From positions 8,486 through 72,485 of the IMG/VR virus record IMGVR_UViG_3300049719_000183: DNA of 64,000 bases. One strand, 5' to 3'. The DNA is from a virus. The notes beneath the pieces are model-generated. The model had not been told where the DNA came from. It made no database searches and was given only the letters and a program-made list of their open reading frames with translations. The position numbers were made by a program, and so were the translations under genes. This document shows positions 1 to 64,000 of this stretch, in pieces (positions within the stretch are counted from its first letter, which is position 1; every line of letters begins with the position of its first letter).

Positions 1-1237
1 CACCAGATGCTGTGATGGTTCCCGTGATGACTATGGCCGAGGTGGTCGTGCAGACAACGGTGTAGGAGGCGTTAGCGTTCGAGACCGGCACCGTCCATGA
101 AATCGAGGGAGGATACGCCGTGTTTGTGCCAGTAGTCAGACTGGCTACGGCTGCGCCAGTAGAGCTGAAAACAGTGAAAGTGGATCCAATCGGCATCGAG
201 CCCGAGGAGCTGCTTGCGGAGAACGTAACTGAGGGTGCCACAGAGCAGGTGGCAGTGTTAATGTAGAAGCCGTAGATGACATCACCCTGCAGTGTCGTAT
301 TGCTGACTCCCGTGAGAGTGCTGGGCTGGAGCACCGCCACGCCCGTGAACGAGGTCCAAGTCGCCTTATAGGCGTAGGGTGTGACCGTCAATGTGGCTGA
401 GGCTGAGTTGACGTTTCCAGAGCCATTGGACACGTTGCAGAAGTAGGATGAGCCGTTGAGGGAATACGGCACATTGGTCAATGTCAGTGAGGCTCCACCA
501 TTGCTTGTACCGCTGTTGATCGCGACGTTGTTTTGGTACCACTGGTAACTCAGGGGAGCTGTGCCGGAAGCCAACACGCTGAATGTGACCGAATTTCCAG
601 TAGAGATAGTCTGGTTGGAGGGATTCGAGGTGACGACGGGAGTTCCCGTGACGACCAGTACAGCGGGCAGTGAGGCGGTTGACCCGCCGGATCCCGTCAC
701 AACCACGGTGTAGGTGCCCGCATTGGCCGATGCCGCGCTGGCAATGTTGTAGCTCGATGCGGTGGCACCTCCGATGTTCACACCATTCAAGAGCCACTGG
801 TAGGTCAGCACTCCTGCGCCCGTGGCTGCCACCGTGAAGGTGTAGCTGTTGGTGGGATTGACGGTCGCTCCCACGGGCTGCGTTGTGATCTGAGGGGCTG
901 CAACTGGCGTAGGCGTGTAGGCAACGGGGCCGATGATCACCCAGGTGCTGCCGTTCCAACAGCTCAACTGTTGCGTCGTGCTATTCCAGTACAGGTAGGG
1001 GTAGGATGGGCTGGTCGGGTAGCCCGTCGAAGTGCCTGCGGCGAAGGGGAAGACAACGCTTCCCACTGTCAACCAGGTGGAACTGTTCCAGACGACGACG
1101 ATGTTGAGCGACGTGTCTGAGTAGACGAACCCATCAATGGGGTTCGAGGGTCGTTGCGCAGTCGGGCCTACACCGAACGCAATGTTGGTAGCGCCCGGAC
1201 TCTGTGTCTGTAGGAACGAACTCTGGGGGTTGGGCAT
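1..1237 (-). CDS. Immunoglobulin-domain virion protein (Hoc/fibre-like), runs off the window
   Basis: Not in the ORF track. Manual translation from ATG at 1237 (overlapping the upstream TAA) gives MPNPQSSFLQ...PQITTQPVGATVNPTNSYTFTVAATGAGVLTYQW...AGTYTVVV...PVVTSNPSNQTISTGNSVTFSVLASGTAPLSYQW, i.e. tandem Ig-like domains. Confidence 0.85.
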   Translation of the reverse strand, partial: MPNPQSSFLQTQSPGATNIAFGVGPTAQRPSNPIDGFVYSDTSLNIVVVWNSSTWLTVGSVVFPFAAGTSTGYPTSPSYPYLYWNSTTQQLSCWNGSTWVIIGPVAYTPTPVAAPQITTQPVGATVNPTNSYTFTVAATGAGVLTYQWLLNGVNIGGATASSYNIASAASANAGTYTVVVTGSGGSTASLPAVLVVTGTPVVTSNPSNQTISTGNSVTFSVLASGTAPLSYQWYQNNVAINSGTSNGGASLTLTNVPYSLNGSSYFCNVSNGSGNVNSASATLTVTPYAYKATWTSFTGVAVLQPSTLTGVSNTTLQGDVIYGFYINTATCSVAPSVTFSASSSSGSMPIGSTFTVFSSTGAAVASLTTGTNTAYPPSISWTVPVSNANASYTVVCTTTSAIVITGTITASG

Positions 1238-1692
1238 TAGGGTACCGGAAGCTCATCCTCGCGCTCTAGGGCGTCTTCCCCTTGATCCGCCGCTTCCTCG
1301 TTGCCCCCAAGGTCATACCTCTGGTGGAGGTTCTCGCCATCGCCCCCGCGTGTTTCCGTGTCTGCAGAAGGTTCTGCAGGGGCCTCATCGGGGATCACTT
1401 CCTCTTCCTCGCCAGGTCCCGGCTGCTCACCCGGCCCCTCGCCATCGAGACCATCACCGCCCTGTTCCACGGAAGCAATCGTGGGGCCGCCCTCGCCGCC
1501 ACCCTCTCCACCCTCAGGCTCATCGGCCCCTGGCGGTGGGATTCGCTTGAAATACCACTCCAAATTGGCGGCTATCTCGTCCACCATGGCTCCGCTGCCG
1601 CGGCATGCGAGGTCATAGATGGCTTTCAGCTCTCCAAAGGACAGCTCGACGGTGTAGTTGTTGAACGTCTCTGACTTCTTTTTGACAATCAC
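1237..1692 (-). CDS. Acidic hypothetical protein
   Basis: ORF with E/D/G/P-rich C-terminus; TAGTTA on minus strand at 1712-1717; stop overlaps the next start. Confidence 0.7.
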   Translation of the reverse strand: MIVKKKSETFNNYTVELSFGELKAIYDLACRGSGAMVDEIAANLEWYFKRIPPPGADEPEGGEGGGEGGPTIASVEQGGDGLDGEGPGEQPGPGEEEEVIPDEAPAEPSADTETRGGDGENLHQRYDLGGNEEAADQGEDALEREDELPVP

Positions 1693-1736
1693 GGTGGGGA
1701 AGTTGTTCTCCTAACTACCCTAGGTTCTCAACATAG

Positions 1737-2870
1737 GTGCACCTCATCACATTCGCTCAATCGGTAAGTTTCCGCTACGTCAAATCAGCGGGCACTTACA
1801 TGTTTACGGCCATGCCGAGGGTGCCCTACGTTTTCTCCTTCTCCCAGTTCGAGGCCATCAACAACACGGAGAAGATCAGGGACCTGCTGGTATCTGACAG
1901 CCTATTCTGGCCCCGTCTGCCCGCCTTCACGGTGCGCCCCACAGGTGGCCGGGGTGAGACAGTGCTGTTTTTCACGGGCGCAGGCGGGTATGGGGACCAG
2001 ATCATGGCGTGGCCTGTGGCCAAGTTTCTGCATGACATGGGCTATCGTGTTCACGTCCTGTGTGACCCGGGCAATGACCACTTATGGGGATGGTTCCCCT
2101 GGGTGGCAGGTGTGAAAGTGATGCCCCTGTCACTTGCCGAAATGGAGGAGTTCGATCATCTGGCCCTCTATGCCTATGTCACAAATGTGGACGAACATGA
2201 GGGGCAGCCACACCCCACGGACCACCTGTTCCGAATGGTGGGCATTGATCCATCCACCATCCCACCAGAGAAAAAAAGGGTGCCTCCACCGTTGAGTTTT
2301 GGACAGCTGAGTGTGCGTGCCGGTGCACCCGAGAACCTGGGCCTCATCCAGCTGAGCGGCTCTAATTTTGTCCGCAGGCCCATGCCAGACAGATTGGCAA
2401 GGATGCTCACGAAACTCATCACCGAGGTGCCGATGAACTGGCTGGGATTGCACGATGTGGACGATGAGCACATGGCTGCGGCGAGGAAAGTGGCCGAGGA
2501 ACATCCCAAGCTATTGCAGGTACGGTTGAACGTTTCCTTTGATGAGTTCGTAGGCCTCACCGCTGCCGCCAAGATAACGGTAGGTCCTGACAGCTTCCTG
2601 ACACACTTGCGGGGCTCCATGGGGCTGCCAGGTGTGAGCGTCTTTGGCACTCACCATCCAGGTATTCGCACCCGCTACTACCCCGAAATGGTGTCAGTGT
2701 GGGAGCGACAAGTGTGCCCAAGTTCTCCCTGTCTCGTTTTTCGCCGAGCTTTTCCAAGATACTTGTGCCCTCCCTCAGCTGGACCACGACAGGAGTGTGC
2801 CGTGGTGGCTGCTGGGTACGATGTTGTTACAGATACAGTTAAGAAGGTTCTTTCAGGGGTGAAAGGTTGA
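1737..2870 (+). CDS. Glycosyltransferase, GT9/heptosyltransferase-like (GT-B)
   Basis: GGYGDQIMAWP; VGPDSFLTHLRGSMGLPGVSVFGT; C-terminal CPSSPC cysteine cluster. Confidence 0.8.
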   Translation: MHLITFAQSVSFRYVKSAGTYMFTAMPRVPYVFSFSQFEAINNTEKIRDLLVSDSLFWPRLPAFTVRPTGGRGETVLFFTGAGGYGDQIMAWPVAKFLHDMGYRVHVLCDPGNDHLWGWFPWVAGVKVMPLSLAEMEEFDHLALYAYVTNVDEHEGQPHPTDHLFRMVGIDPSTIPPEKKRVPPPLSFGQLSVRAGAPENLGLIQLSGSNFVRRPMPDRLARMLTKLITEVPMNWLGLHDVDDEHMAAARKVAEEHPKLLQVRLNVSFDEFVGLTAAAKITVGPDSFLTHLRGSMGLPGVSVFGTHHPGIRTRYYPEMVSVWERQVCPSSPCLVFRRAFPRYLCPPSAGPRQECAVVAAGYDVVTDTVKKVLSGVKG

Positions 2871-2913
2871 TTGTTGTTTACAACATGTGTAAATCCTGTA
2901 TTGTAGGTAAGGT

Positions 2914-3534
2914 ATGAATCTAACGCAGTATGCTCATGACCACCTGGTGAAGGGGGTTACGAGCCTGTCCAAAGGACCTGAGGACAAATGGCTGCCCCCT
3001 GCGTTCAGTTTCGTGAGCGGCGTTAACGACGGCTACATGACTGACTTGCTCATCTACAAGTTCACGTCGCTCGATAATAGGGACATGTCTCTGGTGCCCA
3101 CACTATTGAGGCTGTTGGTTGTGAAAGCGTCCCTCTCACTCCACAAGGAGCAGGCACACGATGTCAGGGCTTGCTGTTTCTTCCCCTTCGCCTTTTCCCC
3201 GAAGGAGCAGGTGGTGGGCGCTGAGATACTGTTCACGCCTGAGAGCGTTCGCTACCGCCACTACACCCTGAGCCAAAAACCCGAGGGGATCAATCTGACT
3301 ATCAGCCTCAAAGATCAGGCCCTCGGGGACAGTCCAGAAGCTCTCCAAACGGTTATCAATCGCATGAACCCGTTCATGTTCCTGAAGCTGAGTGATGAGG
3401 GGATGATGGCCGCTTTCAGCCCTGTCCTTTTGCCCGATGGACCCTATCTGACGGGAGCGTCTGGTAACGTCGATGATGACATCTACAAGATCGCCGGGGG
3501 TATCGGCCATAGTGTGGTGGAGGTCACCCCATGA
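2914..3534 (+). CDS. Hypothetical protein
   Basis: 206-aa ORF downstream of TGTTTACA (2875) promoter-like element. Confidence 0.65.
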   Translation: MNLTQYAHDHLVKGVTSLSKGPEDKWLPPAFSFVSGVNDGYMTDLLIYKFTSLDNRDMSLVPTLLRLLVVKASLSLHKEQAHDVRACCFFPFAFSPKEQVVGAEILFTPESVRYRHYTLSQKPEGINLTISLKDQALGDSPEALQTVINRMNPFMFLKLSDEGMMAAFSPVLLPDGPYLTGASGNVDDDIYKIAGGIGHSVVEVTP

Positions 3535-3812
3535 GCAGAAAAGAAGCAGCCGCATTAGCCGCAATCAGGAGATCAGAGTTAAGGATCAAGTGGATAGAGA
3601 TCATCAAGTCGGAGATGGCCTCAGGTGAGTCCTCCAAAGATGCTCTTGTGGCAGCAGCCCGTGACATGCTCGATCTCCAGAAAAAGAACCCCTCAGGGGC
3701 ATCCGAAGTTGGTCGTGCATGGACCGAATTTCGCATACAGATAAAGAGTTCCGTGGCACGAGGTCCTTCCGAGATGGGCACCAATTCTGACTTGGGGTCA
3801 GCGGTATCGTGA
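3531..3812 (+). CDS. Hypothetical protein
   Basis: ATGA overlap with upstream gene. Confidence 0.55.
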   Translation: MSRKEAAALAAIRRSELRIKWIEIIKSEMASGESSKDALVAAARDMLDLQKKNPSGASEVGRAWTEFRIQIKSSVARGPSEMGTNSDLGSAVS

Positions 3813-3824
3813 TTCTCAGGGGGT

Positions 3825-6677
3825 GTGATCACCCTCAAGGAGACTGCCACCCGTCTGATAGCTGCAGGACCGAAGGCCGAGACAAGCCTCATCATAGATC
3901 ACTTTCGTTTTCAGCCTCCCGATTACTGGAGGAGCCCTCGTTATCAACTTTACAGGGAGACTGGCGGCGAACGGGGCTGGAACGGCTACGTCTACCCGGC
4001 GCAGCGCCAGAAGGATGGTTCAGTGGTTCTCGGTCGCGGTCACAAGGACGAACTTCTGAGTTTGCTGGAGGTGGAGGGCGTTCAAGTTGATGGCGAGCGC
4101 CTCCTGGAGAGTCCATTTCAGTCACTCACTCCAGATGACATTCCAGACGATCTCCTGCCCGGGTTCGAGCACGAGCTAACGCATGATCAGAGGGCCTGTG
4201 TCCTGACGTTGCTGAGGTACAGCTTCGGATGTGTGCGTGTGTCAGTGTCTGGAGGCAAGACGGCCATCTTTTTCGCACTGGCAGCCATGATCAAGAGCCG
4301 ACACCCGAAGGCCCGTTGCCTGTATCTGGTGCCCACGGAGCGCCTGGTGAAGCAGGTGACCAAGGAGGGCCGGAAGTTTCTCCCCGACTGGCACATCACC
4401 CAATTCGGTGGTGATGAGAAGGACAGCACGGGTGCCGATGTGGTGGTTGCCACGGTGGCGACACTCAACAAGCGCTACAAGTACCTGCTCCTCGACAACT
4501 GGTTCAAGACGTTCATGGTGCTGCTGGTGGATGAATGTTTTCCCTGCAACACTCAGGTAAATGGACGGTGCATTTCTGACATTTTACCCGGCGATAGGGT
4601 TCCCTCCTGCAACCACCAGACAGGTTGCATTGAATTACGCAAAGTAACGCGCATTTTTAGGTCAAAACCCTCTGCAATGTGTCGTCTTACACTATCAAAT
4701 GGTAAAACCCTACTCTGCACCCCGGGACATCCCCTGTGGACGGGAACCAGGTACACACCAGCTATACTATGTTTAGGAGAGAAGATGGTGTACTTAATAA
4801 ATGATAAAGAAGATAATAGAGGGTCACTCGGAGTGTGTAGTTTGCCACGCTATGGCAGAGGTGAGATACGACAAGAAACCCTATTATCGGAGCCCCCAAG
4901 CAGTGTACGGGGGTCAGTTTGTGTGCTCCGGCGCCTGCAAACAGAAACGACGCAGAAATCTTGTGCGGAAGGCCCGGAACACATCCAGCTATGTGATAAA
5001 AAAATTGGTTGTTATCTGCAACAACTGTGGGAAGCCTGTAAATTGTCGTGGAGGACGGTCAAAACTTCCCTACTATCAACGGTTGGGGGCTGCTCGGAAG
5101 GGGCGTGCCTATTGTTCAGAAGAATGCAAGAAAGCTTGGTCCACCTCCCGTTGGTCTTCTACTATGAGACGAACAAATATACGGGATCGTGCCATTATTT
5201 CGGCTCGAATGAAGACAAACAACCCCTCCTCAGACCCAGAAATCTCAGCCAGAATAGGGCAAAAATTGAAGGGGCGTGCAATGGCTCTTCGTGCTGGAAA
5301 TGGCTGGGGGTTCACAAAGTGGCAACTTATTTTGAACGAAGCTCTAAAGTTGGAGAACTTATCCACAGAATTGGAGTTTCCGGTCCCATTCCATCACCAC
5401 ATACCTGCGGAGGGCGAGCCTCCTCCCCCAAAATGCCACATGATAGACATTGCGCTACCTCTGTTAAAGATAGCGATAGAGGTGGACGGGAACAGCCACA
5501 GAACCCTTCAACAGAAGACGAGGGACTCTTGGAAGACTCGACGTTTGAAAGAATTAGGGTGGATCGTGTTGAGATTTTGGAACAGTCAGGTGGAGCGACA
5601 CACATCGCTGTGTGTCCAGACGGTTTTGTCTACAATATCGAAGTTGAGGGAAACCACAATTACTTCGCCAACGGCGTCCTAGTTCATAATTGCCACCACC
5701 TGTCATCGGGCAAGACGTGGCAGACCATCGTTACCAGCGTACCTGCCTTTTATAGATTTGGGGCCAGTGACGGGTTGAAGAACGAGCGCAAGGACGATCT
5801 TCAATTGGGCATCACCCTGCGTGGCTTCCTGGGTCCTGAGCGACATGAAGTGAGTCTGCTGCCACTCATCAACAACTCGCTTGTGGCGAAGCCCTACATC
5901 TATCTCGTGGATGTGCCCGAATGGAACAAGCGATTTGACGACTTACCTCACACAGCCGAGGCAGGATCCATCGCCTGGGCTGTCATCGACGGAGATTGGA
6001 AGCAGGGAACGTACATTTGCCCTGCCTCTGACGAGGATGAGGATGGTGATGACATCCGTCGTCTAGGCTGGCAGCGTGTCATGATCGATGGCGAGGAGGT
6101 GGAGGTGGAGAGTCGTTGGTGCCTCCTCAGAAGGGCCTATGATGAAGGCATAGTTCGCTTCAAGGAGCGCAACACTTTCGTCGTGAATTGGGCGAAACAC
6201 TTCTCGGACCAGGGCAAGCCCACGCTCGTGGTGGCTACCAGGACGGCTCACGTCTACATCCTGCAGACGATGATGGAGGCGGCAGGGCTGCAGCCGAAAG
6301 TGCTGACAGGCATGTCCACCTCGAAGGAGCGGGATGAGACGTTCGAGTGGCTGGTCAACACAACCGGCTCCATACTCATCAGTCCCATCGTGAAAGAAGG
6401 CGTGTCACTGCCCGAGCTGCGGGCGGGCATTGTGGCTGATCCTGTGGCCTCACCAGATCTGGCCCGTCAGATCATAGGCCGCTTCATCCGCACGAAGAAG
6501 ACAGGATCCAACGAGGCCGAAGTGGTGATGTTCATCGACCGCCAGTACAAGTCGGCCAGGTATAACAGCATGGCCCTGATCAAGCAGTTGGAGAAAATAC
6601 GGGGCTATAGCTTCTACTACCCCTGCCAGGGTCCTGACAAAATCGGCCCACTTTTCGAGGCCGTGTCGATGTTCTAG
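3825..6677 (+). CDS. uvsW: SF2 DNA helicase, UvsW-like, interrupted by an intein
   Basis: Walker A VSGGKT, LYLVPT, DE|CH Walker B split by the intein, FGAS, EGVSLPEL, QIIGRFIR. Confidence 0.85.
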   Translation: MITLKETATRLIAAGPKAETSLIIDHFRFQPPDYWRSPRYQLYRETGGERGWNGYVYPAQRQKDGSVVLGRGHKDELLSLLEVEGVQVDGERLLESPFQSLTPDDIPDDLLPGFEHELTHDQRACVLTLLRYSFGCVRVSVSGGKTAIFFALAAMIKSRHPKARCLYLVPTERLVKQVTKEGRKFLPDWHITQFGGDEKDSTGADVVVATVATLNKRYKYLLLDNWFKTFMVLLVDECFPCNTQVNGRCISDILPGDRVPSCNHQTGCIELRKVTRIFRSKPSAMCRLTLSNGKTLLCTPGHPLWTGTRYTPAILCLGEKMVYLINDKEDNRGSLGVCSLPRYGRGEIRQETLLSEPPSSVRGSVCVLRRLQTETTQKSCAEGPEHIQLCDKKIGCYLQQLWEACKLSWRTVKTSLLSTVGGCSEGACLLFRRMQESLVHLPLVFYYETNKYTGSCHYFGSNEDKQPLLRPRNLSQNRAKIEGACNGSSCWKWLGVHKVATYFERSSKVGELIHRIGVSGPIPSPHTCGGRASSPKMPHDRHCATSVKDSDRGGREQPQNPSTEDEGLLEDSTFERIRVDRVEILEQSGGATHIAVCPDGFVYNIEVEGNHNYFANGVLVHNCHHLSSGKTWQTIVTSVPAFYRFGASDGLKNERKDDLQLGITLRGFLGPERHEVSLLPLINNSLVAKPYIYLVDVPEWNKRFDDLPHTAEAGSIAWAVIDGDWKQGTYICPASDEDEDGDDIRRLGWQRVMIDGEEVEVESRWCLLRRAYDEGIVRFKERNTFVVNWAKHFSDQGKPTLVVATRTAHVYILQTMMEAAGLQPKVLTGMSTSKERDETFEWLVNTTGSILISPIVKEGVSLPELRAGIVADPVASPDLARQIIGRFIRTKKTGSNEAEVVMFIDRQYKSARYNSMALIKQLEKIRGYSFYYPCQGPDKIGPLFEAVSMF
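4536..5690 (+). mobile_element. Intein (385 aa) inserted in the helicase DECH motif
   Basis: Starts CFPCNTQV; block B LLCTPGHPLW; ends VYNIEVEGNHNYFANGVLVHN followed by extein Cys; visibly more AT-rich than its flanks. Confidence 0.93.
4801..5682 (+). CDS. Zn-finger plus DUF559/Vsr-like endonuclease nested out of frame inside the intein
   Basis: CxxC pairs; YCSEEC; NNPSSDPE (NUMOD-like); IDIALPLLKIAIEVDGNSH...RD..L.ELGWIVLRFWN; AGGAG and TATACT upstream. Confidence 0.85.
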   Translation: MIKKIIEGHSECVVCHAMAEVRYDKKPYYRSPQAVYGGQFVCSGACKQKRRRNLVRKARNTSSYVIKKLVVICNNCGKPVNCRGGRSKLPYYQRLGAARKGRAYCSEECKKAWSTSRWSSTMRRTNIRDRAIISARMKTNNPSSDPEISARIGQKLKGRAMALRAGNGWGFTKWQLILNEALKLENLSTELEFPVPFHHHIPAEGEPPPPKCHMIDIALPLLKIAIEVDGNSHRTLQQKTRDSWKTRRLKELGWIVLRFWNSQVERHTSLCVQTVLSTISKLRETTITSPTAS

Positions 6678-6766
6678 TTAGACTGCGCCACACCCATAGG
6701 ACAATAGGGATAGCCCCATGAGCACCCGTCCACACGTCAGTAGCGAACCGGCGCACCTAGTAACGG

Positions 6767-6836
6767 CCCGGCAGGAGGCGGGACTGGTGGACAGCCACAT
6801 CAGCTCGAAAGTCACAATCCTCCTGCCGGGTTTCTT
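6767..6836 (+). other. 12-bp inverted repeat followed by T-rich run (structured leader or attenuator)
   Basis: CCCGGCAGGAGG (6767-6778) pairs with CCTCCTGCCGGG (6819-6830), then TTTCTT. Confidence 0.55.
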
Positions 6837-6874
6837 GCTGTTCTGGGAGTGGCAATGCCAAAACGTAAGACACT

Positions 6875-7699
<825 letters not shown>

Positions 7700-7743
7700 T
7701 GTTTACACCGTCCGAAACAGGCTTTTCCTAGTTCTCTGACGCC

Positions 7744-8565
7744 ATGAGACCCGACATGCCTCGCATCGTGCATCAGACGTACTCCAAGAAGTACGCGAGC
7801 AGCAAGGAGAACCCCCTGCGGAAGATCCACGACATTGAGGAGATGCCTGCCAAGGAGAGCATGGGCCTCAAGTTCCGCAAGGACAAGAAGCAGAAAGGCC
7901 TAAAGACCAGCCCGTTCTACCGCTGGCTGCACAAGCAGGTGGGCCGACCGTGGGACAAGGTGTGGCACGAGGTGTGTGCTGTTGAGGCTGTTGAGCACAA
8001 GAAGATTCCATCCGTCGATTCACACTGGCACTTTGGTGAGGGCCTGCGTGACATGGTCGATTGGTGGGTGGAACGCCACGTCCTGAGGATGGAGGGCAAC
8101 GTCCCCTACGACTATCGGTTCGGCAGGTATGGCCCCATCATCAGCAAGCTCTATGTTCATCCGGTGAGCGGCCTGCTTTGTGAGTACATCCCCGACAAGA
8201 TTCAGCCGAAGGTGGAACCCCTTACATTCAAGGTGATCACGGAGAGCATCCTCAAACCCGTGCCCCTGGAGGAGAAGCACAAGTCCGAAGACAACAAGGT
8301 TACCATCCAGCGTGGAGTGGTGAAAATTAGTGAGAAGGCCGTGTACGCCAACCCTGTGGACCGGGTGGCCTATCGCATCGCCCTGCGCAAGATCAAGGGC
8401 CTCTGGTACGAGACCGATGAGTACGAGGTGATTCCCTCGCAATGGCTGAGGAGAGACCACAAGGGCAATACCTACCATGTGCCTTTCTGGGCCAAGAACG
8501 CTGCCGTCATCCTCAAAAAGAGGCAACTCAACACAAAGGAACTGAAGAAGTTCGGATTCAAATGA
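7744..8565 (+). CDS. Basic hypothetical protein
   Basis: RWLHKQVGRPWDKVWHE motif; GTTCT-N8-ATG upstream. Confidence 0.7.
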   Translation: MRPDMPRIVHQTYSKKYASSKENPLRKIHDIEEMPAKESMGLKFRKDKKQKGLKTSPFYRWLHKQVGRPWDKVWHEVCAVEAVEHKKIPSVDSHWHFGEGLRDMVDWWVERHVLRMEGNVPYDYRFGRYGPIISKLYVHPVSGLLCEYIPDKIQPKVEPLTFKVITESILKPVPLEEKHKSEDNKVTIQRGVVKISEKAVYANPVDRVAYRIALRKIKGLWYETDEYEVIPSQWLRRDHKGNTYHVPFWAKNAAVILKKRQLNTKELKKFGFK

Positions 8566-8984
8566 ACCTCGACAGAGAAAAGAGCCCCCACCAGGGAGAG
8601 CACAGCAAGAAAAAGGGCTGTTGCTGCGGAGGCCACAACGCCTCCAACGCCAAGAAGTCACTCACCCACCACTCCACTCGCAGCCGCTTGCAGGTTCGAC
8701 GCGAGAGGAAGTTTGTGAGTGAGCCTCCCTCAGAGTATGACCAGTATGTTCACGCTTGGGAAACCCGTAGCTAAGTGTGCGAGATGACATCACAAAGATA
8801 CCGGGTACGACCCTTGGACGCAAGTACGCCCGCATGAAGGGTGGTGGAGGCAAGAAGCAGGCTGACCTGTTTGGATCGCTGCAGGCTGACACTGTGGGCA
8901 AGACTCTGAACTCACCTATGCGGTCGGACAACGTGGGCGAGTACACGGACGGCAAGAAACTTCCCGAGTCAATTCGCCGCATTC

Positions 8985-9416
8985 TTGGCAGATAACATGG
9001 TCAAGGCCTACCTGCGCAGACCCACCCGTCGTCAGAGACGTGTGGCTGAGAAATCGAAGGTGGCTGAGAGTCGCCGGAAGTACATGAATCAGTTGATTCC
9101 AAAGGTGGGTCCTGAGGACACGGTGGACTGGAAGGAGTACGAATATGGTGTGCTACACGGGCTATGGAGTCAGCCTGATGAACGCTCTCGCTACTGGCCT
9201 CTGGTGAACAGCCTTGCACGGAGGCAGGGGACCCACTTCAGGACCCTACGTCCAGAGACACGGAAGTACATGGCGGTTGTCCAGCGTTTGCTCAACGAAG
9301 GGCTGGTATATCGCTCCTGCAGGCCCATGAACGAACTGGTGCTCACCTTGCAAGGCAGCGAGCGCCTGCGAGAACTGGCAGGCATCCGACCTAAGGCTAG
9401 TTCGTCAGACCGTTGA
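8985..9416 (+). CDS. Hypothetical protein, possible winged-helix C-terminus
   Basis: VVQRLLNEGLVYR...LVLTLQG. Confidence 0.5.
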   Translation: MADNMVKAYLRRPTRRQRRVAEKSKVAESRRKYMNQLIPKVGPEDTVDWKEYEYGVLHGLWSQPDERSRYWPLVNSLARRQGTHFRTLRPETRKYMAVVQRLLNEGLVYRSCRPMNELVLTLQGSERLRELAGIRPKASSSDR

Positions 9417-11709
9417 CGTAGATGTTGCGAATGGTGACCAGCTCCGTGGGATTCACATCCAGACGGGAGGAAGGGTTCGAGGGTGAGTTTAGGCTCACCT
9501 GAATGTTGCTCAGGCCATTCAGATTGTTCACCACGTCGTAGGCGCTGACCGGGGGCGTCGTGCTGACGGTGGGTGGCGGCACGGCATACAGGGGCGCTCC
9601 GACAGCCAGTCCGAGACTCCAGGCACGCAGGGCAGATCGCACCTGCTGACGCTGGGCTTGGGAGTTGTCACCCGTGTACGCCACATAGATGTCCGTGGGC
9701 CTCTGCACTGTGTAAGCCTGTACGGGTGTCAGGTAGAGGTTGAGGGTCTGCAGAGGTCCAATGATGAACAGCTGCACCTCGCCTGTGGCGAGATTGATCG
9801 TGCTGTCCTGCGTCGGATCGAGGCCGGTGCCAGAGATGGTGGCATAGCCAGCAGTGACATCGGGTCCAATGTAGACGGGCAGACTGCCGTAGGTGCCACT
9901 CAACGCCCAAGCGAAGCCCGGGGCGAAGGGAAGCTGGCCACTTGCATAGCCTGCCGAGTTGCTCAGCAGTTCGGGCGTGTAGGCGATATTGGCCGCAGGG
10001 GCGATGAACACCGTGTCCAGGTCCGCAGGATAGACATCCGACTGTGGAGTGGCCACCACGGCATTTGTGACACCTGTGACGTTGAGCACCGTCTGGATGA
10101 GCTGTGCGAAATTGGCGGGAACGCCCGGGACGAGATCGTCCACATACAAATCAACAGCCACCTCGACTGCCTCGGCCACGTTTGCGACATTGTTGCCTGC
10201 GGCGACGGCCACCTGACAGGCAAACGGCAACGGTTGCGAGCTGCCCTGTGCAATGAGCACGTAATCCGTGGCCATCGCTACGGCCTGCAGGTAATTTGAG
10301 AGATCGGTCTGCAGGGCTCCTGAAACGGGCACCAGGCCACCCGAAGAGGATGTGGTCCATGCGTAGATGAGCACCAGGTTTCCTTCCAGGAAATTGTTCC
10401 CACCCCGTGTTACTGCCCGTGCGAACGTCACTTGACCATTTGGCCCTGAGTACTGCCCAGCCAATGTCTGATAGTCCAACAGTGTCACTGCCCTGTTGCC
10501 GGTCAGCGTGCTTGCAGGAATGCTCTGGCGGGCCGACTCAAGGGTTTCGGCATCTGCACCTCCTGTGGCAGGCTGCTGATTGAGGAGGGCCAACGTGTAC
10601 TGAGCGCCTGTGTTGTTGCCGGTCACCGACACTGTGGTGTCAATGGCACCCGATGACACATTCCCCGACACACCACCACCGATGCGATAGCTGATTGTGA
10701 TGCTGGCTTGCGAGGGTACCAGGGCTCCTCTGGTGCCATCCCCGAAGAGCAGCACGGTGTTGCCCGTTGAGGGTATCTGGAGCACCTGAAACACGGTGTC
10801 AGTGGCTCCGTTGAGACCGAGAGCAGTGGTTTGTGTCCAGAGGGTTGAGCCTACTTGCACTGTGACGGAACCATCGATGACAGGGGAGCCCGTCAAAGGT
10901 ATGGTCATGCTTGACGTGTTCGTCGGGGCAATCTGGGACACGGAATAGGTCTGTCCCTGCACCAGTGTCACACGGGTCTCATAGATGTTCGCTGTCCAGT
11001 TTCCTGTGTTTCCTGTCCAGGGGCTGAAAAGCTGGATGGTGTCGAAGTTTCCGTTGTTGTCTGTGATAATGGCCTGAATGACGGCGATACTTCCACTTCC
11101 ATCGTTCGGAACTATGACCTGGCCTATGCTGATGTAGGTCTGGAGGTTCACCGTCGTGTCCAAGCAATCCACCATGTTGCTGCCATTCGTGAACTGGAGC
11201 ACTGAGGAAATGGTGCGACTGGTCCCACTGGTGGTATTGGGATTGAAGCTCGCTACGAGTGTTTGTGGGTAGAGAGAGCCTGACGGGATGACGTAGTTTT
11301 GAAGCACCTCGAACGTCTGTGAGGGTGCACCCGTTTTGATAGGCGTAAGGGTCGCCAGGGTCACGGCCTCCGAGAGAGGGGCCGTGAGTTGCACTGTGCA
11401 CAGCACTGTTGAGGGTGACGGCTGGGCCATGTGATAGCCCACTAGGTTTCCTAGACGCACGGCACTCTCCCTAAGCTGCATCGTGCTCACGAAATTCTCA
11501 GCCACGAGGCGGTTGATGGTGTAGGCCTGGAGAGCCGTGCACCATGCCATCACATCCAGGAAGATGGTGCCGAAGTTTCCGCTTGAGAAGTCGTTCCAGC
11601 CTGTGGGGTACCGTGCCTGGACCCTTTGGACCAGGGCATCATAGTGCGACTGATAGTCCAACTGCAGGTACTGCAGGGCATTGGCGCTGGATTGAGAGTT
11701 GGTGGCCAC
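9397..11709 (-). CDS. Baseplate wedge protein (T4 gp6/baseplate J-like)
   Basis: LDYQSHYDAL...WNDFSSGNFGTIFLDVMAW...ESAVRLGNLVGY; LLFGDGTRG; GGADAETLESARQ; RAVTLLDY. Confidence 0.9.
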   Translation of the reverse strand: MATNSQSSANALQYLQLDYQSHYDALVQRVQARYPTGWNDFSSGNFGTIFLDVMAWCTALQAYTINRLVAENFVSTMQLRESAVRLGNLVGYHMAQPSPSTVLCTVQLTAPLSEAVTLATLTPIKTGAPSQTFEVLQNYVIPSGSLYPQTLVASFNPNTTSGTSRTISSVLQFTNGSNMVDCLDTTVNLQTYISIGQVIVPNDGSGSIAVIQAIITDNNGNFDTIQLFSPWTGNTGNWTANIYETRVTLVQGQTYSVSQIAPTNTSSMTIPLTGSPVIDGSVTVQVGSTLWTQTTALGLNGATDTVFQVLQIPSTGNTVLLFGDGTRGALVPSQASITISYRIGGGVSGNVSSGAIDTTVSVTGNNTGAQYTLALLNQQPATGGADAETLESARQSIPASTLTGNRAVTLLDYQTLAGQYSGPNGQVTFARAVTRGGNNFLEGNLVLIYAWTTSSSGGLVPVSGALQTDLSNYLQAVAMATDYVLIAQGSSQPLPFACQVAVAAGNNVANVAEAVEVAVDLYVDDLVPGVPANFAQLIQTVLNVTGVTNAVVATPQSDVYPADLDTVFIAPAANIAYTPELLSNSAGYASGQLPFAPGFAWALSGTYGSLPVYIGPDVTAGYATISGTGLDPTQDSTINLATGEVQLFIIGPLQTLNLYLTPVQAYTVQRPTDIYVAYTGDNSQAQRQQVRSALRAWSLGLAVGAPLYAVPPPTVSTTPPVSAYDVVNNLNGLSNIQVSLNSPSNPSSRLDVNPTELVTIRNIYVNGLTN

Positions 11710-11739
11710 GCTTAACTGTCGTCGGATTCTAGTTAACCA

Positions 11740-11880
11740 GTGAGAGTCGCCTACAGCCTATTCCTCAATGATTGCCTCATCTGCCAAGTGAGGTGCGTTG
11801 ACGCTGCGCCACTGCCTCCAGCACGCTTGGGATATTCGTGGCTGCGCAGTCTTATCACAGCCGCATTAGTTAGAGGGTGA
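11740..11880 (+). CDS. Putative 46-aa small late protein (below ORF-track cutoff)
   Basis: TAGTTA(11730-35)-N4-GTG; open frame MRVAYSLFLNDCLICQVRC...; stop overlaps next start (GTGA). Confidence 0.4.
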   Translation: MRVAYSLFLNDCLICQVRCVDAAPLPPARLGYSWLRSLITAALVRG

Positions 11881-12323
11881 TCCACGAATTTCACGAACCC
11901 GTCCGTAACTTCAAGAAAGGCAAGGGCGACCTGGGGGCACCTGGATTGCCCAGCCGACAGGAGGCCTTTCTTTCGGGTGTGACGCTGTCACTTTGTAAAC
12001 AGAGTCCCGCCATGTACGCCTATCTGAGGGACGCCGAGGTGGACAAGGGTGGGAAGTGCTGGCTCGTGTTCTTCAAACTTCCTCCTGACGTGGTGAAAAA
12101 CCTGGGTCAGGTGATCAATGTGGAGAAAAAGGAGGCGTTCGAGTTCCAGCAGCACGGTGTATTTTTCACGGCCATCTCATTGGAGCCCTCGGATGACGAG
12201 ATGAAGACCCTTGAGCGTTACTACCATGACAAGGGTGACGAGGCCAAATCGAAGGTAGTGGGACCGGACGACGATGAACAGACAGATAGCGCGGCTGATA
12301 GGCTGGCAACCGTCAAAAACTGA
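11877..12323 (+). CDS. Hypothetical late protein, possibly continuing to 12555 across an indel in an A run
   Basis: TAGTTA-N4-GTG; downstream frame 12274-12555 stays open. Confidence 0.6.
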   Translation: MIHEFHEPVRNFKKGKGDLGAPGLPSRQEAFLSGVTLSLCKQSPAMYAYLRDAEVDKGGKCWLVFFKLPPDVVKNLGQVINVEKKEAFEFQQHGVFFTAISLEPSDDEMKTLERYYHDKGDEAKSKVVGPDDDEQTDSAADRLATVKN

Positions 12324-12538
12324 GGCAGCTCCCAGCTGGCTCGGCACCCGACTCGTGCCTCTAGCCGAGGGCTTCATCCGTCAACAGCCCGAGCGGTTGG
12401 ACGTAAACACTCTTCGAGTCGAATCCTCATCAGGATCGAAGGTAAACTTTGCCATTGATGGTTATGCAGCCGATCACGAGTCCACCCGTGTGTTCAACAC
12501 AACGGTGCGTGGGTCGTACGACGTGACGACAGGCGAAC

Positions 12539-12742
12539 TCAACCGTCTGGAGTAAGAGTCCTGTCGTCGGGCTTCGTGTAAACGAGTCTTCCACTGACGA
12601 AATCTATCACGAGCTTCCGCACGAACTGGTTCTCAGTGTTTACGTTACGCAGTTTGATGCTGCGGTGTTCCTTGACCAGGGAGTCGAAGTGAGACTTGCG
12701 CAGGCGGAAGATGATGACTTCGGATCGGGCTTCTTTGGACAT
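12539..12742 (-). CDS. Small basic protein, ribbon-helix-helix-like
   Basis: MSKEARSEVIIFRL...NQFVRKLVIDF; GTTCT-N8-ATG upstream. Confidence 0.5.
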   Translation of the reverse strand: MSKEARSEVIIFRLRKSHFDSLVKEHRSIKLRNVNTENQFVRKLVIDFVSGRLVYTKPDDRTLTPDG

Positions 12743-12784
12743 AGGGGATAAGAACAAGGGTGTCCGTTCTTAGATAGTTAACAA

Positions 12785-14689
12785 ATGGCCGCCATCAATC
12801 AATTGCTGAAAGTCCTTGGAATCGTGGGTAGTGGCGTGTCTCGCGACACGCTTTCCCCCATGTTGAGGGGACCCACGGCGGGCGAAGAGCAACAACGCGA
12901 GTGGGAAAAGGCTGGAGTGGTTCAGAACCCCGAGGTGTGGGGCATCTATGGGAACTACATGCAGCAGCCCGAGACGCTGGACCAGCAGATGTTGCTCTGG
13001 CACGAGATGCTGAGTTGGGACCTTGTGGGGGCGGCCTTGAAGGAACTCTCCGAGGAGGCTACGCAGCCTGATTTTGTCACAGGTCATACGCTGTGGTTCG
13101 AGTGCACGGACAAGAACTTCGAGAAGAAGCTCATGAAGCTGCGGGATGCCCTAGGCGTGGAGGAACATCTGCAGTCTCAGACCTGGCACGTAGCGGGTTA
13201 CGGAAACAACTTCGAGAAACTTCACTACGAGGCGGGGCAAGGCGTCACGGGGATCAGTTTTGCCCACCCCATCGATGTGCGCCGGTATTGGCTCGCCAAG
13301 AATCGCCAGTGCGTGGGCTTCATGTGGAAGCAGGAAAATCCTCCTGAGACAGAGAATTTCCAGGTGAATGGAGCTACGTTCGTCAGGGGCACCATCCAAG
13401 GTGGTGGGGCAGCCAATGTGCCGAAGAACCTGTGGTTCCCCTGGGACTTCCTGCACATGCGCCGGATGCAGCGCAGCCGTATCAACGAGCACGGCGAGCC
13501 CATCTTCAAGGAGGCACAGGGCATCTACAAGAAGCTGAGGCTAGCCCTCGACCAGATGGTGGTCCATCGCCTCCAGATCCAGCCAGATCGTTACGTGGTC
13601 AACATCGACACGAAGGACCAGCCCCCGGCAGAGCAGATGCGCACGGTGCAGCGTTGGCAGCAGATGATGCGCAAGAAGATGGCTTTCGGAGCCGGGCAGA
13701 GCCAAGCCAATCTCACTGTGACGGATTTCAGGAGCCAGTATGACCCGATGGCTCTCGACACGGTGCTCTACATGCCCATTCCCAGGGACACGCAACACGC
13801 GATCAACAAGCTGGCGGGCACGCCACAGGTGCCTGATGTGTTCGACATCGAGCTGTTGATGAATCTGTTTTTCAGCATCATGGGCATGCCCTTGTCGTGG
13901 CTTGGTGTGAAGTCAGGTGGCGGTGGGGGAGACAGTCAGCAACCCGCCTCAGGCAAGGCTCTCCTAGCCCAGGACATGCGGTTCCTCAGGCAGACCCGTT
14001 CCGTTCGCAAGGGCGTCATTGACGGCTATACGTGGCTGGCCTATTTCCACGCCCTGCTCACGAACGAGAAGATAGATGATCTGAACATCTCGGCTAAGAT
14101 GAGCGACATCAGCGGGTTGGAGGATCAGATAAAGCTGGAACTCTTGCAGATGCAGATCGATCTGCTGGACAAGCTTGGATCGGCGCTGGGCAACATTGGC
14201 GTGCCTACTCATGTCATGGTGGACCTCGTTTTCAGACGCTACATGAGGCTGCCGGACGACGTGGTGAACGCTGTTATCACCGCCCTCCCGAGTGAGACGC
14301 CCCCGCCTGGCCAGCAGGAGAACGTGAACACTGTAGAGCACAAGATCAGGCAGTTGATGCTCACAGAGTCGAAGACCACACAGAAGATCATGGAGATTGT
14401 GAAGGTGCTCCGGAGCAATGATGCCGAGATGAGGCGCTTCCTGAACGAAACCTCACGGGCCGAGGCGATAGACAGGCTTCCCAAGAAGGGTGAAATGGCG
14501 AGCCTCATGGAGTCTATACGGAGGAACGACAACACACAGCAGATACTGATGGAGACTAAGCTAGACCTCACGGGCAGCATGCCTCCCGCTCCGACACCTG
14601 CTGTTGGCCGCGGGGATGGCAGAGTGGAGGGCTCTGTGGGCTGGCAGCTTCCCCAGTCTGTACGGGGCTTTTATGGGAGGCAGTCATGA
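12785..14689 (+). CDS. Portal protein (T4 gp20-like)
   Basis: KKLRLALDQMVVHRLQIQPDRYVVNID resembles the gp20 IYRL..APERR.FYID block; DIELLMNLFFSIMGMP; QDMRF. Confidence 0.88.
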   Translation: MAAINQLLKVLGIVGSGVSRDTLSPMLRGPTAGEEQQREWEKAGVVQNPEVWGIYGNYMQQPETLDQQMLLWHEMLSWDLVGAALKELSEEATQPDFVTGHTLWFECTDKNFEKKLMKLRDALGVEEHLQSQTWHVAGYGNNFEKLHYEAGQGVTGISFAHPIDVRRYWLAKNRQCVGFMWKQENPPETENFQVNGATFVRGTIQGGGAANVPKNLWFPWDFLHMRRMQRSRINEHGEPIFKEAQGIYKKLRLALDQMVVHRLQIQPDRYVVNIDTKDQPPAEQMRTVQRWQQMMRKKMAFGAGQSQANLTVTDFRSQYDPMALDTVLYMPIPRDTQHAINKLAGTPQVPDVFDIELLMNLFFSIMGMPLSWLGVKSGGGGGDSQQPASGKALLAQDMRFLRQTRSVRKGVIDGYTWLAYFHALLTNEKIDDLNISAKMSDISGLEDQIKLELLQMQIDLLDKLGSALGNIGVPTHVMVDLVFRRYMRLPDDVVNAVITALPSETPPPGQQENVNTVEHKIRQLMLTESKTTQKIMEIVKVLRSNDAEMRRFLNETSRAEAIDRLPKKGEMASLMESIRRNDNTQQILMETKLDLTGSMPPAPTPAVGRGDGRVEGSVGWQLPQSVRGFYGRQS

Positions 14690-15396
14690 TCTCGTTTTCT
14701 GGCACTCCTACGGTTGTTGCCAGCGCAACGAGCAACAACCAGCCTCTAGCCACACTTTCGGCTACCATCACGGATTCCGTGCTCACCTATGTGGGTGCCA
14801 CGGTGAATTGGGGTGATGGGACGACCACGAGATACTCCCAGGTCAAGAAGCCGTTGATCATTTCCGGCGTCATCCACACCTACAGTACGCTGGGCACCTA
14901 CAACGTCACGGTCACAGCCTTCAACTATGCGAGCCCAACGCCGCAGACGATCACCTGGACAGGCGTGCCCATTTACGCCAATTCGAGCGACATCACGTTG
15001 CCCGGCACGTTCCCCAATTACGCGTACATCGGCCCCATCATAGCCAACGCATTGGGCTACCCGAATCCGAATCAGTGGGCCTGGCAGTTTGGAACCGACA
15101 ACGCCACCCTTATCAGCTCACTGACCCTCCTGCTGAGCACCTCCCGGGGCGACCGCCTGATGGATCCAAATTTTGGAACCAATCTAGCTCAGCTGGTGTT
15201 CAGTTTGAACGGCCCCATCGTGAACGACGCCATCTACAGTGACGTGCAGCAGGCCGTAGCCAGCTATGAACCCCGGGCGCAGCTCGTTGACATTAAGACC
15301 ACGGTGAATGGCCGTGTAATCTTTGTGAATGCTGCTTTCCAGTCACTCATCAATGGGCAACAATTTAGTGTCCAAAATGTTCCTGTAGTCCCCTAA
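14686..15396 (+). CDS. PKD domain plus gp25/GPW-like baseplate protein
   Basis: VNWGDG...HTYSTLGTYNVTV; LLLSTSRGDRLMDPNFGTNL...YEPRA. Confidence 0.85.
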   Translation: MISFSGTPTVVASATSNNQPLATLSATITDSVLTYVGATVNWGDGTTTRYSQVKKPLIISGVIHTYSTLGTYNVTVTAFNYASPTPQTITWTGVPIYANSSDITLPGTFPNYAYIGPIIANALGYPNPNQWAWQFGTDNATLISSLTLLLSTSRGDRLMDPNFGTNLAQLVFSLNGPIVNDAIYSDVQQAVASYEPRAQLVDIKTTVNGRVIFVNAAFQSLINGQQFSVQNVPVVP

Positions 15397-15716
15397 TGCA
15401 GAGAGACAAGTTCAAGCAGGTTGATTTCATCCGATTTTTCAACGAGCAGGGCCTTCCCTATTCGCAGGCCCGCCGAGCCTACACGGCCATGATCGAGGCG
15501 TTCGAGTCGGCCATGGTGAACCAGCAGGTGATACGACTGAGCCACCTCGGTACCATTTTTCCACGGGAAATCCCGTCACGGGAAATTACGATGGGATGCC
15601 GCAAGGTGAAGGGGGGCCTGCGTGACCCGAACATCTACAAGTACACGATAGGCAAGCGGGTCAAGTTCGTGCTCAAACTCAATGAGACCTTCAGCAAGCG
15701 TTACGGTTTCAGGTGA
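15396..15716 (+). CDS. HU/IHF-like DNA-binding protein
   Basis: Helical N-terminus, IRLSHLGTIFPRE, basic arm, VKFVL. Confidence 0.6.
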   Translation: MQRDKFKQVDFIRFFNEQGLPYSQARRAYTAMIEAFESAMVNQQVIRLSHLGTIFPREIPSREITMGCRKVKGGLRDPNIYKYTIGKRVKFVLKLNETFSKRYGFR

Positions 15717-15734
15717 GACGACACCAGTTAAGCT

Positions 15735-17003
15735 ATGACAGTCTCTGCCGGAACACTGACTACCATCACACCCCTGAACCTGCCGGATGCGGCAGGCTAC
15801 AATTTCATGGGCGGGGACGTGATGCACCAGGCTCCCACAGCCCCCATCGATTGGGCCAATCTTTCCTACTGTTCCCGCACTCTGGCCGCCCGTGACAACA
15901 TCATTGCAGCCAAGGTGGAGCAGCTTATCTCCCAGGTAAACAACCAGGAACAGCTTGTCCCCATAAATGTCCCCTCCACCTATTTGGCCCCGGGTGACGT
16001 GGAGACGTGCATCGCCGTTCGCATTCCCGCTGGTTTCCAAGGCCGTGTGTTGAACTCGGCGGTGAACGCTAGCCCCCTGGTGGGTACAACATTGCTGCAA
16101 GTCCTCTACAATCCGGCATTTGGAGCGACAACGGGACAGGTGGCCTCCTCGACCTACAGCGAGAACGCGACAGCCACCAGTTTCTACTCTACAGGCGAGT
16201 TCGCTATCGTCCTGAGCAACGCAGGCACGGTGCCCGTCACAGCATTCGCCAGCGTGCTCATCACGATGGAGCCGGTGGTGGACCAGCCGGGCAGTTTAAT
16301 TGGCCCGGGAGTCCCGGGTCCTCAGGGCCTCCCAGGTCCGTCAGGTGCGAACGGAACCAACGGCGGCCCCGGACCCATGGGACCGACAGGTGCTCCAGGC
16401 ATGGTGTGGCTGGGTCAGTGGAGCAACGTGGCCACCTACATCCCGACAAACGTGGTCTGGTACAACTGGGGTGTCCTTGGGGTGGCGGCCTACTACTGCA
16501 TCGTTGCAAACAGCAACCAGGTACCTCCCGTGCCTGCATCGGCTCCAAGTGCTTTTTGGGATCTGCTGGCCTACACGCCCCCGAGCGCACAACCAATACA
16601 GATTTCACCCACTTTCACCTGGGTAGGAGCAGGATCCGTGGGCACCACATTTGGTTACTATCAGGCACCCTTTGCAGGCTTCATCACAGGAGCTTCGGCC
16701 TCTGTGCAGTCACCCGCTGTGGGTAACATAGGGTCTGGCTGCCAGATCGACCTGCTTTACTCCAACATACCCTTCTCTGGCAGCGCAATTCGCACCTTCA
16801 ATACGGTGTACCTTGAGCGCGGAAGTTTCTTTTCTGGCACAACTTTTCCGACGCCTTATCCGGTCCTGTCAGGGCAGTACATTCGTTCTCAGGTGGTACT
16901 GCCGCCAGGTAGCGTCGTGCTTACTCCTCCCTTCTTTATCCCCGGTGGCAGCAGCACTACGGTAGCCCAGAATCTCAACGTCATCTACACGTTCATCGCG
17001 TAG
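15735..17003 (+). CDS. Tail fibre/structural protein with collagen-like repeats
   Basis: GPQGLPGPSGANGTNGGPGPMGPTGAPG; WLGQWSNVATY; CAGTTA-N4-ATG. Confidence 0.75.
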   Translation: MTVSAGTLTTITPLNLPDAAGYNFMGGDVMHQAPTAPIDWANLSYCSRTLAARDNIIAAKVEQLISQVNNQEQLVPINVPSTYLAPGDVETCIAVRIPAGFQGRVLNSAVNASPLVGTTLLQVLYNPAFGATTGQVASSTYSENATATSFYSTGEFAIVLSNAGTVPVTAFASVLITMEPVVDQPGSLIGPGVPGPQGLPGPSGANGTNGGPGPMGPTGAPGMVWLGQWSNVATYIPTNVVWYNWGVLGVAAYYCIVANSNQVPPVPASAPSAFWDLLAYTPPSAQPIQISPTFTWVGAGSVGTTFGYYQAPFAGFITGASASVQSPAVGNIGSGCQIDLLYSNIPFSGSAIRTFNTVYLERGSFFSGTTFPTPYPVLSGQYIRSQVVLPPGSVVLTPPFFIPGGSSTTVAQNLNVIYTFIA

Positions 17004-17018
17004 TTCTAATTGGGCCTC

Positions 17019-17495
17019 ATGGCCCGTGAACTACCCACACTGAAGCGTCTGAAGCTTGGACGTGACGCCATCGATCTCGATTACTACCTGACATCGAACT
17101 ACGACAATATCAGCGATGCCAGCGCTGAGTTGCCCGCAGTGATCGAGTGGGTGAATGAGCAGAACCAAGGCTACGTCGAGAGGATGCACATCCTCAAGGG
17201 CGAGCTGAAGGAGGCCGAGGCTTCGGCTTTCCTACGACTGGCTGAACCGGGCACTGATGAGAGCTTTGAGAACAAGTTCCCTGGTGTCAAACGCACGTCC
17301 GAGGCTTTGAACCATGCCATGGAGCTTGACCCCGAGGTGAGGCAGAAGCGGAGCGACCTGGCCCATCACATTTCTTGGGTGGAAAGACTGCGCCAACTCC
17401 AGGTGAGTCTCACTGCAAAACTCGACATGGTGAGGAGCAGCGAGGCCACGCGGAGACGCGTGTTCTTAGACCCTCACGACGATCCGTCAGTTTGA
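17019..17495 (+). CDS. UvsY-like recombination mediator
   Basis: Coiled-coil protein of about 158 aa directly upstream of gp32-like and UvsX-like genes. Confidence 0.55.
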   Translation: MARELPTLKRLKLGRDAIDLDYYLTSNYDNISDASAELPAVIEWVNEQNQGYVERMHILKGELKEAEASAFLRLAEPGTDESFENKFPGVKRTSEALNHAMELDPEVRQKRSDLAHHISWVERLRQLQVSLTAKLDMVRSSEATRRRVFLDPHDDPSV

Positions 17496-17512
17496 TTCAA
17501 TCCCCCAACACT

Positions 17513-18760
17513 ATGTCCAATACTGATCCCTCCTTCATGGCCGAACTCGATGCGGAGGCCGAGTACGCCCGCAAGGGCAGCCTCATCAGCCGTCTGACAA
17601 TCGAGCGTGGCGAAGGCGCTGTGGTGCGCTTCCTGCCCGTCCAGATGGGCACGGCCCACACTTGGTTCGGCCGGGTAGGCCGTCACTGGTTCAACAAGAA
17701 AATGATCGGCTGCCCCCGCACCACGAGCCCCCACATGGGCGGCGACATGGAGGCCGATTGCCCCGTCTGTGCGCTTGCTGAGGCGCTGATGGCTGAGGGC
17801 GACAAAGCCCTCCACGATCAAGGCAAGAAGCTGGCCGTCTGGCCCCAGTACCTCACCTACGTGCTCGAACTGGAGCGCATCGACAAGCGGGGAGACTCCG
17901 AGCCCGTCAAGGCAAGGGACGCCTACACACCCCAGATCTTCTGGCTCACCAAGATCGCTTTCATCGAGTTGGAGCGGCTGGTGAAGAAGTCGCTGGCCGC
18001 ATCGCCTCAGCTTGGCCTTCTTGACCCCATCCTTGGCAACGATGTCGAGGTGCGCCGGGATGCAAAGGGCACTTGGAGGCTCGATCTCATGGCTCCACAG
18101 CCCATTCGCAACGATCTGTCCGATGACGATCTTGTTGCATGGGTGAACGACCTCTGTTCCTCGATCAAGCAGGAGAACACACGGCCTGCCGGATACGAGG
18201 AGCTGGAGAAATACGCTCAGCACGTCGAGAAGCAGCTGGAGAACGTCGAGGAGGCTCCCCGGGGTCGTGGTCGATTCGAGGAGGAGGAGAGTGAACAACC
18301 CGCTCCTCGTCGCCGCCTTGCTGCCGCTGCACCTGCCGCTGCCATCGCTCCTCGGGGCGCACTTCGCTCCCTCAGGGCACCTGCCGCTGCGGCCCCTGCC
18401 CCGTCACAGGTGGAGCGGGAACTCGATGCAGTGCCAGAAGGGGAAGCACCTGCCGCAGAAGTTCGCAGGGCACCTACGCCAGCACCGCAACCGGCACCCC
18501 GTCCGGCACCACGCCCGGCAGTACGTCAGAGCGGCGTCATCAGCGAGCCTCCTGCAGGACGCAGGCCCACACCGGCTACGCCTCCCCCCGAGGCCAGCAT
18601 GAACGAGGACCCCTCCGATGAGGTACCCCCCGAGACAAGAGATCCGGCCCCTCCGATTGCGCAGGAGCCACCTCCCACACCGCCCGCTTCAGCACCCAGG
18701 CCGCAGACACCCCGTCGCCTGAGTGCTGCGCTCACTCGAACCCTTAGCAGAGGAGTCTGA
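17513..18760 (+). CDS. Single-stranded DNA-binding protein (gp32-like) with Pro/Ala-rich tail
   Basis: AVVRFLP, HWF, GCP...CPVC zinc site, LLDPILGNDV. Confidence 0.8.
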   Translation: MSNTDPSFMAELDAEAEYARKGSLISRLTIERGEGAVVRFLPVQMGTAHTWFGRVGRHWFNKKMIGCPRTTSPHMGGDMEADCPVCALAEALMAEGDKALHDQGKKLAVWPQYLTYVLELERIDKRGDSEPVKARDAYTPQIFWLTKIAFIELERLVKKSLAASPQLGLLDPILGNDVEVRRDAKGTWRLDLMAPQPIRNDLSDDDLVAWVNDLCSSIKQENTRPAGYEELEKYAQHVEKQLENVEEAPRGRGRFEEEESEQPAPRRRLAAAAPAAAIAPRGALRSLRAPAAAAPAPSQVERELDAVPEGEAPAAEVRRAPTPAPQPAPRPAPRPAVRQSGVISEPPAGRRPTPATPPPEASMNEDPSDEVPPETRDPAPPIAQEPPPTPPASAPRPQTPRRLSAALTRTLSRGV

Positions 18761-18761
18761 C

Positions 18762-19037
18762 ATGGGCAGGCACTTTATACGATTCAAGCTGCTATACATC
18801 ACCCTGATCATCTCGATTGCTTCGGCAATCGTGGGTGCTCTAGGACCCCTTAAGGATCTCACGAAGGAGCAACTACACGCCTTCTCCTGGGTGTACTGGG
18901 CGGTGGTGTTCTTCAATATCGTTGTCTCCGCAGGCAACAACATTGTCGCCGCTCTGAGCACACCTCCTGCCGATACAGAGCCCGCTGAGCCCGTCACCGA
19001 ACCAAAGCCTACACCTTCACCGGCACCTGCCGTTTAA
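18762..19037 (+). CDS. Small two-TM membrane protein (holin-like)
   Basis: Two hydrophobic segments; AGGAG upstream. Confidence 0.45.
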   Translation: MGRHFIRFKLLYITLIISIASAIVGALGPLKDLTKEQLHAFSWVYWAVVFFNIVVSAGNNIVAALSTPPADTEPAEPVTEPKPTPSPAPAV

Positions 19038-19041
19038 CACC

Positions 19042-19341
19042 ATGATCAGAAAATCCACACTCTCTGACGAGGCGTGCCCCGTCAAACAGAAGCACACTCC
19101 CGTAGAGGAGGCACTTGCCTGTCAGCATTCGGCCTGCAACGAGCTTATAGCCTCACTGGATTCCCTCAGAAAGAGGTTGAACCCTATTCTGGAGCCTACC
19201 CCGTGTAGTGATGGCGGTGACGATGCGTGCGAAAAGGAATGCCCGGACATTCTTCTCACTCACCGGATAGACGAGAACACGAACGGCGTGCGTACGGCAC
19301 GGTCCATTGTTAGCGACATCAATGAGAGGCTGATGCTCTGA
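19042..19341 (+). CDS. Hypothetical protein
   Basis: TGATG coupling to the recombinase gene. Confidence 0.6.
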   Translation: MIRKSTLSDEACPVKQKHTPVEEALACQHSACNELIASLDSLRKRLNPILEPTPCSDGGDDACEKECPDILLTHRIDENTNGVRTARSIVSDINERLML

Positions 19342-20654
19342 TGCCAACCCTCCGAGCAAAGGGTCCCAAGGACGTGATGACTCGCGTCCTGACGAAGCTC
19401 CAGCCCCCTCAGGGCCGTGGCACAAAGCGTCCCTACGAGGTGACACGGTCTTCTCAGTCGCCCCTTCTGTCGGGCATCAAGTACATTCTCCAGACGGGTA
19501 TCGAGCCCATTGACGAGTATACCGGCGGCTTCCCCTTCGGCAGGTTGGTGGAAGTGTACGGCGTGGAGGCCTGTGGCAAGACCGCCCTATGCCTACGTTG
19601 CTGCGTTCGTGCTCAGCAGCATTACATCTACCAGCGCATCATCAACCCTGACACCAAGGACATCACCTATGAGCGTGTTGATGAAAAGTGCGAGGTGGTG
19701 CTTCTCTACATCGACAATGAGCAGTCGTTAGACGAGGGGGCCAAGGTGATCGTGGACGGCACGGAGATCGACGCCCTGGTGGCTCGCTGTGACACCATCG
19801 ATCAGATTTTCAAGATGGTGGATGACACTATCACCACCGTGGAGACCATCAGGGAAGAGGATGAGGCTGCGGCTAGGAAGAAGGCCAAGGACAGCAAGGA
19901 GCCGTATGTTGAGCCTCTGGCTTCTTTCATTGTGGTGGTCGTGGACACCATAGCGGGCACCTCCACTCAGTCGGACATGGACGCCGAGTGGGGCACGCAG
20001 GATTACCCCAGGCTTCCCCAGCAGTTGAAACGGGCCTTCTCACAGATGACGAGGAAGATCAACCGCAACAATGTCCTTTTCATCGCCACGAACCAGGTGG
20101 GTGACACTTTCAAGGCCAAGAAAAAGACCTTTGTGAACCCTTATGCCCTGGATCTGCCCCGTCCGGAGGACTTCAAGTCGCCGGGCGGCAGGGCTATCAA
20201 GTTCTTCGCCACGCTCCGCATCTTCATGTTCCCCGTGAACCTGGCGTTCAAGCTCTCGAAGCATCACGCCAACCCTGACGGTTTCACGGCAGGATTCATC
20301 ACGGTGAAGAACCGCACGGTGAAACCCTATCGAGAGGGCAGGTTCACTCTGCTGTACGACGGCGGTCTGAGCAATGTGTTCAGCGTCCTCGAAACGATGC
20401 TCAAATGCAAGGTGGCTGCCCGGGGAGAGAAGGGCATCATTGAGTTCCGCTTCCATGCCCATGGGCTAAAGCCGACCAGCTTCCCAGGTCTGAAGGAAAA
20501 CGAAAATCCCGAGCTGGAAGACGGGAATGGGGCGTGGCCAGCATTCTATCAGGATCACTTCGATGACATGCGCCTTCTATGGAACAGGGCCATCGAACTC
20601 ACCTTCAACGAGGCCAATGCAGTGGCCGCTGACGACGACGAACTTCAATCATGA
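19341..20654 (+). CDS. uvsX: RecA/UvsX recombinase
   Basis: GGFPFGRLVEVYGVEACGKT; YIDNEQSLD; VVVVDTIA; FIATNQ; SPGGRAIKFFATLR. Confidence 0.92.
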   Translation: MPTLRAKGPKDVMTRVLTKLQPPQGRGTKRPYEVTRSSQSPLLSGIKYILQTGIEPIDEYTGGFPFGRLVEVYGVEACGKTALCLRCCVRAQQHYIYQRIINPDTKDITYERVDEKCEVVLLYIDNEQSLDEGAKVIVDGTEIDALVARCDTIDQIFKMVDDTITTVETIREEDEAAARKKAKDSKEPYVEPLASFIVVVVDTIAGTSTQSDMDAEWGTQDYPRLPQQLKRAFSQMTRKINRNNVLFIATNQVGDTFKAKKKTFVNPYALDLPRPEDFKSPGGRAIKFFATLRIFMFPVNLAFKLSKHHANPDGFTAGFITVKNRTVKPYREGRFTLLYDGGLSNVFSVLETMLKCKVAARGEKGIIEFRFHAHGLKPTSFPGLKENENPELEDGNGAWPAFYQDHFDDMRLLWNRAIELTFNEANAVAADDDELQS

Positions 20655-21352
20655 GCAACCCACCCAATGTGAATTACATCAAGGCGAGCATGGTGCTCAA
20701 CTATCTCGCCCGAGATGAACAAATCAACGCCCTCCTCGGTCCCGATGAGGTGACTGTCACCAAGAAAGGTGGAGAGGCCTTCCTTTTCCCGCAAGCGGTG
20801 ATCGACGTGCTGGAGGCCATCGGAGCCGCTGGCAAGGACCCGACCACGATGACAAAGGACGCCATCCTGTCCTATGCCCGGGCCGTCATGATCGGTGAGG
20901 CGGCTGCAGAAACGCCCGTAGAACCCCCAGCAGAGGCAGCCGCTGTCGAAGTTGAGACCGAAGCGCCACCGCCTCCCCCGCCTGCTCCGAAGCCTGCTCC
21001 ACGTCCTGCGGTGCGCACGCGCACACCCCCACCGAGGCCCCCTGCACCGGCGGTGGCTGCACCGCCCGTCACCGTGGCCCCTGCAACGCCCCCGGTTCCC
21101 GAGGTCGTGCGTCTTAGCCCTGTTGCGGTAACGCCGCCTGTCGCCGCTGTGCCTGTACCTGTCGCTGTTCCCGTGGCAGCGCCTGCAGAGCCCACAGCAC
21201 AGCATCTCAAGCAGAGTGCTGGTTACGTCATCTTCCATCTCGTGGCTGGAGCCCACAAGTTTGCCGTCGAGCACGATACGGCCCCGGGTTTCGAGGCCCG
21301 CCGCCAGAGGCTCAAGCAACTGTTCGAGGACTACATCGTATTCGTCAATTAG
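20651..21352 (+). CDS. Pro/Ala-rich hypothetical protein
   Basis: ATGA overlap; two small domains joined by a Pro-rich linker. Confidence 0.65.
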   Translation: MSNPPNVNYIKASMVLNYLARDEQINALLGPDEVTVTKKGGEAFLFPQAVIDVLEAIGAAGKDPTTMTKDAILSYARAVMIGEAAAETPVEPPAEAAAVEVETEAPPPPPPAPKPAPRPAVRTRTPPPRPPAPAVAAPPVTVAPATPPVPEVVRLSPVAVTPPVAAVPVPVAVPVAAPAEPTAQHLKQSAGYVIFHLVAGAHKFAVEHDTAPGFEARRQRLKQLFEDYIVFVN

Positions 21353-21392
21353 TGTAAACAGTTCTGGCGTGGTTCTTAAGGGGTGGTCGTCT

Positions 21393-22499
21393 GTGAGCGA
21401 CCACCCCTTTCCCATGGATGACACAGACCCCCTAGCACCCGAGAAGCCGAAGCCAACCGGCCAACATATCTTTGACAACACCCACCTGGAGGAGGTGGCC
21501 AAGGAGTGGAAGAAGATGGTGGCACAGAATCGTCGCAACGAGGCGATGCCCCTGCTGGAGGAGCTGATCAAGGGTTGCCAGGACATGCTCCCGAGACTGG
21601 CTCAGCATGAGGGCTTCCATCTGACGACGGACGTGGACACCCTGAACGCTGCTGCCAACTCCAAGATAGAGGGCTGGCTGATGGCCTGGAAGCCTGACTA
21701 CAAAAACGCCACTACACAGAAGGCGGCGGCCCATGGGCTATTTTCCTTCTTGTCCAAATGCGCCAAGAACGCTTTCCGGAGCGAAGTGTCGAAGGTGAAC
21801 CAGTACCGCAAGCACTTTTATGCCACGGGAGAGAACCTGGAGAAGTTTTACGGTGAGTCCGACTACCACAAGTTCAAGGACGAGGCTACTCAGGAGGTGC
21901 GGAGTCACCTCAAGGATCTGGTCGTGCGGTGGGGCATTGAACAGGAGATCGGGTGTGTGCGCTTCATCCTGGAGAGCATCACAGAAGAGAAGCCGCCAGG
22001 TGTAAACGAGGACGAGAGCGCCACGGAAACTCGCGAGCGCATCATTCGCAGTGCAGCCTATGCCTGGTGCGTGAGCCCTGATATGGCCAAGTTTTTCTAC
22101 AGCTGGGCGGTGTACGCTCTCAGGGACGCTCTGTACAAGAAAGCCTACCCGCCCTTCAGCGAGGAGGATATACTGAGGCACGCGGAAACGTACACCCATC
22201 TGCCTGATCTGATGGACATCATCGGGTGGGAGAAATTCAAGCACGTCATCGCCACGCTGGGTGGAACTCGCATCAAGTTGCCCACGATGCAGCAGCTTGG
22301 CAGGCTGCATGAAAACTACAGACTGTCACAGGCTATCAAGGACGAGGGGGAAGATCCAGACACTGTGGAGCGTGTAGGAAAAAGGTCTGGACGCAGTCAG
22401 AAGACAGCGCAACAGGTTTATTTGGAGATGAGCGAAGTTCTTGACCATAAGAGGTGTGGAGAACATCCCGTATTCGCAGACGACGACTCAATGGAATAA
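21393..22499 (+). CDS. Phage sigma factor (gp55-like region 2) fused to Mor-like activator domain
   Basis: LFSFLSKCAKNAFRSEVSK resembles the sigma region 2 F.Y.T....NAF block; C-terminal DIIGWEKFKHVIATLGGTRIKLP plus HTH-like end resembles Mor/C; start uncertain (21393 or 21414). Confidence 0.6.
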   Translation: MSDHPFPMDDTDPLAPEKPKPTGQHIFDNTHLEEVAKEWKKMVAQNRRNEAMPLLEELIKGCQDMLPRLAQHEGFHLTTDVDTLNAAANSKIEGWLMAWKPDYKNATTQKAAAHGLFSFLSKCAKNAFRSEVSKVNQYRKHFYATGENLEKFYGESDYHKFKDEATQEVRSHLKDLVVRWGIEQEIGCVRFILESITEEKPPGVNEDESATETRERIIRSAAYAWCVSPDMAKFFYSWAVYALRDALYKKAYPPFSEEDILRHAETYTHLPDLMDIIGWEKFKHVIATLGGTRIKLPTMQQLGRLHENYRLSQAIKDEGEDPDTVERVGKRSGRSQKTAQQVYLEMSEVLDHKRCGEHPVFADDDSME

Positions 22500-23178
22500 C
22501 CCTTCAGTCCGACTTGACGGGGGCAAAGTCATCCGAGTTGGAGCAACGTGTGTCGAACTTGGAGGTGAATCAGGCACGGTTCGCCGAGGGCTTGGCCCAC
22601 CTTGAGGAAGAGATGGTCAACACCAGCGAGTTCGACACGTTGATCACCGAGGAGATAGATGAGCTACGCAAGGCCCTGGTCAAGGTGAACGCATCACGGA
22701 CACCCCTGGACCAACTGCTGGCCACACCTCCGAGAAAGGCATCGGAGCACCAAGGCAACGGAGTCGTCACCGTGGCCATCATCGGCATGCGCGATCGCGA
22801 CTCGGCGGTTGTGAACGCGCGGCTGAAGAACCTGCCAGGCACCGACAACCTCGACCTGCGTTTCATCCCGTCCACACGGTCCCCATTCGAGCTGAGCGTT
22901 GACTACACTCTTGTCAGGCCAAGAAGGCGGTGAAGGACAGGGCCAACTGCATCTTCCTTGGTCATACGGGCATCTCCCGGCTGACAGAGGAACTGCAGAA
23001 GATCTCCGCAGTGGAAAGCAACGCCCCCTAGTTAGAGCGGGGGTACGAAAGCAAGCGAACGGGCGTCCTCTTAGTGGGGCGCCCGTTTTGCTTCCGAGCG
23101 GCTATCGCCCACGCTGACGCTACGATACACTTGAAGAAGAAATCGGCTGAACCGTATTCAGGCTCAGGCTCAACCACT

Positions 23179-23607
23179 TCAATCGGAGCCAGTTTCTTCG
23201 ACCGGCTCATCAAAGCGTAGTCCGAATTGGCGTTGTTTGCCTGCCCTGTGGCGTTCCATGTCTCGCTGAGCCTCGATGGAACACCGTGCGAACGGGAGAG
23301 CCCTTAGACGGGCCACGGGGATGAGCTTGCCTGTCACCTCACAGATGCCGTAGGTCTCGCTCTTTATCCTGGATATGGCCTCGTCTATGTCACGCAGAGT
23401 TTCGTACGTCATCTCGTTGACGTTCATGTCGAGGTTGCTCTGCTCGTCGGCGAGAGCCAGGTCCCCGAAGTCGCGGCCCGCCGTCTTGTCGAACGGGGTG
23501 ATTATGCGCAACTGTTCAGACACCTGTTGCCGAAGCACCAGGAGGGCGCGTCTCTGATCAGCAAGGAACTTATACGAGTGAGTGCGACTCAAGAGGGTTT
23601 GTTTCAT
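23179..23607 (-). CDS. TraR/DksA family RNA polymerase-binding regulator
   Basis: DFGDLA acidic tip; IDEAISRIKSETYGICEVTGKLIPVARLRALPFARCSIEAQ. Confidence 0.9.
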   Translation of the reverse strand: MKQTLLSRTHSYKFLADQRRALLVLRQQVSEQLRIITPFDKTAGRDFGDLALADEQSNLDMNVNEMTYETLRDIDEAISRIKSETYGICEVTGKLIPVARLRALPFARCSIEAQRDMERHRAGKQRQFGLRFDEPVEETGSD

Positions 23608-23866
23608 CGTGGAATGAGACCCGTGAGGATCCAATGGCAAGTTTCACAGTGCCCAGTTCCACAGTCATCCACGTCACACCGAACTCTCCGAGGTCATCTG
23701 AGATGGCCTGGAAGTCCAGTTGGCATGTCCTTTCAATTTTCTCTAGGTGGGCGGCAACCCGCTCGCGTACGTTTGATGGCAATACAGATGAAGGAGTCAC
23801 TGGGTAGATACCGAGCTTCGGTTCGTGTTGAAGAACACGACCGATTTTCTATCAGTTTACACCAGG

Positions 23867-24301
23867 CTATCTGGTATCTTCAACCATCATGGCCTGCTGC
23901 CGAGTCTCAACCGTCGTCAGGCGGTGCTCAAATCCGACAAGGGTACCCATCAACTTATCCTGCCTGTGCTCGGCGGCGGCGTCGAGCTTGGCAACTGCTT
24001 TCTCCAGGTTACCCAGGGCTACCGTGAGCTGTCCCATTGGGCCAGTGGTGAACAGGTCAAATTTCTGACCTTGCTCGTTTATTTTCATCGTGATCTCCTG
24101 CCGTTTCTCCTCGTGGTCCGCTGCGACACGGTCCCGCTCGTCCTTGTCTCTTGTCCGCATTTCGTGAAAGGCCTTTTTGCGAAGATAGGTGGTATCCAGC
24201 ACCCATATCGCAGCCCCCGCAAGGATGATGAGGATGCTGATCGCAGCAAAGATCTCCGTGGGGGGAAAGGTGAGCGGTTGTTCTGTGACTGCGAGGATCA
24301 T
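23867..24301 (-). CDS. Single-TM coiled-coil protein (possible lysis protein)
   Basis: One hydrophobic helix then coiled coil ending RLTTVE; TAGTTA on minus strand at 24315-24320. Confidence 0.55.
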   Translation of the reverse strand: MILAVTEQPLTFPPTEIFAAISILIILAGAAIWVLDTTYLRKKAFHEMRTRDKDERDRVAADHEEKRQEITMKINEQGQKFDLFTTGPMGQLTVALGNLEKAVAKLDAAAEHRQDKLMGTLVGFEHRLTTVETRQQAMMVEDTR

Positions 24302-24326
24302 AGTGTTCTAAGGATAACTACTAATC

Positions 24327-24974
24327 ATGAGCGAACCTACAACCCATACTCTTGCCATCACCAACGGTGCAGCCAACCTTCTGGCTCTCTTGCTCAACCA
24401 GGACGGTTGGGTGAAAGGCGTTGATGAGCTTATCATTACGGGAGACCTCTTGAAGGACCTCCCTGACGAGCGTCCCATAGAAGACGCTGATACGTGGGAT
24501 AAGCAGCCGTTTACGGCTGAGATTTCAGCCAAGCAGTTCAAGGCAGCCAAGCACTGCTTCACGGCCATCGCCGAGAAAGGCAATCTTTCGGCAAATCAGA
24601 ATGTGCTCCTGCTAGCCGAAGTGTTGGGGTTCACCATCCCTCAGACGGAGCCTTCTATCTCGATCACGTTGCCCCAGATTTCGGCCAAGTACCTGGCCGA
24701 TATTTTCACCATGCAAGGGAAGGTGAAGAAGGTGGAGGACCTCATCGACGCATGCCAGGTGAACTCGAAAATTCCTGTACTGGACGGAGCCTTGATGGAG
24801 AAGGGTCGCGAGCGTGATCTCCGAGCGTGGATGGAAACCTCCTGCGAGTTACTGATAACTGATCGGCAGCGTGACACCTGTCGCCAGGTGCTCAAGGCTG
24901 CAGCCGAAGGCGGCGACGTGAAGGCGAACAAGTACATTCCCGTCCTCTACACGGAGTTTGGCCTGCGTGAGTGA
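24327..24974 (+). CDS. Hypothetical protein with internal two-fold duplication
   Basis: Halves align: AANLLA..L...GWVK.VDELI versus SAKYLADIF...GKVKKVEDLI. Confidence 0.7.
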   Translation: MSEPTTHTLAITNGAANLLALLLNQDGWVKGVDELIITGDLLKDLPDERPIEDADTWDKQPFTAEISAKQFKAAKHCFTAIAEKGNLSANQNVLLLAEVLGFTIPQTEPSISITLPQISAKYLADIFTMQGKVKKVEDLIDACQVNSKIPVLDGALMEKGRERDLRAWMETSCELLITDRQRDTCRQVLKAAAEGGDVKANKYIPVLYTEFGLRE

Positions 24975-25007
24975 GGGATCTGGGCCTCCCTCTAGGCCTA
25001 GTTAGGC

Positions 25008-25298
25008 GTGGCCTTCAACGTCGTATTCGTAAACAACACTTCGGGGAACCCGGACTCCTATTCCTGGGACTTCGGTGATTTGAGCAGCAGCACGCAGCCC
25101 AACCCCACCCATACGTATGTGGCCAGCGGCCTGTATGTGGTCAGGCTGACGGCTACCAAGAACGGCGTTTCTTCCACGATTGCCAAAGCTGTCCCCATTC
25201 AGGCTGGCACAGTTGGTTTCACGTTGATGACCAACAACGCCGGTGCTGTTCTGACCACCCCTCTCACGTCCAACCAGATTGCAGCCATTGTGGGGTAG
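25008..25298 (+). CDS. PKD-domain protein
   Basis: SYSWDFGD.SSSTQPNPTHTY...GLYVVRLTA. Confidence 0.85.
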   Translation: MAFNVVFVNNTSGNPDSYSWDFGDLSSSTQPNPTHTYVASGLYVVRLTATKNGVSSTIAKAVPIQAGTVGFTLMTNNAGAVLTTPLTSNQIAAIVG

Positions 25299-25317
25299 TT
25301 GCCTCCCTAGTTAGGGC

Positions 25318-27738
25318 ATGGCGACGATCCTAACATCCAACCTCACTCCCGTTTCGCTTCTTGCTGCGACGGACAGTGTCGTTGTTCAGCCTCTTGGTGG
25401 TGATACGTCGAAGATCACTCTCAGTGCGTTGGCGAACTCTGTGTTGACGGTGATAAATGCCGGTGGAGCAACAGGTTTCAACCTGGGCACCGCCAACCTG
25501 ACAGGCATTCTTGGGTCGGCATTCATTGGCAGCATCAACGGCAGCATCATCCAGGCGGGTAGCATCACCGCCAACCAGATTGGCAGCATCAACGGTGGCG
25601 TCATTCAGGCGGGCACCATACAAGCGACTGCCATTGGCAGCATCAACGGTGGCGTCATTCAGGCGGGAACGATTGCGGCGGCTGCCATTGGCAGCATCAA
25701 CGGTGGCGTCATTCAGGCGGGCACCATACAAGCGACTGCCATTGGCAGCATCAACGGTGGAATAATCCAAAATGGCACGATACTGTCGGCAGCCATAGCG
25801 AGCATCAACGGGGGAATTATCCAGGCGGGCACCATTCAGTCAGGGTCCATTGCCAGCATCAACGGGGGAATTATCCAGGCGGGCACCATCACCTCCACGC
25901 AGGTCGGCTCGATCAACGGCAGCCTCATTACGGCAGGTACCATCACGACGACGCAGCTGGGTTCGATCAACGGCAGCGTCATCCAGGTGGGCACCATCAC
26001 CTCTGGTCAGATTGCCAGCATCAACGCCAACACGATCACCAGCGGCACCATTTCGGCAGGTCAGGGAGTGAGCATCAACGCCAACGCCATCAACGTGGGT
26101 GTGATCCTCACCAGTCAGCTTGCAGCGGGCATCATGAACTCGCTTGCCCTGCTTTCCAATAACCTGAACGTGGTGCAGACGGTAACCTCTCTGCCCTCGG
26201 TGCCGAACGCCAACTACCCGGCGGGCTCCCTGGTGCTGCTGACCACGACCAACACGCTGTACCAGTGCAACGTGGCGGGAACGGGATGGGTGGCAACGAC
26301 GGCCTCCAGCACGATCACGGGTTACATCCAGCAGAGCGACATCACCAGTGTTAACTGCAGCGTGTTGAACGGCGTCATTGCGGCAGCCAGGATAACCAGC
26401 GTCAACGCAGCGGCCATCAACGGCACCATAATGGTGGGTGGAGGCTGCAACATTCAGGCAGGCGTTCTGACAGGATCCATCTCGGCCAACACCGTAAACA
26501 TCGATGCCACAAACATCCAGGGATCTCTGTCTGCCGCCGTGATCAACAACATCACGATCTCACCCGGACAGATTGGTGCCGGTACGTTGCCCATTAACGT
26601 GCAGATTTCTGCGGGCAACCTCGGCAACTTGACTATTCCTGCCACCAACATCACCTCGGGCACCCTGGCCTCCACGGTGATGATTCAATCGGCCAACATT
26701 ACCGGATGCACGATTGCCCTCAGCCAGCTTGGCGCAGGCACGCTGGCCTCCAACATAGCACTCTCTGCCACTGCCATTGGTAACATGACCATCGCGCCCA
26801 CACAGCTTGGCGCAGGCACGCTGGCCTCCACGGTGATGATTCAATCGGCCAGCATTACCGGATGCACGATTGCCCTCAGCCAGCTTGGCGCAGGCACGCT
26901 GGCCTCCAACATAGCACTCTCTGCCACTGCCATTGGTAACATGACCATCGCGCCCACACAGCTTGGCACAGGCACGATGCCCGTAGCGGTGACCGTACAG
27001 TCGGCGAGCATCAGTGGATGTTCCATTGCGCCCAGCCAGCTTGGCGCAGGCACAATGCCCGTAGCAGTGACCGTACAGTCGGCGAGCATCAGCGGATGTT
27101 CCATTGCGCCCAGCCAGATTGGCACAGGCATACTCTCTTCCAACGTTACTATTCAGACGGGTAGCATCAGTGGTCTCACCATTGCGCCTAGCCAGATTGG
27201 CTCCGGTTCGCTCAACTCAAACGTGTTTATTTCCGCTGGTTCTGTGAACGGCACATTCAACAATTGTAGCTTTATTACAGGTTCAGGCTCAGGCCCAGGT
27301 GGACTCCAAACCTCCATCACGTCGTCAGGCCTCTCCATGGGTTCCATTGTCATGGCAGGAGGAGGAAACCAGAACACCATCACCGTGGGTACCGGAGGCT
27401 CGTACACCGTGACGATAGGGGGAGGAATTGCAGCCGGGTACATCAACATCGGCCCCGGGCCAAGCATAGCCCTTAACGCTTACTCACTCAGCACAATGAA
27501 CTCGGGTCTGTCTGTGCAGTCGGGGTTGACAGCCACAGGGGGCCTCACCATCGACACATTGAAGTTCACAGGCTCTACGGGTGCTTCTGCACCTGGCACC
27601 GCGAATTACAGTTTCTGGCCAACTAGCGGCGGGGCCTACTATGGCACGGGCCAGTTCCCCTTCCTGGGCAACCCCACCGGCTGGTGCACATTTACAGACT
27701 CTGGTGGAGGCACCAAGCGTTTCCCCTACTACACTTGA
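25318..27738 (+). CDS. Repeat-rich tail fibre
   Basis: About ten 18-aa repeats IGSINGGVIQAGTIxxxx and a second set of 26-aa repeats; TAGTTA-N4-ATG. Confidence 0.8.
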   Translation: MATILTSNLTPVSLLAATDSVVVQPLGGDTSKITLSALANSVLTVINAGGATGFNLGTANLTGILGSAFIGSINGSIIQAGSITANQIGSINGGVIQAGTIQATAIGSINGGVIQAGTIAAAAIGSINGGVIQAGTIQATAIGSINGGIIQNGTILSAAIASINGGIIQAGTIQSGSIASINGGIIQAGTITSTQVGSINGSLITAGTITTTQLGSINGSVIQVGTITSGQIASINANTITSGTISAGQGVSINANAINVGVILTSQLAAGIMNSLALLSNNLNVVQTVTSLPSVPNANYPAGSLVLLTTTNTLYQCNVAGTGWVATTASSTITGYIQQSDITSVNCSVLNGVIAAARITSVNAAAINGTIMVGGGCNIQAGVLTGSISANTVNIDATNIQGSLSAAVINNITISPGQIGAGTLPINVQISAGNLGNLTIPATNITSGTLASTVMIQSANITGCTIALSQLGAGTLASNIALSATAIGNMTIAPTQLGAGTLASTVMIQSASITGCTIALSQLGAGTLASNIALSATAIGNMTIAPTQLGTGTMPVAVTVQSASISGCSIAPSQLGAGTMPVAVTVQSASISGCSIAPSQIGTGILSSNVTIQTGSISGLTIAPSQIGSGSLNSNVFISAGSVNGTFNNCSFITGSGSGPGGLQTSITSSGLSMGSIVMAGGGNQNTITVGTGGSYTVTIGGGIAAGYINIGPGPSIALNAYSLSTMNSGLSVQSGLTATGGLTIDTLKFTGSTGASAPGTANYSFWPTSGGAYYGTGQFPFLGNPTGWCTFTDSGGGTKRFPYYT
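25525..26100 (+). repeat. 54-bp tandem coding repeats
   Basis: ATTGGCAGCATCAACGGTGGCGTCATTCAGGCGGG recurs with 54-bp period. Confidence 0.9.
26660..27200 (+). repeat. 78/156-bp tandem coding repeats
   Basis: GTLASTVMIQSA.ITGCTIALSQLGAGTLASNIALSATAIGNMTIAPTQLG x2; GTMPVAVTVQSASISGCSIAPSQ x2. Confidence 0.9.
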
Positions 27739-27755
27739 CGCTGTTCTAGGAGAGG

Positions 27756-29075
27756 ATGGCAGAACGCAATCCTCCTCTTGTTACTTCCTGGGTGGTCGTC
27801 ACGTTCAAGAAACCGCTCCAGTGGAGCCGCTGTGACGATGAGGTGTGGACGTTCAACCCGCACGTCCGCTACATCCTCAACCATCACCAGCTTGAGGGCC
27901 TGAAGCCCTTCATCGCCACAATCAGCGAGCTGAAGACGAGCGGCCAGTATCGTCAGCTTTCCTCCAGCACGCCGCTCCAGGGAGCCCACATCCTTATTGA
28001 GCGCTATCGTGACAGGGGCATCGGCGACTACCTGTTCCTGTCCGGCGTCCTCCAGTACATCTACGAGATGTCGGGTAGCACCTCGCTCATTGACCTGTAC
28101 GCCCTCACTGACAGGGCCGGGGTGCTGCGTTTCCATCCTGCCCTGGGGAACACAGCGGGGGGTGAAGCATACGGACCCCTGGCAGGCCCCGTCCTCTACG
28201 ACAGCCTCCCACATTACACGGCCCATTGGTTCGTGGATCAGGTGACCGAGCACGTAGAAGAGCCAGACCAGCTGAATGTCTACGACCAGCTCTACCGCCA
28301 ACTGAGCATCGATCCGAAGAATGTCTCACCGAGGTACAAGAGGCCCTACGTATACCTGGAAGTATCGGACTGGAGAGATTTGGACAGCATCTACGCCACC
28401 TGCTATGGTGCTCAGCAGGTGGACCTGCGGATGACTCCGTACATTGTGCTGTGCCCGGCCGCCTATGGTGCCCTCCGCAGCGCTCCCTACAGCCTGTGGT
28501 TGAACTTGGCTGCGGCCCTGGCTGACAAGTTTGTGGTGGTGCTCGTGGGCCGCACGACGGACCAGGGCCAGCTCCCAATGCCTGACATGACGTTCGGGGA
28601 ATTTTATCAGCAGATCGACGCCATGGCGAAGAAGAACCCAAAGCGCATCTTCAACCTCATCGGCCCCACTCCACTCCGTCCGATGATGGCGTTGGTGGCG
28701 AGGGCCACGGCTCTCGTGTCCCTTGACTCGGGGATGCTCTACGTGGCCCAGGCCTCAAGAGTGCCCGCTGTTTCCATGTGGGGCACACACGCACCACACG
28801 CACGCCTTCTCTATGATGCTCCGTACATGCGCGGGGCGATTTGGAACCGACAGGCGTGCCCGTGTTCGCCGTGTTGGGCCTACGCGGGATTCCCTGAGTC
28901 CAAGTGTCCACAGGGAGCCTCGCAACGGGCCTGCGCCCCCATCGCTTCGGTGACTGTGGATGATGTCATGAAGAAGCTTGACGTGGTGCTCACCGATGTG
29001 GATGGAGCCCGTCCTGCCTTGCCTCTCAGCCCTTCTGACGCCATAAAGGTTGTGCCCGATACTCCTAATCCTTAA
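27756..29075 (+). CDS. Glycosyltransferase, GT9/heptosyltransferase-like (paralogue of 1737-2870)
   Basis: RGIGDYLFLSG; VSLDSGMLYVAQASRVPAVSMWGT; ACPCSPC. Confidence 0.82.
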   Translation: MAERNPPLVTSWVVVTFKKPLQWSRCDDEVWTFNPHVRYILNHHQLEGLKPFIATISELKTSGQYRQLSSSTPLQGAHILIERYRDRGIGDYLFLSGVLQYIYEMSGSTSLIDLYALTDRAGVLRFHPALGNTAGGEAYGPLAGPVLYDSLPHYTAHWFVDQVTEHVEEPDQLNVYDQLYRQLSIDPKNVSPRYKRPYVYLEVSDWRDLDSIYATCYGAQQVDLRMTPYIVLCPAAYGALRSAPYSLWLNLAAALADKFVVVLVGRTTDQGQLPMPDMTFGEFYQQIDAMAKKNPKRIFNLIGPTPLRPMMALVARATALVSLDSGMLYVAQASRVPAVSMWGTHAPHARLLYDAPYMRGAIWNRQACPCSPCWAYAGFPESKCPQGASQRACAPIASVTVDDVMKKLDVVLTDVDGARPALPLSPSDAIKVVPDTPNP

Positions 29076-29292
29076 GGATTAAGGAACACTGTAAACAAAT
29101 ACTGTTTACAAAAACAGTATTGGCCTTATGATGCGAGTCATGAGGTACGAAGTCGTTGTCGGAAACATCGGAACAGTGTACTCGGGATCCAATGAGCGCC
29201 AAGCTCAGAAGGATTACGTCGAGTACGTCGAGCAGTCCAAAACCAACTATGGGCGGGCTGCGGGCGAGAGTGTAACCTTCTTCAAGGACGGT
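29040..29292 (+). repeat. 253-bp direct repeat, copy 1 (promoter plus 5' part of small gene)
   Basis: Identical by eye to 40387-40639. Confidence 0.95.
29103..29132 (+). promoter_or_regulatory. Sigma70-like early promoter TTTACA-N16-TATGAT
   Basis: ATG 7 nt downstream at 29140; TGTTTACA also occurs at 2875, 7700, 35389, 37001, 40450, 41705 and 49246. Confidence 0.7.
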
Positions 29293-29349
29293 GAGCCTAC
29301 TCACTCGTTCGTCGGCTCCATCGAACAGGAGGCAGAGCAGTACGCATGA
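29140..29349 (+). CDS. Small early protein
   Basis: MRYEVVVGNIGTVYSG...; leaderless position after promoter. Confidence 0.7.
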   Translation: MRYEVVVGNIGTVYSGSNERQAQKDYVEYVEQSKTNYGRAAGESVTFFKDGEPTHSFVGSIEQEAEQYA

Positions 29350-29623
29350 GCGACAAGAAAATACTACTCCGTAGGATGGTCGCACACGGGCCTGGAGCCC
29401 GCTATCGACCAGGACAACTGACCAATCCCGCTGACTACGCTACGCCGCTCAGTGTCAGCAATGCTCTTCGGTCGCTCAACCGAGAAGGACTGGTTGAGAA
29501 CTATACCAGATACACGAGGCGGGGAATCCGTAGCCGCGGCGGTGCGGATGTTGTGGTCAACTACTACTGGTTGACCCCCGCGGGCGAGGCGCTCGCTAGA
29601 GCAACACAGAGGCCCGATCACAC

Positions 29624-29917
29624 ATGAGCTTCTATGAGATTCCCCGTACGGTGCTGATGGGCCGCAACAGTCACCTGCGTTCCGAGAACGAGAAACTGCG
29701 TGCCGTGCTCAAGGAGTGGCTTGCGGCCACGGATGCCCGCATGGCTCTCGGAAGCAACGATGATCGTGCTGCAGCCAACGTGCGGGTGTGCGCTGCCTAC
29801 GATCAGGCCTGTCTTCTCATTCATTGGGAGGGCGAGAAGCCGCCCAAGAATAGGAGCACTCTCAAACGGCGAGATCATCTGATGGCAAACGGTTCAACCC
29901 AACTCTCCCTTTTGTGA
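29624..29917 (+). CDS. Small protein ending in QLSLL
   Basis: Coupled ORF; C-terminus resembles the beta-clamp motif. Confidence 0.55.
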   Translation: MSFYEIPRTVLMGRNSHLRSENEKLRAVLKEWLAATDARMALGSNDDRAAANVRVCAAYDQACLLIHWEGEKPPKNRSTLKRRDHLMANGSTQLSLL

Positions 29918-30189
29918 CTGAGTGGAAAATTACAGAGGCCACCATTGAGGCGGTCAACAAGGTGATCGAAGCAGCCGTGAAGGCTGACTATGATCGTCTG
30001 CGTGCATCAGGCACGAAGCTCAACCCTCTCACCGTGCCGCTTCTGCACCCGAAGAAAAAGCGCAAGAACTACAGCAAGGCTCACGGCTTCCACGACTTCA
30101 TGGCCGAGGTGCACGAGTGCCAGGCGCGTCCTGTAGCTCACGTTCCCAAGCGTAGATTCACTTTCGAGGAAGGTACTCATGACCAATAA
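29914..30189 (+). CDS. Small protein with RRFTF tail
   Basis: GTGA coupling; PKRRFTF. Confidence 0.6.
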   Translation: MTEWKITEATIEAVNKVIEAAVKADYDRLRASGTKLNPLTVPLLHPKKKRKNYSKAHGFHDFMAEVHECQARPVAHVPKRRFTFEEGTHDQ

Positions 30190-30214
30190 CTTAGGAAATA
30201 GTCCATCTTTATTC

Positions 30215-30242
30215 TCGACTTTCGTGCCATGTGACCTAAGAT
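30215..30242 (+). promoter_or_regulatory. Promoter-like TCGACT-N16-TAAGAT (second copy at 32806-32833)
   Basis: Same hexamers and spacing at both sites, each 6-7 nt before an ATG, in AT-rich sequence at gene boundaries. Confidence 0.6.
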
Positions 30243-30249
30243 GGGTCTC

Positions 30250-30396
30250 ATGTACGGAACACTCCACCTCAAAACACTCGTCGATGTCGCCGAGTTTCTC
30301 GCTGAGTTCGCCAAGACGGGCAGCACCGCCGTCTTCGAGGTTGCCTTCAAGAACAACAACGTCGGGTACGAGGTCAGGTTCACGGGGGGCATATAA
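30250..30396 (+). CDS. 48-aa protein (not in ORF track)
   Basis: MYGTLHLKTLVDVAEFLAEF...YEVRFTGGI; follows the promoter; TAATG coupling. Confidence 0.6.
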   Translation: MYGTLHLKTLVDVAEFLAEFAKTGSTAVFEVAFKNNNVGYEVRFTGGI

Positions 30397-30750
30397 TGAG
30401 CGCCGTCAACCAGATCAAGTTCAACGCTACCGTGGCGGTTCGCCAGTTGGGCAAGCGGCGTTACAGCGCTGCCCTCTTCGCCGTCAGGGGCCTGTTCAGG
30501 GGTGTCGGTCAACTCTTCGCCTGATGAACGTCCCCGCCAACTACACCACCTAACATGACAACCACCGATTCCATGACCACCGCCCTCTACTTCGCCGTCC
30601 CCCTGCTTTCCGTCGCGCTGGTCGCTTCGCCGACCTGAGGGCCGAGGCTCGGGCCAAGGAGGAGAGCGCCCGCGGCGACCGCAGGCTCGCCGTCACGCTC
30701 GACGACCGCATCACCAAAATACTCATCAACGCCCGCAGGAAGATTTCTTA

Positions 30751-31218
30751 ATGTCCCCCCGTCAATCCATCGACCTCGCTGAGCAACTGGCCCACCTTCT
30801 TGCGGAGGGCCAGTTTCGCCGTGACAAGATGGGTGCCTTAATGGTGCCTGCTATCGTGCACTCTGAGCAGGTGGTCGCCCTGCTGGTCGCTGCTGGTGCG
30901 GATTGGGTGGAGGTGTCGGCGGGCTGGCTGCATGATACGCCGGAGGATGCGCTGGACCCTGACGCCATGTTCGAGCACCTGCGCAAGGCGGGTGTTTCGC
31001 CGAGCGTTCTGGAGGTGGTCAGCCTGCTCACCCACAGGAAGGGTGTCTCCAATCTCGACTACATCAACCAGATGATCCACTACCCTGATCGCAAGGCTGC
31101 CCAGAGGGCCATGCGGGTGAAGAGGGCCGATATACAGGCCAACCTCGCGGATGCCCCCACGGCGTATGCCGTGGAGAAGTACGGGCGCGCCCTGAAGTGG
31201 ATGGAGGCGGTGTCATGA
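30751..31218 (+). CDS. HD-domain hydrolase, SpoT/Mesh1 (small alarmone hydrolase)-like
   Basis: GQFRRD...P..VH..V; AGWLHDTPED; VSLLTH; VKRADIQANL. Confidence 0.8.
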   Translation: MSPRQSIDLAEQLAHLLAEGQFRRDKMGALMVPAIVHSEQVVALLVAAGADWVEVSAGWLHDTPEDALDPDAMFEHLRKAGVSPSVLEVVSLLTHRKGVSNLDYINQMIHYPDRKAAQRAMRVKRADIQANLADAPTAYAVEKYGRALKWMEAVS

Positions 31219-31417
31219 GGTGTGAAGGTGAAGTGGCCATGAAGCTGAATTTCTACCGCACCCGCCAGTGCAAGCGTGAGGCGCAGGAGGGAAGTTGCTT
31301 CTGCCGTCTCCATGACCCTGCGCTTGAGAAAGAGCGTGCCGCTGCAAAGCAGGCCCGCTGGGAGGCGCGCCAGCCGCTCGCCCATGCGATGCGCTTCGAG
31401 GCGGTATTGAAAAAGCC

Positions 31418-32317
31418 ATGAAGCCGAAGTCATTCGATCAGGTGGTGGAGTCACTGGGATACTTGGGGTACAGCCCCACGGAGGATGAACTGGCCACGGC
31501 CAAGGCCCTATTTGAGGGCCGCACCCGCCAGCAGGTGCTCTACGGTCCCGCCAAAGCCTCACTGCGTACGGTGCAGAAGGTGATTGCCCTCATCGGGTGG
31601 GACCTGACATGGCGCACCATTTCCACGAAGTCGAGGCTGGAGCGGGTGCAGGCTGCTCGGCGGGAGGCTGCAAAGGCCTACGCCAGCAGCAAGCCCGAGG
31701 ACCTTCGCCTTGTGTTGGCTAAGCTTGGGGACACTCCGGAGCCGTGGCATCTGAAGGCGGCATCACTCCTGTGGAACGGTGAAAACTCCAGCGTTGTCAG
31801 GAGGATGCTTCGTGTCGGTGACAGTAAGGTACAGGCTGTGGCCACTCGCATTGGGTGGGATCTTAGCTGGCGCACCATCTCGCACATGAAGCGGCCTCCG
31901 AACAAGGTCCGCATGGCGGGCATGTTCACCACGGATCAGGTGGTCGAGCTGTACGACAAGCAGGGACTCACTCTCCAGGCGATTGGTGACAGGGCGGGCG
32001 TGAGCAGGGAGCGGGTGCGCCAGATCCTCGAAGCCACGGGCCATGACTATGTAGCTGACCGCAAGAAGCGGAGGGACGAGCAGAAGGAGAAGGACCGGCT
32101 TGATCGCAAGCAGAAGCGCTTTGATCATTTCAAGGGCACCTATGCTAGCCGATACGCTGAGGCGATTGCATTGTGGGACGCCGGTGTCACGACGAAGGCC
32201 ATGGCAAAGCTGCTGAAGACGACAAAGGTCAACGTGGGTGCTATCATTCATCGCGGACGCCACAAGTACGGGCTGTTCCCATATCGTCGTCCCGAGTACG
32301 GCAAGGGGGTCTCGTGA
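31418..32317 (+). CDS. Multi-HTH DNA-binding protein with sigma region-4-like HTH
   Basis: IGWDL(T/S)WRTIS twice; GLTLQAIGDRAGVSRERVRQIL. Confidence 0.75.
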   Translation: MKPKSFDQVVESLGYLGYSPTEDELATAKALFEGRTRQQVLYGPAKASLRTVQKVIALIGWDLTWRTISTKSRLERVQAARREAAKAYASSKPEDLRLVLAKLGDTPEPWHLKAASLLWNGENSSVVRRMLRVGDSKVQAVATRIGWDLSWRTISHMKRPPNKVRMAGMFTTDQVVELYDKQGLTLQAIGDRAGVSRERVRQILEATGHDYVADRKKRRDEQKEKDRLDRKQKRFDHFKGTYASRYAEAIALWDAGVTTKAMAKLLKTTKVNVGAIIHRGRHKYGLFPYRRPEYGKGVS

Positions 32318-32775
32318 AGAAAGGAGATTCAGGCTTGGGCGGTTGGGAGTTCAATCGTCCTGTGGTCACTGTCTCCCTGAAGGAGATGGTGAAGATGGCC
32401 AAGAAGAAGAGCGTTACGCTCGATCTGGCTAGGCTGGTAGCTTCCAAGAAATCCAAACAGGTCATCGCCGCCGATCCCTACACGGGTGGGGATTACGATG
32501 GCGGCTACGACACTACGTCGTGGAAGTACAAGTATGAGAAGGAGGACGAGGAGCCCGCCGAGTGGCCGAAAAAATCAGATGCGTGGATCGAGATGATGAA
32601 GCTGGCAAAGCGGCAGGCAAAGAAGCACGCCATCAGGAAGCCCAAGAAACGGAAGCCGAGGAAGCCTAAGGAGGTGACGCCCACCCCGCCGCCTGTTGAT
32701 CCCATCACCCCCGGCAAACGCAGATTTAACTTCGATCTTAAGTCTGACACTTCCAACTCACAACCAACAAGTTAG
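32314..32775 (+). CDS. Basic protein with RRFNF tail
   Basis: GTGA coupling; Lys/Pro-rich; PGKRRFNF. Confidence 0.55.
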   Translation: MKKGDSGLGGWEFNRPVVTVSLKEMVKMAKKKSVTLDLARLVASKKSKQVIAADPYTGGDYDGGYDTTSWKYKYEKEDEEPAEWPKKSDAWIEMMKLAKRQAKKHAIRKPKKRKPRKPKEVTPTPPPVDPITPGKRRFNFDLKSDTSNSQPTS

Positions 32776-32871
32776 GAACCATTAAATTGGAACCCTGTTT
32801 TAGTCTCGACTCCACCTTCCCAACCCATAAGATGGTCCCATGAGCGAAACACTGACACATGTCATCCGCGA

Positions 32872-33492
32872 GTGAGCGACCGCATCATCATAGCTCCTGG
32901 CGTGGCACTCCCCCATTACCCGATGAGGCCAATGATGGGTGTGCGCCTGCGCACGATTGAGCAGGCTATCGAAGCGCTCGACTCCATGAGGAAGACGCAT
33001 GTGTTTCAGCCGAAGATGAACGGCGACCGTGTTGAACTGTCCAAGGACGGGGACGGCAACCTCCACGCCTTCCAACGCCACCTGAAGCGTTACACCTACA
33101 GCTTCGACTTGAAGCCGTGGCAGAAGCTGCCCAAGCTAACGTGCCTCGATGGCGAGGTGAAGGACGGCCACTTCCACCCGTTCGAGGCCGAGGCATGGGA
33201 CGGTGTGAGCCTGTTATCTGCCACTCAGGAAGACCGCATCGCTCAGGCTGAGCGCAGTTGCGCCGAGTGCGGCAGGCCGTTCGAGTTCGATTTGGAGAAC
33301 CCTGTCGGTGCCTACGGCTGCACGCTCGAAACCCTTCTCGAAGTGTACCTCGGCGAAACCGACCAACCCCGCAACACGAGTCCCTATTGGGAGGGCATTG
33401 TGGCCAAGAAGAAGAGCTGCCGTTACAATGTTCTCGGCGTCGTGAAGGACGATCCGAACTGGATCAAGCTGAAGTTCTGGTATGCCCTGTAG
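32872..33492 (+). CDS. ATP-dependent ligase-like nucleotidyltransferase core without OB-fold
   Basis: QPKMNGDR, LDGEV, EGIVAKK, WIKLK, then stop. Confidence 0.75.
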   Translation: MSDRIIIAPGVALPHYPMRPMMGVRLRTIEQAIEALDSMRKTHVFQPKMNGDRVELSKDGDGNLHAFQRHLKRYTYSFDLKPWQKLPKLTCLDGEVKDGHFHPFEAEAWDGVSLLSATQEDRIAQAERSCAECGRPFEFDLENPVGAYGCTLETLLEVYLGETDQPRNTSPYWEGIVAKKKSCRYNVLGVVKDDPNWIKLKFWYAL

Positions 33493-34229
33493 GTGCGGAC
33501 TTGTTTTTACCTTCAACCCTCAAACAACATGATCGTACGCGAAATCAGGGACAACCCGAATCTCCTCATCGAGGCGTTCGACTGGTTCAATGACTACAAG
33601 GACACCCGGTCCTGGGCCGTGGTGAATTGCCCTGCCCTGGTCGATGCTCTCGACCTTGGCCACGACACATGGCTAAGAGAGCACAACGCATCTATCCTGG
33701 CATCTATCAGGGACAGGTAATTTATGGACGGAAAAATCACATTCGACAAGGCTGACTTTGCCTCCGTGCGGGCCGACACCACGCTGGTGCAGCCCACTTA
33801 CGAGGAGTGCCCGGAGCCTCTTGACATGCTTCCCGGTACGTCGGTGAAGACCTACGTTGACAGTAAGCTCGGCGAGCCCCCTCTGTGCGGCAGGCTGTCA
33901 CGCCTCTCAGAGGATGGCGCTGTTGTAGTCGGCTACGGCTGGCTCGATATGCCCAGTGAAACATTCGTCTGGCGGGGCACCCGTGACGAATACGCCCGCA
34001 CCTGGGTGTGCGACTAATATCATGAAAAATCCACCCAATCCAAACAGCAAGAACAGCCTCAGGAAGGCCGAGCGCAAGGAGTCCAAGCGACGGGAAAGGC
34101 TCTACCCGATAGCCCATGTGGTGGCAAATCAACTGGGTCAAGCAGAGGCGGAGAGCCGGTTCATCCACGAGCCGAGAAGAAGCGACTGGACTCCCAGCGC
34201 GGAGGGCTGCGCAGATTCACTTTCCTACC

Positions 34230-34946
34230 ATGAAACGTACCACCCATCGCACGCCACCCGACAACCTTGTGTTGCCTTCCAACCCCGCTGCACTCATGGC
34301 CCTTCTCAACGGAGACATTGGCAACTTCGCCATTGCCTCTACGCCCGGCGGTATCGAGGCACAGGAGAAGGCAGGCCAGATGGCCCAGGCCCTCAAGGAA
34401 ACGCTGCCCATCGACGGCACCATTGAGACCAAGTTCGGCCGCGACAACCCGAGGGCAACGTGGGAGAAGCTAGGCTTCAAGTTCGGCAAGAAGACGGAGG
34501 ACATCTTCGTGGAGTGCACATTCCCGAAGGGCTGGAAGAAGCAGGAGACCGACCACAGCATGTGGACCGACCTCCTGGACGAGCACGGGCGCAAACGGGC
34601 TGCCATCTTCTACAAGGCGGCGTTCTATGATCGTTCGGCCCACGTATCCCTGTGCCACCGCTTCGGCGTCAGGCGCAAGTACCCCGATAATAGGGGAGAC
34701 CCCCTTACGGTGTACGTTGAGGATCAGAACGGCGAGGTGAGCCGTGAGATCGCCGACCTGCCCCAGCCCGACTGGAAGGACCGCGAGGAGTCGAAGAAGC
34801 TCTCCGACAGGATCGACGCCGCTGAGGCCGAGCTGAGGGACTGGCTCACTGCCAAGTTCCCGGACTGGGGGAAGGCCTGGGCCTACTGGGACACGCCGCC
34901 CGTCCCCGAGGCTCGTCGCAGGTTCAACATGGGAGCAGGAACATAA
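34230..34946 (+). CDS. Phage hypothetical protein with RRFNM tail
   Basis: PGGIEAQEKAGQ...TDHSMW...IFYKAAFYDR. Confidence 0.75.
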   Translation: MKRTTHRTPPDNLVLPSNPAALMALLNGDIGNFAIASTPGGIEAQEKAGQMAQALKETLPIDGTIETKFGRDNPRATWEKLGFKFGKKTEDIFVECTFPKGWKKQETDHSMWTDLLDEHGRKRAAIFYKAAFYDRSAHVSLCHRFGVRRKYPDNRGDPLTVYVEDQNGEVSREIADLPQPDWKDREESKKLSDRIDAAEAELRDWLTAKFPDWGKAWAYWDTPPVPEARRRFNMGAGT

Positions 34947-36176
34947 TGGCTAAATACATCGTACATACCCGGGGCATCATGCCCGAGAGCATGGTCATTT
35001 TCGACCATGCCACACCCCATGTGGAAATGGTGGAGATGCTCCACGTTCCGAGAGAGTGCATCGTGTCGGCAGGCAGGGTGAAATTCGTCGGTGACACAGC
35101 CTACTGCGACATGGAGAGCGAATCTCTCGGCATCAGGCGTGATGAGCACCGTGAGGAAAAAGATCGCAGGCTGGCCAACGTCACCTTCGACCCGCTATAC
35201 AGGGAATGATCTTCAAGACGCATCGTGAGGCCAAGGAGGCTGTTCGGAGGCGGGGGCTGAGGAGCTGGCAGATCGCGGTCGTGCGAGGCCCCAGGGGTGG
35301 CAGACGCCCCATCGCCTACGACCTTACCGACCTTGAGAGGCCTGATATGCCTGGCCTCACGGCCAGGCGGTTCAACTTCGCACAATAGTGTTTACAAACA
35401 GACAAAATCCTGTTTACGTTTCTTCCGTGAAAGCCGAGCCCGCATTCAAGATTGGCCAGCGTGTTAAGGTGCTTGTGTGCCCGGGCTATTGGTATTGCAG
35501 GCACGGGATCATCACGAGAAAGGCCAAGAAGAGTGCCTGCGTGATTCCGTGCCCGGCCCACTTGGAGAGACCATACACCTCTCGCGGTTGGAAGGGGGCG
35601 GAACGTGATTTTGAGGCCACATTTTCTCACTGGACGTTTGGAGCCCACGCTACTGCACGACGTAAGGCATTGGGCCTCGCCTCTTGGGGCTTTCGTGTGC
35701 CCTACGTGGACATCGTGCCCGAGTCGGAGGCAAAACTATGAAGGCTACCATCAAAATCAACATGGACAACGCAGCGTTTGAGCCTGACTTCAATGTCGAG
35801 CTTGCACGCTTGCTCGAAGCAGTTGCCGCCCGCATACGGGACGTTGGATGCAGCGGCGCGGGCTCCAAACGTCCGATCAGCGACATCAATGGAAATCTGG
35901 TTGGGGGGCTCGCCATATCGAAGTGAAGGTGTTCGACTCCATCGTTACTGAGGCCGAGATCGCCTGCGTGCTCCAGCGCATGAGGGCGAAGCCTTTCACT
36001 CTGTCCGATCTGAGACAGGCGGCTGACGATGCGGGCGTTGTCTACACCTACGAGTTCTGTTGCCGTCTCATCAATAAGCACCGCAGCGAACTTCGCCCAG
36101 TCACAGGCCGAAACATCCGCCCTCGCACCTGGGAGTGGGTGGGTGAGGCCACAAAGCACGAAAGGGAACTCCCGAG

Positions 36177-36521
36177 ATGGCACGCACCATGAAATTCTAC
36201 AAGATGACTCCTGTCACCATCGACCTTGTCAAGGAGCGTCGATATGTGGCTATGCACGACGCCCACTGGCTCAACATTCCTCGCAGGAAACGCGGGGCTG
36301 CATTGAAGCGCAAGAGCGAGCTTCGCAAGTGGCACACCCCTGCGGACTGCGCCCGCCTCCACCAACTCCTCGATCTTGTGGAGAAGGGCAAACTTATGGA
36401 CGCTGTGGCTGCCACCCGCAAGTGGCCGGGGTCCCTGAGGGAGGCTATCAGCGAGGAGATATGGGACATGCTCTGGAACGTCTCCAGGGACGAAGCCCGT
36501 TACCTCATCATGGCCGAATGA
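36177..36521 (+). CDS. Hypothetical protein
   Basis: ORF in the co-oriented early array. Confidence 0.55.
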   Translation: MARTMKFYKMTPVTIDLVKERRYVAMHDAHWLNIPRRKRGAALKRKSELRKWHTPADCARLHQLLDLVEKGKLMDAVAATRKWPGSLREAISEEIWDMLWNVSRDEARYLIMAE

Positions 36522-37674
36522 GAAGTAACGGAACCTATGCCTCCCGTGACTAGAAATGCCCACTTCGCCACGATCAAAAACCCCTGGAAAGGCAAGTCCA
36601 TGCAGAGGTCTTCGCCCGAAGTGGGAGGAGACGTACAAGTGCGGCTGCGTGGCGGGAGCGCCCCGCAAGAGGGAACTTCTGGGATATTGCGCGAAGCACG
36701 GAACCGACCGAGAGGGAATCCCGTGGAACAACGAGGAGAACCAGGTGGTAGACGGAGTGACGTACGCAGCGCACAACCCGACAATTCGGTCTGCTCGGAA
36801 GATTTATCTCGGCCACCTGTTTCGCAGGCTGGCCCAGGGACCGGATTGAACCGCACCGAGGATCGATGGGCTTGGAACCTCGTACGCATTGGCATCCGTA
36901 AATCTGCCGTTTCCTACATCGTGAAGATCACAGGATGCAGTCTCCAGGAAGCCCGTTCTTACGTCCGACAACTTGCCACCAAAAAATTGTAAACTATTTC
37001 TGTTTACATTAAACAGGATTTGTGATCCCACTCAAACACCGTCAATTATGGATACCAACATCACGCCCATCACGCCCGAACAGCGAGCCGCACGCTGGGG
37101 GTTGTTCGCCAAGATCGCCGTCTTTGCCATAGGCGGTCTTCTGTTCTACAAGATCGCTGTCGCTACCGTTGTCGGGATGATAGGCCTCATCGTCGCCGCC
37201 GTCATCGGGGCTCTCTTCATTGCATTCCTCCCCATCGTGGGACGGCTGGTCTCAATCTATCGGCTCAACGAGGACGCCACCACCGCAGCCAACGAGGCCG
37301 TGGATCGTTGCTACCCCAACCCCACCTGATGCTCACTGCCAAGGCCATCATGAAGGTGCAGAAGATGCGGGACCAGATGCCTGTGGTCCGCCACATTCCA
37401 CGCAAGAAGAGCAGCCTGAAACCCTCAGGACGCCGCTATCGCTCGGTGCAGGCACTGATCTCGGAGCAGGCCATTCCCGACTCCTTCAGCTATCACGAGA
37501 TGATGGACCGTGTGTCCATCTACAATGGGTTGGTGGACGATCTGGTCACACATCCCGTGGCCGTGAAGCACACAAGTATTCGCCTGCTTGCCATCGAGGC
37601 CACACAGGTGCTCACGGCCCTCTACGAAGAGGCTGTCAAACTGCATCCTGGCCAACCACAACCATAAACCCAAA

Positions 37675-38190
37675 ATGAAGATCGATACCAGAATCACAAT
37701 CGCCCGACTCAATCGTGAGGCCGAGCAGTACGAACGGGACGCCGCCATCTGCAGGAAAGCGGCTGAGGAGCTTGGAGCCACCGAGAAACTGCTGCGGGAG
37801 ATTGACACCCGCATCGCCACACCCACGGCGGTGATCGAGCCCCCGAAGCACAAGGTGATCAAGAAGGCCAAGAAGCGGCCAAGCAAGTACACTGTCGCTA
37901 GGACCAAGCGGGCGCTGTATTCCAGTCCCCAGGTGGTCGCCGCTGCCTGCCGTCAGGTGTTCGCCAACAACCCTGACAAGCCCATCTTCAGGACGAAAAC
38001 GCTGAAGAACGAGGTGCGCAAGATCGAGGGCGTCACCGTTCGGAGCAATCGCACGCTCGGCCAGATGCTGAAGAAGTTCCAGGAGTTCCGGCGCGGCGAG
38101 GACAAGGCGACCTGGTGCTGCCCGAGCATCACCCCCGTCCCGATCCACACTGAGCCGCAGGCCACCCTGGCCGCTGTCGGAGGTGCCTAG
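37675..38190 (+). CDS. Basic hypothetical protein
   Basis: MKIDTRITIARL...; coiled coil plus possible winged helix. Confidence 0.6.
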   Translation: MKIDTRITIARLNREAEQYERDAAICRKAAEELGATEKLLREIDTRIATPTAVIEPPKHKVIKKAKKRPSKYTVARTKRALYSSPQVVAAACRQVFANNPDKPIFRTKTLKNEVRKIEGVTVRSNRTLGQMLKKFQEFRRGEDKATWCCPSITPVPIHTEPQATLAAVGGA

Positions 38191-38213
38191 GCCCCTACTC
38201 GTCCACCAGCGCC

Positions 38214-38687
38214 ATGACAATCCCAGACGTTCCTGATCATCGCACCAAGCCCCTCAAGACGAGGGGTATGAAGGTGGTCATCAACAATTGCTTCGGGGGC
38301 TTCTCACTCTCGGAGGTGGCTGTCATGCGGCTGGTGGACGAGCAGTTTCCCTTGGAGAGCTGGCCTTGGGATCCAAACGAGAAATTCAACGTATCCATAG
38401 GCAGGGCAACGCAGGCGCACGATCTCGGCAACGGCTGGGTGCGCTATGGCGACAGCAGCATGTTCAGCAGCCTTGTGAAGAACGGCATGGTGTACAGCAG
38501 CCATCTCAGTGACGACAAGCTGCGGGCCGATCCTCGCCTCGTTAGGCTGGTGGAAGAGATGGGAGATGATGCTTGTGGTCCCTGTGCGGATCTGAAGGTG
38601 GTAGTCATTCCCGAGGGCGTGGACTACGTCATCGAGGAGTACAATGGCTCGGAAACGGTGGCTGAGAAACACAGGACGTGGTCATGA
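38214..38687 (+). CDS. Phage hypothetical protein
   Basis: KVVINNCFGGFSLS...RADPRLVRLVEEMG...IEEYNGSETVAEKHRTW. Confidence 0.8.
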   Translation: MTIPDVPDHRTKPLKTRGMKVVINNCFGGFSLSEVAVMRLVDEQFPLESWPWDPNEKFNVSIGRATQAHDLGNGWVRYGDSSMFSSLVKNGMVYSSHLSDDKLRADPRLVRLVEEMGDDACGPCADLKVVVIPEGVDYVIEEYNGSETVAEKHRTWS

Positions 38688-39367
38688 ACTGCCCCTATTG
38701 TGACCGTGTCATCAACGCGTGGACAGGCTTGCAGGAGCTTCAGAAGTTCCAGAAGCATCTGGGAAAGTGCCGCAAGAACCCGGCCAACTTTCCCCTTCCC
38801 CTGAGGGGCGGCAGGAGACTCATCTCCCCCTCCTGTCCCACCATGAACGACGCCCTCATCCTGAGGCACGAAAGCGGCCAATGATCACTGACACCACTCT
38901 TAGCAACATCGGCACTATAATCCGCGATTACCACCAGCGGGGCTACCCCATGGTGTTTGTGCCCGAGCACTGGCCTCAGTTGGTGGCCGAGATAAAACGG
39001 CTGCAGGAGTTCGAGAAGAACGAGTTGGTGGCCCGTGTACAGAGGGCGGAACAGTTGGATGAGATTCTGACCACCCTTCGGCGCATTGAAGCCGCTTTCG
39101 ACAGGAGGATACGACCAGAATGAGCCTCAGCGTCCATCCGAGCCCCCGCCTCAACAGGCAGTTGGCCATGAAGGAGCCTAGCAAGCTCGCTCAGGCCATT
39201 ACCTGTGAGTTCATTGCCTGTCCTGCCAGGGATGGCAAGCTGTCCCATCTCGGCACCCGCATGGCCCACATCGTGGACGCCCACTTGGAGAACCTGCTAA
39301 AGGTGGCCACGCTGGGCAGTGACATCGAGCACGCACAGGAGAACATCAAGCACGCCACCCCCACGCC

Positions 39368-39640
39368 GTGAAGCCCGCCACCAAACCCTGTCCCTTCTGC
39401 GCCAACCCTCCCAGGTGGAGCTTTGAGCCCGTCACCGTGGATCACACGGAAGGCACTGTGGATCGCATTGGCTGCCCGTCCATCCATGTCTCTCTGGCCT
39501 GCGGGTGCAGGGCGCATCCCCATGTGGAGGCTAACGCTGATTTCTCAGACGGCATTTACAGGAGTGACTACTGGCTCCCCGGCACTCTTGAGTCCACCGT
39601 GCAAGACGTGGCCAACATCTGGAACACACAGAGACCGTGA
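39368..39640 (+). CDS. Lar-like (restriction alleviation) zinc-binding protein
   Basis: KPCPFC at N-terminus, WNT.R at C-terminus. Confidence 0.5.
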   Translation: MKPATKPCPFCANPPRWSFEPVTVDHTEGTVDRIGCPSIHVSLACGCRAHPHVEANADFSDGIYRSDYWLPGTLESTVQDVANIWNTQRP

Positions 39641-40386
39641 CCATCCTCGTTTACACGTCGCGAGAGCATCTCTGCACCTATCAGTCGGACATCATGCCTC
39701 GACTCGAAGAGAAGTTGGTGGGCATCCCAGGGCACGAGCACACTCCGTGGGTGGTGGGGGCCGTCGAGCACATCGTACCTATTGCACCAGACAAGCACCA
39801 GACGGCGGTGAAGGTAATTGTTTCCAGCCAGAGATGAAAACTCTCAAATGTGATCAAGCCCTTGTCAGTTTCTTCTCCGTCCTGAGCGGCGGATTCCTCG
39901 ATCCTACCCATTGGGAGAAGGCTGAGAAGGTGGCTATATTCAGGCTGCAGGCCGAAAAGCGGGGCTGCATGCAAGGCCCTCCTGCTGTCCCACAAGTTGG
40001 TGAAATACATCTCTGAGGAGGAAAGTACCCACAAAAAGGCGCTGTAGTGACCCTCTACCACCCCGCCCCCAAGTTAAAGCATTTTCCATTTGCAAGTGGA
40101 AACCACTTTTACCTGTTGAGCACCAGGAATGAACGCAGGTAAAAACACCAACTAGACATGTCACTATTCCAGCCCACCGATCCGAAGGACTTGGAGATTG
40201 AGCGGCTGACTACCGAGCGTACCCGGATGGTGCAGTGGGGGAACTTGGAGCGGGTGCCCGAGTTGGACCAGCACATCCACCGGCTGCGGGAGATGAAGCA
40301 CCGGGAGAGGTTGGCGAGGGAGAATGCCAGGTAACCCAAAGCGCATCTTCAACCTCATCGGCCCCACTCCACTCCGTCCGATGATG

Positions 40387-40639
40387 GCCATAAAGGTTGT
40401 GCCCGATACTCCTAATCCTTAAGGATTAAGGAACACTGTAAACAAATACTGTTTACAAAAACAGTATTGGCCTTATGATGCGAGTCATGAGGTACGAAGT
40501 CGTTGTCGGAAACATCGGAACAGTGTACTCGGGATCCAATGAGCGCCAAGCTCAGAAGGATTACGTCGAGTACGTCGAGCAGTCCAAAACCAACTATGGG
40601 CGGGCTGCGGGCGAGAGTGTAACCTTCTTCAAGGACGGT
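40387..40639 (+). repeat. 253-bp direct repeat, copy 2
   Basis: Identical by eye to 29040-29292; flanked by copies of 28635-28690 and 42613-42644. Confidence 0.95.
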
Positions 40640-40828
40640 TACGCTGTCAAATCAAGTACGTGGTGGGGGGTTCTGGCCGCCGTGAAATTCCCGCCCACGG
40701 TGTCAGAGGTGGCCTCACTGAGGGCTGAGAACGAACGGCTGAAGAAGCAACTGCGTCCGTCGGAACCAGAGGCCCCACCGCCTCCCATCGAGACGCCACC
40801 TAGGAGGTTTAGCTTCCAGCACACATAG
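40487..40828 (+). CDS. Chimeric small protein with RRFSF tail
   Basis: N-terminal part identical to the 29140 gene; different C-terminus. Confidence 0.6.
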   Translation: MRYEVVVGNIGTVYSGSNERQAQKDYVEYVEQSKTNYGRAAGESVTFFKDGYAVKSSTWWGVLAAVKFPPTVSEVASLRAENERLKKQLRPSEPEAPPPPIETPPRRFSFQHT

Positions 40829-40868
40829 TTTCCACTACAATTCTCAATTTAACTTTAGATTCCTTATC

Positions 40869-41444
40869 ATGCACCACGATACCATGTACGAACCCACCAA
40901 CAACAATACGAGGAACGTCCTCGGCGTCCTCTTCGCCTTCGTAGCAGCCCTCATCCTCATTGCTGACGGCACCTTCACCGTACTCGGCAACTACGAGTAC
41001 AGCAAGAGCATCGAGTCCTATTGGAGCCTGGCCGACAAGGCTTCCACCATCCCGCAGAAGTCCACGTACATTGACAAGTTCGTGGCAGCTCTGGAGGCAT
41101 CTTCGCTGCAGGGCCAGCACAACGCTGTGGTGCTCGACACACCCGACAACAGTTTCGACAGCAACCTCGAAGCACTGAAGACGCTGCAAACCCGCCTGCA
41201 CGAGATAGCGGGCATGGATGTCACGTCATTCCAGTACCAGACGGCCATACAGCAGATAACAGGACAGGAGCAGGGTGAGGCTCACCATCTGCTGGGCATA
41301 TTCGAGGGCTGCTGGTGGAAGGTGCACCACTTCTTCCTGTGGGGCTGGGTGGGCTGCATCAATGTGCTTGGCTCCATTATTCTCTTCATCGTTGGTCTCT
41401 GCATGCGCTTCGCTGACGTACTCACAATGGCCAAGGCTTTCTAA
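40869..41444 (+). CDS. Two-TM membrane protein
   Basis: Hydrophobic helices at both ends around a soluble domain. Confidence 0.7.
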   Translation: MHHDTMYEPTNNNTRNVLGVLFAFVAALILIADGTFTVLGNYEYSKSIESYWSLADKASTIPQKSTYIDKFVAALEASSLQGQHNAVVLDTPDNSFDSNLEALKTLQTRLHEIAGMDVTSFQYQTAIQQITGQEQGEAHHLLGIFEGCWWKVHHFFLWGWVGCINVLGSIILFIVGLCMRFADVLTMAKAF

Positions 41445-42715
41445 TGAGCTTCGGTGTCAAACGCAACGTGTCCGCTGCCCTCAAGCGTGTGGGCGCTGAG
41501 ATAGCTGGCATGTCGCATGGCAGCCTGTACGCAGGCGAACGATTTCCTCAGTCTCTTCGAGGAGCTGAACACCGACCCTGACCTAGGCACTCCGAAGGGC
41601 AGCCTGATAGGGCGCATGGGTGTGGACGTGTTCCTCATGGCAGCCACGCCTGAGATGATGGCTGACACGATCTCCAAGCTGGGCACCTCGGAGGTGTAGA
41701 TTGTTGTTTACAAAAACAGGAACCGTGATAGGAGTTAGGCAATGAGCCTTCCGTTCATTTTCCGTGTTCAGCCCTGCTCCTACAAGGGGTACAGCCTGCT
41801 ACAGTGGAAGGAGGCTGACGATCCCGACTTCGAGCCGATCAAGAACTCCCTGCAAATGCCAACGGAGGTGGCACAACATATCGTGAAGACGAGGTTGCTG
41901 TCGAAACTGCTCGACCCGGACGGCAAGAGCGACGCGGGGGAGTTGGCGCTAGTCCACAAGTGGATATATTCGGAAGCCAGTGAAGACGACCAGCGGACCA
42001 TGCTGGCCGAACTTCGCGCCCACACGGCGGCTGCGGTCGCCAGCAGGGACGCGGAGATTATCCGCAGGCTAGACGATCGTATCGCAGTAGTCCGCGCCGC
42101 AATTTCAGGGGGTGCCCGATGAGCACGCTTACCGAACGGATGAGGGAACCAGCCTTTGAGAATATCAAGTGCCTGTTGCACGAAGCCGCATCCGCAATCG
42201 AGGCGCTGCAGCGCGAGCTTGCTGACCTGCGCAACAGCTCGCCGCAAATCATGGACGACCTTGGCTTGAGCGAAGACAGGGGCATCGCCTTGTCGCCACG
42301 CTCACCTACAAGCCCAACTCCAACATGAAGACCCGGGCCGATAAGTTCGACGCCATCGAACATGGGTTCATCGACAACAACATCCCTGTTCCACGGTTTG
42401 AATGATGAAGCCTTACCTGATCAATTCCGCTGTTCGTGAGACCACCAGCGACCTGCGTTGGGTGCACCGTGATGCGCCCAACCCAAGCCCCGACAACATC
42501 GACATCTACCCACCATCCACCATCCCGAACGCCAAGCTTCAACAGCGTCGAGTGATGGTGGACTACTGGCGCGCCGGTCGGAAGAGGGGGCAGTGCCCCA
42601 GGCACATTGCCAGTCAAATCAAGTACGTGGTGGGGGGTTCTGGCGACGACATCGAATACGTGTACATGACCGAGCGGAGCGAGTGGTTCGATGTGGGGTT
42701 CATCGATTATCGCAA

Positions 42716-43228
42716 ATGAAGATACTCGACATGTCCGCAGGCCACAGGGCCATCTGGTTCAACAAGAATCAGCCCAACACCACCTATGTGGACATCCGTC
42801 CCGAGGTGAAGCCCACCGTGTGCGCCGACACCACCAAGGATCTGGCTGCAGCCGTGGGCGTGGGGTATAACCTCATCGTGTTCGATCCACCCCATGTGAA
42901 CGGCGGCAAGAATAGCCACATCTCCCGTGACTATGGCCACCACACCACGGCGCAGATTAGGCGCATCGTGCAGGAGAGCGCCCTGCAGGCCTGGTGGGTG
43001 AGCGAGAAGGATGCCGTCATGAGCTTCAAGTGGAACGACCATGACCAGAAGCTGGAGGCCATGTTGAAGCTGATGGACCCGTTCTGGGAACCCCTGGTGG
43101 GCTACAAAACCGCCAGCCGCCTGAAGCACAGGAGCAGCACGCAGTGGGTTCTTCTCAAGCGCCGTCCCGTCTATCCACTGCATCCACTGCACCAAAACTA
43201 TAGGCGACTATCCCCTGACGACACGTAA
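42716..43228 (+). CDS. SAM-dependent (amino) DNA methyltransferase-like protein
   Basis: MKILDMSAGHRAIWFNK; LIVFDPPH; FKWND. Confidence 0.8.
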   Translation: MKILDMSAGHRAIWFNKNQPNTTYVDIRPEVKPTVCADTTKDLAAAVGVGYNLIVFDPPHVNGGKNSHISRDYGHHTTAQIRRIVQESALQAWWVSEKDAVMSFKWNDHDQKLEAMLKLMDPFWEPLVGYKTASRLKHRSSTQWVLLKRRPVYPLHPLHQNYRRLSPDDT

Positions 43229-44301
43229 CCCATGAAAACCTCAATTGACCTAATTGCCCCCGCGAGCGCGGCGACGGCTGGCGACCGAGAGTGCGCATTG
43301 CAGGTAATGCGGGCAGTCCGCAATATGGCGCCAGCAGTAGAAGCCTTCGACGTAGTTCTCGGCTTAGAGTACGCAAAGGCAGCCGGAGACATCATCGCCG
43401 CCCACTGTGCCGCCGCACGGGCAGAAGCGGAGAGGGCTAAGGCTCTAAACACGCGGCTGATTAGGGAACTTGCCGATAAAACGACTCCTCCCACAGACGA
43501 ACTAACCGGACTACCACTATGAACGACGAGCAAGAACAAGCCACAGATTCAGCTCCTATCGAGGATTGGGTGGTATGCCCTAAATGCCTCAAGGAAGTCC
43601 CGATGCACAGGGCTCACTATTGCGTCAGGGTTACCATCACGACACCCGAATACGAAGTGACGCCGGAGCGTTTAGTTGAGCTATTGCATGACGCTCGCAG
43701 CAAGACCAAGGAGGCCAACCGAAGGGACTTTGAATCGAGCGCCGAGCTCGCCGCCCACGTTGCCGCCGCTACGGCCAAGGAGAGGCAAGCGCGGGAATTG
43801 GCGGAGGGGGAGAACGCGAGGCTGAAAGCGAAACTGCACTCTGTCACCCTTGCCGTTGATGGGTACGTGGACGGTGCGCCCGACTGCAACGCAGTCTCCA
43901 AGCTGGCCAACCAAGTATCGCTAATCATCAACCCACCTGCGTACCCATGAAACTAAAGATCGCCAACCGTATACGCGAAATATACAATCAGATTGAGGAA
44001 GGGGAGCCCGACATATCCACCGAAAGGCTGCTCTGTCAAACTGCTGACCAACATAATTTGTGTTATGGAACAGAGTTCGATAACAGCGACGTGGTAGATG
44101 CATTAATCACCACGGGGGAACTCAAGGAATCCCCGCCCGCCGTTAGCGGCGAGTGCCTACCTGTCGCCAAGGGATAATCACCAAACTATATGAGCTACAT
44201 CGACAAACACGAAGCTAATGTCCGCGAACAAATCGCGGCTGGAAACATGGACTACCTGCGAGTCGAGCTTGCGGAGGCACGGAAGGAAATAGCGTTCCGA
44301 G

Positions 44302-45159
44302 ATGATGCTTGAGGACACAGCAGAGACCAGGCTGGCCCAGACGCTCTTCTGCGTGGAGGCCACGAGTTTCGAGAGGTACTCGCTGTGGTGCAACTATGCC
44401 CACCATAGCCATAGCAGGCTACCCGGGGTGACGCCCATCAAGTGGGAGCAAGCGTACAAGCCAGATGGTTGGCTCGTCACTGTGGGCAAGCTGGCCAAGA
44501 AGCCCGTGTGCATCGACATCAGCTGGGACAGGCTTGACGGCCAGATGATCTGCTTCTACCGTGGCTGCAGTCGGGTGACTGACAGTGTCATGATCGAGAA
44601 GTGGATGAGGAAGCATTTCAAGGGCGTGTGGGATGGGGGCAGACGGCTGGCCATGGAGGACGCACAGAACTTCCACACTGCATCCATGCTATCCAGGAGG
44701 CCAACAAATAAAGTCCCGCAATCACAACAATCAAGTTCATCCATGAGTTCATCCATGAGTGAGTGCATCAACACTTGGGACCAGCTGAACAAGGCCAAGG
44801 CGATGGGCCTGGTGCCTGTGGCCATTGGCCCGTACAAGACGGGCACACGCAAACTTTACGTGGGCGGTCTATTATTCCGCATAGGTGCTTTGCCATGTCT
44901 CCCGATGGCTGCCGGTGTGAAAGTGTGGCATCTCACCGAGGCCACGGATCCGAAGGAGAACTCCTGGTGTGAACTAGGCACCAAGAAGTTCCGACTGATC
45001 GGGGCCGAAGGTGACACCTATCACCAACGCATGAAGTGGCTCATCGAGCAGGCCAAGGCCTGGGTGAAGGACAGGTATGGTGTGGTGGAGTGGGAGCGCA
45101 ACCGTTCTGGTGATCTTGTCCCTGCACCTGTAAACACAAAATACCCCCTGGCAAAATGA
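44302..45159 (+). CDS. Probably two genes fused by a 1-nt deletion near 44677
   Basis: Alternative frame after NFH reads CIHAIQEANK-stop; junction in the annotated frame is low-complexity with a 12-bp duplication. Confidence 0.5.
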   Translation: MMLEDTAETRLAQTLFCVEATSFERYSLWCNYAHHSHSRLPGVTPIKWEQAYKPDGWLVTVGKLAKKPVCIDISWDRLDGQMICFYRGCSRVTDSVMIEKWMRKHFKGVWDGGRRLAMEDAQNFHTASMLSRRPTNKVPQSQQSSSSMSSSMSECINTWDQLNKAKAMGLVPVAIGPYKTGTRKLYVGGLLFRIGALPCLPMAAGVKVWHLTEATDPKENSWCELGTKKFRLIGAEGDTYHQRMKWLIEQAKAWVKDRYGVVEWERNRSGDLVPAPVNTKYPLAK

Positions 45160-46067
45160 GACGAAGCCCTATGAACGATGGTGGCGCTCTCGATGACATC
45201 CGCACTGAGAAGGATGAGATCGTGCAGGTTGAGACCAGCACATCGGCTGGTGGCCTCGACACGGTGTACATCCATGTGAACGGTCGAACCATCGTGCGCG
45301 TCATCTCGGCGGAGCCCATCCAGGCGAACCCACGGACACGGATGATCCAGAGAAGCCTCCGCTGCCATCCTGGCGGACCCACAGATTAACGGTGCCCGCG
45401 TTGTACGAGGCGTAGATGAATGACAAATGAATAAAGACCTACCCTACCTGACGGAACAGGAAGCCGATACCATCTGCCTGTTCGGAGGCGGTGAACGGTG
45501 CTGCAGGTACCTGGTGATGGGCGCTGGTGGCCTGCAATGCGCCAAGCACGACTTCGGCCTGAGGATGACCCTTGACGCCCGCAAGGATATGGTGGCGAAG
45601 GGTGACAACTGTGAGGGCAAGCATGGCGAGGGCACCCTCACAGGTGGTGGATCGCTACGGGCTGTAATCGCTGTTCTGAGGAAAACATGAACATCATCTC
45701 TCGCATCATCTACATCATCGTCTGCACGGGCACAGCCATGGTAGGTTACAGCATCCACCACAGTGTGGGCTGGGCCATCATTGACTGGCTGTTCTGGCCC
45801 GTTGCCTGGGTCAAGTGGCTCGTCTGTCACGAGGTGAGCCTGTCGCTCATCAAGTCCACCTTCTCTTTCTTCTTCACATGATGGCAGGCCAGCGCATTCG
45901 TGTCCGGATTCCGGGCACTGACGCTCTGACGAAGTCCAAGGAGGTGCTGCGTCTCTCGCCCAACGGGCTGCCTGTCGTACGCATCTGGTACCCCGATGGG
46001 GCGAGGGAGGAAACCGTAACAGACTTTGTGCTTGCGCCCCACACGACAAATCCTGTAAACACTTCCA

Positions 46068-46316
46068 ATGCCCAAGCCGAAGACAGCCTCAGCGCACAGG
46101 GTTGAAACGCGCCACTCCAACTTCATGCTGAGCACCCACAAGGCTGTGCTGGTGCCTGCCCTGCATGAGGGCAAAATGGTACAGTTCAGAATGCCTTTCA
46201 CCATGCAGAAGAGCCTGTTAGAGGCTTTCACACACAAGTACGAGAAGTGCCCGATGTGTCTGCTTGAGGAAGAGGTTCTTCAACCTGTCCACCGTAGATT
46301 CAATTTCGCCACATGA
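46068..46316 (+). CDS. Small protein with RRFNF tail
   Basis: CPMC; PVHRRFNFAT. Confidence 0.6.
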   Translation: MPKPKTASAHRVETRHSNFMLSTHKAVLVPALHEGKMVQFRMPFTMQKSLLEAFTHKYEKCPMCLLEEEVLQPVHRRFNFAT

Positions 46317-46796
46317 AAATCTCACTGAGCTGCATCTTTTGCGGGGCAAAGCACACGACCAGCGCTGTTGCTGAAGCGGGTTGGCGGGTGCGCTACGGCT
46401 CCATGGACATCCGCAATGGTGTGCCTGCCAAGATTGAGGAGATGGTCATCAGTGACCCGGCCTCGCCCGAGTCCGGCCAGGCGCTGCTGGACGCCATTGA
46501 CGGATACCTGGCCAAGTACGCCAAGGCTGGAAGCCCCTACGACCGCAGTTCTGTAAACAAATGCCCACCACCGGAACAGGAATGAGCGAACAGCAACCTG
46601 TCAGCGAGCGGGAGTTCCGCATGGGACGCCAGCTGGCTGCCACTCAGGAGGAACTGAAGGTGGTCCGTGAGACCGCCACCAGGCTGCTCGCCGCCATGTA
46701 TCAGTCCACCAAGATAACATCTGAGGACTTCAGGCAGGAGCGGGAACGCCTTCGGCAGTCAATGGAGTCCCCCAACAGGCCGACGCTACAGCCACT

Positions 46797-47234
46797 GTGA
46801 AGACGCTCGCCATACTTCTCATCCTTGCCCATTTCTCCGGGGACTGGCTGCTGCAGACCCGTGCGATGGCCGAGAACAAGAGCCGTTATTTCACCACGCT
46901 GCTGTTCCACCTGGCCCTGATGCTTTCACCCATTGCGGCGGTGGTGATCATCCTTCACCCGATGCCAGCCAACCCTCTCGTGGGCGCTCTGTTCCTCTAC
47001 GCCGTTGCCCATGGCATACAGGACTGGTACCTGTGGCGTTTCTATGTCCAGATTCGGGGCGGTGACAATGCGTTCGAGGTGCCTACGGGTGGGCAGCCCT
47101 TCTGGCGTGGGCTACAGGAGACGAAGGTGTATGCCACACCAAAGCTCAACATGCGCCACGACTACGCTTTCTACAGCACCATCGCCATCGACCAGATGCT
47201 GCACCTGGTGGTGCTGTTCTTGATCTTTCTCTGA
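46797..47234 (+). CDS. DUF3307-like membrane protein
   Basis: LAHFSGDWLLQTRAMAENK; HGIQD; IDQMLH. Confidence 0.8.
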   Translation: MKTLAILLILAHFSGDWLLQTRAMAENKSRYFTTLLFHLALMLSPIAAVVIILHPMPANPLVGALFLYAVAHGIQDWYLWRFYVQIRGGDNAFEVPTGGQPFWRGLQETKVYATPKLNMRHDYAFYSTIAIDQMLHLVVLFLIFL

Positions 47235-47563
47235 CATGAGAAAGCGTCATCCAAATGTGCACCAACTTGGCGGCAAGAATCTGGTGGACAGTTTGAGGGA
47301 TGCCACGGGTAGGGACGATCCTTACAGGCGGCTCAAGGACTGGGAGGCGCTGGCTGAGATACTTTGCACCCGGCCTCTCACCAAGAAGGAGTACTGGCCC
47401 AACGACTGGCACCAGGACTGCGGCTTCGTGGCGTTTCTCCTCCACAACCTGGAGACGACGCTGGAGGAATTGAACACGGGCAAGCGCATTGTGCTGCCCA
47501 AGACCAAGGAGCACGCTGTGCACATGATCCAGGTTGCTGAGGCCACTATCAAGTCACTGGCCG

Positions 47564-47890
47564 ATGCACCGACCGAGACGCAAGGGCAATAGGGGCAAGA
47601 AAAACCTCGTTTGGTACGAGAAGTACGGCCCGGTTCCCAGGGCGCCCTGTTGCTGGTGCGGGCGCCTCATGAAGTTCAATGAGGCCACGCTGGAGCACGT
47701 CATCCCTCTAGGCATGGGTGGCCGGGATCACCCCGACAATTGGGACATCAGCTGCTGGCGATGCAATCAGCGGGAGGGCAAGTGGGTGTCCCACTTCTGC
47801 AACAAGAGGAAGCGTGTCCAGGTGGAGGATCCCAAGTCTCGCTGGAAGACCTGGCTCAAGTCAGCCAGCAAGTGGCTAGGGGTATCGTGA
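47564..47890 (+). CDS. HNH endonuclease
   Basis: CCWCG...ATLEHVIPLGMGGRDHPDNWDISCWRCN. Confidence 0.8.
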   Translation: MHRPRRKGNRGKKNLVWYEKYGPVPRAPCCWCGRLMKFNEATLEHVIPLGMGGRDHPDNWDISCWRCNQREGKWVSHFCNKRKRVQVEDPKSRWKTWLKSASKWLGVS

Positions 47891-48119
47891 CGGTGACACC
47901 GGAGAAACCGCCCTGTGTCACTGGCAGTGTCACCAGGAGCGTTGAGCCATCCGGGCCGTAGTTGATCTGCTGCACGGCGCTGGCCTGGGACGAATCACCG
48001 TAGTAAAACTCCACGTTGTTCCCCACTGTGGCTGTGAAGGTCTGGAAATTCTTGTCGGACACCATCGTGACACTGGTGATGACGTCCTGGGGATTGGTGG
48101 TGATGACAGGATTGGCCAT
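47856..48119 (-). CDS. Small late (probably virion) protein isolated among early genes
   Basis: TAGTTA-N4-ATG on minus strand (48129-48124); T/V-rich beta-type sequence. Confidence 0.65.
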   Translation of the reverse strand: MANPVITTNPQDVITSVTMVSDKNFQTFTATVGNNVEFYYGDSSQASAVQQINYGPDGSTLLVTLPVTQGGFSGVTVTIPLATCWLT

Positions 48120-48150
48120 GCTCTAACTAAGGGGCATTCTAAGAGGGCCT

Positions 48151-49242
48151 ATGGCCTTCTTTCGACTCATTGAGGGTGACGCCATCGATGCCCTTAGGGA
48201 CTTTCCTGCTGAGAGCGTTCATTGCGTCGTCACCAGCCCGCCCTATTGGGGCTTGCGTGACTACGGCACGGGCACCTGGGTGGGTGGTGATCCTGCCTGT
48301 CAGCACGCTGTGGGAAACCAGGTGGCCGACAACAAAGCGCCCGGCGCTATCACCACGGGTCAACGGCCAGGTGTCGATGCCAGCCACTGCCGCAAGTGTG
48401 GGGCGCTGCGAAAGGACAAGCAGATTGGGTTGGAGAGCGAGCCCGAGGATTACATCGCCAGTATGGTGCGCGTCTTCCGTGAAGTGAAGCGAGTGCTCAG
48501 GGATGATGGCACGCTGTGGCTCAACATTGGGGACAGCTACAGTGGCTCAGGAAAGGGGCCTGCGGGCAATCTCGGCAGGAAGCACGATGAGCGTAACCTT
48601 TGGAAGGCGGCGGGCGGTGTGGTGAGCGCCAACGTGCCGAAGGGAACGAAGCCCAAGGATCTCGTGGGCATCCCGTGGATGCTGGCATTCGCCTTGAGAG
48701 CTGATGGCTGGTACCTCCGGTCTGACATCATCTGGTGCAAGCCCAACCCGATGCCCGAGAGCGTGAGGGACCGGCCCACGCGCAGCCATGAGTACATCTT
48801 CCTCCTGGCAAAAAGTCCTAACTATCACTACGACCATACGGCCATCATGGAGCCTGCCGTGGCCACCCACACGATGGGCAACAAGAAGCATCGCTACGTT
48901 GACGGCTACGAGGGCGGCACCGAGACGTTCAGGACCAAGGGCGGATTGATGGCGTACGCCGAGAAGACTCGCAAGAATCCACCCACCGTGCGCAACAGGC
49001 GCTCCGTGTGGACCGTGCAGACGAAGCCGTACGAGGAAGCTCACTTCGCTACGTTTCCACCCGAGCTGATAAAGCCGTGCGTGCTCGCTGGATGCCCCGA
49101 GGGCGGTGTGGTGTTGGACCCGTTCGCGGGCTCAGGCACCACAGGAGAAGTGGCCTTGGAGAATGGAAGGGGCGCTCTCCTGATAGAGCTTAACCCCGAC
49201 TACTGCAAGCTGATAGAAAAGCGCACGGCGCACCTGTTGTAA
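48151..49242 (+). CDS. N4-C/N6-A DNA methyltransferase
   Basis: VVTSPPYWGLRDY; IIWCKPNPMPESVRDR; HFATFP; VLDPFAGSGTT. Confidence 0.93.
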   Translation: MAFFRLIEGDAIDALRDFPAESVHCVVTSPPYWGLRDYGTGTWVGGDPACQHAVGNQVADNKAPGAITTGQRPGVDASHCRKCGALRKDKQIGLESEPEDYIASMVRVFREVKRVLRDDGTLWLNIGDSYSGSGKGPAGNLGRKHDERNLWKAAGGVVSANVPKGTKPKDLVGIPWMLAFALRADGWYLRSDIIWCKPNPMPESVRDRPTRSHEYIFLLAKSPNYHYDHTAIMEPAVATHTMGNKKHRYVDGYEGGTETFRTKGGLMAYAEKTRKNPPTVRNRRSVWTVQTKPYEEAHFATFPPELIKPCVLAGCPEGGVVLDPFAGSGTTGEVALENGRGALLIELNPDYCKLIEKRTAHLL

Positions 49243-49469
49243 TCTTGTTTACAAAACAGGATTTGTTGTTATACAGGAGACATGCCCAAGTCACAGCCAC
49301 AGTGGTATACTCTCCGCAGGACCACGACCAAAAAGGTGTTCGGCGTGCCGCCCACCGAGGTGCGTGACGCTGAGATTGAACTGGGCACAGCCCTTCAGAG
49401 CCTGATAAATCAGGCCGACAAGCTGTGTGAGTTGAGCCTCACGGCATCGAACAAGCTCCTGCTTACCTG

Positions 49470-49976
49470 ATGGGCTTCCTCGCACACATCTACGTCTACA
49501 TGGACGCCTACCACGAGGCTGAGGCTGATCCTGCCGCATTCGGCAAGAGCCTCGTTGACGCCATACGCCGTGTCTCAGGTCTTGGTGGACCTGTCAGCTT
49601 GTGCGTGGGCTGCCACGGCAATGGGGCCACAGTGATCGGTATCAAACACGCAGACGACGAGACAGTGCTCGTCCACAAGGGCAACTGTGTGGTGGATGTG
49701 CTGAGCCGGGACTTCGAGGCGTTCGTCAAGCGCTCTCCCGAGGTGGCTCAGGAGTTCCTGAAATCGGCTGAGTGGTCCGTCAAGGAGGCTCGCAGGCGCG
49801 TCTGGTGCGCTCAGCAGGAGGCCGCAGGCCTGAAGCCCAAGCCACCGAAGCCGCCCCGCCACTACCACAAGTGGTACCCCATTACGCACCAGCTCGTGGA
49901 ACGCACCTGCAAAGAATGTGGGTCCACCAGGAGGTGGAATGGAAAGAAGTGGGTGGTCAAACCCAAGAAGCCATGA
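49470..49976 (+). CDS. Hypothetical protein with C-terminal Zn ribbon
   Basis: HYHKW...RTCKECG. Confidence 0.6.
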   Translation: MGFLAHIYVYMDAYHEAEADPAAFGKSLVDAIRRVSGLGGPVSLCVGCHGNGATVIGIKHADDETVLVHKGNCVVDVLSRDFEAFVKRSPEVAQEFLKSAEWSVKEARRRVWCAQQEAAGLKPKPPKPPRHYHKWYPITHQLVERTCKECGSTRRWNGKKWVVKPKKP

Positions 49977-50608
49977 GGCACGACGAGAAGCGCTATCTGT
50001 CAGCGCACAAGCACGTTCAGCTCATCACGGGCAACACGCTGGTCACCTTCCCCGTACTGTACGAGGAGGAGTACGACTACGCAGGGAGCGACGAGATGCA
50101 CCACGCCCACCAGATCGTGCTGGCCATGAACGTGAAGCCAGCCCGTATTGAAGGCGAGATGACCGAGGAGGCCAAAGCCGAGGCGTGGGACGACATTGCA
50201 TTCCCGAAGTGGGTGCCAATGACGGAGGCCATCGAGCACCATCTGTTCGCCTTCACACTCGATGAGCGGGTGAACTACCAGGGTCCCAAGATATTTGCCA
50301 ACTATGACTCCACGTTGCCCGTTGACTGACATGACTGTCACTGATTTTCATAACAGGGAGCACGCCCACGCCATCCGTCGTTCCCTTCGGGACGCCAGCC
50401 TGTGGATTCACCAGATAAAGGGCAACACACTGTCGCGGAAGACGCCCCTGGAGGTGATGGTGAACGACAAGGCGCTGGCTGCCATTGCCTCCCTTGAACA
50501 GGCTCTCCACCTCATCGACACGCCTCCCGTTACGCCTGAGGGCGTGGTCTTCCTGAAGAAGGTGGTCGAGAGCGCGAGAAGCGCTGTTGACTGATCTGTA
50601 GTTAACGG

Positions 50609-52732
50609 GTGAGCGACACCTATAAGACTTTCGTCCGTTCGGCCAGTAACTGGTCAGAGTTTTCCAGTGCCAAGAAGCATGTGCAAGATACGGGCCTGAC
50701 GTATGATGAGGCCAAACGTGCCTGTGCCGCCTACAACGCCAACCTGACTCCCTCCGAGAAGGGTACAAAGATGGAGTTCACGGCTGAGAGCGCCACCCGC
50801 AAGGCAATTGACCAGGTGCCACTCCACGAGTTTTTCGGCAAGGACTCCTCTGGCGGCGAGCCCGACGACTACGGGGTTGCTGCGGGAGAGCGCAGGAAGC
50901 TGCCCTATGGAAGCCAGGGAGGCAACATGCTCCTGACGAAGAAGAGCTACGAGCGTGTGAAGCGAGAGCGGGCCGAGGAGGGCCAGGACACGCCTGCATG
51001 GGAAACCCTGGCGGTGTACAAGACTGAATCAGCCAAGCCTCGCCGCCTCCGCATAGAAGAGATGATGTCTGCTGGAGAGGTGACCCGCTTGGCCAACGAG
51101 CAAGCTGAAAAAGCCGCCCGTAGGAAGCAGTCGCCTCGGGTGTTTTTCGATGCTGCTGACATCGAGAAGAATTTTGGCAAGATACCAAACATCGGCAGCT
51201 ACCGTCCCACGGGTTGGGAGCTGGTGGAACATCACATGGTGGACAAGAGCGGCATGGGAGCCGAGGATGAGCCTGCCCTCACTGTTAAAGGCTACAAGGC
51301 GTGGCTATCAAAGTACTTGGAAACCCCAGAGACGTGCGGATGGGCGATCATCGAGGAGGGCCAATTCCAGGTGGTCGTGGGTCGGTTCGTCAAGCAGGTG
51401 CAGAGAAACGCGGGTCCGTCACCGACCCGGGAGAGCATCGACAGGATGTTCGAGGACAGTCAACTGGGCATTCCCGGGTTTGACTGGACGTACGGCGACA
51501 TCGGTCCATCGGATCCGGACGCTGGCAAACCCGCCAATGGTGGCAATTTCGACACCATCGAGTACACGTTGCCCGAGTACTGGGCCAGCTATCTGATCAA
51601 TGGCGATGCCTCAGGCCTGGAGGACGGCGAGCAGGAGGAGATTGACGCCTGGCTGGCGAAGGAGGGCAATCCCAACATCGTGGATTGCAGCGAGGAGGGC
51701 TACTTCTCCCGCTACTGTGACGCCCCGGGCCAGCTTGCAGGGAACATGCTCACGTACACGGCGCTTGTGCCGAAGGACAAGAATTACCCGGGAGAAACTG
51801 AGGAATCCCCGCCTGGCGCGTTGGAATCCACCGATCGCGCCCCGGGTGATCACGGCTATGTGGCCTTCTACAAGGGCAAGAAGATGGACGTGTACGCTAC
51901 TTCCTCCTATGCTGCACAGAAGAAGGCGGCAGCGGCCTTCGGGGCGAAGAAGAGCTACGAGGTGAACGTAGTGCTCGCAGAGAAGCCTGATGGATCACAG
52001 GTGACGCACGTACCCGAGGGCACTGAGCCTGATTGGCACGAGCCAGAGAGGACAGGAAAGCCACCGGCTTCAATGCGTCTGGCAACTGCGGCAGCCATGC
52101 TGCAGGGCATGCCAGACGGTCCTGAGAGGCATCGCAGAAAGTCTGCCGATATTCGTGGCCGAGCCGATGACGTGGCCAATGCTCGTGACAAGGAGGCGGC
52201 CAGGCCGATGAACAAGCTCAAGAGATTCTTGGGCTTCGGGGAGTCCATTCAGGAGGCAGGCATCGCCTCAGGCATGAAGGCAGGCCCCGAGCCCCGGGGT
52301 GAGGAGCAGGAGGAAGAGGGCACTGCCAGGGAGCAGGGCTACGAAGGCGACGGCACGCCGCAGGACGGCGCTGATGGCAGCCGGGCGCACACGGACAAGG
52401 GAATTGAGGACATGCAGTTTCAGCCCTCTGACCCGAAGCTGCTTGAACCTGAGCCGGGACAGCACAGCTACCGTGCGGGGTGGGACAACGAGATCGCCTA
52501 CTATCTGTCTCATCCACAGATGGACAAGCTTGAGGAACTGAAGGCCACGCCTGAGCAGATGAAGGCGTTCGTGAGGGTGGTACGGCGCTGGCACAAGGTG
52601 AGCCTCCCGAATACGCTGATGGGAGATCCCAGCTGTCTCATGGTGCAGGTGTGGGGCGAGCCGAGCGGCGACAACATGGAGGGCTATTCCATGTGGCTCG
52701 GCATTGAGAAGGACGGCTACACCCACTCATGA
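50609..52732 (+). CDS. Modular polyprotein-like protein, putative internal head protein
   Basis: TAGTTA-N4-GTG; small domains separated by ESATRKAIDQVPLHE, ESAKPRRLRIEE, RESIDRMFE, KRFLGFGESIQE; ends GIEKDGYTHS. Confidence 0.75.
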   Translation: MSDTYKTFVRSASNWSEFSSAKKHVQDTGLTYDEAKRACAAYNANLTPSEKGTKMEFTAESATRKAIDQVPLHEFFGKDSSGGEPDDYGVAAGERRKLPYGSQGGNMLLTKKSYERVKRERAEEGQDTPAWETLAVYKTESAKPRRLRIEEMMSAGEVTRLANEQAEKAARRKQSPRVFFDAADIEKNFGKIPNIGSYRPTGWELVEHHMVDKSGMGAEDEPALTVKGYKAWLSKYLETPETCGWAIIEEGQFQVVVGRFVKQVQRNAGPSPTRESIDRMFEDSQLGIPGFDWTYGDIGPSDPDAGKPANGGNFDTIEYTLPEYWASYLINGDASGLEDGEQEEIDAWLAKEGNPNIVDCSEEGYFSRYCDAPGQLAGNMLTYTALVPKDKNYPGETEESPPGALESTDRAPGDHGYVAFYKGKKMDVYATSSYAAQKKAAAAFGAKKSYEVNVVLAEKPDGSQVTHVPEGTEPDWHEPERTGKPPASMRLATAAAMLQGMPDGPERHRRKSADIRGRADDVANARDKEAARPMNKLKRFLGFGESIQEAGIASGMKAGPEPRGEEQEEEGTAREQGYEGDGTPQDGADGSRAHTDKGIEDMQFQPSDPKLLEPEPGQHSYRAGWDNEIAYYLSHPQMDKLEELKATPEQMKAFVRVVRRWHKVSLPNTLMGDPSCLMVQVWGEPSGDNMEGYSMWLGIEKDGYTHS

Positions 52733-52974
52733 ACACCACGGTAAGAAAGCTCCTTGGTGAAGAGGCTGCCGTATGGACTGACAGCGAAATCCTGGACTGG
52801 ATTGAGGCCAACTGTGACGTGAATGTGTATACGGGCACGGGCGCTAACACACGGAAGCTCAATTACAGCGGGCCGCTGCGCAATCGTGTCTCTATTGAGA
52901 TGAACAGACAGCGGCACACGGAGGCAGGCACGGATCCAGCCCCGAGTGTTCATCATGTAGGAGCACATCCATGA
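52729..52974 (+). CDS. Small protein with N-terminal MNTTVRKLLGEE signal variant
   Basis: ATGA coupling. Confidence 0.6.
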   Translation: MNTTVRKLLGEEAAVWTDSEILDWIEANCDVNVYTGTGANTRKLNYSGPLRNRVSIEMNRQRHTEAGTDPAPSVHHVGAHP

Positions 52975-53738
52975 ACGAAGCCTACGCACGTCAGAATCCC
53001 GAGGAGTACCGCCGCAAGGAGAACGAGTGGAAGCCAGCCACTCGCAGGAGGAGCGGGGAGGCCATGCCACGCACTGCCCATGATTGTCTGCCGGGTGAGC
53101 CGTGCGACAATGGTGTGCTCAGGCCCGGCCGCCTGAAGAAGGGCTGGTCCACGCAGGACGAGGTGGACGCCGAGATACTGGCCAAGGCCGAGCAGCGTGC
53201 ACGCGAGGTGGGGGTTGAGCAGTACGCCCGATCCAAGGAGGCCTCCATGGACTCGCCCGATGTGCTGCCAGAGTCAGCCACGCGCAGGCGCATAGACCGG
53301 ATATTTGAGATTGCGGAGGAGCCCGATAATCTGAAGGCCGAACTGCGTGCTAATCAGGCTGAAATCTCTGACCAAGCGACGGGCATAGCGGAGAATCCCT
53401 CAGGTTTGGGTCAGTACTACTTGGACGGTGGGCGCGAAGTAAATACGGAGGAGGCTCAAGATGCCTTGCTTGCTGGTGAACAAGTGGAAGTACCCAATGC
53501 AGGTGCTGGAAGCTTTCGCTCTTTCTTTAAGTCCGTAGGCTGTGACAAGGTGGAGGTGTGGGACTGGACAAGCAGTGCGGGTGATTGGGTTTTTGGTGTA
53601 CGAGATGGTCCTGAGGGAATGTGGTACCCTGCTTTCCAATCAAACCGGTACCCTGGTCATGGTATGAGCTATTCAATTGACCGAGGACACGGCTTCCCTT
53701 CTTGGGAGGACTTGATGGAATATATGGGTCAGCAATGA
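52971..53738 (+). CDS. Two-module protein with ESATRRRIDRIFE linker
   Basis: Motif at 53271-53309. Confidence 0.7.
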   Translation: MNEAYARQNPEEYRRKENEWKPATRRRSGEAMPRTAHDCLPGEPCDNGVLRPGRLKKGWSTQDEVDAEILAKAEQRAREVGVEQYARSKEASMDSPDVLPESATRRRIDRIFEIAEEPDNLKAELRANQAEISDQATGIAENPSGLGQYYLDGGREVNTEEAQDALLAGEQVEVPNAGAGSFRSFFKSVGCDKVEVWDWTSSAGDWVFGVRDGPEGMWYPAFQSNRYPGHGMSYSIDRGHGFPSWEDLMEYMGQQ

Positions 53739-54427
53739 GTACCCGTGCCCGCATAGACAGGTTGTTTGAGCGGGGTGCCCCGTACAAGACGGCTAAGACG
53801 TCCAGGTGATGGGTTTCACCGTACGCAGCGACTCCTTCCACGACCTCTCCATCACCCATGAACACCACTGAAGCCTTCCTACGCCAGCATCCCAGCATAG
53901 ACCTGAAGAAGGCGCACCGCTTGCGCGACGAGCCCATCCGTTGCCGCCACTGTGGTGGCGAGGGAGGCAGTCATGAGGCCAATTGCCCGACAGGACCGTC
54001 CCCGTCTGACAGAGACGTGGAGGTGGGTTCCGAGGACCCACTCCACACACGTCGCGATCGCGGGTGGGTGAAGGACTTGAATCTAGAGCCCAGGGGCTAC
54101 ACGGACGAACCCGAAACTTATGCGTGGGAGTCCGAGACGCGCAGGCGCATAGACCGTTTGTTTGAAGCGCCGTGGGTGTCAGGATCGGACCTGAGCCCTG
54201 AAGAGCGGGAGCACGTCAAAAGAGCTTACGTTCACCGCTTCACCGGCCAACACAAGCCGGACTGGGTCAGTCGGCCCCGTCCAAACGGCAAACCCTACCC
54301 GTTGCATTTCAAGGACGACGATGACTGGCTGAGGAACACGAAATTCGACGTGACAAAGGGTGGGCGTCTCAGCCGTAGGACCAAGCACTCTCAGAGCAAC
54401 CCCACATTCCCGAACGGGATAGAGTGA
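53735..54427 (+). pseudogene. Interrupted modular gene (MSTRARIDRLFE start, TGA at 53807; downstream ORF 53858-54427 with ESETRRRIDRLFE)
   Basis: Manual translation; may reflect indels or sequencing error. Confidence 0.55.
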
Positions 54428-54441
54428 TCCTTAGTTAGTGG

Positions 54442-54735
54442 GTGAACACCCGCCAACGCATTGACCGTCTGTTTGAGATAGCCACCCCACTAGCGCCTGG
54501 GGAGCTTTCTCCTGAGGAGCAGGAGGCTCTCATTGGCAACAACGCCACGCCGGAACAGGTTCAGGCCTATTTGGACCTGAAGGAGCAGTACGCCCAGGTG
54601 AGCGTTCCCTATCGCTATTCAAGTGCGATTGCCACGGCCAAGGGGGCGCCCGCTGTGCTGGCCTGCTGGTGTCACTATAAGGACGGCGGCAAGATTTTCA
54701 TCGCGATCACCAAGGATGGCGAGACCCACTCGTGA
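54442..54735 (+). CDS. Single-module protein with MNTRQRIDRLFE leader
   Basis: TAGTTA-N4-GTG; ends IAITKDGETHS, like the last module of 50609-52732. Confidence 0.75.
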   Translation: MNTRQRIDRLFEIATPLAPGELSPEEQEALIGNNATPEQVQAYLDLKEQYAQVSVPYRYSSAIATAKGAPAVLACWCHYKDGGKIFIAITKDGETHS

Positions 54736-56912
54736 CCACTCGTCAGCACATCGACACCCTGTTTGAAATAGGGCCTCCTGACGAAATGAACGTCAGCAGG
54801 GACCAGGCGGTGCGCGACTGGCAGGCAGCACTGCACAGTGGAAAGTCGAGCAAGGAACTTCAGAAGGATTTCGAGTTGTACGGCAAGAGGCTGGCTGCCA
54901 ACTATGCCCGGGGGAAGGGTTCTGATTACAGTTCGGCACGGAAGCTGGCTGCCATGGGCAAGCTGAAGGAGACACTGACTGGCGGTGGTTCCTCTGCGTT
55001 GCCACATATCCGCATCATCAAGAAGGCTCCAGGGAGGCAGTTTTACAGGGGCGTTGGAACTCTGGAGAACCATACTCTGTGTGGGGCAGAGATGACCGAC
55101 AGAGATATGCGTCTCCATGATGCTCGAAAGTCTGCCGCTGCTGGGTGGAAGATTTGTCCTGAGTGCCTTAGGCGGGCGGGCATTACGGAAACTCTCACCG
55201 GCTATGGTTCTGGTGGCAATGTGGGTGGTTCCACCTCTGGCACGGGCGGCATGGAGGCCGATGCGGGCAGTGAGATAGCTCATCAGGAGACGGCGAGGAA
55301 GCTGGCGAAGAAAAGGCGTCGTACCTTCGAGACTGTGTTTGGCGAGCCCAGTGGGCTTTACGGAGAGCCTAAAGAGGGGACGGAGCACATCGTATCTGCT
55401 GCCGTACGCAATACAGAGACGGGAGACATTTACCTGGGCGACGATCACGAATACTGTTACCAAAACGTGGATCGTAACACAGGCAAGAGAGACTACGATC
55501 ACTACGAAGACGGTTTCTATACCAGTGAGGACAGATTCCTTAGCAGGAGAGACGCTTTTGAGTTGGCGTTGAATACGGGACAGGGCTCTGCACGGGAGGA
55601 AGATAATGAGTTCGAGCATACGGATGGAAGCTCGGAGAATTTTTACGCCGTTGAGAGCATCGACCGCCTGTTCGAGCGCATGGAGCTGCCCTACGGATAT
55701 TGGGTGAGCAGGAGTGGCACGTTCACGGCGGTGGAGTATGAGCAGCATGAGTCCACCGCAGAGGAGATGCTGGGTGCCGAATGGGACTCCGGGGAGAGCA
55801 CCTACAAGCAGATGTACGACCGTGGGTTTGTGCGTGTCCTGAACACCGAAGAGAGCATTATTGTGGCTGGGGACGACCTCACCAATGCCCAGCGCCGTGA
55901 ACTCACCAACACGGCCATAGAAAGTGGGCGGCGGCTCCTGTGGGAGAAGCGCGGTCTGACATCGCCTCCTTTCGCCAAGGTGCTCTACCACCCCAGTGAT
56001 ACGGAAGTGGTGATGTCCGAGGGTTGGGTTGGAGGATATGTGGAGTTCTGGTTGGACCCGAGTGGCACGCTCATCCGTGCACCTGAGGGCCACGCCATTG
56101 AGGCAGCGAAGATCCTCGGCTGCGATGTACATGGCGGCGAATACCAGAAGATGTACGACAAGCGGTACGCCCGGATCGTGCGGACAGACCGTGGAATATA
56201 CGCCGAGCACAAGCAGCCGCTCAGCGCGGCCCAGTTTCGTACCTTGAAAGATGTGGCCATTGAGTATCATCTACCGCTCCACTACAGGGCGCAGGGCGCT
56301 GATGGGCTGGTGTCGAAGATATACACACCTGATGATGTTGCTGCGATGTCGGAGTCACCAGAGGTGGCCATCGACAATAGCTCCAAGAAGGCCATAGCAC
56401 TTGCAGGCAATGAGATAAAGCATCTTCACGACATGCCACTGGAAGACATGCGGGAGAACATTGTCATCATTCGCCAGCCTGAGGGCAGCAACCCCCATCC
56501 GCTCATCGGCGTGGGTTCCACCTGGGTGTATTTCATGGACTCTCCTAAGAGTGCCAAGCTGATGAAGCAGGGCAAGATCCCCTATTTGATGGTGCCCGTG
56601 GGCACTGGATTCCACGGTGGCAACCCCATCACAGACGTGTGGACGAAACGGTTTCAGAAGCCTGGCACTGAGCACATCCTAGGACTCTTGCAGGGGCACA
56701 GTGACGAGAAGAGCATCTACATCGACATGATGAGCGTGCGCACGGCGTGGAGGCGCAACCGGATCAACAGCCTGATGATCGATGCTCTGAGGTCGTGCTA
56801 TCCAAAAGCCAAGTTGGAGTATTCCAGCCCCACACAGGCAGGGGAGAAGTTCATCAAGGGTTACTCGAAGCCAGAGCCCACCAGGCTTCGTGGGTTCTCA
56901 TCTGTCAGCTAA
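54732..56912 (+). CDS. Modular polyprotein with Zn ribbon, duplicated module and C-terminal GNAT-like domain
   Basis: MTTRQHIDTLFE leader; ESIDRLFE linker; TLCG...CPECL; W...SG...H...Y..MYD twice; IYIDMMSVRTAWRRNRINSLMI...PTQAGEKF. Confidence 0.75.
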   Translation: MTTRQHIDTLFEIGPPDEMNVSRDQAVRDWQAALHSGKSSKELQKDFELYGKRLAANYARGKGSDYSSARKLAAMGKLKETLTGGGSSALPHIRIIKKAPGRQFYRGVGTLENHTLCGAEMTDRDMRLHDARKSAAAGWKICPECLRRAGITETLTGYGSGGNVGGSTSGTGGMEADAGSEIAHQETARKLAKKRRRTFETVFGEPSGLYGEPKEGTEHIVSAAVRNTETGDIYLGDDHEYCYQNVDRNTGKRDYDHYEDGFYTSEDRFLSRRDAFELALNTGQGSAREEDNEFEHTDGSSENFYAVESIDRLFERMELPYGYWVSRSGTFTAVEYEQHESTAEEMLGAEWDSGESTYKQMYDRGFVRVLNTEESIIVAGDDLTNAQRRELTNTAIESGRRLLWEKRGLTSPPFAKVLYHPSDTEVVMSEGWVGGYVEFWLDPSGTLIRAPEGHAIEAAKILGCDVHGGEYQKMYDKRYARIVRTDRGIYAEHKQPLSAAQFRTLKDVAIEYHLPLHYRAQGADGLVSKIYTPDDVAAMSESPEVAIDNSSKKAIALAGNEIKHLHDMPLEDMRENIVIIRQPEGSNPHPLIGVGSTWVYFMDSPKSAKLMKQGKIPYLMVPVGTGFHGGNPITDVWTKRFQKPGTEHILGLLQGHSDEKSIYIDMMSVRTAWRRNRINSLMIDALRSCYPKAKLEYSSPTQAGEKFIKGYSKPEPTRLRGFSSVS

Positions 56913-56913
56913 C

Positions 56914-57507
56914 ATGGACACCGACGAGAAGAAACCCGGCTGCCTGCTGGCGAGGCTTAGGCCTGCCGACGCCGCACGCTTCTGCATGGAGATCGACAAG
57001 CTCATCTCCGATGACGACGTTGACGTGGAGGCCGGTGGAAAGGAAAGGGACACTCACATCTCGGTGCTCTTCGGGTTCGAGTATGGGATGGATACCAAGC
57101 CGTTGAAGCAATTCCTGTCCGAGCAGAACCCCTTCTACGCAACCCTCGGTCCCATTGGCGTGTTCAGGAAGGTGAAGAAGGGGTACAAGGAGCAGAAGGA
57201 CGATGATGGGTCAGGCGTCCTGAAGGTGGAGGTAGAGAGCGAGCATTTGGTTAATCTGCACTATGCCCTGAGGGAGGAGTTTGGCGAGAAGGTGAAGGTG
57301 ACGTTCCCCGACTACAAACCCCACCTCACACTGGCCTATCTGAAGGCCGGGGCCAAGGCCTTCGACTTGGAGGGTAGCACGAAGTTTGCGGGCGAAACCT
57401 ACTACTTCAACGAACTCGTATTCAGTCATGGCACCAGTGCCCATCGGTCAGCGGTGACGATGAAGCTTGGACAGATCGGAGAGTCTGTGAGGCGCCTACT
57501 TGGATGA
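56914..57507 (+). CDS. 2H phosphoesterase, Acb1/T4 gp57B-like
   Basis: PGCLLA; two Hx(S/T) motifs: THISVLFG and FPDYKPHLTLAYLK. Confidence 0.8.
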   Translation: MDTDEKKPGCLLARLRPADAARFCMEIDKLISDDDVDVEAGGKERDTHISVLFGFEYGMDTKPLKQFLSEQNPFYATLGPIGVFRKVKKGYKEQKDDDGSGVLKVEVESEHLVNLHYALREEFGEKVKVTFPDYKPHLTLAYLKAGAKAFDLEGSTKFAGETYYFNELVFSHGTSAHRSAVTMKLGQIGESVRRLLG

Positions 57508-58058
57508 CTACCTGTCAGCACATAGATCGCTTGTTTGAAAAGATAGCGAGTCTCCCCGAGGTGATGTACCATCTCACTAACTCAGCCAACTTTAAGCTCA
57601 GAAAAGTTCATCCTGCGAACAATACGACTCTCGGTGGTGTGTGGGAACCGGGCATATTTCTTGCGAGGTCGGTTGAGGCCTGGGTTAACGGGCACGGCTA
57701 CTGGCGTCCCTGGGTTGTTGAGTTCGACACTGCTGCATTGGAACCCGGTGATCTTGTTTTTGAGAGCGGTTACTCAGGAGAGGTGCTCGTGAAAGCCAGT
57801 GCGTATAGCCGACTCAAGGTGCTGCGCGTCGTTCCACTTGATGCACACTGCAGGGAGGTTTTTGGGGAACGGGGCTGGACGGAGGATTCTTTTGGAACGG
57901 ACTTCCGGTCGGGTGAGAAGCTGTCGGATGAAAGGGCACGAGGAGAAATGCGTGACTATCACTATGCAGGGGACGCCCGTACCGAGCCCGAGGAGTGGAG
58001 GAAAGCCTACCGTAAGCGCGTTTCAAAGCACGCCAAAATGAGGGGGCAAGGACGTTGA
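57504..58058 (+). CDS. ADP-ribosyltransferase-like domain with MTTCQHIDRLFE leader
   Basis: MYHLT...PGIFLA...SGEVLV fits the ART strand pattern (H, aromatic, E). Confidence 0.55.
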   Translation: MTTCQHIDRLFEKIASLPEVMYHLTNSANFKLRKVHPANNTTLGGVWEPGIFLARSVEAWVNGHGYWRPWVVEFDTAALEPGDLVFESGYSGEVLVKASAYSRLKVLRVVPLDAHCREVFGERGWTEDSFGTDFRSGEKLSDERARGEMRDYHYAGDARTEPEEWRKAYRKRVSKHAKMRGQGR

Positions 58059-58251
58059 GGACAAGATCCTGGCGGTTGCGGGCGAACTGGAAACATACGC
58101 ATGGTACACAGAGGGCGACGAGAAGGAATACTACGACGGGATGATCTATGGCTGCTACGACGCCTTGGACATGCTAAATGATTGGCCTGGATCAGGTAAG
58201 CCAGTGCCAGGCACCGAAGACAACTGGAAGGACTAACTCCCTAGTTACAGC

Positions 58252-58824
58252 ATGAGCAACGCATCCCCTGTGGTGAAGCATTTCCTCGGCGAGTCCGAGA
58301 TGTGGCGGGATTACAAGCCCGAGGTGCGCACCCTCCTGAAGTGCCTGGCTGACGCTGGCTTCACGATCAGAAACGCCAGCAACGGCGGTGGACCGGACGA
58401 GGACTTCGGTCCTGAGATACCTGACTTCGTGGAGGAGTTGACGGCTGCCGAGGAGGCCTATCTGTACGTCACTTCTCCCACCGGAAAGAGAGCCACCATC
58501 TACCTGGTGATGGGCAACTCGCCGGGTGAACTGGTTAGCGACTACACGGCCATCCCCGAGCTGGAGGCCCCGTTGGAGGCTGCCTCACAGGAGTGGTGGG
58601 GCAAGGAGCAGCCGATGGAGCCTGCTCCTGGATCCACGCCCGATGAAGCGGCTGAAAAGGCACACTTCGACAAGGAGGCGTCTACACCGGCCTTTGTGCC
58701 CGATCCTGATGGCGACGATGACGAGTCCCGTGCGCACCCTGTTGAGGGTCCTGACGAGCCCGAGGAAAGGGTGGTGAACGGTGGCAATGAGAGGGAGCAG
58801 TTTTACAGCGACATGGGGCTGTGA
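58252..58824 (+). CDS. Acidic late protein with MSNASPVVKHFLGE leader
   Basis: TAGTTA-N4-ATG; IYLVMGNSPGELVSDY. Confidence 0.7.
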   Translation: MSNASPVVKHFLGESEMWRDYKPEVRTLLKCLADAGFTIRNASNGGGPDEDFGPEIPDFVEELTAAEEAYLYVTSPTGKRATIYLVMGNSPGELVSDYTAIPELEAPLEAASQEWWGKEQPMEPAPGSTPDEAAEKAHFDKEASTPAFVPDPDGDDDESRAHPVEGPDEPEERVVNGGNEREQFYSDMGL

Positions 58825-59045
58825 TCGCACGCATTTCAGATACGGTGATCACACGCATTTTTGTCATTTTCATCATCGTGATCGCCTTCTTCGCAGGGTA
58901 CCGTCTCGGTAGATCCACCGCCCCCGGGGTACGCCAGGGCCACCAGATACAGGCCTCGGTCGATGCAGGCTTCGCTCTGTATCTCCACGAGTTGGCCGAC
59001 AAGGTGGACGCTGACACGAAGAGGGAACGGGAGATGTCGAAATGA
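58821..59045 (+). CDS. Small membrane protein
   Basis: Hydrophobic IFVIFIIVIAFFAGY; coupled at both ends. Confidence 0.55.
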   Translation: MIARISDTVITRIFVIFIIVIAFFAGYRLGRSTAPGVRQGHQIQASVDAGFALYLHELADKVDADTKREREMSK

Positions 59046-59731
59046 ACACCCGTCAGCGCATAGATGAGATGTTTGACGATGACGAGGACGGCGTATTTCC
59101 TCGTGCCGACAGGTGGGAAAAAGTTGTTCCAGGCCTTCACACCGTGGGTAAGGAAGGAGCAGACGCTGCTCGTTCAAATGCCAAACGTGCACAGGAGCGC
59201 CCGAGGCTCTGTGATACAATCAGGCACGGCGACAAGGTGACCATCCTCGTGCCTGCGGGCAGGGGGCGTGACGGACAGGAATGGAAGAAGGCCACGGGCA
59301 GAGCCGTGATGAGGGGGCCAGCGGGCTGGGTGATAAACCTAGGCGGAAGATTTGGCACCCCGGGTATTGCCGGGGATGACAACACAGTGAGCGTGAAACA
59401 TGCCCGCCAGGAGTCCATTGACCAATACCCGCTTCAGGCAGCAGCCATCCAGAAGCTGGAGGATGCGGGTTTTGAGTTCGCATCCTGGTTCAACGCCCAC
59501 GACCCGGAGGATGAGTGGGCCAAGTGCGCCACAATGGTGAAGCGAGTCTCAAGCTATGAGCAGACCCAGTGTGAGGTGGATCCGCAGGGATTCTGCAACG
59601 GGCTTTCCGTAGAGGAGTTCCTTGGCCGGGGCCAAGCCCATCCCACTACTGAATCAATAGACGACAGGTTGTTCGAGATAGCGTGGCTACCCAGTTCTCC
59701 TCGATCTGCACACGGCTGGAGTGGCCGTTGA
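59042..59731 (+). CDS. Modular protein with MNTRQRIDEMFD leader and ESID linkers
   Basis: RQESIDQ (59411); TESIDDRLFE (59651). Confidence 0.7.
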   Translation: MNTRQRIDEMFDDDEDGVFPRADRWEKVVPGLHTVGKEGADAARSNAKRAQERPRLCDTIRHGDKVTILVPAGRGRDGQEWKKATGRAVMRGPAGWVINLGGRFGTPGIAGDDNTVSVKHARQESIDQYPLQAAAIQKLEDAGFEFASWFNAHDPEDEWAKCATMVKRVSSYEQTQCEVDPQGFCNGLSVEEFLGRGQAHPTTESIDDRLFEIAWLPSSPRSAHGWSGR

Positions 59732-60370
59732 TGTGCTCCACACCCTCGAAGAGATCCTTCAGCTGAGATTTTGGCACGCAGCTCCAGTCAGACACGACGT
59801 AGCCGGGATTCTCAGGCGTGCCCTTGACGTGGCGAAAGAAGCCCGGCAAGTGGACGAGGAACAGGTCTGGGTCGGCCTTGTGCTCAATGTATACGAGCGC
59901 TCCGTCAGGGCTCAGGGGCAGGCGGGTGATTTGCCAGTTGTTCACGAAAGGGGCGGGTTGATGTCGATGCGGGTGATCCCGTCCTCACCTACCAGCACCA
60001 CTTCGCTTACCCGGGCCTTCTCCGAGTAGATCACGTCCCAACGGGACAGTTTGCCAAGCTGGTACAGGATGCGGCTGGAGGGCACCAACTCGGAGGATGT
60101 GAGTTGGCTGATCACCTCGGCAGGCAGTGAATCCGCCGGGAGAGGGCAGAGCGCTCCATTGGGCTGAGCAGCCTGTTGGCAGAACTGGATATGGCCTTCC
60201 AACAGGCGAGCACCGTCCTGGCCGACGACGAGAAACTGCGGCCCCACGTAACCGCCCTTGGGTAATTTGTGGGAGGCCGTGTTGAGCGTGTCGAGGAAGC
60301 TGAACTTGTGCGTCTGCCAGTTGACGCACGCAGGGCAGGTGGAATCCCAGGTGATGGTGACTTCGTTCAT
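59646..60370 (-). CDS. Hypothetical protein, probably one gene split by an indel in a C run near 59950
   Basis: GTTCT-N8-ATG at 60370; the two frames join if one C is added. Confidence 0.5.
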
Positions 60371-60383
60371 GGGGGTATAGAAC

Positions 60384-61445
60384 TCAGGCGGTGAGCGCCC
60401 TGCCCACTTCCAGGAGTTCCTCACCTGTGAACCCGTCAAGGGGCTTCTTCAGCACCCAATCGTGTACCCAGTCCACGGAGGGCAGTCCCGTCAAAATGTC
60501 GGGATTTTTGTCGTGATGAGCGGGAGAAAGCTGGTAATCCGGCTCCACGAACGCGGCTAGGGGGCAGGCGTGGAACCGGGCGGCCTCCTCAGCCGTTCTG
60601 ATGACCACCTGAGCCCGATCCTCCCCAAGGGAGCCGTAGCCCTCCAACTCATCCACCGAAAGCCTCAGGTAGCGGGGATAGGGGCTTGGAAGGGCCAGCC
60701 ACTCGATGGCGAGGGTGTCCAGGTCGAGCAAGCCCACCCGCTTCGTCTGCCCCATCTCTCCGAAGTCTTGCTGGAAGGGGCTGCCCACGTAGTGGACATT
60801 GGCAGCCAGTGACTGTGGCTGGTGAACATGGCCGAGGAGCACTTGGTCGGCCTTCCGTAGGGTGGACAATATGATTCCGCCAGGCATCGAACGCCCGTTG
60901 TTCGTGGCCCCGCACACGGCCAGGTGTCCCAGTACAAGCACACGGTAGCCGGGGTATAAGAAACCATTGCTCTCTTTGCCATTTTTCAGCTCGTCGATGC
61001 GTCCAGCGAGCCACCAATCGGTCCACTCCTCGTCCTCTGGAAAGCTAACAGCAATGATAGCCAGATCATTGATGCGGATGATCTCACGACTCTCCACCAC
61101 ATGATGGTATTGGCCGTACATCCCACCAGGATGCTGCGCCGTGTCCCTGTAGGCCTGCTCGTGGTTGCCGATGAGCTTGATCGACAGCGTGGGATCTGGG
61201 CATATCCGATTCAGGCCCCGCATCACTGCACTGATCGTGGGGACGGGAAGCGCCTTACGGTCGTCCGTCGTGTCGCCCAGGTCGATCAGGTAGCTGCACT
61301 CATGCTGCCGGTACAGCGTAGCCAAGTCGGCGTAGAACCTTTCGACGCGCCACCGCTGCAGAGGGATCGCGAGGTTTGCGCGGAGCCTTTCGCCTTCCGT
61401 TGCCTCTGTGGCCTGCAGATCCGTGTACACGAGGGCTCTTGCCAT
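60384..61445 (-). CDS. Mre11/SbcD/gp47-like recombination nuclease
   Basis: YTDLQ, DLGD, LIGNHE, LGH, LGHVHQPQ, YVGSPFQQDFGE. Confidence 0.9.
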   Translation of the reverse strand: MARALVYTDLQATEATEGERLRANLAIPLQRWRVERFYADLATLYRQHECSYLIDLGDTTDDRKALPVPTISAVMRGLNRICPDPTLSIKLIGNHEQAYRDTAQHPGGMYGQYHHVVESREIIRINDLAIIAVSFPEDEEWTDWWLAGRIDELKNGKESNGFLYPGYRVLVLGHLAVCGATNNGRSMPGGIILSTLRKADQVLLGHVHQPQSLAANVHYVGSPFQQDFGEMGQTKRVGLLDLDTLAIEWLALPSPYPRYLRLSVDELEGYGSLGEDRAQVVIRTAEEAARFHACPLAAFVEPDYQLSPAHHDKNPDILTGLPSVDWVHDWVLKKPLDGFTGEELLEVGRALTA

Positions 61446-61944
61446 TTCCAGTAAGAACAGGCTGGGGATAGGGGTGGTCGATTACCCACATCCTCCCGTT
61501 CATGCCGTCAATGATCTTGAACACGTCCTGGATGGCAGGCACGTATTCAGCCGCAGACACCCTCAGGGTGCCTTCAATGTCACTTATGGCGATTGCCATC
61601 ACCCTGTTTTTTTCCAGGGCGAGGGCTAGGCTTTTGCTCAGGTTTATCTTCATAGAGTCGGGCCTTGAAGGCTGTCTTGATGATTTTGGACAGGCACTCG
61701 GCGGTCTTTCCGCAACAAGGGTGGTCGCCGTCCTCGAAGAAGACCTTAGTCACTAGCATCACGATCTCATCCAGGGCCATGTCCTTGCGGATCAGCTCTG
61801 CGCCACCCATGTCCCGCATCATCAGGACGGTCTCGCACAGCTCGGTCTTGGTGGCGAAGTTGGTCTCACCGTGGTCGATGTACTCCTCGCTGCAGTTGTT
61901 GGCAATCTGCAGCGCACGGTCCTTGGATATGGTGCCTCGCTTCT

Positions 61945-62571
61945 TCATGCTTTCCTCATTTTCTTCCTGCGAAGTATCTCCTTGTTGGTGTAGTAATCGG
62001 GGTGAACTTTCAGGAACCGTCTCAGACCCGCCTTCCACCTCTCCCTGCGTTTCCGAACGCCCAAGGCTGCCATTATCCGTGCGGTCTTCTGTCTGTTGAG
62101 GAGGGCGTGGTGGGGGCAGAGGACGCCTGGCTTGCCGTTCGCCTTTATCTCCACGGGAGTCTTGCAACAGGTGCACAATCCCAACTTCTTGCGACGTTCC
62201 CTAGCCCTGTTCTTCAGGAACTTGTCACGCTTTTTCCCATCTGGAGTGCTTCTGAACGCTCTGAGGGCTGCATTTTGCAGGATGATATGCCTTCTGCAGA
62301 GCTCACGAGGGCCTCCGTCCTTCCTGTGCCACACCGGGTTGTCGCATCTCAGGCATAGTCCGAGTTTCCTGCGTCTCTCCCGGTAGGCATTTGCACTGGC
62401 CCTGACTTTTGCCCTGCCCTCTTCCGTGCTCATCATGCGCTTTCTGTAGGCACGGCCCCAACGCAGGCACATCTTCTGGTGCCGCGCACAGACTCGGGCC
62501 GGGCTGCCGTCCAAGTTGACGGTGACGGGATCGCCACAGCGAATGCACGCTCCCCTCATATCAGAGATCAT
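61945..62571 (-). CDS. Basic protein with three CxxC...CxxH zinc-finger repeats
   Basis: GACIRC..VCARH; GLCLRC..LCRRH; GLCTCC..LCPHH. Confidence 0.75.
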   Translation of the reverse strand: MISDMRGACIRCGDPVTVNLDGSPARVCARHQKMCLRWGRAYRKRMMSTEEGRAKVRASANAYRERRRKLGLCLRCDNPVWHRKDGGPRELCRRHIILQNAALRAFRSTPDGKKRDKFLKNRARERRKKLGLCTCCKTPVEIKANGKPGVLCPHHALLNRQKTARIMAALGVRKRRERWKAGLRRFLKVHPDYYTNKEILRRKKMRKA

Positions 62572-63052
62572 GTGTGGGTGCTTTTCTCCTCGAACTCACG
62601 GGCCTTGTGGAGGAGATCAACAAGGCCTAACTCGCTGGTGACTGATTCGGCGGTGAAGCGATTTTTGAAGAGCGTCACCAGTCCGTTGGACTCCCTTCGG
62701 AAGACCAGGTTGGCACGGTCGATGTCCTCCTGCTTAAAGGTGCCGGGAGGAGCGTCTGTGAGGTCGAGTATCCTGTGTGGGGTCATGACACAGGAGAGAA
62801 CTCACTTGTGGTCCGAGGTGCAGGTATCGCCACCGCGACACCCAAAGTAGCCGTGACAGCAGATGTTAGCGGACGCCTTGTTGAGCCAGGCGGAGGCGGC
62901 GAGCAGGTGGTTTTGCTTGGTGTGGTCCGTCCCCGTCTCAGCGTGAGCTACACCCATGACGTAGACGGCCAGTTCGCGCAGCTCCCGACTCGGGAGCCTG
63001 CACATCTCCTGCGGGTTGGGCAGGTGCCTGAGACAAAACTCTTGTGGGTTAT

Positions 63053-63187
63053 TCATCTGAGGAAGGGTTCCACAGGCAGGTAATGCCCGTCACGTTGCAG
63101 CTGCAGCTGTAGAATCTCACAGTTTTTCAGGTTGCGGGTGGCCTCGAACTGCCCGTGCCTGACCAGGAGGATGCGCTGTGGTTTCAT
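63053..63187 (-). pseudogene. Internally deleted histidine phosphatase remnant
   Basis: MKPQRILLVRHGQ joined directly to NLKNCEILQL...DGHY; only 44 aa. Confidence 0.6.
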
Positions 63188-63840
63188 GCCATGACAAAGG
63201 TGAACCGGCGTTGGCGACTCTCGATGACGGGTTTTGGCTCTTCGTAATCGTAGTCGCACTCGTAGACGGTGGGCCGCTCCTTCACCTCGATCTCCTTGAT
63301 GATGATCTGCCCTCTCGTATTGGGGTCGATATTGATAGGTACACGAACCTGCACATAGGGCAGTCCACTGGCGGGGCTGGTAGACTGGGCGGTGATGACT
63401 CCATCCGTTTCGATGTACACCAACTCCCAACCGTTGTAGCCCATCTGCCAGATGTGCTTGCAATAGCCCTGCCAGGATGAGCCCACCATCACAGTGTGGA
63501 TGGTGCCTAGAGGCGCTGACCAGCTGGGAGGTTGATAGAGTTCACCCATAAGGGGTAATAGATTGCCCCTTAGAGGCCCTTCCTTCACTTAAGGGGTTGT
63601 GGAAGCCGCCGGGAATGTTGCCAGCATGCACGCAGTTGTCGCAGAGCGAGGGCTCGGGGGCGTGATACTGGAACATCCAAGCGATGTCTCTGAATTGGGG
63701 GTAGTCTGCGAGGTTCATTTGAAGCAGCGTTGGCAAATCCAGCGTGTGCAGCCGTTGTGAGAGTAGGCTGGGATGCGGTCGTGGCCGAACAACCAGCAGC
63801 GGAGTGTCCTAAGTAATCTCACACTGTCTGTCTCATTGCA

Positions 63841-63900
63841 CTGTGTGCCCATCGTGAAGCTGGTTGTCGTCTGTGTGCCCATCGTGAAGCTGGTTGTCGT
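63841..63900. repeat. Perfect 30-bp tandem duplication
   Basis: CTGTGTGCCCATCGTGAAGCTGGTTGTCGT x2. Confidence 0.97.
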
Positions 63901-64000
63901 TGACTGGTGTCTCCCTGGGCACGGGTGATCCAATCTCATCCACGGACTGCCATTCCTCCACGTCGTTTGCCATCCACACCCTTGTGATGTGGCTGCCGTC

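What the first reader, a model, noticed from the sequence alone, without database searches (positions are those of the whole stretch)
29914..63210. Shared C-terminal RRF[N/T/S][F/M] tag on eight unrelated small proteins
Seen close to the stop codon, usually after a Pro-containing or flexible linker: PKRRFTF (30151), PGKRRFNF (32719), GLRRFTF (34210, hidden from the ORF track by a 1-nt frameshift in the gene starting 34022), ARRRFNM (34917), TARRFNF (35365), PPRRFSF (40802), VHRRFNF (46293) and RQRRFTF (63196-63210, minus strand). Codons differ between copies (CGT/CGC/AGG, AGA/AGG/CGG, TTC/TTT), so the constraint is on the peptide. It is absent from the structural genes and from the IDRLFE cluster. 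Inference: a short linear motif docking many early proteins onto one hub such as RNA polymerase, a clamp, a protease adaptor or a localisation scaffold. It would be a second addressing code alongside the capsid signal.
Basis: partly seen in the sequence, partly recalled or inferred. Interest (0 to 1): 0.76.

Follow-up and report, generated by a model that had tools for sequence, protein, structure and literature searches.

The report
Shared RRFxF tail tag, phage proteins
An uncultured T4-like phage from peat ends at least eight unrelated, mostly small proteins with the same five-residue peptide (Arg-Arg-Phe-Ser/Thr/Asn-Phe) on a flexible linker, which looks like a portable address label read by one partner that is still unknown.

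Summary
RRF[NTS][FM] occurs exactly 8 times in the six-frame translation, and every copy lies 2-13 residues before a stop. Seven copies sit in confidently called genes. No residue shuffle gave more than 1.

The constraint is on the peptide:
- Both Arg positions switch between the CGN and AGR codon families.
- Two orthologue pairs in related phages keep the motif through synonymous changes while the flanks diverge.

The tag is modular. The carriers are unrelated once the tails are removed. One carrier has 1341 homologues; 0 of the 119 best ones carry the tail, and they end at ...AYWD. A second lineage has three tagged genes within 3.4 kb. Distant relatives (1.47 Mb) have none.

RR-hydrophobic-[STN] is found 10 times in protein tails and 0 times in protein bodies, where 3.5-3.8 were expected.

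Seven carriers lie downstream of sigma70-like promoters, so they are probably early or middle genes.

The copy at 34210 needs a frameshift or stop read-through. This is not an assembly slip.

Best reading: a lineage-specific docking motif. The receptor was not identified, because only 72 kb of the genome is available.

The scan has reported analogous tags with different sequences on other phages. No paper describing this motif turned up in three literature searches.

The parts
29914..30189 (+). Carrier A, 91 aa, ...HVPKRRFTFEEGTHDQ*; motif at 30151-30165
   Evidence: The orthologue in relative G001 (72% identity) ends ...HVPKRRFTFDI*, with 3 synonymous codon changes inside the motif.
32335..32775 (+). 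Carrier B, about 146 aa (start uncertain), Lys-rich, ...PITPGKRRFNFDLKSDTSNSQPTS*; motif at 32719-32733
34018..34233 (+). Carrier C: frame-0 reading frame ending ...GGLRRFTFLP*, motif at 34210-34224. Its TGA overlaps the ATG of carrier D (ATGA). It has no in-frame start. The ATG at 34022 is in the +1 frame, and frame 0 continues gene 33724-34017 past its TAA.
   Evidence: codon score -9.1 in frame 0 against +6.3 in frame 1; contigs of 2 runs (X1, the likely source, and X2) cover the A5 run at 34025-34029 and show no indel.
34230..34946 (+). Carrier D, 238 aa, a conserved alpha/beta domain of unknown function plus a 17-residue add-on, TPPVPEARRRFNMGAGT*; motif at 34917-34931
   Evidence: 0 of 119 homologues have the tail; 0 of 54 loci examined; residues 232-238 pLDDT below 50.
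35206..35388 (+). Carrier E, 60 aa, basic, ...PDMPGLTARRFNFAQ*; motif at 35365-35379. It is the last gene before the next GTTTACA promoter at 35390.
40487..40828 (+). Carrier F, 113 aa, ...EAPPPPIETPPRRFSFQHT*; motif at 40802-40816. Residues 1-51 are identical to gene 29140-29349, and the remainder is unique.
   Evidence: A second 1,094-nt contig holds the same junction (P0121).
46068..46316 (+). Carrier G, 82 aa, ...LQPVHRRFNFAT*; motif at 46293-46307
63184..63489 (-). Carrier H, 101 aa (121 aa if started at 63549), ...PKPVIESRQRRFTFVMA*; motif at 63196-63210
   Evidence: Homologue P0153 (40% identity) ends ...STNRRFSFVS*; alignment.
29104..29132 (+). Sigma70-like promoter TTTACA-16-TATGAT inside a CTGTTTACAAAAACAG palindrome. 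It heads the unit that holds carriers A-E. An exact copy at 40451-40479 heads carrier F, and similar sites lie at 35390, 37002, 41706 and 49247.
   Evidence: (GTTTACA in 11 upstream regions against 1.4 expected).
42716..43228 (+). Possible weaker member: methyltransferase-like protein of 170 aa ending ...NYRRLSPDDT*
   Evidence: RR-hydrophobic-[STN] in the tail; PHROG DNA methyltransferase. Membership not established.
17513..18760 (+). gp32-like SSB with a disordered Pro/Ala-rich C-terminal region of about 170 residues, ending ...PRRLSAALTRTLSRGV*. It resembles the tag only in RRLS.
   Evidence: Homologues end RRPVSEALTRTLNKGV, SRPVSNALAATLRRGV and QRGLSTALRRTLARAG, so this is a separate conserved tip and probably not the tag.

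Best explanation
RR-Phi-[S/T/N]-Phi (in this phage RRF[T/N/S][F/M]) is a portable short linear motif. It is displayed within 1-13 residues of the C-terminus on a flexible, usually proline-containing linker. It has been added independently to unrelated early or middle gene products of one lineage of T4-like peat phages.

It most likely acts as a docking peptide that brings all carriers to one common receptor. The receptor could be a phage protein encoded outside the available 72 kb, or a host protein.

Inferred binding mode: the peptide lies extended. The two aromatic or hydrophobic residues at positions i and i+2 point to one side into a hydrophobic groove. The small polar residue between them makes a hydrogen bond. 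The two arginines (never lysine) pair with an acidic patch.

Shown: the motif is real, is selected at peptide level, is modular, is conserved in orthologues and is limited to one lineage.

Inferred: the motif binds something, there is a single receptor, and the binding mode is as described.
For: 1. Enrichment and position. There are 8 of 8 strict matches within 13 residues of a stop. Seven proteins carry it, while no shuffle gave more than 1.
2. Peptide-level selection. Arg codon families are swapped between copies. A and its G001 orthologue show 3 synonymous and 0 non-synonymous changes in the 5 codons, while the residues after the motif differ (EEGTHDQ against DI). H and P0153, at 40% identity overall, keep RRF[T/S]FV.
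3. Modularity. The carriers are unrelated. The D family has 1341 homologues; 0 of the 119 listed and 0 of 54 loci examined have the tail, and these end at AYWD. The tail of D has low pLDDT.
4. A second lineage (L082-L087; gp47 60% identical) has three tagged genes within 3.4 kb: KRRISFT*, PRRFSLP* and NRRFSFVS*. One of them sits behind a PPPPPPP linker, like carrier F.
5. Lineage restriction. The other 87 loci fetched by then (L001-L081 and L088-L093; about 1.47 of the 1.50 Mb scanned, all but L093 from distant relatives) gave only 17 scattered six-frame hits to the broad motif. A de novo tail k-mer screen found no tail motif there as prominent as the window's.
6. Strict residue choice: RR never K, and only T/N/S at position 4. 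RR-Phi-[STN] is also absent from protein bodies, at 0 observed against 3.5-3.8 expected, P about 0.04. RR and RR-Phi are at expectation there. G001, L084 and L087 also show 0 in bodies.
7. Precedent. In T4, unrelated proteins gp43, gp55 and gp33 share an interchangeable C-terminal clamp-binding peptide behind a divergent flexible linker (PMC2988020, passages read).
Against: - No receptor was found.
- No binding was tested. The complex predictor was unavailable.
- Only 72 kb of what is probably a genome of 150 kb or more is held.
- Just three lineages with short contigs carry the tag, so co-variation with a receptor cannot be examined.
- One copy (34210) is not in an intact reading frame.
- One carrier (F) is a recent chimera that may not be functional.
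- The body-depletion signal is weak: one test at P about 0.04 among several patterns tried.
- A five-residue conserved core is short for high-affinity binding.
Confidence: 0.55

Rival explanations
1. Degron or timing tag. The motif hands the carriers to a protease, unfoldase or its adaptor (ClpX, Lon or a phage AAA+ type), so that early proteins are removed when the programme moves on. This is a special case of docking in which the receptor is a degradation machine.
For: - The carriers lie in probable early units.
- RR-Phi-[STN] is avoided inside protein bodies, as expected for a signal that is harmful where it is not wanted.
- The basic-plus-aromatic make-up resembles adaptor and degron tails such as MuA RRKKAI, SspB LRVVK and Lon beta20 WRFAWF. 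These examples are recalled, not from any call.
- Earlier scan notes on other phages linked shared tails to phage AAA+ ATPases (unchecked here).
Against: - Classical C-terminal degrons need the free terminus. Here 1-13 variable residues follow the motif, and the orthologues A and A' differ in that number, 7 against 2.
- No protease or AAA+ gene is recognised in the contig.
- Carrier D belongs to a widely conserved family that normally lacks any such tail.
Confidence: 0.15
2. Virion-loading signal. The tail docks small, basic cargo proteins inside the prohead, like an encapsulin cargo-loading peptide, so that they are injected with the DNA.
For: - It is a C-terminal peptide behind a flexible linker, as in encapsulin cargo (recalled).
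- Several carriers (A, B, C, E) are strongly basic, as T4 internal proteins are (the T4 comparison is recalled).
- The core of H resembles repeats of large secreted or surface proteins.
Against: - The carriers follow sigma70-like promoters, not the TAGTTAG element found before structural genes.
- The phage already has an N-terminal ..Q[RH]ID[RT]LFE.. motif on a separate gene cluster that fits a T4-style capsid-targeting and protease site.
- The capsid protein is not in the contig, so nothing could be tested.
Confidence: 0.08
3. Enzyme recognition site. RRx[S/T]-hydrophobic is the consensus of basophilic protein kinases (recalled), and N, S and T are all glycosyl acceptors. The tail could therefore be a site of phosphorylation or glycosylation. 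Two GT9-family glycosyltransferases are encoded nearby. The Asn versions would act as non-modifiable or pseudo-substrate forms.
For: - Position 4 is restricted to S, T or N in 12 of 12 copies across three lineages.
- GT9-family genes lie at 1800-2870 and 27756-29075. The latter is 82% conserved in G001.
- The avoidance inside protein bodies also fits an enzyme site.
Against: - Asn occupies the position in 4 of 8 window copies and cannot be phosphorylated.
- No kinase is recognised.
- GT9 enzymes in phages are as likely to act on LPS or DNA.
- There is no direct evidence of modification.
Confidence: 0.07
4. The conservation belongs to a nucleic-acid element for the downstream gene (ribosome site, promoter, terminator), or to a nascent-peptide stall at termination.
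For: In 6 of 8 cases the next start codon is 5-14 nt after the motif.
Against: - Arg codons switch between the CGN and AGR families, so up to 3 of 3 bases differ while the residue is kept.
- In two cases the next gene is more than 50 nt away.
- The distance to the stop is not fixed (1-13 codons) and differs between orthologues.
Confidence: 0.01
5. A neutral shared remnant. The tails descend from one ancestral 3' end spread by recombination among early genes, without a common function.
For: This genome does shuffle segments: there is a perfect 253-nt repeat that carries a promoter and a gene start.
Against: - There is no nucleotide or peptide similarity outside the five residues.
- Codons have diverged to saturation while the residues are invariant.
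- Orthologues conserve the motif but not its flanks.
Confidence: 0.03

Closest known systems
T4/RB69 sliding-clamp-binding C-terminal peptides of gp43, gp55 and gp33 (PMC2988020, passages read)
   Same: In a T4-type phage, one short C-terminal peptide is shared by unrelated proteins. It is joined to each by a divergent, length-variable flexible linker and is interchangeable between carriers. It docks them all onto one hub.
   Different: - The T4 peptide is 'hydrophobic and acidic', whereas this one is basic and aromatic.
- The T4 carriers are the polymerase and late-transcription factors. These carriers are small early-region proteins of unknown function.
- A weak gp55-like candidate (21414-22499; PHROG 836, E 0.008) and UvsX instead end in hydrophobic-acidic ..[AF]ADDD.. 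tails that are conserved in G001. The clamp-type tail may therefore already be taken by another motif.
- The clamp gene is not in the contig.
Bacterial SSB C-terminal tip and SspB-type adaptor tails (recalled, from no call)
   Same: A disordered linker is followed by a short terminal peptide that is the sole contact with partner proteins.
   Different: - Those motifs sit on one protein and are read by many partners. Here many proteins carry one motif.
- The sequences are unrelated.
- This phage's own SSB has a different conserved tip, LS.AL..TL.[RK]G[VA].
Encapsulin cargo-loading peptides; T4 N-terminal capsid-targeting sequence (recalled)
   Same: A short terminal address peptide on unrelated cargo proteins, behind a flexible linker.
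   Different: - The consensus is different.
- The expression class here looks early.
- T4's signal is N-terminal and is cleaved.
Shared C-terminal tags reported earlier by this scan in other large environmental phages (e1-5347349, e1-5376568, e1-5985799, e1-5807683)
   Same: The same phenomenon: a lineage-specific short tail on about ten unrelated proteins, with the receptor unidentified.
   Different: - The peptide sequences differ.
- The motifs of the first two notes were looked for in the 81 loci held at that point plus this contig, and none was found.
- Those notes are unpublished AI notes, not independent evidence.

Membership tests
T4-type clamp-binding C-terminal epitope | Short C-terminal peptide shared by unrelated proteins behind a divergent flexible linker | tested here: met
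T4-type clamp-binding C-terminal epitope | Hydrophobic and acidic composition (PMC2988020) | tested here: not met
   The motif is RRF[TNS][FM], with two arginines and no acidic residue.
T4-type clamp-binding C-terminal epitope | Binds the phage sliding clamp; carried by the polymerase, gp55 and gp33 | not testable with these tools
   No clamp or polymerase gene was recognised in the 72-kb contig. The complex predictor was unavailable.
Twin-arginine (Tat) signal peptide | N-terminal S/T-R-R-x-F-L-K followed by a hydrophobic stretch (recalled) | tested here: not met
   The motif is 1-13 residues from the C-terminus, no hydrophobic stretch follows, and the register is RRF rather than RRxF.
C-terminal ClpX/tail-specific degrons | Signal at the extreme C-terminus with a free carboxylate (recalled) | tested here: not met
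   Between 1 and 13 variable residues follow the motif. The orthologues A and A' differ, 7 against 2.
Basophilic kinase site RRx[S/T]-hydrophobic | A phosphorylatable Ser or Thr at position 4 | tested here: not met
   Asn occupies position 4 in 4 of 8 window copies. Ser or Thr occupies it in the other 4 and in all 4 copies found in relatives.
Amphipathic membrane-targeting helix (MinD/FtsA type) | A conserved amphipathic helix of at least about 8-10 residues at the C-terminus (recalled) | tested here: not met
   Only 5 residues are conserved and the flanks are unrelated. The aromatic residues are spaced i, i+2, and Lys never replaces Arg.
Encapsulin-type cargo-loading peptide | C-terminal peptide behind a flexible linker | tested here: met
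Encapsulin-type cargo-loading peptide | Binds the inner face of an HK97-fold shell; co-expressed with the shell | not testable with these tools
   The capsid gene is not in the contig. The carriers follow early-type promoters.

The most novel reading that the evidence does not exclude
RR-Phi-[S/T/N]-Phi is a phage-private addressing code with a strong consequence wherever it is exposed, which would explain why it is avoided inside proteins. It would mark a fast-changing set of early host-takeover proteins for one machine. That machine could be a protease or unfoldase adaptor that clears early proteins at the switch to late development. Alternatively it could be a basophilic kinase or a glycosyltransferase, for which the Ser/Thr tails are substrates and the Asn tails are permanent, unmodifiable versions. 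The out-of-frame copy at 34210 would then be a recoding device (a -1 shift or TAA read-through) that makes tagged and untagged forms of one protein.
Probability: 0.12. Interest if true: 0.85.

Novelty: new variant of a known kind. Interest (0 to 1): 0.62.

Why it matters
Short linear docking motifs are central to eukaryotic viruses but are barely charted in phages. The T4 clamp-binding tail, on three proteins, is the textbook case.

Here a different peptide marks ten independent carrier families across three related lineages. It was gained recently enough to be seen as an add-on to a conserved domain.

If one receptor reads it, identifying that receptor would assign a point of action to a whole set of 'hypothetical' early proteins at once. 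It would also supply a five-residue handle for recruiting proteins in phage-infected cells.

Together with similar tags seen by this scan in other large environmental phages, this suggests that lineage-private address tags may be a general organising principle of big phage genomes.

Tried and rejected
- **Near-identical phage records:** megablast of 29000-41000 against 50,697 phage records found no match.
- **Carriers F and H in IMG/VR:** one marginal match for F and none for H.
- **Further relatives:** the portal and the H-family alignment in genome contigs gave nothing. The portal in IMG/VR gave only G001 and one 12.7-kb contig (L097), which covers the structural module and carries no tag. 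SSB in IMG/VR gave nothing until its homologue P0157 was used.
- **Function of carrier D:** Pfam and PHROGs gave nothing. The AlphaFold model is good (pLDDT 88), but Foldseek against PDB reached only E 0.14, VIA-wide only Z 5.2, and the Atlas gave nothing usable.
- **SSB-tip mimicry:** the SSB tail RRLSAAL.. fits the RR-Phi-S pattern. Its homologues, however, show a different conserved tip in which the RR is not kept, so I do not count it as a tag.
- **Tags from earlier scan notes:** K[YW]RSID[DE] and [FW]D-h-[IL]D-h-[DE] gave 0 hits in the 81 loci held at that point plus this contig.
- **T4 late promoter TATAAATA:** 0 matches.
- **gp55 identity of 21414-22499:** only PHROG 836 at E 0.008. The PDB sequence search gave spurious repeat-protein matches.
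- **Hidden clamp:** none was found among 13 unannotated proteins with Pfam at E up to 1.
- **Complex prediction:** No binding test of any kind was done.
- **Population variation:** contigs of four peat runs are 99-100% identical over 29000-47000, so they give no polymorphism data.
- **Relaxed pattern:** [KR][KR][FYW]x[FYW] adds KKFGFK* (7756-8565), KRYGFR* (15396-15716) and KRFPYYT* (25318-27738), against 0.18 expected. KRYGFR is part of the conserved end of an HU-like protein, so I leave these three out of the tag set.
- **First shuffle run:** it timed out and was repeated with fewer shuffles.

Full report
**What the DNA is.** The window is bases 8486-72485 of a single 72,485-nt virus contig. 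It encodes a T4-type portal, a gp25-like baseplate wedge protein, a gp6-like wedge protein, a gp32-like SSB and UvsX. It also encodes an SbcD/gp47-like nuclease, a UvsW-like helicase with an intein, a DksA-like protein, two GT9 glycosyltransferases and two DNA methyltransferases. It is therefore a fragment of an uncultured T4-like phage. Near-identical contigs occur in several peat metagenome runs. No record in the phage collection is close.

**The observation.**
- A six-frame scan finds 28 pentamers beginning RRF. Eight of them fit RRF[NTS][FM], at exactly the coordinates given.
- All eight lie 2-13 residues before a stop, in frames open for at least 65 codons. The remaining 8.5 kb of the contig adds none.
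- With my own gene calls (123 proteins), seven proteins have the motif in their last 20 residues and none has it elsewhere.
- Of 1000 whole-protein shuffles, 996 gave no tail match and 4 gave one. Of 5000 shuffles of the last 20 residues alone, 4983 gave none and 17 gave one.
The flanks share nothing.
- With tails removed, the carriers show no similarity to each other. The best BLASTP E value is 0.03, over a low-complexity stretch.

**Peptide, not RNA.** Two orthologue pairs settle this.
- Contig G001 (IMG/VR; portal 85%, UvsX 79%, GT9 82% identical) has an orthologue of carrier A at 72% identity. It ends HVPKRRFTFDI*, against HVPKRRFTFEEGTHDQ* in the window.
- Inside the motif the codons read CGT AGA TTC ACT TTC in the window and CGT CGG TTC ACC TTT in G001. 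That is three synonymous and no non-synonymous changes. The residues after the motif differ in sequence and number.
- Carrier H has one clear full-length homologue among 1.84 billion representative proteins: P0153, E 3e-7, 40% identity. It ends STNRRFSFVS*, against SRQRRFTFVMA* in the window.
- Both arginines in that pair are encoded from the other codon family.

**The tail is an add-on.**
- Carrier D (34230-34946) belongs to a large family of 1341 proteins at E of 1e-10 or better.
- Of the 119 best homologues listed, none has the tail. Nearly all stop within a few residues of a conserved ...AYWD.
- The same holds in the 54 loci I examined of the 80 IMG/VR loci fetched.
- The window's D continues with TPPVPEARRRFNMGAGT.
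- In an AlphaFold model with mean pLDDT 88.3, confidence falls to 77 over residues 221-230 and below 50 for residues 232-238. The folded domain matches no solved structure convincingly.

**A second lineage uses the tag.**
- The contigs that hold P0153 (L082-L087, 1.8-7 kb; gp47 60% identical to the window's) carry three tagged genes within 3.4 kb of L084.
- Those genes end ...EPPPPPPPIEISKRRISFT*...ATGPTITPRRFSLP* and ...STNRRFSFVS*.
- The broader consensus is therefore R-R-[F/I]-[S/T/N]-[F/L/M].
- With that pattern the window still yields only the same copies.
- The other 87 loci fetched by then (L001-L081 and L088-L093; about 1.47 of the 1.50 Mb scanned, all but L093 from distant relatives) give 17 scattered six-frame hits, mostly in frames that do not look coding.
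- A de novo screen of C-terminal k-mers finds nothing comparable in those loci. The tag is confined to a narrow lineage.

**Avoidance inside proteins.**
- The four-residue core RR-hydrophobic-[STN] occurs 10 times in the last 25 residues of the window's proteins and 0 times in their bodies. Shuffles predict 3.5-3.8 in the bodies.
- RR (87 observed, 82 expected) and RR-hydrophobic (26 observed, 25 expected) are at expectation. All 26 internal RR-hydrophobic triplets are followed by something other than S, T or N.
- G001, L084 and L087 add no internal copy against about 2 expected.
- At P about 0.04 for the window this is only suggestive. It is what one expects if an exposed copy has a consequence.
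- The three extra tail matches are the SSB (RRLSAALTRTLSRGV*), a 42-aa ORF (KRRYSAALF...) and a methyltransferase-like protein (YRRLSPDDT*).
- SSB homologues show that its tip is a separate conserved motif in which the RR is not kept. I do not count it as a tag.

**Expression class.**
- The heptamer GTTTACA is enriched upstream of genes: 11 upstream regions against 1.4 expected.
- It forms sigma70-like promoters. The best is TTTACA-16-TATGAT, scoring 10 of 12, inside a CTGTTTAC..AAACAG palindrome.
- These promoters lie about 36 nt before genes at 29140, 35427, 37048, 40487, 41742 and 49282.
- Carriers A-E lie in the unit that starts at 29104. F is the first gene after the copy at 40451. G lies in the unit that starts at 41706.
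- A different element, TAGTTAG[GA], sits 9-10 nt before the starts of structural-module genes and before none of the carriers.
- I infer that the carriers are early or middle genes. This is inference from motifs, not expression data.

**The problem copy.**
- RRFTFLP* at 34210 ends with a TGA that overlaps the ATG of carrier D, which is a typical coupled junction.
- Its frame has no start codon and a negative codon-usage score (-9.1). The frame of the ATG at 34022 scores +6.3.
- That ATG frame would run 200 nt into D.
- The RRFTF frame is also the direct continuation of gene 33724-34017 past its TAA.
- Two contigs span the site: one from the likely source sample (33734-38855) and one from an independent peat sample (33611-34145). 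Neither shows any difference, so this is not an error of one assembly.
- A -1 shift, stop read-through or a recently broken gene all remain possible. No classical slippery heptamer is evident in the sequence.

**What it most likely is.** The anatomy is that of a short linear docking motif:
- a disordered linker, which contains proline in 7 of 8 copies;
- an invariant five-residue core;
- variable residues on both sides;
- gain on unrelated carriers;
- conservation in orthologues.

The closest described system is in T4 itself. There gp43, gp55 and gp33 share an interchangeable C-terminal clamp-binding peptide behind a divergent linker (PMC2988020, passages read). That peptide is described as hydrophobic and acidic, whereas this one is basic and aromatic.

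In this phage a hydrophobic-acidic tail does exist. UvsX ends ..AVAADDDELQS* and a weak gp55-like candidate ends ..PVFADDDSME*, and both tails are conserved in G001. I therefore think the RRFxF tag is read by something other than the clamp.

Strict use of Arg rather than Lys, and of S/T/N at position 4, argues for a specific protein pocket or enzyme site. It argues against generic membrane or nucleic-acid affinity.

I could not identify the receptor. Nothing in the 72 kb is recognisable as a clamp, AAA+ machine, protease or kinase. The complex predictor was not available.

**Rivals.**
- A degron or timing tag is a sub-case of docking. It fits the early location and the internal avoidance. It fits poorly with the variable number of residues after the motif.
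- A virion-loading signal fits the basic cargo-like carriers but not the promoter class.
- A kinase or glycosyltransferase site fits the S/T/N restriction and the two GT9 genes. However, half the window's copies have Asn, and no modification is shown.
- A nucleic-acid element is excluded by the codon data.
- A neutral shared remnant is excluded by conservation in orthologues.

**Novelty.**
- Three full-text searches returned no paper describing this motif or a shared tail on phage early proteins. I saw listings and abstract starts only.
- The scan's own earlier notes describe analogous tags with different sequences in other large environmental phages, also without a receptor. Two of those motifs are absent from this contig and from the 81 loci held at that point.
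- I class this as a new variant of a known kind. It is a robust and unusually clean example, with the receptor open.

Noticed in passing
window 29040-29292 and 40387-40639; also 28635-28690 and 40333-40388: There is a perfect 253-nt direct repeat 11.3 kb apart, plus an adjoining perfect 56-nt repeat. The second site is a copy of the 3' end of the GT9 gene (with an internal deletion), the intergenic promoter and the first 51 codons of gene 29140-29349. This created the chimeric carrier F and a 32-aa remnant ORF that ends AIKVVPDTPNP*, like the GT9 protein. Assembly contigs break at the repeat edges.
   Followed up: partly
window 29104, 35390, 37002, 40451, 41706, 49247, 2876, 7701 (+ strand): A promoter-like element (C/T)TGTTTACA(A)AAACAG.., with a -10-like hexamer 16-17 nt downstream, lies about 36-46 nt before gene starts. 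The palindrome over the -35 region suggests a shared operator.
   Followed up: partly
window 11867, 24999, 25308, 41732, 54432 (+); 48129, 1717 (-): TAGTTAG[GA] lies 9-10 nt (25 nt at site 1717) before the start codons of structural-module genes and a few others. It may be a late promoter with very short leaders, or an unusual ribosome site. The T4 late box TATAAATA is absent.
   Followed up: no
window 19341-20654 (UvsX) and 21414-22499: Both proteins end in a hydrophobic-acidic tail, ..AVAADDDELQS* and ..PVFADDDSME*. The tails are conserved in relative G001 as ..AVAADDDEEGN* and ..SLFSDDDSSE*. This is a second shared tail, of the T4 clamp-epitope type. The second protein has a weak match to a late transcription activator family (PHROG 836, E 0.008).
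   Followed up: partly
window 17513-18760 and 30396-30524: The gp32-like SSB has a Pro/Ala-rich linker of about 170 residues and a conserved tip, [LV]S.AL..TL.[RK]G[VA]*, in four homologues. A 42-aa ORF in the early region contains a look-alike, KRRYSAALFAVRGLFRGV, which could mimic the SSB tip.
   Followed up: partly
window 53753, 54460, 54750, 57522 (N-termini); 54149, 55659 (internal); contig base 5562: The motif ..[RC]Q[RH]ID[RT]LFE.. recurs at about residue 7 of several proteins in the 53-58 kb cluster. The L-x-E ending resembles the T4 prohead-protease site (recalled).
   Followed up: no
window 50609-52732 and 54442-54735; L087 6198-6986: These proteins all end ...KDG[YE]THS*, which points to a shared C-terminal domain or a further tail motif.
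   Followed up: no
window 7756-8565, 15396-15716, 25318-27738: Three further proteins end [KR][KR][FY]x[FY] plus 1-2 residues: KKFGFK*, KRYGFR* and KRFPYYT*. The chance expectation is about 0.2. KRYGFR* belongs to an HU-like protein and is conserved in G001.
   Followed up: partly
window 3825-6677: A UvsW-like helicase (ResIII/DEAD/Helicase_C) is interrupted by an intein (Pfam Intein_splicing).
   Followed up: no
window 29140-29349: The first gene after the early promoter encodes a 69-aa domain (VVVGNIGTVYSG...NYGRAAGESVT). The domain is 55-72% conserved in 27 other metagenomic proteins, where it is often fused to other domains. Its function is unknown.
   Followed up: no

Follow-up and report, generated by a model that had tools for sequence, protein, structure and literature searches.

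The question raised by this locus is why one short peptide recurs between 50.6 and 59.7 kb of a phage genome fragment, at the start of some predicted proteins and in the interior of others. The source DNA is a 72,485-nt record that derives from peat and belongs to a T4-like, uncultured phage; within it a stretch of 64,000 nt (the window) was analyzed; positions in the cluster are those of the window.

Genomic context and features of the cluster

The record represents about 32% of the genome (CheckV completeness 32%). Its gene content marks the phage as T4-like, with Portal_T4, gp25, baseplate wedge, UvsX, gp32-like and gp47-like genes. No prohead protease, scaffold or capsid genes were found in these 72.5 kb (about 32% of the genome), and gp21-type Peptidase_S77 had no match there. 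The cluster is bordered by DNA methylase and HNH genes on one side and by gp47-type nuclease genes on the other; head genes are not adjacent. Contigs from RNA libraries match the cluster, from which neither the timing nor the transcription of the stretch follows. The ORFs of the cluster and their putative joints are presented in Table 1.

Table 1. ORFs, leaders and joints of the cluster (window positions; a slash marks a putative joint)
Feature	Position	Strand	Length (aa)	Content	Remarks
ORF A	50609..52732	+	707	chain of at least 5 modules	TAGTTA at 50599
A, junction 1	50786-50830			ESATRKAIDQVPLHE	
A, junction 2	51041-51061			RRLRIEE/MMS	
A, junction 3	51425-51454			TRESIDRMFE	
A, junction 4	51815-51835			GALES/TD	
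A, junction 5	52214-52246			KLKRFLGFGE/S	
ORF B	52729..52974	+	81	loose leader MNTTVRKLLGEE	
ORF C	52971..53738	+	255	C1, linker, C2	homologue mapping
C, linker	53271-53309			ESATRRRIDRIFE	
D0	53735..53809	+		leader MSTRARIDRLFE and 12 codons	TGA stop in frame with D
ORF D	53858..54427	+	189	internal linker	
D, linker	54128-54166			ESETRRRIDRLFE	
ORF E	54442..54735	+	97	leader (M)NTRQRIDRLFE	GTG start; TAGTTA at 54432
ORF F	54732..56912	+	726	leader (M)TTRQHIDTLFE; module ~90-152; F2 ~195-295; F3a and F3b ~307-525; F4 ~540-715, GNAT-like	250 homologues with coordinates
F, before F2	55308-55346			KKRRRTFETVFGE	
F, linker	55653-55676			ESIDRLFE	
F, before F4	56340-56366			AAMSE/SPEV	
ORF G	56890..57507	+	205	2H phosphoesterase, no N-terminal leader	start possibly ATG 56914
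G, C-terminal end	57481-57504			ESVRRLLG	
ORF H	57504..58058	+	184	leader MTTCQHIDRLFE; ADP-ribosyltransferase-like fold domain	
ORF I	58252..58824	+	190	acidic; loose leader MSNASPVVKHFLGESE	TAGTTA at 58242
ORF J	58821..59045	+	74	hydrophobic stretch, leader absent	read from sequence
ORF K	59042..59731	+	229	leader MNTRQRIDEMFD, ending in Asp	
K, internal	59411-59437			ESIDQYPLQ	
K, internal	59651-59677			ESIDDRLFE	followed by 17-residue tail

The ORF at 53735 (D0) comprises only 24 codons, its closing TGA lies in frame with the next ORF, and its letters are identical in a contig from another sample. Both 54442 and 54732 are GTG start codons. A coding stretch without a start codon follows H.

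A recurring peptide under selection

Copies of the core I-D-x-[LMIV]-F-[ED] number 11 in the 72.5-kb record, where 0.095 would be expected, and every copy is in the frame of a plus-strand gene. The search used the regular expression ID-x(1,2)-[LMIV]-F-[ED] in six frames. Within the window it matched 10 times, on the plus strand only, from 51437 to 59657 and nowhere in the rest; the eleventh match in the record is the N-terminal leader MSPARERIDALFE, upstream of the window. Shuffled 200 times, the record gave 0.095 matches on average and never more than 1; 500 shuffles of the predicted proteome gave a mean of 0.064 and a maximum of 2, versus 9 observed.

The peptide opens five ORFs as a 12-residue N-terminal leader and recurs inside A, C, D, F and K as an "ES...IDRLFE" linker. 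The initial annotation had located five leaders (53735, 54442, 54732, 57504, 59042) and six internal copies (50786, 51431, 53271, 54128, 55653, 59651), and all are present at these positions. The looser variants that it listed also exist: MNTTVRKLLGEE at the start of B, VVKHFLGESE at the start of I, KLKRFLGFGES at residues 536-546 of A, and ESVRRLLG at the C-terminus of G. Strict leaders number five in the window and one upstream; loose leaders are found on B and I and, upstream, at 5056, 6489 and 7006. A near-twin of the I leader, MTKISPSVVSLIGESN, is likewise located upstream of the window.

The register of the leader is fixed, residue 12 being Glu or Asp in 5 of 5 window leaders and also in the proteins P0008, P0146 and P0181. 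Internal copies carry a conserved 'ES' at the Met position, in 6 of 6 cases in the window and also in P0151, P0153 and P0203. L or I at P3 is combined with Glu at P1 in eight of the 11 regex copies, and another reads M-F-E; the remaining copies are those of ORF K, whose leader ends in M-F-D and whose internal copy has an extra residue before L-F-E. The five exact IDRLFE copies use 3, 2, 3, 2, 2 and 2 different codons over the six positions. Since the amino acids are constant and the codons variable, selection acts at the level of the peptide. In the models of H and F the peptide is predicted to form a short amphipathic helix.

The hexamer TAGTTA is found at 14 sites versus 4.9 expected, a count reached in 0 of 100 shuffles. 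It precedes the portal gene and six genes of the leader cluster, always by 3-5 nt from the start codon, which is the place of a ribosome-binding site. The same element had been said to head the cluster and to precede the portal and tail-fibre genes; this is correct for the portal gene as well as for ORFs A, E and I, but the collagen-like tail-fibre ORF at 15735 lacks it among the sites listed. The cluster shares the element with the portal gene, but its position does not establish a late promoter.

Domains carried by the modules

The assignment of ORF G as a 2H phosphoesterase is corroborated by Pfam, with a match to 2_5_RNA_ligase2 (PF13563) of 39.9 bits for a cut-off of 27; LigT_PEase scored 23.2 (cut-off 23.3), and two H-x-T/S motifs, THISV and PHLTL, can be read in the sequence. 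G was not filed as Acb1 because the Acb1 score of 22.4 is under the cut-off of 27. An ART-like fold for ORF H, also proposed initially, receives weak support from VIA-align (best Z 5.4, to MbcT), but Foldseek returned no match at E <= 0.001. About 38 of the 50 VIA-align matches listed for H are, going by their titles, what we take to be ART-fold proteins. The H model has a pLDDT of 86.6; in it the leader forms a helix at residues 3-15, of lower confidence (block means of 63 and 76), before the domain. The proposed GNAT-like character of F4 is borderline: PF13880 scored 21.3 bits versus a cut-off of 22.8, and the F4 family profile matched the PDB sequences of RibT (3.4e-4) and ESCO1 (5.8e-3). 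Pfam searches of the ORFs and 19 segments, with E values up to 1, found no peptidase family in A-K.

Module boundaries and shuffling

Homologue mapping places the domain boundaries of A, C and F at the linker. For A and C (29 and 13 homologues) the boundaries fall at the motif or at looser x-E/S sites. The 29 shorter homologues of A are distributed as 9 on A152-290, 18 on A313-424 (DUF6926, core 314-389), 1 on A415-469 and 1 on A543-707; for C, 12 of 13 other matches span C2 only. F2 matches end by residue 295 of F, the motif occupies 308-315, and F3a matches start at 307-322; in the AlphaFold model F288-321 has pLDDT < 50 and lies between folded parts. The segments between motifs had been described as unrelated, which is true of most of them. 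However, A 633-707, the C-terminus of A, is paralogous to the domain of E (22-97, E 5e-5), and F contains, by eye, two copies of one module (~320-420 and 428-525), each stretch being matched by homologues.

The modules of A (at least 5) and of F (at least 5) are each also found alone elsewhere, and in other proteins some modules of the cluster recur in different combinations. P0151 consists of A3, ESVRSRIDRIFE and a different module, P0203 of C1, ESATQRNIDRMFE and a different module, and P0140 of F2, STRKRIDALFE and a different stretch; P0146, P0196 and P0181 have one module each after a leader. By these sequence comparisons, modules are shuffled at the motif among relatives.

Leaders on orthologous modules in other phages

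Among the 15 members of the H family the leader varies with the lineage and not with the domain: the proteins start with MNARQYIDQLFE, MRKFTQFLKE, MKIFEILNE or M.xHLxExW..I[QE], or are leaderless. Standalone F4 homologues start with MKTFKQFLVED, MLNFKEFMLNE and similar peptides, and some leaders on orthologous modules are close to MKTYQEFIAE of T4. One locus (L010) has 6 genes, 5 of them contiguous and one ~8 kb away, with MKYTDYYKHLLxE-type leaders. Peptidase_S77 is present in two T4-type records, G006 and G007, both with H-family leader proteins; in G007 (T4 portal 7.8e-40, Peptidase_S77 8.5e-15) genes with an M..FLxLFE leader lie to either side of those for the protease-scaffold and the major head protein. 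Standalone homologues often have no leader: none of the 18 DUF6926 proteins and none of the 9 A3 proteins has one, nor do most C2 proteins. The helix before F2 (ARxxIEAVFG-PS) is conserved with its domain, and its Glu is often missing; such helices may therefore serve something other than cleavage. Sequence comparison indicates that the peptide is independent of the domain that follows it and specific to the phage lineage.

A putative capsid-targeting and cleavage signal

We favour, at slightly better than even chances, the explanation that the peptide is a T4-type capsid-targeting and prohead-protease signal that also serves as a joint in multi-module cargo proteins. The initial annotation had proposed a T4-like signal used as leader and spacer. 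What stands of this is that module starts are marked in both forms, independently of the domain, in a lineage-specific manner and with an [LIM]-F-E end; that the proteins are targeted to the capsid, cleaved and injected we infer, as we do the roles of the cargo. The peptide would be this lineage's counterpart of the capsid targeting sequence (CTS) of T4, an amphipathic propeptide of 12 residues, M-x-T-R-x-R-I-D-R-L-F-E, through which proteins dock on the scaffolding core while the prohead assembles and which a gp21-type prohead protease then removes, cutting behind the Glu that closes the [LIM]-F-E site. The cluster at 50.6-59.7 kb, together with a small second cluster upstream of the window, would then form a variable locus of head-packaged, probably injected proteins, with the ART-fold protein, the 2H phosphoesterase and the GNAT-like module among the cargo. 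For a tag with a built-in cut site the fusion of adjacent tagged genes would be cost-free, which would account for the long ORFs A, F, C, D and K; their modules would be linked by 'E/S-x-T-R-R-R-I-D-R-L-F-E/' and separated at head maturation.

A more far-reaching version, which we consider possible but rather doubtful, makes the head protease a polyprotein processor and the tag a load/cut cassette with which the clade could join, divide and exchange the effector modules that it injects. The A and F chains would each yield at least five proteins inside the capsid, and the TGA of D0 and the start-less stretch after H might be recoding switches by which one protein is made both with the tag, for packaging, and without it, for the cytoplasm.

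The T4 CTS, MKTYQEFIAE (PMC8442874), forms the first 10 residues of IPIII; gp21 cuts after L/I-x-E, the packaged ART Alt is processed at both termini, and a CTS with Asp at the last position has its processing blocked and its targeting kept, as described in PMC9026906. The K leader has such an Asp end, a point against the cleavage of this leader. As in IPI, IPII, IPIII and Alt, a short N-terminal peptide, here a putative propeptide, is common to otherwise unrelated, fast-evolving proteins; both phages are T4-type, the hydrophobic-x-Glu end is shared, and an ART-fold protein is among the putative cargo, like Alt. The peptides differ, however, in sequence and length (MxTRxRIDRLFE, 12 residues, as opposed to 10 in T4), and the peptide described here is also a joint inside long ORFs, often with Glu-Ser before it. 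The window leaders have no sequence likeness to MKTYQEFIAE, T4-like leaders being found only on orthologous modules of other phages. In the literature searched we found no described precedent for a CTS inside a protein. The gp21-related protease of the giant phages phiKZ, 201phi2-1 and SPN3US also cleaves many internal head proteins behind a Glu, within short motifs and sometimes at several sites, and the paralogues gp53 and gp54 have an identical N-terminal 15-mer; but the motif there is A/S/G-x-E, the propeptides are often > 100 residues, and multiple cuts are described as clearing propeptides and not as parting cargo modules (PMC5694885).

Alternative explanations

The N-terminal tag could target the capsid while the copies inside proteins are left over, uncut, from gene fusions, so that the long ORFs are packaged or act whole. 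We judge this unlikely, although it has precedents: 'polyvalent' phage proteins of 2-15 domains are known and predicted to be packaged, and, like the ORFs described here, they combine many unrelated small effector-type domains and are predicted to reach the host together with the DNA (Iyer et al. 2017, PMC5512222). F4 and F2 modules were found elsewhere inside such giant proteins, of 800-4126 aa, and the D0 remnant shows leader decay in the locus. Relics should drift, however, whereas the internal copies are conserved as well as the leaders and have the extra 'ES'. Polyvalent proteins are, moreover, predicted to be released by an embedded peptidase (zincin-like MPTase, assemblin-like; PMC5512222), whereas with no Pfam peptidase in A-K the repeated signal would leave the cutting to the head protease.

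A slightly less probable alternative dispenses with the capsid and takes the peptide for a helix that is not cleaved off and through which all the proteins bind the same partner (for example a sliding clamp, chaperone or protease adaptor), placing each module on a host or phage hub protein in the infected cell. The predicted short amphipathic helix and the conserved leader-like helix without terminal Glu in the F2 family are consistent with this, and I-D-x-L-F presumably resembles clamp-binding motifs. Left unexplained would be the fixed N-terminal register, the T4-CTS-like leaders on orthologous modules, and the G007 leader genes around the protease and capsid genes. It is very improbable that the repeat functions as DNA, at the boundary of a recombination cassette or as a regulatory site, and is translated by chance: gene starts do have ATGAACACC-like DNA in common and modules are exchanged at the motif, but synonymous codons are free and amino acids fixed, every copy is in a coding frame on one strand, and the peptide is kept in relatives at 40-68% identity.

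Significance

If the capsid-targeting explanation is true, the leader offers a sequence-only route to the injected proteome of uncultured T4-type phages, and many uncharacterized small modules, here among others DUF6926 and the C2, H and F2-F4 families, become candidates for first-minute host takeover or anti-defence. The tag might also find use in phage-capsid delivery tools, as an additional, orthogonal signal for packaging. The quick evolution of such loci would likewise be explained, since with a cut site built into the tag gene fusion and fission would be neutral.

The phage and its sequence record

The window covers bases 8486-72485 of a 72,485-nt IMG/VR record with a CheckV completeness of 32%. 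The record comes from an uncultured myovirus, distantly T4-like, and covers only part of its genome. Pfam and PHROGs searches identified a T4-type portal (PF07230, 2.2e-13), gp25-like and gp6-like baseplate wedge proteins, a collagen-like tail fibre, a gp32-like SSB, UvsX, a gp47/SbcD-like nuclease, an intein-bearing helicase and DNA methylases. Judged by the portal, the closest cultured phage shares only 25.7% identity. A prohead protease had no match in this 32% complete record, and neither a scaffold nor a major capsid gene was named in it by Pfam or PHROGs. Among cultured phages, the leader cluster (ORFs A to K) had no match in a search for near-identical DNA, nor did ORF F or the protein P0027 by tblastn; viral_contigs queried with F gave no relative. 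A metagenome scan with ORF A returned only two ~1.3-kb contigs, carrying DUF6926 and a homologue of module A5. The DNA of the window is present in peat metagenome runs of several studies. In two peat metatranscriptome runs, contigs from RNA libraries match parts of the cluster letter for letter; DNA carry-over is possible for these contigs, and they are silent on transcription timing, strand and ends.

Coordinates of features in the window, in the record stretch upstream of it (L004) and in loci of other phages
Feature	Location	Strand	Remarks
Glycosyltransferase family 9 (heptosyltransferase-like) genes	window 1737-2870, 27756-29075		two genes; Pfam
Helicase	window 3825-6677		Pfam Intein_splicing matches
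Helicase-like ORF	L004 2281-5040	-	919 aa; intein-like insert apparent by eye
TAGTTA pre-start sites	window 11867, 12775, 24999, 25308, 48129(-), 50599, 54432, 58242; L004 5045, 6479, 6996
Second small leader cluster	L004 5056-7347		leaders MNDLFKLLFED, MSPARERIDALFE, MTKISPSVVSLIGESN, MITPRQFVAGLLED
Core motif, 10 copies	window 51437-59657	+	all in coding frames
Common ending ..DG[YE]THS of A and E	window 52700-52735, 54703-54738
D0, ORF ahead of D	window 53735-53857		24 codons, perfect leader; same letters in a contig from a second peat sample
Coding-like stretch after H	window 58059-58237		~57 codons, no ATG, GTG or TTG start; letters identical in the second sample
F match blocks (phmmer)	F ~90-152; ~195-295 (F2); ~307-420 (F3a); ~428-525 (F3b); ~540-715 (F4)
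A homologue map	A152-290; A313-424; A415-469; A543-707		9; 18 (DUF6926, core 314-389); 1; 1 of 29 shorter homologues
Leader genes of another uncultured phage	L010 3070-20224		six with MKYTDYYKHLLxE-type leaders; five contiguous, sixth ~8 kb on
Protease-scaffold fusion of G007	L031 6424-8484		head maturation protease domain (residues 18-213), acidic tail of ~470 residues

The recurrent peptide

The initial annotation had reported one peptide that recurs as an N-terminal leader and as an internal linker, and all of its coordinates were correct; at the leader starts it lists, two of the start codons are GTG. The whole record contains 11 copies of the core, I-D-x(1,2)-[LMIV]-F-[ED], whereas 200 shuffles gave a mean of 0.095 and a maximum of 1. 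An acidic residue is residue 12 in 5 of 5 window leaders. The internal copies have the form of the leader with Glu-Ser replacing Met (E|S-A-T-R-R-R-I-D-R-I-F-E) or the short form E-S-I-D-R-L-F-E, and a looser second class of leader ends in L-G-E (MNTTVRKLLGEE and MSNASPVVKHFLGESE). That the repeat is an element of the DNA is very improbable: at the six positions of the exact IDRLFE copies, of which there are five, 3, 2, 3, 2, 2 and 2 different codons occur, so that the peptide is conserved and the DNA is not. The internal copies have no ATG, GTG or TTG, for which reason a role of the motif in starting translation internally was rejected. When viral_contigs was searched with a strict degenerate DNA version of TRxRIDRLFE, the single match lay opposite real genes in a frame that does not code, and was dismissed as chance. 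Loci anchored on gp47 in distant relatives (36-40% identity) lack the motif and differ in synteny.

One perfect leader heads only a 24-codon stump, D0, closed by a TGA in frame with D; this may be a leader in decay or else a site of read-through. The coding-like stretch after H lies in the +1 frame directly after the H stop, beside a GGGGG run; by homology, H looks complete at its own stop.

Three leader ORFs of the upstream cluster are preceded by TAGTTA. At 11 of its 18 sites in the record, this hexamer stands 3-5 nt ahead of an ORF start codon (ORFs of at least 74 aa), the usual place of a Shine-Dalgarno sequence. Among the ORFs behind it are six leader-cluster genes, the portal, a PKD-domain ORF and an 806-aa ORF. 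The hexamer could act as a -10-like element of leaderless (perhaps late) transcripts, or it could be an unusual signal for translation.

Module boundaries at the motif

Homologues of F were collected by exhaustive phmmer search (E <= 0.001), which gave 250 proteins. Every block of F is found singly in small proteins and also within proteins of 800-4126 residues, and the ESIDRLFE at F308-315 lies exactly where module F2 gives way to F3a. Residues 288-321 of an AlphaFold model covering F185-545 have pLDDT below 50 with folded parts on either side, the F2 core scoring 91-96. At the joints of A stands either the strict motif or a looser hydrophobic-x-E site (RRLRIEE|MMS, GALE|S, FLGFGE|S). Among 13 other matches to C, 12 are restricted to the part after the motif, and the remaining one, P0203, carries the part ahead of the motif and the motif itself, followed by a different module. 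The homologue maps of F, A and C place the motif at module boundaries. The segments between copies had been described as unrelated; this does not hold for A 633-707, a paralog of E. A and E share their ending, and the start of the next gene overlaps the stop alike in both, so that the duplicated unit includes the junction.

Module shuffling and lineage-specific leaders

Homologous proteins join the same modules to other partners or have them alone. P0151 has the A3 module (68% identity), then ESVRSRIDRIFE and an unrelated module; P0153 bears ESVARSKIDRVFE; P0140 has F2 followed by STRKRIDALFE; and P0132 has an internal TRKHIDTLLE ahead of an F3 module. Single modules, or repeats of one, stand behind a leader in P0146 (MNAQTFIDALFE), P0196 (MNPRTFARQLLE), P0181 (MNARQYIDQLFE) and P0008 (MNARTRIDELFE). 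In the 364-aa P0008, a twin-arginine-like stretch (RRQFLK and a hydrophobic run) comes directly after the leader and is followed by three F2 modules; removal of the leader would expose a Tat-type signal at the N-terminus. An ESM Atlas search with module C2 gave no usable lead.

In the H family (15 proteins) the domain start, MYHLT, is constant and the preceding sequence varies: it may be the leader of the window lineage, MRKFTQFLKE or MKIFEILNE, or a third type (M.xHLxExW..I[QE]), or it may be missing altogether. The N-termini of standalone F4 proteins are MKTFKQFLVED, MLNFKEFMLNE, MNFRNFLLE and the like, directly ahead of a conserved [MS]P.I[ST]..GK; these leaders are close to the T4 capsid targeting sequence (CTS), MKTYQEFIAE (PMC8442874). 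Giant F4-bearing proteins have the same leader/F4 junction internally (..INRPINES.., ..SPIIESPVITRQGK). In another large uncultured phage (GC 32%), six leader genes include one F4 homologue and proteins of 796 and 944 aa. Two further genes share this stretch: one is 2H-like and has a leader of its own, MNLYREFYESLKEA, and the other, judged by eye, is similar to a nucleotidyltransferase with an HD domain. These arrangements show shuffling of modules at the motif and a leader that goes with the lineage.

Cargo domains

The 2H phosphoesterase noted in the cluster is borne out by G, which matches PF13563 at 39.9 bits (cut-off 27); its match to the anti-CBASS protein Acb1, at 22.4, is below the cut-off of 27. 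For H, annotated as ART-like, the predicted model (pLDDT 86.6) gave nothing significant with Foldseek, and VIA-align placed MbcT at the top (Z 5.4) of a list of proteins most of which we take to be ART-fold. On this list the predicted fold of H is ART-like, and H is a candidate member of the ART-fold superfamily. The GNAT-like module is F4, and its match is only borderline. ORF A contains DUF6926; segments of the cluster other than G, F4 and DUF6926 have no known Pfam family.

Head genes of relatives

The best contextual support for a link between leader and head is the layout of G007, a 64-kb record of a distant relative and not the window phage. G007 has a T4 portal (7.8e-40; 28% identity to the window portal, E 1e-67) and a Peptidase_S77 protease (8.5e-15). 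Its H homologue, with the N-terminus MPVKFLQLFE|SE, adjoins the protease-scaffold fusion gene; the major head protein (phrog_138, 3.7e-46) follows directly, genes starting MIEFLKLFE and MIEFLRLFE lie just past it, and a fourth copy, MSSKKFLQLFE, is nearby. By eye, the acidic tail of the protease looks like a coiled-coil scaffold. Inspection of the head module of another record, G006, for a leader common with its H homologue revealed none. Searches with PF03420 and PF07068 in G001-G005, and with PF03420 in G011-G015, gave no match, which is uninformative on absence since these fragments are 6-39% complete.

A probable capsid targeting signal as leader and joint

Variable IP loci, polyvalent proteins and the CTS itself are already in print; our literature search found no description of a CTS-type signal that serves a second time as a joint inside proteins. 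The passages cited from Iyer et al. predict release of polyvalent proteins by embedded peptidases (PMC5512222), and Pfam found none in the window ORFs. As described in the passages cited, T4 IPI-III and Alt enter the prohead core through an N-terminal CTS of ~10 residues, which the prohead protease gp21 cleaves off after L/I-x-E; among T-even phages the IP set varies and the CTS is constant, and T4 Alt is trimmed at both ends (PMC9026906, PMC3012670). Passages on giant phages describe many internal head proteins processed after Glu, at times at multiple sites (PMC5694885, PMC10052503). In position, ending and independence from the following domain the window peptide agrees with the T4 CTS, and its length is similar; because of this likeness, and because the phage is of T4 type, we read it as probably the CTS of this lineage, a reading we hold with moderate confidence. 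On this reading the internal copies would be the signal left in place when genes fused, and the head protease would cut the modules apart there; the conserved Glu-Ser ahead of these copies suggests a second cut that may excise the 12-mer. Counted against the reading are a record with no match to the protease and no named scaffold or capsid gene, a cluster that here has no head genes beside it, the many standalone module homologues without a leader, a leader-like helix in the F2 family whose conservation goes with the domain and which in many cases has no Glu, and the K leader, which ends in Asp; in T4, Asp at the CTS end is described as blocking processing (PMC9026906).

The internal copies may instead be uncut relics within polyvalent proteins, which we consider unlikely. 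That the peptide is an uncleaved helix binding a partner is quite improbable; the motif resembles what we take to be a clamp-binding motif, and that reading was dropped.
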